The notes: generated by a model from the sequence alone, not told the origin. Shown: positions 1-19,915, numbered from the stretch's first letter. The stretch: 19,915 bases of DNA from Candidatus Nanohalobium sp. (GCA_042217545.1 JBDGSM010000002.1:1-19915); one strand, 5' to 3'. Numbers and translations are program-made.

Positions 1-48
1 TGCCAGAACGCATCCACCCTGTTCTACAGGATCAGCACCGTACTTCAT
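1..48 (-). CDS. 5' end of an unknown gene running off the left edge (MKYGADPVEQGGCVLA...)
   Basis: ATG at 48 on the minus strand, open to position 1. A TATA-like CTTAAAG (74-80) lies about 26 nt upstream, the same spacing as other genes in the window. Confidence 0.5.
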   Translation of the reverse strand, partial: MKYGADPVEQGGCVLA

Positions 49-127
49 GTGTAAATCAGAATTGGCAGGGAATCTTTAAGAAATTAACGAAAAGCCTTCC
101 ATGGTCCCTGGAAGACCTGTTAGCACC

Positions 128-2095
128 TCAGAATTCCAGGCCTGAAAGCTCTTCCACAGTTGTTCTGTCCTCCAGAAGATTCTTTACGTCGTCCCGGAAT
201 GTGAAGTAGATTATTTGCCAGCCTTCGTCTTCAAGTTGCTCCAGGAATTCCAGCTCTTTTTCAACACGTTCAGTGTCGGAGTGGACAAATGCGTTGTCAA
301 GTATCAGGAAGCCTGGCTCGCCGAGGATCTCACGTGCAAGTTTCAGGCGGACGCTCATGTACAGAAGGTCGTAGGTCCCCTGGCTCAGGGCCTCAGGATT
401 GAACTCTCTGCCATCTTCTCTGACAACTTTCAGCTCCCGGGCATCTCTATCGTAACGAATGTCAGTGTAGTTTCCACCCGTTGCTTTCTCGAACATCTCG
501 ACTGCGTAGCTGTCCTCGTTGAAGATCCTGTTAAATTCATCTTCCTCTTCCTCCTCGATCTCCTCAAGGACATTTATCGCGTTCCTCGAGGCCTCAACGT
601 TTTCCTCAAGAGCGGACATAAAGCTGTCAATCTGCCTCTCAGCACGGTCAAGATCTTCGATAGAGGAGATATCTACAGGATCATCTTCGATCAAATTCTC
701 AGCCACGTTCTTCGAAAGGCTTTTATCGAAATCTTTCAACATCTCGTCATACCTTGAAACCTCGTCCTGAAGGTCTTTCTTCCTTTCCTCCAGCTGTTCA
801 AGCTCTTCCTCAGCTTTTTCCAGGTTTCCTTCCTGGAACTCCCTGTCGACGGATTCGAAGCTGTTTGAAAAATCGTTTAACTCCTCTTTCCAGTCCTCGG
901 GATCTTTATAACTCGCGCTAAACAGGGCCTGAAGCTGTCCAATAGCGTTCTTTTTTTCGCCTCTGACCTCTTCCTTCCTTTTCTCTATATCTTCCTCGTA
1001 GCTGTTAACTGCATCGACCAGCTCTGGCAGCGTCGAGGCCTCGATATCATGAGCCTCTGCCTCTTCGATTATCTGTTCCCTGGCCTGTTCCTGGTTTTTC
1101 TCGGCTTTGACGTCTTTCCTGTATACGTAAGCAGATGCGGCAGCTATCACAACCGACAGGGTAGCCGCGATCACCGGCAGGATATTATCTGTCAGGACAG
1201 TAGCGATGACCGATGCTCCTGCAAGGCCTGTGAAAGCAAGGAATGCTTTCCTGGAGAACTCCCGGGGTGAGGCCTCTTTCTCGAAGTCTTCTGCTTTTTC
1301 CCTGATGTCTTCCAGTTCTTTCAGGCCTTTCTTTTCCTCCTGGATTTCCTGGATTCTTTCGTTGGACTCTCTAAGTTTTTCGAGCTGATTCATTCCTTTC
1401 CGGTACTTGGTCTGTTTCTCGGCTTTTTTCAGTTCCGATATCTCCTTCTGTTTCGATTCTATCCTGTTCTGGAGTGTTTCCAGTTCCCTGTACTTTCTGT
1501 AGAGGCCTTCAGCCTGGATTTTTTCCTGGAACTGTTCGATCTCATTCCTGAGTTTCCCTGCGCCTTTTTTCTTGTCACCGAGTTTGCCGGTATTTTTTGT
1601 GTTCTCCAGCTTGGATTCGCTGGTGGCGTTGGTGAGGTAACCGATGTCGGAGATCTCATTCCTCAGGGCCTGGATCTTTTTCGTCTTCGAACCCAGGATT
1701 CTATCCGTGACATCTTTGAAGTAGTCTCCGCTCCGGAAGTCGTTCTCCCGCTCCGGAAGCCTAAGATCGAAGTCACGGACTATGAACGCATTTCTCACGT
1801 CGTCAACAGTAACATCGCCGAAAACAGCTTCCAGATCCTCCTGAGCTGCATCAAAAACCTCATCGCCCTTTTTGACGTTCAAAAGCCCGTTAGGCCTCTG
1901 GGGCACTCTTCCGATACCTGAGAACTCCGAAGTATCCTCCAGAAGCATCTTGGTAACGGCCTCAACCATCAATGTCTTACCTGACTCGTTCCCGCCGTAG
2001 AAAGCATTCAGGCCTTCTTCAAGCTTGACATCAATATCGCTCAGCGGACCGTACTGATCCAGTTTCAGTCTTTTGATCGCTACCCTACCGCTCAT
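128..2095 (-). CDS. Rad50/SbcC/SMC-like ATPase, YhaN (AAA_27)-type, with a central transmembrane hairpin, 655 aa
   Basis: N-terminal Walker A GGNESGKT, long acidic coiled coils, ABC signature LSQGT, Walker B/D-loop LILDNAFVHSD and a terminal QIIYFT strand. Two hydrophobic segments at about aa 284-325 and no CXXC hook. Overlaps the upstream nuclease gene by 11 nt. Confidence 0.9.
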   Translation of the reverse strand: MSGRVAIKRLKLDQYGPLSDIDVKLEEGLNAFYGGNESGKTLMVEAVTKMLLEDTSEFSGIGRVPQRPNGLLNVKKGDEVFDAAQEDLEAVFGDVTVDDVRNAFIVRDFDLRLPERENDFRSGDYFKDVTDRILGSKTKKIQALRNEISDIGYLTNATSESKLENTKNTGKLGDKKKGAGKLRNEIEQFQEKIQAEGLYRKYRELETLQNRIESKQKEISELKKAEKQTKYRKGMNQLEKLRESNERIQEIQEEKKGLKELEDIREKAEDFEKEASPREFSRKAFLAFTGLAGASVIATVLTDNILPVIAATLSVVIAAASAYVYRKDVKAEKNQEQAREQIIEEAEAHDIEASTLPELVDAVNSYEEDIEKRKEEVRGEKKNAIGQLQALFSASYKDPEDWKEELNDFSNSFESVDREFQEGNLEKAEEELEQLEERKKDLQDEVSRYDEMLKDFDKSLSKNVAENLIEDDPVDISSIEDLDRAERQIDSFMSALEENVEASRNAINVLEEIEEEEEDEFNRIFNEDSYAVEMFEKATGGNYTDIRYDRDARELKVVREDGREFNPEALSQGTYDLLYMSVRLKLAREILGEPGFLILDNAFVHSDTERVEKELEFLEQLEDEGWQIIYFTFRDDVKNLLEDRTTVEELSGLEF

Positions 2096-3116
2096 ATCTT
2101 GAAAGACCTCTCAGAAACTTTTCCTCAACCAGTTCAGGGTTTTCAAAACTTTTTTCCGCAAGCCTGTCCTGGAACTCCTGGTAAATCTTTGAATCAGCTA
2201 TGGACGACACAGATTCAAGGCCTGAACCTGTTAAATCAAATTCTTCAGGTCCCAGGACCTCCAGCTTGTTTTCAAGTTCGTTCAGAAATTCCTCGACAGG
2301 CCTCTTAGTAAACCCGGAGATTTCCACGATCAGTGAAGCATTTCCAATATCCTTCTCCCTGAAATCCTCTATTACTTCTTCCTCGACTTCCTTTTCGTGG
2401 CCTGGAAGCATTTCCATGCTCTTCTTCAGGTAGTGAAAGCTGTCAAGTTCCACAGTTCTGAGGCCTTCTCCTATCTCCAGGATCCAGGCCTCTCTTTTTC
2501 CAGTCTCTGAACGTGATATGGATACAGGTGAACCGCTGTATGCGAATAGTGTGTCTCCAAATTTCTTTTTAGTAGCTGAAGTGTGTATGTGTCCTGCGAG
2601 TACGTGGTCAAAGCCTGTTCGGACAAGTTCTTTTGGTTCGACAGGCAGGTACTTTGATTCCTCGCCGAAACCTCCCTGGGACCCTGTCAGGGTGCAGTGT
2701 ATCATCAGCAGGTTCTCTTTTCCCTCTACAGTTGCTTCTGAGATCGGTTCAACAAGTTCAGAGAAGTCTTTTTCCGTGTAAGGTACTGCGATTATGTTTA
2801 TATCATCGAAGGATTTTCTGCCGTAAGGCCTTTCCTGTATTACCTCTATACTGTCTCCGAAGTGTTCCTCCTGCCTGAAAGCTGATTTGTCGTGGTTTCC
2901 TGGGATGACAAGTGTATGAAAGTTGTTGTCGGAGAATAAAGGCCTTAGATCTGTCTTGAGATCATCGACATCGATGTTTCCGTCGAAAAGGTCTCCTGTA
3001 ATAAGTAGGAGGTCTGCTTCCTCGTTTCTGCAGATGTCCAGAACCTGTTTCAGGGCTTCAAGCCTCTCCGGCTTTCCCGGGGATAGATGTACGTCGGCAG
3101 TGTGGACTATCTTCAC
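2085..3116 (-). CDS. Mre11/SbcD/YhaO-family metallophosphoesterase (DNA repair exonuclease), 343 aa
   Basis: Calcineurin-like motifs HTADVH, TGDLFD, PGNHD, LAGHIH and YSGSP. GTG start. Overlaps the start of the SMC-like ATPase gene. Confidence 0.93.
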   Translation of the reverse strand: MKIVHTADVHLSPGKPERLEALKQVLDICRNEEADLLLITGDLFDGNIDVDDLKTDLRPLFSDNNFHTLVIPGNHDKSAFRQEEHFGDSIEVIQERPYGRKSFDDINIIAVPYTEKDFSELVEPISEATVEGKENLLMIHCTLTGSQGGFGEESKYLPVEPKELVRTGFDHVLAGHIHTSATKKKFGDTLFAYSGSPVSISRSETGKREAWILEIGEGLRTVELDSFHYLKKSMEMLPGHEKEVEEEVIEDFREKDIGNASLIVEISGFTKRPVEEFLNELENKLEVLGPEEFDLTGSGLESVSSIADSKIYQEFQDRLAEKSFENPELVEEKFLRGLSRYER

Positions 3117-3140
3117 ATCTGCCAGTTTGGTCTTCGAGCC

Positions 3141-3440
3141 TTAAATGTACTTGAACTCGCTGTCCGAGCACCTGACCTCTTCCTGTGCTACTCCATACTC
3201 CAGTGCTGCTTCTATCTCGTCTTCGTTGTAGGGAGGCCTTATTCTTTCGATGACGTCTTCCGGCGTGAAGTCTTCTCCCTGTTTCAGGACAGGTTTCACA
3301 AAGGTCTCGTAGATATGTTCTGAACGTTTCTTTCGCTCTCTACTTGCTTCTTCATCCGATGTTTCGGGTGAAAACCTCAGCCTGTAGGATATCTCGTCTT
3401 CTTCCTCTTCCTCATCGCCGAATATTTTTTCCGAAGCCAT
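3141..3440 (-). CDS. Small acidic hypothetical protein, possible C-terminal winged helix; first gene of the nuclease/ATPase operon, 99 aa
   Basis: ATG with TTTATA about 27 nt upstream and acidic composition like the other cytoplasmic proteins. The helix-helix-helix-beta-beta pattern FTPEDVIERI..YNEDEIEAALEYGVAQEEVRCSDSEFKYI suggests wHTH (inference). Ends 24 nt before the nuclease start. Confidence 0.75.
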   Translation of the reverse strand: MASEKIFGDEEEEEDEISYRLRFSPETSDEEASRERKKRSEHIYETFVKPVLKQGEDFTPEDVIERIRPPYNEDEIEAALEYGVAQEEVRCSDSEFKYI

Positions 3441-3466
3441 CTGATTCAGTAGCTTGACGGTTAAGC

Positions 3467-3472
3467 TATAAA
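3467..3472 (-). promoter_or_regulatory. TATA box (TTTATA) for the wHTH-nuclease-ATPase operon
   Basis: Lies 27 nt upstream of ATG 3440, flanked by an imperfect inverted repeat TTGAC...GTCAA (3454-3485). Confidence 0.6.
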
Positions 3473-3596
3473 GGGATTAAGTCAACCCGGGACAGGTATT
3501 GCCGACCTCTCATTTTTTCAACTAGCCCAGATATAATTCAAAGTGTCAACTACCCACTACCTAATCAGAGATTAGGAAGGAGTCTCCATGAGGTGA

Positions 3597-3722
3597 AAAG
3601 ATGACTCAGGTAACTGGTCTCATCCCTCCACGGGCAAAAAGCTCGATCCGAAGAAAGGATACTTTGTGAACGTCAAAAACAGCTGTAAAATGGCCGGCGC
3701 AAGGCCTCCGGTGCCGGAGTAA
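3597..3722 (+). pseudogene. Probable 3' remnant of a decayed surface/secreted protein gene (KDDSGNWSHPSTGKKLDPKKGYFVNVKNSCKMAGARPPVPE*)
   Basis: A protein-like 41-codon frame preceded in frame by ATG-AGG-TGA and further stops. It ends 6 nt before the next gene. The LxPxKGYFV...C pattern resembles C-terminal motifs of surface proteins (inference). Confidence 0.35.
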
Positions 3723-3728
3723 GATAGG

Positions 3729-4019
3729 ATGAAGAAATCAGCAGTTATCGGAGCGTTACTTCTGCTTTCGGGAACTGTAGCAGGCCTTAAGTTCCATGAT
3801 ACCAGGACTGTAGATGGTAAGGTGAACAGTTCGCCGCCTATGCCAGGAGGGAACCTGACAGTGAAGAACAGTACGGCGATGAAGAGTTCCCCGGATAGTT
3901 CCCGATCAGAGGGTTCTAACTCAGGCTCCGATTTTCACGGCGCTCTTGACCATAAGAATAGTGGAGGCTTCTTCTCAAATATTTTACAGGGAATAATGGA
4001 TTTCATTCCTTTCATCTAA
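3729..4019 (+). CDS. Small secreted or membrane-associated protein, 96 aa
   Basis: Signal peptide MKKSAVIGALLLLSGTVAG, a Ser/Gly/Asn low-complexity middle and a C-terminal amphipathic tail GGFFSNILQGIMDFIPFI. Its stop overlaps the convergent gene by 4 nt. Confidence 0.7.
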   Translation: MKKSAVIGALLLLSGTVAGLKFHDTRTVDGKVNSSPPMPGGNLTVKNSTAMKSSPDSSRSEGSNSGSDFHGALDHKNSGGFFSNILQGIMDFIPFI

Positions 4020-4957
4020 TTCTTTTCAGAGACGATCCAACCTTCTCCCGGTAGCTGGTCAGCTTCCAGATGCCTTATAATGTCCTGGGCCTCGCTCCTG
4101 GTATTTCCAACAGTTCTGTTCCTGCCCTGGATGTTGATACGGGAGACCGTGTCGTACTTGAAGGCTGAGGAAATGCTGAGGTTATCCTTCAGATGTCCTG
4201 CGTAACGCAGGTAGATATGGGCTTTTTCTCCAGTCGTCTGGTAGAGGTATCTGCCTGACTTCCCGGTCTCAGATCCTGTAACATAGTTCTGTGCGATCCT
4301 CTTGATCTTTCTGGCTGCAGAGTCCGAGATAGTGACCGGGAATGAGAACCGGTAGCCTGAATCAGTCCTGACAAGTCTCAACTGGTTCCTGTATACTGAA
4401 ATCACATCGTCCGAGCTGTAAGCCTTTAATCCAAGCTCTACGTACTTTCCGGAGACGTTCACCAACCTGACATATGTGCCATCGATTTGGACCGTCTTTC
4501 CCGGGAGAATTTCCTTGCCTGAGATAAAAACGGAGTTGCCTGAGATAGATGTGGAATGGTTTTTACGCAGGGAGAGATTGTTTCCGCTCCCCAGCTTTAA
4601 CCTGAACCAGGCCTTGACCTTCTTGTTCTTTAAAACGCTTTCCAATCTGTCCCTGATGTCTTTACTAGCGTTTAACTGTATATAATTTCCTTTATCCGTG
4701 TTTTCAGGCCTTATAGTTGTGTAGGAGATATTAAATGTTTCAAGTCGTGCCTGAAGGATCGAGGCCTTGTTTCGGGGTGATTTGCTGGTGTTTAATTTTA
4801 TTCTGTATGTATTAAGGTTTTGAGGCCCTGTTTCTGCAGTATTCTGTTTTCCTGTGTGGTTTAAAGTGGAGTTGGCTTTGTTGCTTGTCTGTTTGGAGGC
4901 GCAGCCTGATGTCATCAGGATTGCCGTGAGAAGGAGTGCAGGGACCAGCTTGTTCAT
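4016..4957 (-). CDS. Lipoprotein resembling the SecD extracytoplasmic P1 domain, without SecD transmembrane segments, 313 aa
   Basis: Lipobox LMTSG-C after a hydrophobic core. ILQARLETFNIS matches the P1 base. FPVTISDSAARKI, IYLRYAG, INIQG and EAQDIIRHLEADQLP parallel the SecD P1 head and its terminal L.SG.LP. TATA-like CTTAAG about 25 nt upstream. Confidence 0.75.
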   Translation of the reverse strand: MNKLVPALLLTAILMTSGCASKQTSNKANSTLNHTGKQNTAETGPQNLNTYRIKLNTSKSPRNKASILQARLETFNISYTTIRPENTDKGNYIQLNASKDIRDRLESVLKNKKVKAWFRLKLGSGNNLSLRKNHSTSISGNSVFISGKEILPGKTVQIDGTYVRLVNVSGKYVELGLKAYSSDDVISVYRNQLRLVRTDSGYRFSFPVTISDSAARKIKRIAQNYVTGSETGKSGRYLYQTTGEKAHIYLRYAGHLKDNLSISSAFKYDTVSRINIQGRNRTVGNTRSEAQDIIRHLEADQLPGEGWIVSEKN

Positions 4958-4993
4958 GGCTGCGTTTAGGGTCTTGAGTTTCTTAAGGGTTTT

Positions 4994-5665
4994 TCAGTCG
5001 CTGAGCTCGTTTTTCAGGTCTCTGAGTTGTTCTGTCATGTCTCTGTCGAGGCCTTCGTCTTTGGTTGCTATTCCTGTTGTAAGAAGTAGTTTCATGCCTT
5101 CCTGTACGCTCATGTCGAGTTCCTTGAACTGGTCCTGTCTCAGCATGACCAGGTGTCCCATCGTGGGATTTGGTGTCAGAGGTATGAAGACCGAGTGCAT
5201 CTTTTCATCTTCTGCTTCATCCACTGCTTCCGGTGCTTCTGCTGTCAGAAGGCCTAGTGAGCGGAGGTCCGAGTCCGGGAAGTCTACTAGAACTACTTTC
5301 TGGAAAGTGTCGTCCTCTCCGCTGAATGAGTCGCTTATCCTGTCGACTGTTGAGTAGACCGCTCCGAAGACCGGTATCTCCTTGATCATTTTGTTTATAG
5401 TCAGTGATAGTCTTTCCGAGGCCTTGTAGTTTGATACGTAGCCGATCAGTGTTATGAAGACCACTACGAGAAGTACGGCAATGCCCTGGGCTATTACTGT
5501 GATGTTGCCGGTGTAACTGGCCAGGTTGGTTCCTCTCACGATCGGGTTGACGAAGAGGAAGACGTAATCTGCCAGGAACTTGATTATGACCAGACTTATC
5601 AGCAGGGGCAGGATCATAACCAGGCCTGATTTGAATGATTCTCTGGCACGGCCAGCGTAGTCCAT
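4994..5665 (-). CDS. DUF502 family membrane protein, 223 aa
   Basis: F.SGL..ILPL..S, two TM helices, IPVFGAVYS, FQKVVLVDFP, VFIPLTPNPTMGHL and MSVQEGMKLLLTTG are all characteristic DUF502 motifs. Confidence 0.92.
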   Translation of the reverse strand: MDYAGRARESFKSGLVMILPLLISLVIIKFLADYVFLFVNPIVRGTNLASYTGNITVIAQGIAVLLVVVFITLIGYVSNYKASERLSLTINKMIKEIPVFGAVYSTVDRISDSFSGEDDTFQKVVLVDFPDSDLRSLGLLTAEAPEAVDEAEDEKMHSVFIPLTPNPTMGHLVMLRQDQFKELDMSVQEGMKLLLTTGIATKDEGLDRDMTEQLRDLKNELSD

Positions 5666-5725
5666 AATCAGGTCTTTTGTGTTCTAAGTTCAAAAAGCAG
5701 CAGGTGTGAAAAAGTAGATATACAA

Positions 5726-6007
5726 TCAGTAGCTTTCCTTTTCTACTCCTATGTGGGAAAGCTTCAGATGTGCAGCTATCTGGTGTGAACACGTCCGGCC
5801 CTGGAACTGGCAGGGGCAGAAGGCCTCTCCCGAGTCTATATCCACTCCTACAGTGTATGTATCGGTATCTCCCTCGACTTCGAACTGGTACCTGTCATGG
5901 GACCGGGACTTCAATACAATCTTCTCCTCATCGATGATTCTCCTGGCCTTACCCCATTTATGCAGGTTCTCCCTCTCGGCCCGGGTCATCTCCTCCTCTC
6001 CACTCAT
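5726..6007 (-). CDS. SWIM zinc-finger protein, 93 aa (start revised to ATG 6007)
   Basis: F.V.G...Y.V followed by CPC-x6-CSH, the SWIM CxC...CxH signature. TTTTAAG lies about 28 nt upstream of ATG 6007. Confidence 0.88.
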   Translation of the reverse strand: MSGEEEMTRAERENLHKWGKARRIIDEEKIVLKSRSHDRYQFEVEGDTDTYTVGVDIDSGEAFCPCQFQGRTCSHQIAAHLKLSHIGVEKESY

Positions 6008-6059
6008 GTACACGAAGAGTTCCGGGCTGTGAAGCTTAAAACAGGAAGGCCTTCAGGCA

Positions 6060-6101
6060 GAAAATCATGAAAAATTATTCGAGAGAAAAATAAAGGAAAA
6101 A
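6060..6101 (-). terminator. Oligo-T tracts, putative archaeal intrinsic terminator for a minus-strand transcript from about 6480
   Basis: Several A4-A5 runs on the + strand (T-runs on the minus strand) just upstream of the SWIM gene promoter. Confidence 0.45.
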
Positions 6102-6480
6102 TATGTGGTCTTCAGTCGTTTAAGATGTGTGTTCTCTGGTCATCACCCTTTGTTGAATTTTTCTTGTTGTTTTGTGTTCTCGCATCCGTCAGTCGGAGGC
6201 CTTCGTTCTTTGGAAGCGGTATAGCTGATGCTTTGTTGGTATAAGTGTTGTTTAGTTGTGTGTTTCTTATTCGGAAGCAGATGTCCGACGCTTTTCGGTT
6301 GAGTCCTTTTGCCCGAGGTCCGCTGAGTTGCGGGCCAGGCCAGGTTGTCCCAACCTACTCATCCTGTATTACATATACAGGATATTCGGTGTAGAAAACA
6401 CTTGGAAGATATAGGCCACACAGCGATTAATTGACAGACGCATGCCGCGTGCCGCGATGTGTGCTGCGTGACTCATACCT
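6100..6480 (-). ncRNA. Candidate structured non-coding RNA or leader-peptide transcript (unassigned)
   Basis: Strong TATA (6498-6507) upstream and T-tracts downstream, with only short ORFs. Several perfect stems (6361-6383, 6342-6356, 6311-6335, 6271-6288) separated by A/C-rich linkers on the minus strand. Confidence 0.4.
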
Positions 6481-6496
6481 GTACTTTGTAATCCAG

Positions 6497-6508
6497 CTTT
6501 TATAAAAG
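6497..6508. promoter_or_regulatory. Palindromic TATA box CTTTTATAAAAG
   Basis: Perfect 12-bp palindrome containing consensus TTTATAAA. Its near edge is about 21 nt from the minus-strand ATG at 6476. Confidence 0.6.
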
Positions 6509-6595
6509 TTTGGCTCTAATCTGTGGAGGCCTTGAGAATGGTGTTGAGGCCCGGTATAGAAATTTGGTTAAATGTTTCCCGGTAATTTACTGTTT

Positions 6596-6931
6596 ATGGA
6601 TGAGGATCTGCGTTTGATCGAGGAGTATGCAGGCCTTGAAGACACTGAGTTGCATCGGGATTTTGAAGCCATAGTCTCGGATGTCTTTGAGATCCAGGAA
6701 CTGCAGCGTTCTTTTACGAGCAGTCAGCTTCCTGATGGTTTTGTCTCGGAGACCGTTGAAGGCGGGGATTTTGGTTTTTACGCCGAGAAAATCTATGATT
6801 CCGGGAGGATTGAGGTTGAGTACACCGAGTCTTCAGATGTCGGCTTTGAATCCCGGGATGCGTCACAGGTTACTGTTTCCGTTGAGGCCGCTGGCTACGA
6901 GTTCAGCAAGGCCTGGGATCAGAACAGGTAG
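6596..6931 (+). CDS. Acidic hypothetical protein, 111 aa (start revised to ATG 6596)
   Basis: Very D/E-rich ORF. TTAAAT at 6568-6573 lies about 23 nt upstream of ATG 6596 and overlaps the alternative ATG at 6572. Confidence 0.72.
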   Translation: MDEDLRLIEEYAGLEDTELHRDFEAIVSDVFEIQELQRSFTSSQLPDGFVSETVEGGDFGFYAEKIYDSGRIEVEYTESSDVGFESRDASQVTVSVEAAGYEFSKAWDQNR

Positions 6932-6933
6932 GT

Positions 6934-7935
6934 TTACTGTTTCTCTATTATCATGTCCAGTAGGTTTTTCAGGATTCCAAAGATGACAGGTCCGAGGAAG
7001 ATGCCTACAGGTCCGAAAAGGCCTATACCTCCTATCAGGCCGAGAAGTATGAAGAACGGATGGATGTCTGCGTCGCTGTCGACAACCAGGGGTCTGAGGA
7101 AGTTGTCGCTGCCGCCCACCAGTATTACTCCGTAGGCTACAAGGAATCCTGCCGCCAGTAGATTGCCTGTGATAGCGAGGTATACTGCGGCAGGGAACCA
7201 GACGAACGCTGACCCGATCATAGGTATGAATCCGAGCAGCACCATGACAAACGTCCAGAACAGGACGTTGGGCACACCCGCTATCAGGAGGCCTATACCT
7301 GCGAGAACTCCCTGTGAGAACGCCACCAGCACATGGCCTTTGACAACGGCCCAGACCGATTCAGCGGTCGAGCTGTACAGCATATCCTGTCTCTCATCGT
7401 TCATGAAGTCAAACTTCTTCGTCCATTCAACGAACTGCCTGCCATCCTTCAAGGCGTAGAACTGCAGGAAAAGCATTAGCGAGACACCTATCGAAAGATC
7501 AGTGAACAGGCTTACCGCCGAGGAAAGGCCTGAAGGCAGGAAGGAAGCGATGTTCTTAACGAGTTCGCCGGCCCTACGCTCGATGTGGATGGACTGGCCG
7601 GTGTACTGCATCACCAGGTGATCGATCTGGTCCGCTGCCTGGAGGCCCTGAGACGTATTAATACCTGAGACCATTCTTGCGGCGTCTCCTCCTACGGCTC
7701 CGATTATTATCGTGAAAGGCAGAATCGCGGCGAAGATAGTCAAGGCGATCACCAGAACTGCCGATACATCTTTCCCAAACCTGGACCTGATCTTCCTGAA
7801 CGCAGGATATGTTACAAAAGCCAGGAGAAGGCCTGTCAACAGGTAGCTTATCAGAGATGAGATCATGATAAAGCAGATTAAAGCTACGAGCACAGTACTA
7901 CCGTAGAGAAAGGCCTTCTGTCTGTCGATCTCCAT
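6934..7935 (-). CDS. AI-2E family (PerM/UPF0118) transporter, 333 aa
   Basis: Multiple TM helices with the motifs FYALKDG, LLGFIPMIGSAFVWFP, DNFLRPLVV, IHPFFILLGLIGGIGLFGPVGIFLGPVI. Confidence 0.95.
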   Translation of the reverse strand: MEIDRQKAFLYGSTVLVALICFIMISSLISYLLTGLLLAFVTYPAFRKIRSRFGKDVSAVLVIALTIFAAILPFTIIIGAVGGDAARMVSGINTSQGLQAADQIDHLVMQYTGQSIHIERRAGELVKNIASFLPSGLSSAVSLFTDLSIGVSLMLFLQFYALKDGRQFVEWTKKFDFMNDERQDMLYSSTAESVWAVVKGHVLVAFSQGVLAGIGLLIAGVPNVLFWTFVMVLLGFIPMIGSAFVWFPAAVYLAITGNLLAAGFLVAYGVILVGGSDNFLRPLVVDSDADIHPFFILLGLIGGIGLFGPVGIFLGPVIFGILKNLLDMIIEKQ

Positions 7936-8009
7936 GAAAGAAGTTTTCCGGAAAAATTTAGATAAAGTTTTAGGTCAGGATTAAATCACTAGCAGGGAAA
8001 AAGATTTGT

Positions 8010-8590
8010 ATGGAGTTCAATCCTTTCCGGGAGAACGCGGAAAAATACACAGGTTTAACTCGATCTACTCGAACGAGGCCGCAGGATGGAATATCGGAAG
8101 ACCTCAGGACCCTGTAAGGTACCCTGTCGAGTCCGGACAGATCCAGGGAGACGTACTCGATGTAGGGTGTGGTACAGGCCTTCATACGCGTTACATGGCA
8201 TCGAAAGGTCTTGAAGTGCCTGGTATTGACTTCTCAGCTGAAGCTATTTACAGGGCGAAGCAGAATGCCTACCAGGAGAACTCCTCCGCCGAGTTCCTTG
8301 TCTGGAACGCCCTGAACCTTTCAGGTCTTAACAGGAGTTTCGATACCGTGCTGGATTCCGCAATGATGCACTCTCTAAGCAGGACTGAGAGACCCGAGTA
8401 TGTAGAAGAGCTTGGGAAGGTTCTCAGGCCGGGCGGCAGAGCATTCATCATCTGCTCGCAGCAGAGCGTGCCTGTCTGGGAGATAAGGGCCCTATTCCGG
8501 GAATGGAGCGTGGTTTACGTTCTTGAGACTCGTTACACGTATACCTCCAACTCTATCCCTGCTTTCCTGATCTGCGTGGAAAAGGCCTGA
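8010..8590 (+). pseudogene. Class I SAM-dependent methyltransferase, apparently frameshifted near its 5' end (alternatively an intact gene from TTG 8006)
   Basis: WNIGRPQ, motif I VLDVGCGTG, GIDFS, FDTVLDS and LRPGG. The only ATG at promoter distance (8010, 24 nt from TTAAAT 7981-7986) is out of frame and would join the MTase frame with one extra A in the A5 run at 8041-8045. Confidence 0.6.
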
Positions 8591-8591
8591 G

Positions 8592-9248
8592 TTAGAAGCC
8601 CAGTGTTTCCTTTACAAGGATCAGCGTTGTCCTCCCGGGACTGTCCTGCCTGAATGTAAGTTCCTTTGCTACTGCGCTTTCTGCCCCGTACTCTGCCTTT
8701 GCTCTCTCGTTTTCAAGTCTGTAGGCGTATTTCCAGAGTCTTTCCCTTGCGGCTTCCAGATCTTCTGTTATCTTGTTGGTTCCGGAGACAAGTACAAGGT
8801 TTTCGGCGGCAAAAGGGTAGGCACCTACACGTGACCCAGAACGATCTGCTGCAACCAGTTCCCCTGTACTGGCTATCGCGTTCAGGCTCCCAAGGAAGTA
8901 ATCCGAGGCCTGTGCCTTTCTCCTCTGCCTGTTCCTTTCCTCGTCATCGTCGATCGAGAAGACCTTCCCGTAGAGGTTCTTCCAGCTGTGCCCTCCTGTG
9001 TTGAGGTAGTCGATAAAGCCTATCTCCTCCAGTGTTGTGGAGTGACCGGTCATGACCGAGGCCTCGTCCTCTATCTCATCTTTAACTGCCTCAAGGGCCT
9101 CTTCCCTGTCCTCAACGACCTTGACGTCAAAGTTGTTGTTCTCAAGGTTCCTGACAGTTTCCTCCAGTTTTTCCTGTGAAGGCCTTGAGTCATATTTTTC
9201 TGTTTCGATGTCGAGTTCTCCGATGAAGTCCTGTTTTGTCTTCGGCAT
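8592..9248 (-). CDS. LUD-domain (lactate utilization protein-like) protein, 218 aa
   Basis: L..NNF, GHSTTLEEIG, SDYFLGSLNAI...GELVAADRSGSRV, GTNKIT.DL..A..R and a C-terminal LILVKETLGF. Confidence 0.88.
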   Translation of the reverse strand: MPKTKQDFIGELDIETEKYDSRPSQEKLEETVRNLENNNFDVKVVEDREEALEAVKDEIEDEASVMTGHSTTLEEIGFIDYLNTGGHSWKNLYGKVFSIDDDEERNRQRRKAQASDYFLGSLNAIASTGELVAADRSGSRVGAYPFAAENLVLVSGTNKITEDLEAARERLWKYAYRLENERAKAEYGAESAVAKELTFRQDSPGRTTLILVKETLGF

Positions 9249-9370
9249 ACAGGCAGATTTTTGACCTGTACCTTTTAACCGGGTTAAGTGATCTCAAAGT
9301 TACCTTGTTTCAATGGGGGGGCTGATGGAGCTGGCTTTGTGCGTCCCGACAGAGGTTTTTTTGAAACAAA

Positions 9371-9376
9371 TTTAAA
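9371..9376 (+). promoter_or_regulatory. TATA box (TTTAAA) for the KaiC-like gene
   Basis: Lies 23 nt upstream of ATG 9399 and is preceded by purine-rich GAAACAAA (BRE-like). Confidence 0.65.
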
Positions 9377-9398
9377 CAGTGAAGCCACAGTCTGTGTT

Positions 9399-10085
9399 AT
9401 GGCTGAAGTTGAGCGAATTACTACAGGTATTGAAGGCTTGGACGATCTGATTCAGGGAGGTTTTCCGAAGAGTTCGGTCACCCTGATCTCAGGTGGTACA
9501 GGCACAGGTAAGACAACTCTCTGCAACCAGTTCCTTATGGAGGGGATTGAGAAGGGTCAAAAGGCCCTGTATATCTCTACCGAGGAGCCTGTCGAGGCCA
9601 TCAAGGATGACGCGGCAGTCTTTGACTGGGATCTGCGAAAGCATGAGGAGGAAGGAGTTCTCCGCATGGAGTACAGTGAGCCTTCCGAGAACCAGTATCT
9701 CTCCGGCCAGGTTAAGCAGCTACTGAACAGCGGGGAGTATGACCGCGTGGTACTTGACTCCATGAGCGTTTTCACGACTTATTGGGGCGACAAGTTCCAG
9801 ATCCGGAGAAACCTTCAGGATCTTGTGAAGATGCTGAGGAAGTCGGATTCAACCGTTATAATGACGGCAGAGATCCCTGAAGACAGTGAGAACTCTCTTT
9901 CACGTTCAAAGGTCTCAGAATTCGTAGCGGATGGAGTAGTAGCACTATACTACGAGTCGATGGGTGAAGGCAGCTTCAGAAACATCGAAGTCAGGAAGAT
10001 GAGGAGAACAGATAATACTCCAGGCACGCATCCAATAGAGATAACTGACGACGGGATGTCGATGAAGGAACAGGCCGGCTTCTAA
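9399..10085 (+). CDS. Single-domain KaiC/RAD55-family ATPase, 228 aa (start revised to ATG 9399)
   Basis: RITTGIEGLDDLIQGGFP, Walker A GGTGTGKT, STEE, Walker B VVLDS, TAE, EFVADGV and RKMRRT. Confidence 0.95.
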   Translation: MAEVERITTGIEGLDDLIQGGFPKSSVTLISGGTGTGKTTLCNQFLMEGIEKGQKALYISTEEPVEAIKDDAAVFDWDLRKHEEEGVLRMEYSEPSENQYLSGQVKQLLNSGEYDRVVLDSMSVFTTYWGDKFQIRRNLQDLVKMLRKSDSTVIMTAEIPEDSENSLSRSKVSEFVADGVVALYYESMGEGSFRNIEVRKMRRTDNTPGTHPIEITDDGMSMKEQAGF

Positions 10086-10095
10086 GGCCTAACGA

Positions 10096-10125
10096 CTTTT
10101 TTTTATTTCAGTAAAAAAACTTTTT
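10096..10125. terminator. Bidirectional oligo-T terminator between the convergent KaiC-like genes
   Basis: A T8 run on + after the stop at 10085 and an A7 run (T7 on minus) after the stop at 10134. They form the inverted repeat TTTTTTA-N6-TAAAAAA. Confidence 0.6.
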
Positions 10126-10133
10126 CCAAGATT

Positions 10134-11528
10134 CTAGAGTGATTCATATGCCTCGTAAACTCTGAGGCCTTCAGCTGTTACCTCTAACGGGAAGATATCT
10201 GTTTCGTGGTCCGTTCTACGCATCTTTCTTATCTTCAGGGTACGGTTGTAGTCCTCTGCGACCGGTACGAACTCCAGTAATATGACCGTATCGACCAGGT
10301 ACTCTATGATTCCCTGTTTGGAGAGGCCTTCCGAGGTCTCCGGGATAGATCCTACTAGTACAGCGGTAACCCCTGCCTCTCTGAGGTTGTTCATCAGGCT
10401 TGAAAGTGCGACACGTGACATGTACTCGTCCTGGATGAACATCTGTACGAGGGATACTGAGTCGATGACTACTCTGTCGGCGTCGATCTCCTCTATCGCG
10501 TTGTTCACCTGGTCAAGAAGATCGGAGATATAGCTTCTTACTACGCGGGAAAGATTGTCCATATCCTTGCTCGGGAAGACAGGTTTGATTGAAAGGACTC
10601 GGACCTTGTCCTGTTCCTCCAGGCTGTTGAAATCCCAGCCGAACATCGAGTTGATATCCTCGAGAATATCTTCCTGCCGCTCCTCTGTAGTAACGTATAC
10701 ACCTGGCTCTCCTTCCTGTGCGCCTTTCCAGATAAAGTTGGAGCAGAAAGCAGTTTTTCCTGTACCTGTCTTACCTGTGATCAGGTTCATCGTGCCCTTG
10801 ACGAAACCGCCTTCAACCTTGTTGTCCAGGTTCAGGACACCTGTAGTTATACGGTCCGCCTGATAATCATTTTTTTCAGTGATCGAGAGCTCTTCTTCCT
10901 CATCTTCCTGGGAGGCCTCTGCCTCACCCCCCTCAGCTTCCTCAGCTCCGGATTCAATCTCCTGATCCCGCTCATCAGGATGAGTGAAAGGATGCAGGAT
11001 GGAGTCAAGCAGCGAAGGCCTTTCCTCTTCTTCCTCATCTTCTTCAGTATCAAGAGTCTTCTCCTTCATCTCCTGGATAGTCTCAGCCAGGTCAGGGATA
11101 GCGCCTCCGACCTTCTTCTCGGGATGATCTATCTCTTTCTCGCCCTCCATGGCCCTGTCAAATTCATTCTTTTCCTCCTCAGTAACTTCTTCCGAGGCCT
11201 CCTCCGCTTTCTGCTCCTCTTCCTCTTCTTTCTTTTCCTGTATTTCCCTTTCGGTCTCTTCTCCCTCAGTGTATATTACTCCTGAATCCATGCTGTCAGT
11301 CGATATCTTGAAGCCTTCATCAAGTTCGTCGACATTCACCGTTATTTTCTTGACTTCGCCAGGTTTAAGGTCGAGAAGCTCAGTATCAACATTTTCCCTA
11401 CCGGAGTAGAAGCTTAAGAAGTCATAGAACAGGTCCTCGGACTGGTTCTGGAAGGAGATAGTTACTTCTTTCCCTGAACCGTTGTCCTGTTTCTGGATTT
11501 CCGTTACCGTTACTCCGCTACCCGACAT
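10134..11528 (-). CDS. KaiC/RAD55-family ATPase with an N-terminal beta-rich domain and long Glu-rich linker, 464 aa
   Basis: C-terminal KaiC domain (RITTGVLNLD, GKTGTGKT, TTEE, VVIDS, EYLVDT, RKMRRT). N-terminal ~90 aa beta-sandwich-like segment (VTISFQN, LKPGEVKKITV), then ~130 aa of extremely acidic linker. Confidence 0.93.
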   Translation of the reverse strand: MSGSGVTVTEIQKQDNGSGKEVTISFQNQSEDLFYDFLSFYSGRENVDTELLDLKPGEVKKITVNVDELDEGFKISTDSMDSGVIYTEGEETEREIQEKKEEEEEQKAEEASEEVTEEEKNEFDRAMEGEKEIDHPEKKVGGAIPDLAETIQEMKEKTLDTEEDEEEEERPSLLDSILHPFTHPDERDQEIESGAEEAEGGEAEASQEDEEEELSITEKNDYQADRITTGVLNLDNKVEGGFVKGTMNLITGKTGTGKTAFCSNFIWKGAQEGEPGVYVTTEERQEDILEDINSMFGWDFNSLEEQDKVRVLSIKPVFPSKDMDNLSRVVRSYISDLLDQVNNAIEEIDADRVVIDSVSLVQMFIQDEYMSRVALSSLMNNLREAGVTAVLVGSIPETSEGLSKQGIIEYLVDTVILLEFVPVAEDYNRTLKIRKMRRTDHETDIFPLEVTAEGLRVYEAYESL

Positions 11529-11577
11529 AGAAAGGCCTCTTATCTAACATTTTGTGAACCCTCCTTGAAAAAGAGTT

Positions 11578-14500
11578 CTATTCCTCATCTTCCTGATCTT
11601 CTTCTCCGTGGATGTTCTGCCTGGCTCTCCTGTTGGCTGCCCACCATTTCTCCAGTTCCTCCATACCTTTCCACGGGGCCTTCAGGTAGTTCTGAACCGT
11701 GAGCTTGCTCCAGAGGAATCCATCCAGCTCATCCTTCAGGTCTTCCTTCTCTCCACGGAGCTCCAGTATCCTGTTCTGCCTGTCCTGCATCATCTCGTTG
11801 AAGGTGTCCTTGTCTATCTGTCTCTTGAAGTACTGCTTCTCGCCCTTTTTCCGGGCCTCAACCTGATCCTCAAGTTCGCTGTTAATCCTTACGAGCTCTG
11901 TCTGAATCCTGTAGTACGGGATACCTACGACTGTTACGAGGAAGAACGCGATGTAAAGCAGCATGAATCCTAGTGCGTACTTCCACCAGTTCAGAAGTAC
12001 GTACTTCTTCAGGGCCTTGGCCTCAAGCTTTGAATCAATGGTTTCAGCTTTCGAATAACCCTGATTCAGGCCTTCTCTCAGGGCTGTCAGGTTATCATCC
12101 ATTATGGATCTGTTAGCGTCTTCAATACTGTTCCAGAGGCCTTTGAACATCTTTCTTTCCCCAGAAGTATCTATACCTGCTAACCTGTACCGCTTTATGC
12201 TTGCGTTCAACAACTGTGCCCGTTGCTTGAGCTCCTTGTATTTTTCTACTTCCTTCCTGTCCAGAACCTGGAAATCCAGGTACCTCTCCCTTGAGGCGTT
12301 ACCGCTCCTGATTGAAAGCAGAGGGCTGAAAGTCCCTTCACGTGTGTGAAGAGGCACATAAACGCCTAGCTTGAACCTCCTAGTCTGCTGAGGCCCTATC
12401 TGTGCTGAGGTCACTTTGTGCCCGTTGCTAAGGACGTAGGCGTTGCAGCAGCTGCTTGAAAAGTTGAATTGCAGGTTGAGAGGTTTGCTCTTTTTCTTGC
12501 TTGTAACTGTGAACCGTGCAGTAGCGTTCTCGTACTGTAAGACTGATTCGTTCAGCGGTGTCAGGCTTGTTGGGAGCGATGCGTTGAAGGAGTTGATCTC
12601 GACGTTGCCACGAGAGAACACAATGTTCCTGGTGGCGTTAGCGCTGTCCGAGGCGCACATAACGCTGTAACTGAAAGTATTGTAGTCCACGTCGCTTATG
12701 TCCACTTCTGCCTGGTGGTATGCGCCGCCTGTTTTGTCGAAGGATTTTGCCTGCTTGAAGCTTACGTCCTCCGGGATAACGTTTCTTGAATAGACACATT
12801 TAGCCGCTATGTTGGTGTTAACTGATAGATTGACTGTTTTAGTGCCTGGCGCAACGGTAACTGGCGGGGATAGCCTTGTAATCTTCATTCGGGGTCCTCC
12901 TCCACCAGGCAATCCCGAGAATCCTCTTCCAGGGCCTGTTCCGTTCTTGGTCGTTCCAGAGCCACCTATACTTACTGAGAATGATGGTGGTGGGCTGGTC
13001 AATAGGTCCTGGCTTTCCGAGTTTCCTCTGTTGTCAGATCCAACTAGGAGTATTGACACGCTTTTGCCTGATTCTGGAGCAGTAAAGGTTGCTGTCGCCG
13101 TCCCGTTGTCGTGGTTGTAATCCATTCTCTGATAGCCTGTGGATCCCTGCTTGCACTCGCTGCATATCGCGAAGGATGAGAACGATCCCGCATCGATAAG
13201 CTGTCCTCCAGGCTCCCTCCAGTAAACCTTGACAGTGAAGTTCGATCCAGGTTTGATATAGTCCGGCTGCTCCATCTTAACAGGCTTCAGAAGCCTGCTT
13301 ACACCCACAGTCTTTTTCAGGCTGGCTGAGTTATTTCCTTTACTCACGTTCAGGTATAGCGTGTAATCCACCGGAATCTTGGCCGGATCAGTAGTACTGG
13401 ACGGAGGATCTGACCGCTTCACGGTGTAAGCGCTTATTCCGCCTGCGCCGTTTGCAAGGCTTACATTGGATCCATTTCTTGATAGAACAGCATTCAGATC
13501 ATAGTTATTGAGCCGTTCACCATCAGCATCCCTCAGCTCCATATTATACTTTATCTTCTCCCGAGTCAGATAGATCTGCCTGCTTGGAGAGACATCTAGG
13601 TTCAGACTATCACTAACCCTGAAACTGCCGTTTTCACCGTCCGAGTTACCTGCTATATCCCATGCAGTGACTCTGAAGCTGTAATTACCTGCCTCAGAAG
13701 TATTAGTGAACCTGTAGCGGTACATACCATCATCTCCCCGGTTCATACTGAACTTCTGAATCTTTGAAGACTTGTTAACAGGATGGGAGACCTCCAAAGT
13801 AACATTATCGAGTAAAGAGTTGTCTGTAACGTTTGCCTGGAACGAAATACTTTCATTCAGGTTTGGAACGGATTCACTGCTACTTACCTGTCTCAGAACA
13901 GGACTTGAGGAATCAGAGGACACGATTTCCACAGGAACCTTCTTGCTGGTTCCATTTCCTTTACCGGGCGTGGCAGTGAACGTCAGGTTGGCCTTACCTG
14001 TCGAATAGGAGGCCTTTGTAAGGTAGCCGACATCTTTTCTGCGGTCTGAGTATGTGAGATTTCCGGCCGACTTGCTGGCCCGGATAGGCTTTATAACAGA
14101 GTTATTGGAGCTCTGGACCGTCAGGTTTATATTGCGCAGGCCTCCGTCCAAGGCCTTGAGCACCCAAGTAAGATTGTAGGGCGAAGCCGATTTAGGCAGG
14201 ATTAGAACAGAACTGTTGCCGTTTATATTTTGTACTGAGCTATTTCCATACGCCACTGAGACGTTACCTGTTTTCTTTGTTATGGTGGAATCTCCCGTTG
14301 ATGCTTTGACCTTGAATGAGTAGTTCCCTGAATTGTAGAACCTACTGAACTTCAAAGTGTTTTCTCCATTGACCTGATCATACGAACTTATCGTGTTTCC
14401 TCCCAGAGGCCTGGAAGCATTGATTTCTATATTTTCTACAGGTTCTGAGTTGCCTGTGATATTCAAGGAGAATTTGACGGGGTTTCCAACCGTTGTGGTG

Positions 14501-17500
14501 TTCTGTAGTAGCGTTGCATTCATTTCAAGCTGTGATACATTGAAGCTTTCTCCCAGCGTCTTCCTCCTGAGGTTTCCGTGGTTGTCCTTAACGTATATTT
14601 TTGTGAAGTTGTAGGTTCCTCTACGGGATGTTTTCTGGTAATCTACATACCAGAGATGTTTCCTGTTTACCGATGAACTTTTCTGTAATGTAAGATTCTC
14701 TTCCTGTCCTGTTGTGTTAACTACTGTCGCGTTAGCCGACCGTATCTTTGAGTTATCCTTGAGCTGGGCCTTGAGGGTCTCAGTCTGATTCAGGTTTATT
14801 TTAGAGGCAGTTATACTGTAACTTTCTACAGTCGGTTTCTCCGAGTCCTTTACATGGATTGAGATCGCCTTTGAAGTATTGTAGGTTCCTGTCCTCTCCC
14901 CCAGAGCTGCCTCTATACTGTAATCGCCTTTACCTGCTATGGAAAGATTTGAGAACGTGAAGTCCTGGCTGTAGCCCGAGGAAATGTTGTTCAAATGCCT
15001 TACATGGTTTTCATCATCTGGAATGTTCTTCAGTTTCAGAGCAGCATCTACAGCCTTCCCTGTGTTGCCCTGGCTTTTCAGGTTGAGAGCCGTAAGGTTA
15101 ACTGAGAAGTTCTCATTCTGATCCACTGTACAGCTCCCTACACAGCTCAAATTGGCGATCTGTAGATCTGGAGCACGGTAAAGAGATCTAGCGATCCTTT
15201 TATTACCCAGGAGATCTGTTCTGAACGTTACGTTAGTATCCTGCGCTGGTGTAAAGGCCTCGGGATCTATCGTCACATTCAGATGCCAGTAGCCTCCAGA
15301 TACGTTCAAGTCAAGGCCTTTAGAGGTCTCCGTTGCATTGCATTCGCCTCCGTAGCTGCAGGAAAAGTTCTCTACCCCAAGTTTATCTGAACCGGTTTTA
15401 AAGACTGTTAGGCCTATTTCTTTACTTTCTACCGTCTTGTTCAGATCTACCTGAAGCGTCAGGTTTCCACGGTAACCAGCGGGCACGTCCAGGCCTTTTA
15501 CAACTTCTGTGGAGTAGTTGTTCACGTTGAATTTGGGAAGTCCTGAGTCCACTTTCCTGGTGTTCCCTGCATTATCGGTTATGTATACTGCAGTTACGTT
15601 GTATTTTCCAGCTTTGGATCTTTCTCCGATGTCTGCACGCCATAGATTATTATCTCCTGAGATATTCTGCATCGTGTAGTTCTTCCTATTTCCTCCATTG
15701 ACCTCTACTACTGCGCTGTCAACTCCGTTCTTGTCGGAGAGGTTGGCGTTGAAGTAAAGAGCTTCTCCTTTGTATATGTTAACATCTCCTCTGAGGCCTT
15801 TTGGCTGTGAAAGGTTTGAGGCCTCTAGTTGAGGTTTCTTGGTGTCCAGGGTGTATGTGTATGTTTTCTTCAGCTGGTTTCCTGCCGTGTCGTTGATGAG
15901 GAGTTCAACCTGTTTCTGTCCATCATTTGTCCATCCTGGATCGAATTTTGTGCCGTTTTGAAGCGTATTAACTGCTCCAGAAGCATTCCATTTTGCAGAG
16001 GAAACATCCGATATATCATCGGTGAAGTTGACGTTGAATTTCCTGGAGCCGTTTATCACATTTTCTCCCGGTGCGATGTCAAGTATTCTCGGCTTCTTGT
16101 AATCCACAAGGTAGTTTCTGGTCTTCCTCCCCTCAAGGCCTACTTCGTCAATGGCCTTCACCCGCACAGTACACGTATGGTCGTCCGCTGTGGCGTCACA
16201 TCTTTCGCTGTTGCCCACGTTTACCTGGATGTCGTTAGTGCAGGAATGGTACATCCATCTGGAGCCTTCTATCTTTACACGGCATCTAAGAACTGACACG
16301 TTCTCTACATTGTCGCTTATACTTGTTTTAACATTGAAGTTTTTGTTCTGCCAGGTATTTGCCGCTGGAGAATCTATTGACACGTCTGGTGCCACATTGT
16401 CGACCTTAAACCTCAGGAGGGAAGTGTTACTGTTTCCTGCCGTGTCTTTCGCTGTCAAGCGAATCTGGCACTTATTCGATGAACTATCCTTGCAGTTACC
16501 AGTAACGAAGTCAAAGCTACTGTCGCTGAACTTAATGCCGTAACTTCCTTGCTTCCAGGAATTATTTCCGTAACGGTATTCTACAGAGATTGAGCCATTG
16601 CTTTCGTCGTCATCTGCCGTAAAGCCTACATTGATGACTCCTGTCTCCCAGGAACTGTTGATGCTGCTCTGCAGCGCAACATTTGGAGGTTGAGTGTCCA
16701 GGTAAAACCATGTGCTGGAATTAGCAGATGTTGAAGCGTTATCCAATGCTCTTGACTTCAAACTGTAGTTCCCGTCTCCAGAGAGCTGTGACGAATCCAG
16801 CACAGCATTGAAAGTATGGTTAGAGGCTCCTATACCGGTCAGATTCTGCGAGTAAACCATATTTCCATTTGAATCGTAGATACTGTAATTATGGCTTTCA
16901 ATAACATTGACTCCTGGCCTCTTGGCGTGGACAGAGAGATCGATAGTACTGTTTACGTACTGCCTGTAAGGCCTCTGGATAGTTACTGATGTCTTACTAT
17001 TCTCCACACGGAAGCCTGAGGTATCCGAGGCCTTGTTGCCGGAGCTATCCAGGACGGTTAAATTGGCTTTTACATCCCCGAATAGGGATATATCCGGATT
17101 GCTGTTCCAGATAGCGGAGTAGGAATTGGAAGAGTTGAGGTCTCCTGAGTCAAACACCTGGGAAGAGTTTGAAGCATTGTAAACCGTGTAGTTTACGTCT
17201 TTGATACCTGAGTCCTTATCTGAGATCCTTGCCTTTATCTGTACCTCGCCTGCGACTCTTGAGCCTTTGCTTGGATATCTTAAGGTCGCTTCAGGCTTTT
17301 TCTTGTCTATAAGGATTCTCTGTGTTTCGTAGCTGGCGTTGGCATTGCCTGCGGAGTCAGTAGCACCGTATTTGACCGATTTATTGCAGACTGCCCCGTC
17401 TACACAGCCTACATCGACCGTAACGTTCTTTCCTGATAGTGAGGAACCTGTTTTCGCGCAGAGGCCTGTGAGAGTCCTGACGCAGTAGGATATCTTCCCC

Positions 17501-19914
17501 ATTTTCCTGTCGTCGTAGGCCTTTAGAGGTATGGATGTGTTCTTGCCTTTCCATCCCGGATTAGTGTAAGTGGAGTAAGGCGTCGGAGGTTCTGTATCCA
17601 CTGTGTAGGTGAAGTTCAGTATTACTCCGTTGTCCGCCCTGTCCTTTAACGAGATATTGAATGATTTTTCTCCCTGCGTATCGTTATTTATCTCCGCGGC
17701 TAGATCGGATCCCTGGCTGCTCTTCCTCGAAGCACCGTCCAGGATCTTTATACTCGAGGATTTGACTCCTGAGAGCGCATCCGAGAAGTTCATCCTGATA
17801 ACTGTCGTGTTGAGTATGTAGGACTGGTTCGAGACCGATAACCGGGATACCTGGGGCGGCGTATCGTCCACAGTGTAGTTATAGAGTAAGTGGCGGATGT
17901 TGCTGGCATTATCTTTCAACCATACGTCAAGTGTCCGATAACCTTGCGACCAGTTAGGACTGAATGTAAACGATTTGGACTGCTTGGTAACATTTGATCC
18001 TGTCCCTAGAGTTGCGGAGACAAAGTGCTGATCTTTGATCGCGAAATCCAGGTTCTCACCTGACTTGATAGCGGAGTTATTGCCCCTTATCTGGCCTCCC
18101 GCCTTCACAGACTTCACTGTCGGCGCCCTGGTATCTACATCATACTTGAAGACGTTTTTACGCATATTCAAGGCCTTATCAAAGATGTATGCGAAAAAGG
18201 TCTGGTTATCTCCATCAGAGCTGAAGGGATCAAGGCCTCCAGTTGTGTTAACTTCCAGGCTTCCATTACCGCTGCTGTCATCGTACCTGTTACGGTAAGT
18301 CTTCGAACCCAGGTTCTTACTGCCGTTAAGGACAGAGTAGTTATCGCTAGCGTTCAACTCGAATACATCTGAAAGTTTGATCACCGAACGGTTTTTAGGG
18401 CCTATATCCATGATATTTGGCTTCTGAGTATCATAGATAACAGTATCGTTTACGATCGTTGGAGCCAGGTTACCTGCGTAGTCGCGGAACTGTGTGGAGA
18501 TTTTTCTGTTACCTGTCTTACCAGGACATCCAAGAGATGAATTCGTGATATCTATCTGTACCTGGTCGGCCGTCCCGTTTCTCACATACCATCTCGACCA
18601 GTCTTTCCGGTTACATGAAAACCTGAAAAGATCAGGAACTGCCTTATCGGTCAGATAACTTGGCTTTGAGACCCTCACATCCACTTCAGGATCGTTCACG
18701 TAATACCTGGAAATATTCACGTCCTGCTTCTTAGGCCTCTTAGTATCAACCACAATCCACGCCTCAGTCTTGGAACCCCAGTACCCCTGGGTCGAGTTAT
18801 CCTTGAACTGAACCGCATAGGTATCGTTCAAACCACCATAGTCGCCGGAAAGATCATAATCAACCTTCCTTGCGTCTACAAGGCCTTTCACCGAGACATT
18901 GCCTGAAGTAAGGAACTCTCCACGGGACTCATTTATCTTTGAATCAAGAGAAAGTTCATCGATAATATAGGCATCCTGGGCAGAGGAATTGTTTCTCTTA
19001 ACCCGTAGCCTGAAACTATCAGTATACGCCGAGGAAGGAAGCTGACTGGTCCTGACCTTCTGCCATTCACCGGAACCAAGATCTCCGGGCTTTATCACCT
19101 TCAAAGTATTCCAGCCCGAGCCCCCATTCTGCTCATACTGAATCTTCAGATCCTCTGCTCCCTCCGCCGGGTCGCAAGAAGAAGACTGGGAAGGCTTTTT
19201 CACCCAGAACTCCAGGCTCAGGTTCTGCGAAGAACTGACATTATAGGACCTGGAAGTAACCTCTGCTGTGCCTCCATTGGCCGAAGATTGCAGAATCAGA
19301 GCCTTATCACCCTTATAGGCCCCGCAGGACTTAGAGATCTTTGAATACTTCGCTCCTGAGAAATTCCACACATTTTGATCTGTGAAATTTTCGAAACCTG
19401 ACTGGATAACCGGTTTAAGGCCTATGCTTGAGTTAGAGTGCTGGAACCGGGCGTTCGCGATCTTGGTATTCCTGGGATAATAACCTGTCGAACTAAGTGT
19501 AAACGTGCTGTTAGTATACTTCGACTCGTTTACCTTTGTATAAGGCAGATCCTTCCCGGAGTAGGCCTTAGTATTCTTAATTCGAGGCCCCAGAAGGAAA
19601 TTGACTATGTTGCTCATCAGCTTATCCCGGGTCTTGTTGGAACTTACTGCTTCAAAGCCGAAAGTGCCCAGGACCGAACGATACCTGTAGGGTGAGGCGT
19701 GAACCAGCGCACTGGCCAGTTCATCCGGAGTATCTCCTGTTTTTGGCGTATCTCCATCTTTTTCAACATAGTATTTGGGATCAGCGTCTTTCCGGGCGTT
19801 TAGGTTCAAGGCTATCTGTATGGCATGCTGGTGGTTATCTCTCCTTGGCTCCCATGTCATATTCACAGAACCCGATCCTTTCCTTATACTGGAGTGCAGG
19901 GCGTATTTTAGGTT
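11578..19914 (-). CDS. Giant membrane-anchored surface protein/adhesin with many Ig-like repeats (5'-truncated by the window; >2,770 aa)
   Basis: The frame is open from the window edge (NLKYALHSS... upstream of GTG 19866). Repeated D-x-x-G-N...VD-x-x-x-P Ig-like (Big) motifs, Cys pairs and dozens of N-x-S/T sequons. A Gly-rich linker, then coiled coil, a single TM (WWKYALGFMLLYIAFFLVTVVGIPYY, about 11912-11988) and a cytoplasmic coiled-coil tail. Confidence 0.92.
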   Translation of the reverse strand, partial: NLKYALHSSIRKGSGSVNMTWEPRRDNHQHAIQIALNLNARKDADPKYYVEKDGDTPKTGDTPDELASALVHASPYRYRSVLGTFGFEAVSSNKTRDKLMSNIVNFLLGPRIKNTKAYSGKDLPYTKVNESKYTNSTFTLSSTGYYPRNTKIANARFQHSNSSIGLKPVIQSGFENFTDQNVWNFSGAKYSKISKSCGAYKGDKALILQSSANGGTAEVTSRSYNVSSSQNLSLEFWVKKPSQSSSCDPAEGAEDLKIQYEQNGGSGWNTLKVIKPGDLGSGEWQKVRTSQLPSSAYTDSFRLRVKRNNSSAQDAYIIDELSLDSKINESRGEFLTSGNVSVKGLVDARKVDYDLSGDYGGLNDTYAVQFKDNSTQGYWGSKTEAWIVVDTKRPKKQDVNISRYYVNDPEVDVRVSKPSYLTDKAVPDLFRFSCNRKDWSRWYVRNGTADQVQIDITNSSLGCPGKTGNRKISTQFRDYAGNLAPTIVNDTVIYDTQKPNIMDIGPKNRSVIKLSDVFELNASDNYSVLNGSKNLGSKTYRNRYDDSSGNGSLEVNTTGGLDPFSSDGDNQTFFAYIFDKALNMRKNVFKYDVDTRAPTVKSVKAGGQIRGNNSAIKSGENLDFAIKDQHFVSATLGTGSNVTKQSKSFTFSPNWSQGYRTLDVWLKDNASNIRHLLYNYTVDDTPPQVSRLSVSNQSYILNTTVIRMNFSDALSGVKSSSIKILDGASRKSSQGSDLAAEINNDTQGEKSFNISLKDRADNGVILNFTYTVDTEPPTPYSTYTNPGWKGKNTSIPLKAYDDRKMGKISYCVRTLTGLCAKTGSSLSGKNVTVDVGCVDGAVCNKSVKYGATDSAGNANASYETQRILIDKKKPEATLRYPSKGSRVAGEVQIKARISDKDSGIKDVNYTVYNASNSSQVFDSGDLNSSNSYSAIWNSNPDISLFGDVKANLTVLDSSGNKASDTSGFRVENSKTSVTIQRPYRQYVNSTIDLSVHAKRPGVNVIESHNYSIYDSNGNMVYSQNLTGIGASNHTFNAVLDSSQLSGDGNYSLKSRALDNASTSANSSTWFYLDTQPPNVALQSSINSSWETGVINVGFTADDDESNGSISVEYRYGNNSWKQGSYGIKFSDSSFDFVTGNCKDSSSNKCQIRLTAKDTAGNSNTSLLRFKVDNVAPDVSIDSPAANTWQNKNFNVKTSISDNVENVSVLRCRVKIEGSRWMYHSCTNDIQVNVGNSERCDATADDHTCTVRVKAIDEVGLEGRKTRNYLVDYKKPRILDIAPGENVINGSRKFNVNFTDDISDVSSAKWNASGAVNTLQNGTKFDPGWTNDGQKQVELLINDTAGNQLKKTYTYTLDTKKPQLEASNLSQPKGLRGDVNIYKGEALYFNANLSDKNGVDSAVVEVNGGNRKNYTMQNISGDNNLWRADIGERSKAGKYNVTAVYITDNAGNTRKVDSGLPKFNVNNYSTEVVKGLDVPAGYRGNLTLQVDLNKTVESKEIGLTVFKTGSDKLGVENFSCSYGGECNATETSKGLDLNVSGGYWHLNVTIDPEAFTPAQDTNVTFRTDLLGNKRIARSLYRAPDLQIANLSCVGSCTVDQNENFSVNLTALNLKSQGNTGKAVDAALKLKNIPDDENHVRHLNNISSGYSQDFTFSNLSIAGKGDYSIEAALGERTGTYNTSKAISIHVKDSEKPTVESYSITASKINLNQTETLKAQLKDNSKIRSANATVVNTTGQEENLTLQKSSSVNRKHLWYVDYQKTSRRGTYNFTKIYVKDNHGNLRRKTLGESFNVSQLEMNATLLQNTTTVGNPVKFSLNITGNSEPVENIEINASRPLGGNTISSYDQVNGENTLKFSRFYNSGNYSFKVKASTGDSTITKKTGNVSVAYGNSSVQNINGNSSVLILPKSASPYNLTWVLKALDGGLRNINLTVQSSNNSVIKPIRASKSAGNLTYSDRRKDVGYLTKASYSTGKANLTFTATPGKGNGTSKKVPVEIVSSDSSSPVLRQVSSSESVPNLNESISFQANVTDNSLLDNVTLEVSHPVNKSSKIQKFSMNRGDDGMYRYRFTNTSEAGNYSFRVTAWDIAGNSDGENGSFRVSDSLNLDVSPSRQIYLTREKIKYNMELRDADGERLNNYDLNAVLSRNGSNVSLANGAGGISAYTVKRSDPPSSTTDPAKIPVDYTLYLNVSKGNNSASLKKTVGVSRLLKPVKMEQPDYIKPGSNFTVKVYWREPGGQLIDAGSFSSFAICSECKQGSTGYQRMDYNHDNGTATATFTAPESGKSVSILLVGSDNRGNSESQDLLTSPPPSFSVSIGGSGTTKNGTGPGRGFSGLPGGGGPRMKITRLSPPVTVAPGTKTVNLSVNTNIAAKCVYSRNVIPEDVSFKQAKSFDKTGGAYHQAEVDISDVDYNTFSYSVMCASDSANATRNIVFSRGNVEINSFNASLPTSLTPLNESVLQYENATARFTVTSKKKSKPLNLQFNFSSSCCNAYVLSNGHKVTSAQIGPQQTRRFKLGVYVPLHTREGTFSPLLSIRSGNASRERYLDFQVLDRKEVEKYKELKQRAQLLNASIKRYRLAGIDTSGERKMFKGLWNSIEDANRSIMDDNLTALREGLNQGYSKAETIDSKLEAKALKKYVLLNWWKYALGFMLLYIAFFLVTVVGIPYYRIQTELVRINSELEDQVEARKKGEKQYFKRQIDKDTFNEMMQDRQNRILELRGEKEDLKDELDGFLWSKLTVQNYLKAPWKGMEELEKWWAANRRARQNIHGEEDQEDEE

Positions 19915-19915
19915 C

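Follow-up and report, generated by a model that had tools for sequence, protein, structure and literature searches.

Background

The cyanobacterial highly iterated palindrome HIP1 (GCGATCGC) has, to our knowledge, been without a demonstrated function for decades, and the leading model of it depends on methylases. According to the portions of two papers available to us, HIP1 and the alternate HIPs of cyanobacteria, such as GGCGCC, are short palindromes found genome-wide, in all reading frames as well as in non-coding DNA, with an observed/expected ratio (O/E) of about 15; words that are one base off at the outer positions are in excess, and the sites are conserved between genomes, patchily distributed among relatives and of unknown function (PMC4390886; PMC5861425). 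In all of these respects they resemble AGGCCT, the word described here from nanohaloarchaea. AGGCCT differs from them in being archaeal, in its density (2,000-4,800 per Mb as against the 500-2,500 quoted for HIPs), in not being lower in ribosomal-protein genes, in the lack of a detected kilobase periodicity, in having no cognate methylase among the families tested, and in an exclusion zone of 25-45 bp that we have not seen described for HIPs in the available portions of the same papers (PMC4390886; PMC5861425).

The DNA uptake signals USS/DUS share with AGGCCT a proteome enriched in the peptides that the word can encode, with flat reversed controls (PMC2817400, available in part), and are set apart from it by the fact that AGGCCT is a palindromic hexamer in a phylum where ComEC was absent from all 70 genomes. 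Chi and Chi-like sites of RecBCD/AddAB are likewise over-represented and richer in resident than in acquired DNA, and a candidate enzyme pair is present in all genomes with high AGGCCT, but the hexamer is palindromic and lacks polarity, shows a short-range exclusion and is far denser than the one site per 5 kb given for E. coli in the accessible part of the source (PMC8022716); the pair, moreover, is only putatively AddAB. The same hexamer is a restriction-modification site in Alcanivorax borkumensis SK2, for which the part of the report available to us gives 1,674 methylated sites and a cognate system (PMC12128166), whereas the nanohaloarchaea have no such methylase among the families examined and a far higher density. 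No report of AGGCCT iteration in archaea was found in a literature search that ended short of subscription journals and supplements, and GGCC is not mentioned in the main text, so far as accessible, of the methylome paper on Ca. Nanohalococcus occultus (PMC11001535).

AGGCCT in the window

The window, by which we mean the whole stretch of 19,915 nt of Candidatus Nanohalobium sp. DNA that was analysed, was searched by direct count. It contains exactly 71 copies of AGGCCT, the hexamer for which StuI is specific, making this the commonest hexamer of the window and giving an approximately 16-fold excess over the ~4.3 copies expected from the window's base counts. These copies account for 71 of the 125 GGCC cores (57%), and 36 of the 54 remaining GGCC sites are one base off (21 NGGCCT and 15 AGGCCN). 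The words GGGCCT (11) and AGGCCC (7), 18 in total and scattered over positions 1..19915, are called weak sites on the strength of the genome-scale data given below. The first AGGCCT is at 138 and the last occupies 19563-19568, with starts at 138, 589, 1036, 1224, 1270, 1323, 1503, 1892, 2010, 2218, 2298, 2461, 2486, 2826, 2940, 3234, 3702, 3782, 4609, 4706, 4762, 5049, 5250, 5419, 5622, 5821, 6047, 6197, 6527, 6631, 6909, 7019, 7289, 7526, 7829, 7911, 8176, 8583, 8906, 9059, 9180, 10085, 10165, 10324, 10913, 11016, 11195, 11533, 12068, 12137, 14010, 14138, 14151, 14407, 15255, 15314, 15410, 15491, 15794, 15819, 16136, 16969, 17028, 17462, 17517, 18171, 18233, 18733, 18881, 19418 and 19563.

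All three codon phases are represented (11, 23 and 31 sites in phases 0, 1 and 2), and each can be seen on the minus strand of a single gene, in which codon-phase mapping places a phase 2 site read as S-G-L at 138..143, a phase 1 site read as E-A-S at 589..594 and a phase 0 site read as R-P at 1892..1897. This gene, for a predicted Rad50/SMC-like ATPase (128-2095, minus strand), and that for a predicted Mre11/SbcD-like nuclease (2085-3116, minus strand) are each named from a weak NCBIfam match below cut-off. Six sites are intergenic or lie across a gene end (3702, 6047, 6197, 6527, 10085 and 11533); those at 6047, 6197 and 6527 fall in a spacer without a long ORF (6014..6571), while that at 10085..10090 spans the stop codon of a plus-strand KaiC-domain gene (9288-10085). 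No Rfam family reached its gathering score in the window. A giant gene for a secreted-type protein of 2,762 aa (11578..19866, minus strand) carries 23 sites in 8,289 bp (2.8 per kb), the remainder of the window 48 in 11,577 bp, and the longest AGGCCT-free gap of the window (12143-14009) lies inside this gene. A preliminary description of the window had counted about 71 sites by hand, put the excess at about 14-fold and the share of GGCC cores at over half, remarked on the many one-mismatch GGCC variants, and reported sites in all three phases, in intergenic DNA (6047, 6527, 11533), across the stop codon and in the giant gene as well as elsewhere; the exact counts and the gene mapping bear out each of these points, and its coordinates were all correct. 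Contigs from two of three public runs are nearly identical to the window, and these runs may be its source; two runs show seven clear single-base differences, none within AGGCCT, a number too small for a test of selection.

Genome-wide enrichment

The genome containing the window (G000; 1,032,751 bp in 82 contigs, 92% complete) has 3,699 copies of AGGCCT, or about one per 280 bp, and every contig has them, at densities of 1.3-5.9 per kb. O/E is 15.2 at zero order and 5.1 under an order-2 Markov model, with the next palindromic hexamer at 2.5. In comparison with 30 synonymous shuffles that kept both the protein and the codon usage, the observed counts in phases 0, 1 and 2 were 499 vs 112, 1,014 vs 195 and 1,471 vs 262, an excess of 4.5-5.6-fold per phase, and DNA outside the gene calls, which were made with a simple purpose-made caller, has 3.9 copies per kb. 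It might be supposed that codon or codon-pair bias, amino-acid demand, hairpin effects or an assembly artefact explains these numbers, and other words do reach codon-pair effects of 1.5-1.9-fold in genomes with low AGGCCT. Against this supposition stand the enrichment in all three phases and in non-coding DNA, the orthologs in low genomes, which fill only about 10% of their AGGCCT opportunities, the flat hairpin controls, and an excess of AGGCCT in 12 independent assemblies; we count it as already refuted and accord it virtually no weight. The preliminary description had doubted that amino-acid demand or codon bias alone could be responsible, a doubt upheld by the shuffles and the low-genome orthologs, and had named loss of the enrichment under a shuffle, or its confinement to the window or to one phase, as grounds for abandoning its view. 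None of these was found: the enrichment persists genome-wide under the Markov model and in each phase under the protein-preserving shuffle, in support of a DNA-level, phase-independent iterated palindrome in a nanohaloarchaeon.

Distribution among nanohaloarchaea

High densities (about 2.0-4.8 per kb, calculated with rounded genome sizes) are found in 12 of 70 genomes of the phylum, belonging to four genera: g1 (3/3), g3 (4/5), g17 (3/3) and g18 (2/6). One genome, G023, is intermediate (~0.95 per kb), and all others have at most 0.7 per kb. Along G058, a high genome in one contig, AGGCCT is evenly spread, with 51-97 copies per full 20 kb. The EF-1alpha of G000 is 84-92% identical to the best records named Nanohaloarchaea, and a six-protein FastTree tree makes G000 the sister of the SG9 locus L114. 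Among 80 named loci around EF-1alpha, a set with possible overlap with the 70 genomes and not independent of them, the three high ones are L114 (72 sites), L122 from Ca. Nanosalina sp. VS9-1 (85) and L123 (63); the other 77, which include all of the non-nanohaloarchaeal loci, have at most 0.63 copies per kb. Among 80 loci listed in a viral scan, none combines a high density with an acidic proteome. The high loci do not form one clade, since L123 (3.0 per kb) falls together with L126 (0.6) and L116 (0.0), at support of 1.0 and 0.99, apart from G000 and L114, in a tree whose backbone is poorly resolved. A metagenome scan for close strains returned 28 loci, none of them close, including the relative L254 with 75 sites in 20.7 kb. 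ACCGGT was considered as an alternative iterated palindrome in the low genomes, but it reaches at most about 1.1 per kb and so is not a HIP.

Occupancy, proteome shift and conservation

Where the protein sequence permits it, AGGCCT fills 0.76, 0.60 and 0.73 of its codon opportunities in G000 and 0.85, 0.71 and 0.72 in G058, as against 0.09-0.11 in the low genomes G055 and G065 (the N-rich or atypical contigs C1, C2, C4 and C6 of G055 being excluded from the codon analyses). Expressed as an odds multiplier, this is 29.5 in G000 and 43.5 in G058 vs 1.7 in the two low genomes. Selection and site-biased conversion give the same equilibrium, and site counts cannot separate them. Occupancy is nearly independent of gene class (0.74 in the ribosomal-protein operon vs 0.78 overall), conserved proteins having fewer opportunities and not a lower occupancy. 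Short spacers are the densest DNA, at 4.0-5.0 copies per kb in G000 and 5.7-10.3 in G058, and tRNA genes have 0 sites in 1,263 bp and 1 site in 2,402 bp respectively. Three of the four longest AGGCCT-free gaps of G058 are in a type I restriction/GmrSD island and one is elsewhere, and the next-longest are in rRNA (23S rRNA) and S-layer genes.

The force acting on AGGCCT has changed protein sequences too. In 468 ortholog pairs of G000 and the low genome G055, R-P occurs 269 vs 180 times (reversed control 150/153), [KEQ]A[FLSYCW] 657 vs 417 times (352/318) and xGL 822 vs 589 times (567/545), an enrichment of AGGCCT-encodable peptides of 1.4-1.6-fold, high over low; the shift was repeated in three more high-low pairs, and a low-low pair was flat. 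The sites themselves are conserved in orthologs, a comparison that had been proposed at the outset: G000 shares 34 of 46 aligned sites with its sister L114, the four-fold positions differing at 0.52-0.63 (a small sample, without a control motif), 598 of 1,484 with G058 at 65% protein identity, and only 58 of 1,190 with low G055.

Specificity and spacing

After allowing for AGGCCT itself, the weak site GGGCCT/AGGCCC is enriched 2.7-fold in G000 and 5.1-fold in G058, the values in low genomes being 0.75 and 1.14. In the same two high genomes TGGCCT and CGGCCT stand at 1.1-2.0-fold, inner one-off words do not exceed the level of low genomes, and GGCC cores whose flanks are both wrong are depleted (TGGCCA 0.6, CGGCCG 0.5-0.6, vs about 1 in low genomes). 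Divided by its reversed control, GGGCCT gives ratios of 0.83-4.0 across the 12 high genomes and 1.35 for G023, and none of the other 37 genomes of the family exceeds 0.74; the weak site thus separates the high genomes and G023 from the remaining family, so that the four high lineages share one specificity. A bias to A at +3/+4 around AGGCCT is also present in low G055, and there is therefore no clear extended motif; the candidate TTnA-AGGCCT-TnAA was found in low G055 as well and is put down to codon context.

Neighbouring sites exclude each other over short distances. With occupancy permuted among opportunities of the same peptide context, occupied pairs at 6-15, 16-25, 26-35 and 36-45 bp amount in G000 to 0.53, 0.66, 0.82 and 0.76 of the permutation value (z of -5.3, -4.9, -2.7 and -3.6) and in G058 to 0.57, 0.72, 1.04 and 0.96; for distances under 25 bp z is close to -5 in either genome. 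At short range most values for six control hexamers equal or exceed 1. Around a perfect AGGCCT the deficit also affects the weak site, out to 25 bp (0.41-0.63), but leaves inner one-off words untouched (1.01-1.19). Hairpin avoidance is not the explanation, since inverted pairs of other GC-rich hexamers show no deficit (0.95-1.08). Pairs are reduced to about half to three quarters of expectation, and the deficit reaches to about 45 bp in G000 and about 25 bp in G058; both the unequal footprint and the only partial exclusion speak against a binding factor. Sites more than 50 bp apart are nearly independent. Helical phasing at 10-11 bp is absent, and no Fourier peak rose above threshold at kilobase periods in G058 at three bin sizes, a method other than the damped-sine one of PMC5861425 (available in part), and nothing therefore points to an ordered higher structure. 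Whatever the distance from AGGCCT, four-fold sites of G000 and G058 diverge by 0.63-0.64 (1,809-8,815 positions in each bin), evidence against locally improved repair around the word.

Methylases and the search for a reader

The C5 methylase family PF00145 occurs in 17 of 70 genomes of the phylum; only one of the 12 high genomes has it, and it is missing from the four single-contig high ones. PF01555 (N4/N6 methylase) is matched over its full length in a single one of the 12, and the match in G000 appears, from reading its sequence, to be a THUMP/Trm11-like RNA methylase. Among five high genomes, PF02086 was found in none and PF07669 above cut-off in three, where the genes differ in size; G000 and G053 are not among these three. 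The high genomes thus have no methylase family in common among the four examined, and no Vsr, phosphorothioate or deazaguanine system was found among 344 scanned proteins of G058. The preliminary description had offered methylation-coupled maintenance as one possibility, with a C5 or N4 methyltransferase as its expected trace, and this part of it is not supported. AGGCCT has in common with HIPs the genome-wide over-representation, the occurrence in three frames and non-coding DNA, the outer-base one-off words and a conservation beyond the synonymous background, but no cognate DNA methyltransferase was found for it among the families examined; we therefore class it as HIP-like and not as HIP1.

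A reader of AGGCCT was sought by gene subtraction, in which G000 and G058 were set against two low genomes, G055 (the entire assembly, 82% complete) and G065 (420 of its 957 kb). Pfam scans covered 275 of 293 G058 proteins that were missing from the low set and not shared with G000, and 69 of 71 that were shared; 20 proteins crossing tile borders and 41 short ones were left out. No shared site-specific DNA enzyme was found in these scans, and the trait is tracked neither by any of seven candidates followed through the 70 genomes nor by any of four followed through 5 genomes. As causes we rejected the Rad50-like ATPase of the window (6 of 70 genomes, 4 of 12 high), loss of UvrB (the gene is in only 8 of 70, one of these high), a short histone (64 of 70, and identical in high G056 and G058 and low G057 and G047), an EndoIII-like glycosylase (65 of 70), a PadR-like regulator (9 of 70, five high and four low), an alkyltransferase-like protein (3 of 3 high and 1 of 2 low, in five genomes) and two uncharacterised proteins (1 of 5 and 0 of 5). 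That no candidate reader followed the trait, in a subtraction as incomplete as this one, weighs against a binding factor.

The one candidate present in every high genome is a UvrD-type helicase with a PD-(D/E)XK partner (PF12705), at C17:39063-44359 of G000, which from the gene arrangement we take, by analogy, to be AddAB/AdnAB-like. Each of the high genomes (12 of 12) has the partner gene, as do 27 of the 58 non-high ones, and in genus g18 it is confined to the two high genomes (2/6); within the family the contrast is 12/12 vs 17/38 (Fisher p 5e-4, or about 0.04 when only the four lineages are counted). All three high genomes tested have the helicase, which in low G046 is shortened. The pair is also found in haloarchaea, and the partner has no PDB match by sequence or profile.

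Discussion

What kind of process could iterate a hexamer in this way? In a ratchet of the HIP1 type (the Elhai model) a modifier would mark GGCC or AGGCCT and mark-directed short-patch repair would fix site-creating mutations without benefit to the cell. The excess of outer one-off words and the draining of GGCC with both flanks wrong are as Elhai describes for HIP1 in the part of the paper available, where a recognisable methylase is also absent from some HIP1-bearing cyanobacteria (PMC4390886), a repair patch would likewise produce local exclusion, and AGGCCT methylation systems exist elsewhere, as the accessible account of Alcanivorax shows (PMC12128166). We nevertheless think this process unlikely, given that none of the four methylase families is common to the high genomes, that no zone of higher fidelity surrounds the sites, and that the T/G-repair substrates are not selectively drained (AGGTCT 1.62 and AGGCTT 1.53 in G000 vs 1.2-1.6 in low genomes). 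Somewhat less doubtful, though still improbable, is that AGGCCT may be a Chi-like signal for the putative AddAB/AdnAB-like pair, whose resection would stop at the word, thereby protecting self DNA and biasing repair towards AGGCCT-bearing alleles. The presence of the partner in every high genome, its family-level p value, its restriction within g18 and the state of the helicase all favour such a signal, and the AGGCCT-free acquired islands fit Chi, described as richer in core than in acquired genes in the portion of the source available to us (PMC8022716). The pair was, however, one of about 11 candidates tried and is found well beyond the high genomes; G065 has the partner gene, yet no hexamer word exceeds 1.9-fold in 363 kb of its genes; and the Rad50-like gene has the identical 2/6 pattern in g18, so that the match there may merely reflect kinship. 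The partner has no PDB match, Chi is usually polar (PMC8022716, as far as available) and need not be palindromic, whereas AGGCCT is its own reverse complement with equal forward and reverse counts, and a processive enzyme would be expected to exclude over hundreds of bases rather than 25-45. An uptake signal that builds up through biased uptake and recombination, also raised in the preliminary description, would account for the enriched peptides and flat reversed controls, as in USS/DUS, but known signals are 9-10 bp long and non-palindromic according to the accessible part of the source (PMC2817400), and ComEC (PF03772) was found in 0 of 70 genomes in a search in which 10 of 14 controls were positive; we judge it very unlikely.

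The reader could also be supplied by the haloarchaeal host, an enzyme or binding protein acting on symbiont DNA at cell contact, in which case the trait would follow host range. This would agree with the failure of any symbiont gene to follow the trait and with high genomes that are not one clade (L123 with L126 and L116) and yet have the same weak site throughout, and a transfer of methylase activity between nanohaloarchaeon and host has been reported, if in the opposite direction, in the part of the methylome paper available (PMC11001535). The trait is stable across whole genera (g1, g17), however, and the sites common to G000 and G058 at their protein identity would need very long-lasting contact; a host-encoded reader is in our estimation unlikely. 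The reading we prefer, and hold with about even confidence, is that AGGCCT is a weakly selected recognition site of a putative two-fold symmetric, sequence-specific double-strand DNA-binding factor, as the combination of palindromy, graded outer-base tolerance and short exclusion zone suggests. Such a factor would read the full hexamer, accept G for A at one outer position and cover about 25-45 bp. Each site would confer a small advantage regardless of position or gene class (odds of about 30-45-fold, ln 3.4-3.8), and a second site within the covered stretch would add less, so that over long times most synonymous opportunities and spacers would be filled and amino acids shifted where proteins tolerate it. 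Its likely job would be chromosome-wide, either organising DNA or marking it as self. A protein site had been among the possibilities first raised for this DNA, and it has turned out to fit the spacing and weak-site data best, although no protein has been found.

Significance

Some nanohaloarchaea carry a HIP-like signal in genomes of 1 Mb that have none of the tested methylase families in common, and high and low relatives can occur in a single genus. The weak site and the exclusion zone of 25-45 bp provide exact probes and controls for a reader, and the gene list is small enough to screen. AGGCCT is a DNA word strong enough to shift the frequency of its encoded peptides 1.4-1.6-fold, and it is a simple marker by which resident can be told from recently acquired DNA in nanohaloarchaeal symbionts. 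A possible, more speculative extension is a methylation-free self-mark, in which a putative coat protein, whether the symbiont's own, horizontally spread or supplied by the host, would sit on unmodified AGGCCT about every 280 bp and distinguish or pack symbiont DNA at host contact. If this were true, AGGCCT would be the first archaeal highly iterated palindrome and the first with a measured binding footprint, one strong enough to rewrite proteins.

Genes and spacer of the window

A Rad50-like ATPase and an Mre11/SbcD-like nuclease lie on the minus strand at 128-3116, both named from NCBIfam matches that missed every cut-off, and the ATPase occurs in only 6 of the 70 genomes of the phylum. The 558-bp spacer at 6014-6571 has no match in Rfam, and within it, at 6293-6400, short contigs from two public sequencing runs stack up with many differences. 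The pile-up of divergent contigs from both runs suggests a conserved element or repeat that relatives have in common. Two KaiC-domain ATPase genes are convergent, one at 9288-10085 on the plus strand and the other at 10134-11528 on the minus strand, the latter encoding a long, acidic N-terminal extension. Beyond them, on the minus strand at 11578-19866, is the gene for an Asn/Ser/Thr-rich protein of 2,762 amino acids with no NCBIfam match, which has a membrane helix at its C-terminus and a coiled tail, and whose reading frame stays open up to the contig end.

Gene distribution in the phylum

Reading of the sequences identified four histone-fold genes in the genome of the window (C21:8179, C21:26787, C23:39931 and C56:3104), among them a short, 55-aa type that is present in 64 of the 70 genomes. 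UvrABC is patchy and rare (UvrB in 8/70), with one set at L207:2575-9224 in the AGGCCT-poor genome G055. Because the UvrB proteins of G055 and of G026, a genome of a different genus, are 91% identical, a recent transfer is suggested. The AGGCCT-rich genome G058 (loci L061-L113) carries about 30 LamG/concanavalin-like lectin genes scattered along the chromosome.

Departures in AGGCCT frequency

The viral locus L343 holds 30 AGGCCT in 10.1 kb, a 10-fold enrichment biased by the choice of the locus for this pattern, and its proteome is non-acidic. Contigs C1 and C2 of G055 have just 1 and 5 copies in 54 and 112 kb, well under the remainder of that assembly, and are possibly foreign or viral DNA. 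Three genomes, G032, G046 and G063, strongly avoid both AGGCCT (55-97 copies per Mb) and its weak site GGGCCT (30-49 per Mb); the top two C5 methylase matches are in G046 and G063. The scarcity of both sites in these three genomes may reflect avoidance of restriction at their shared GGCC core.
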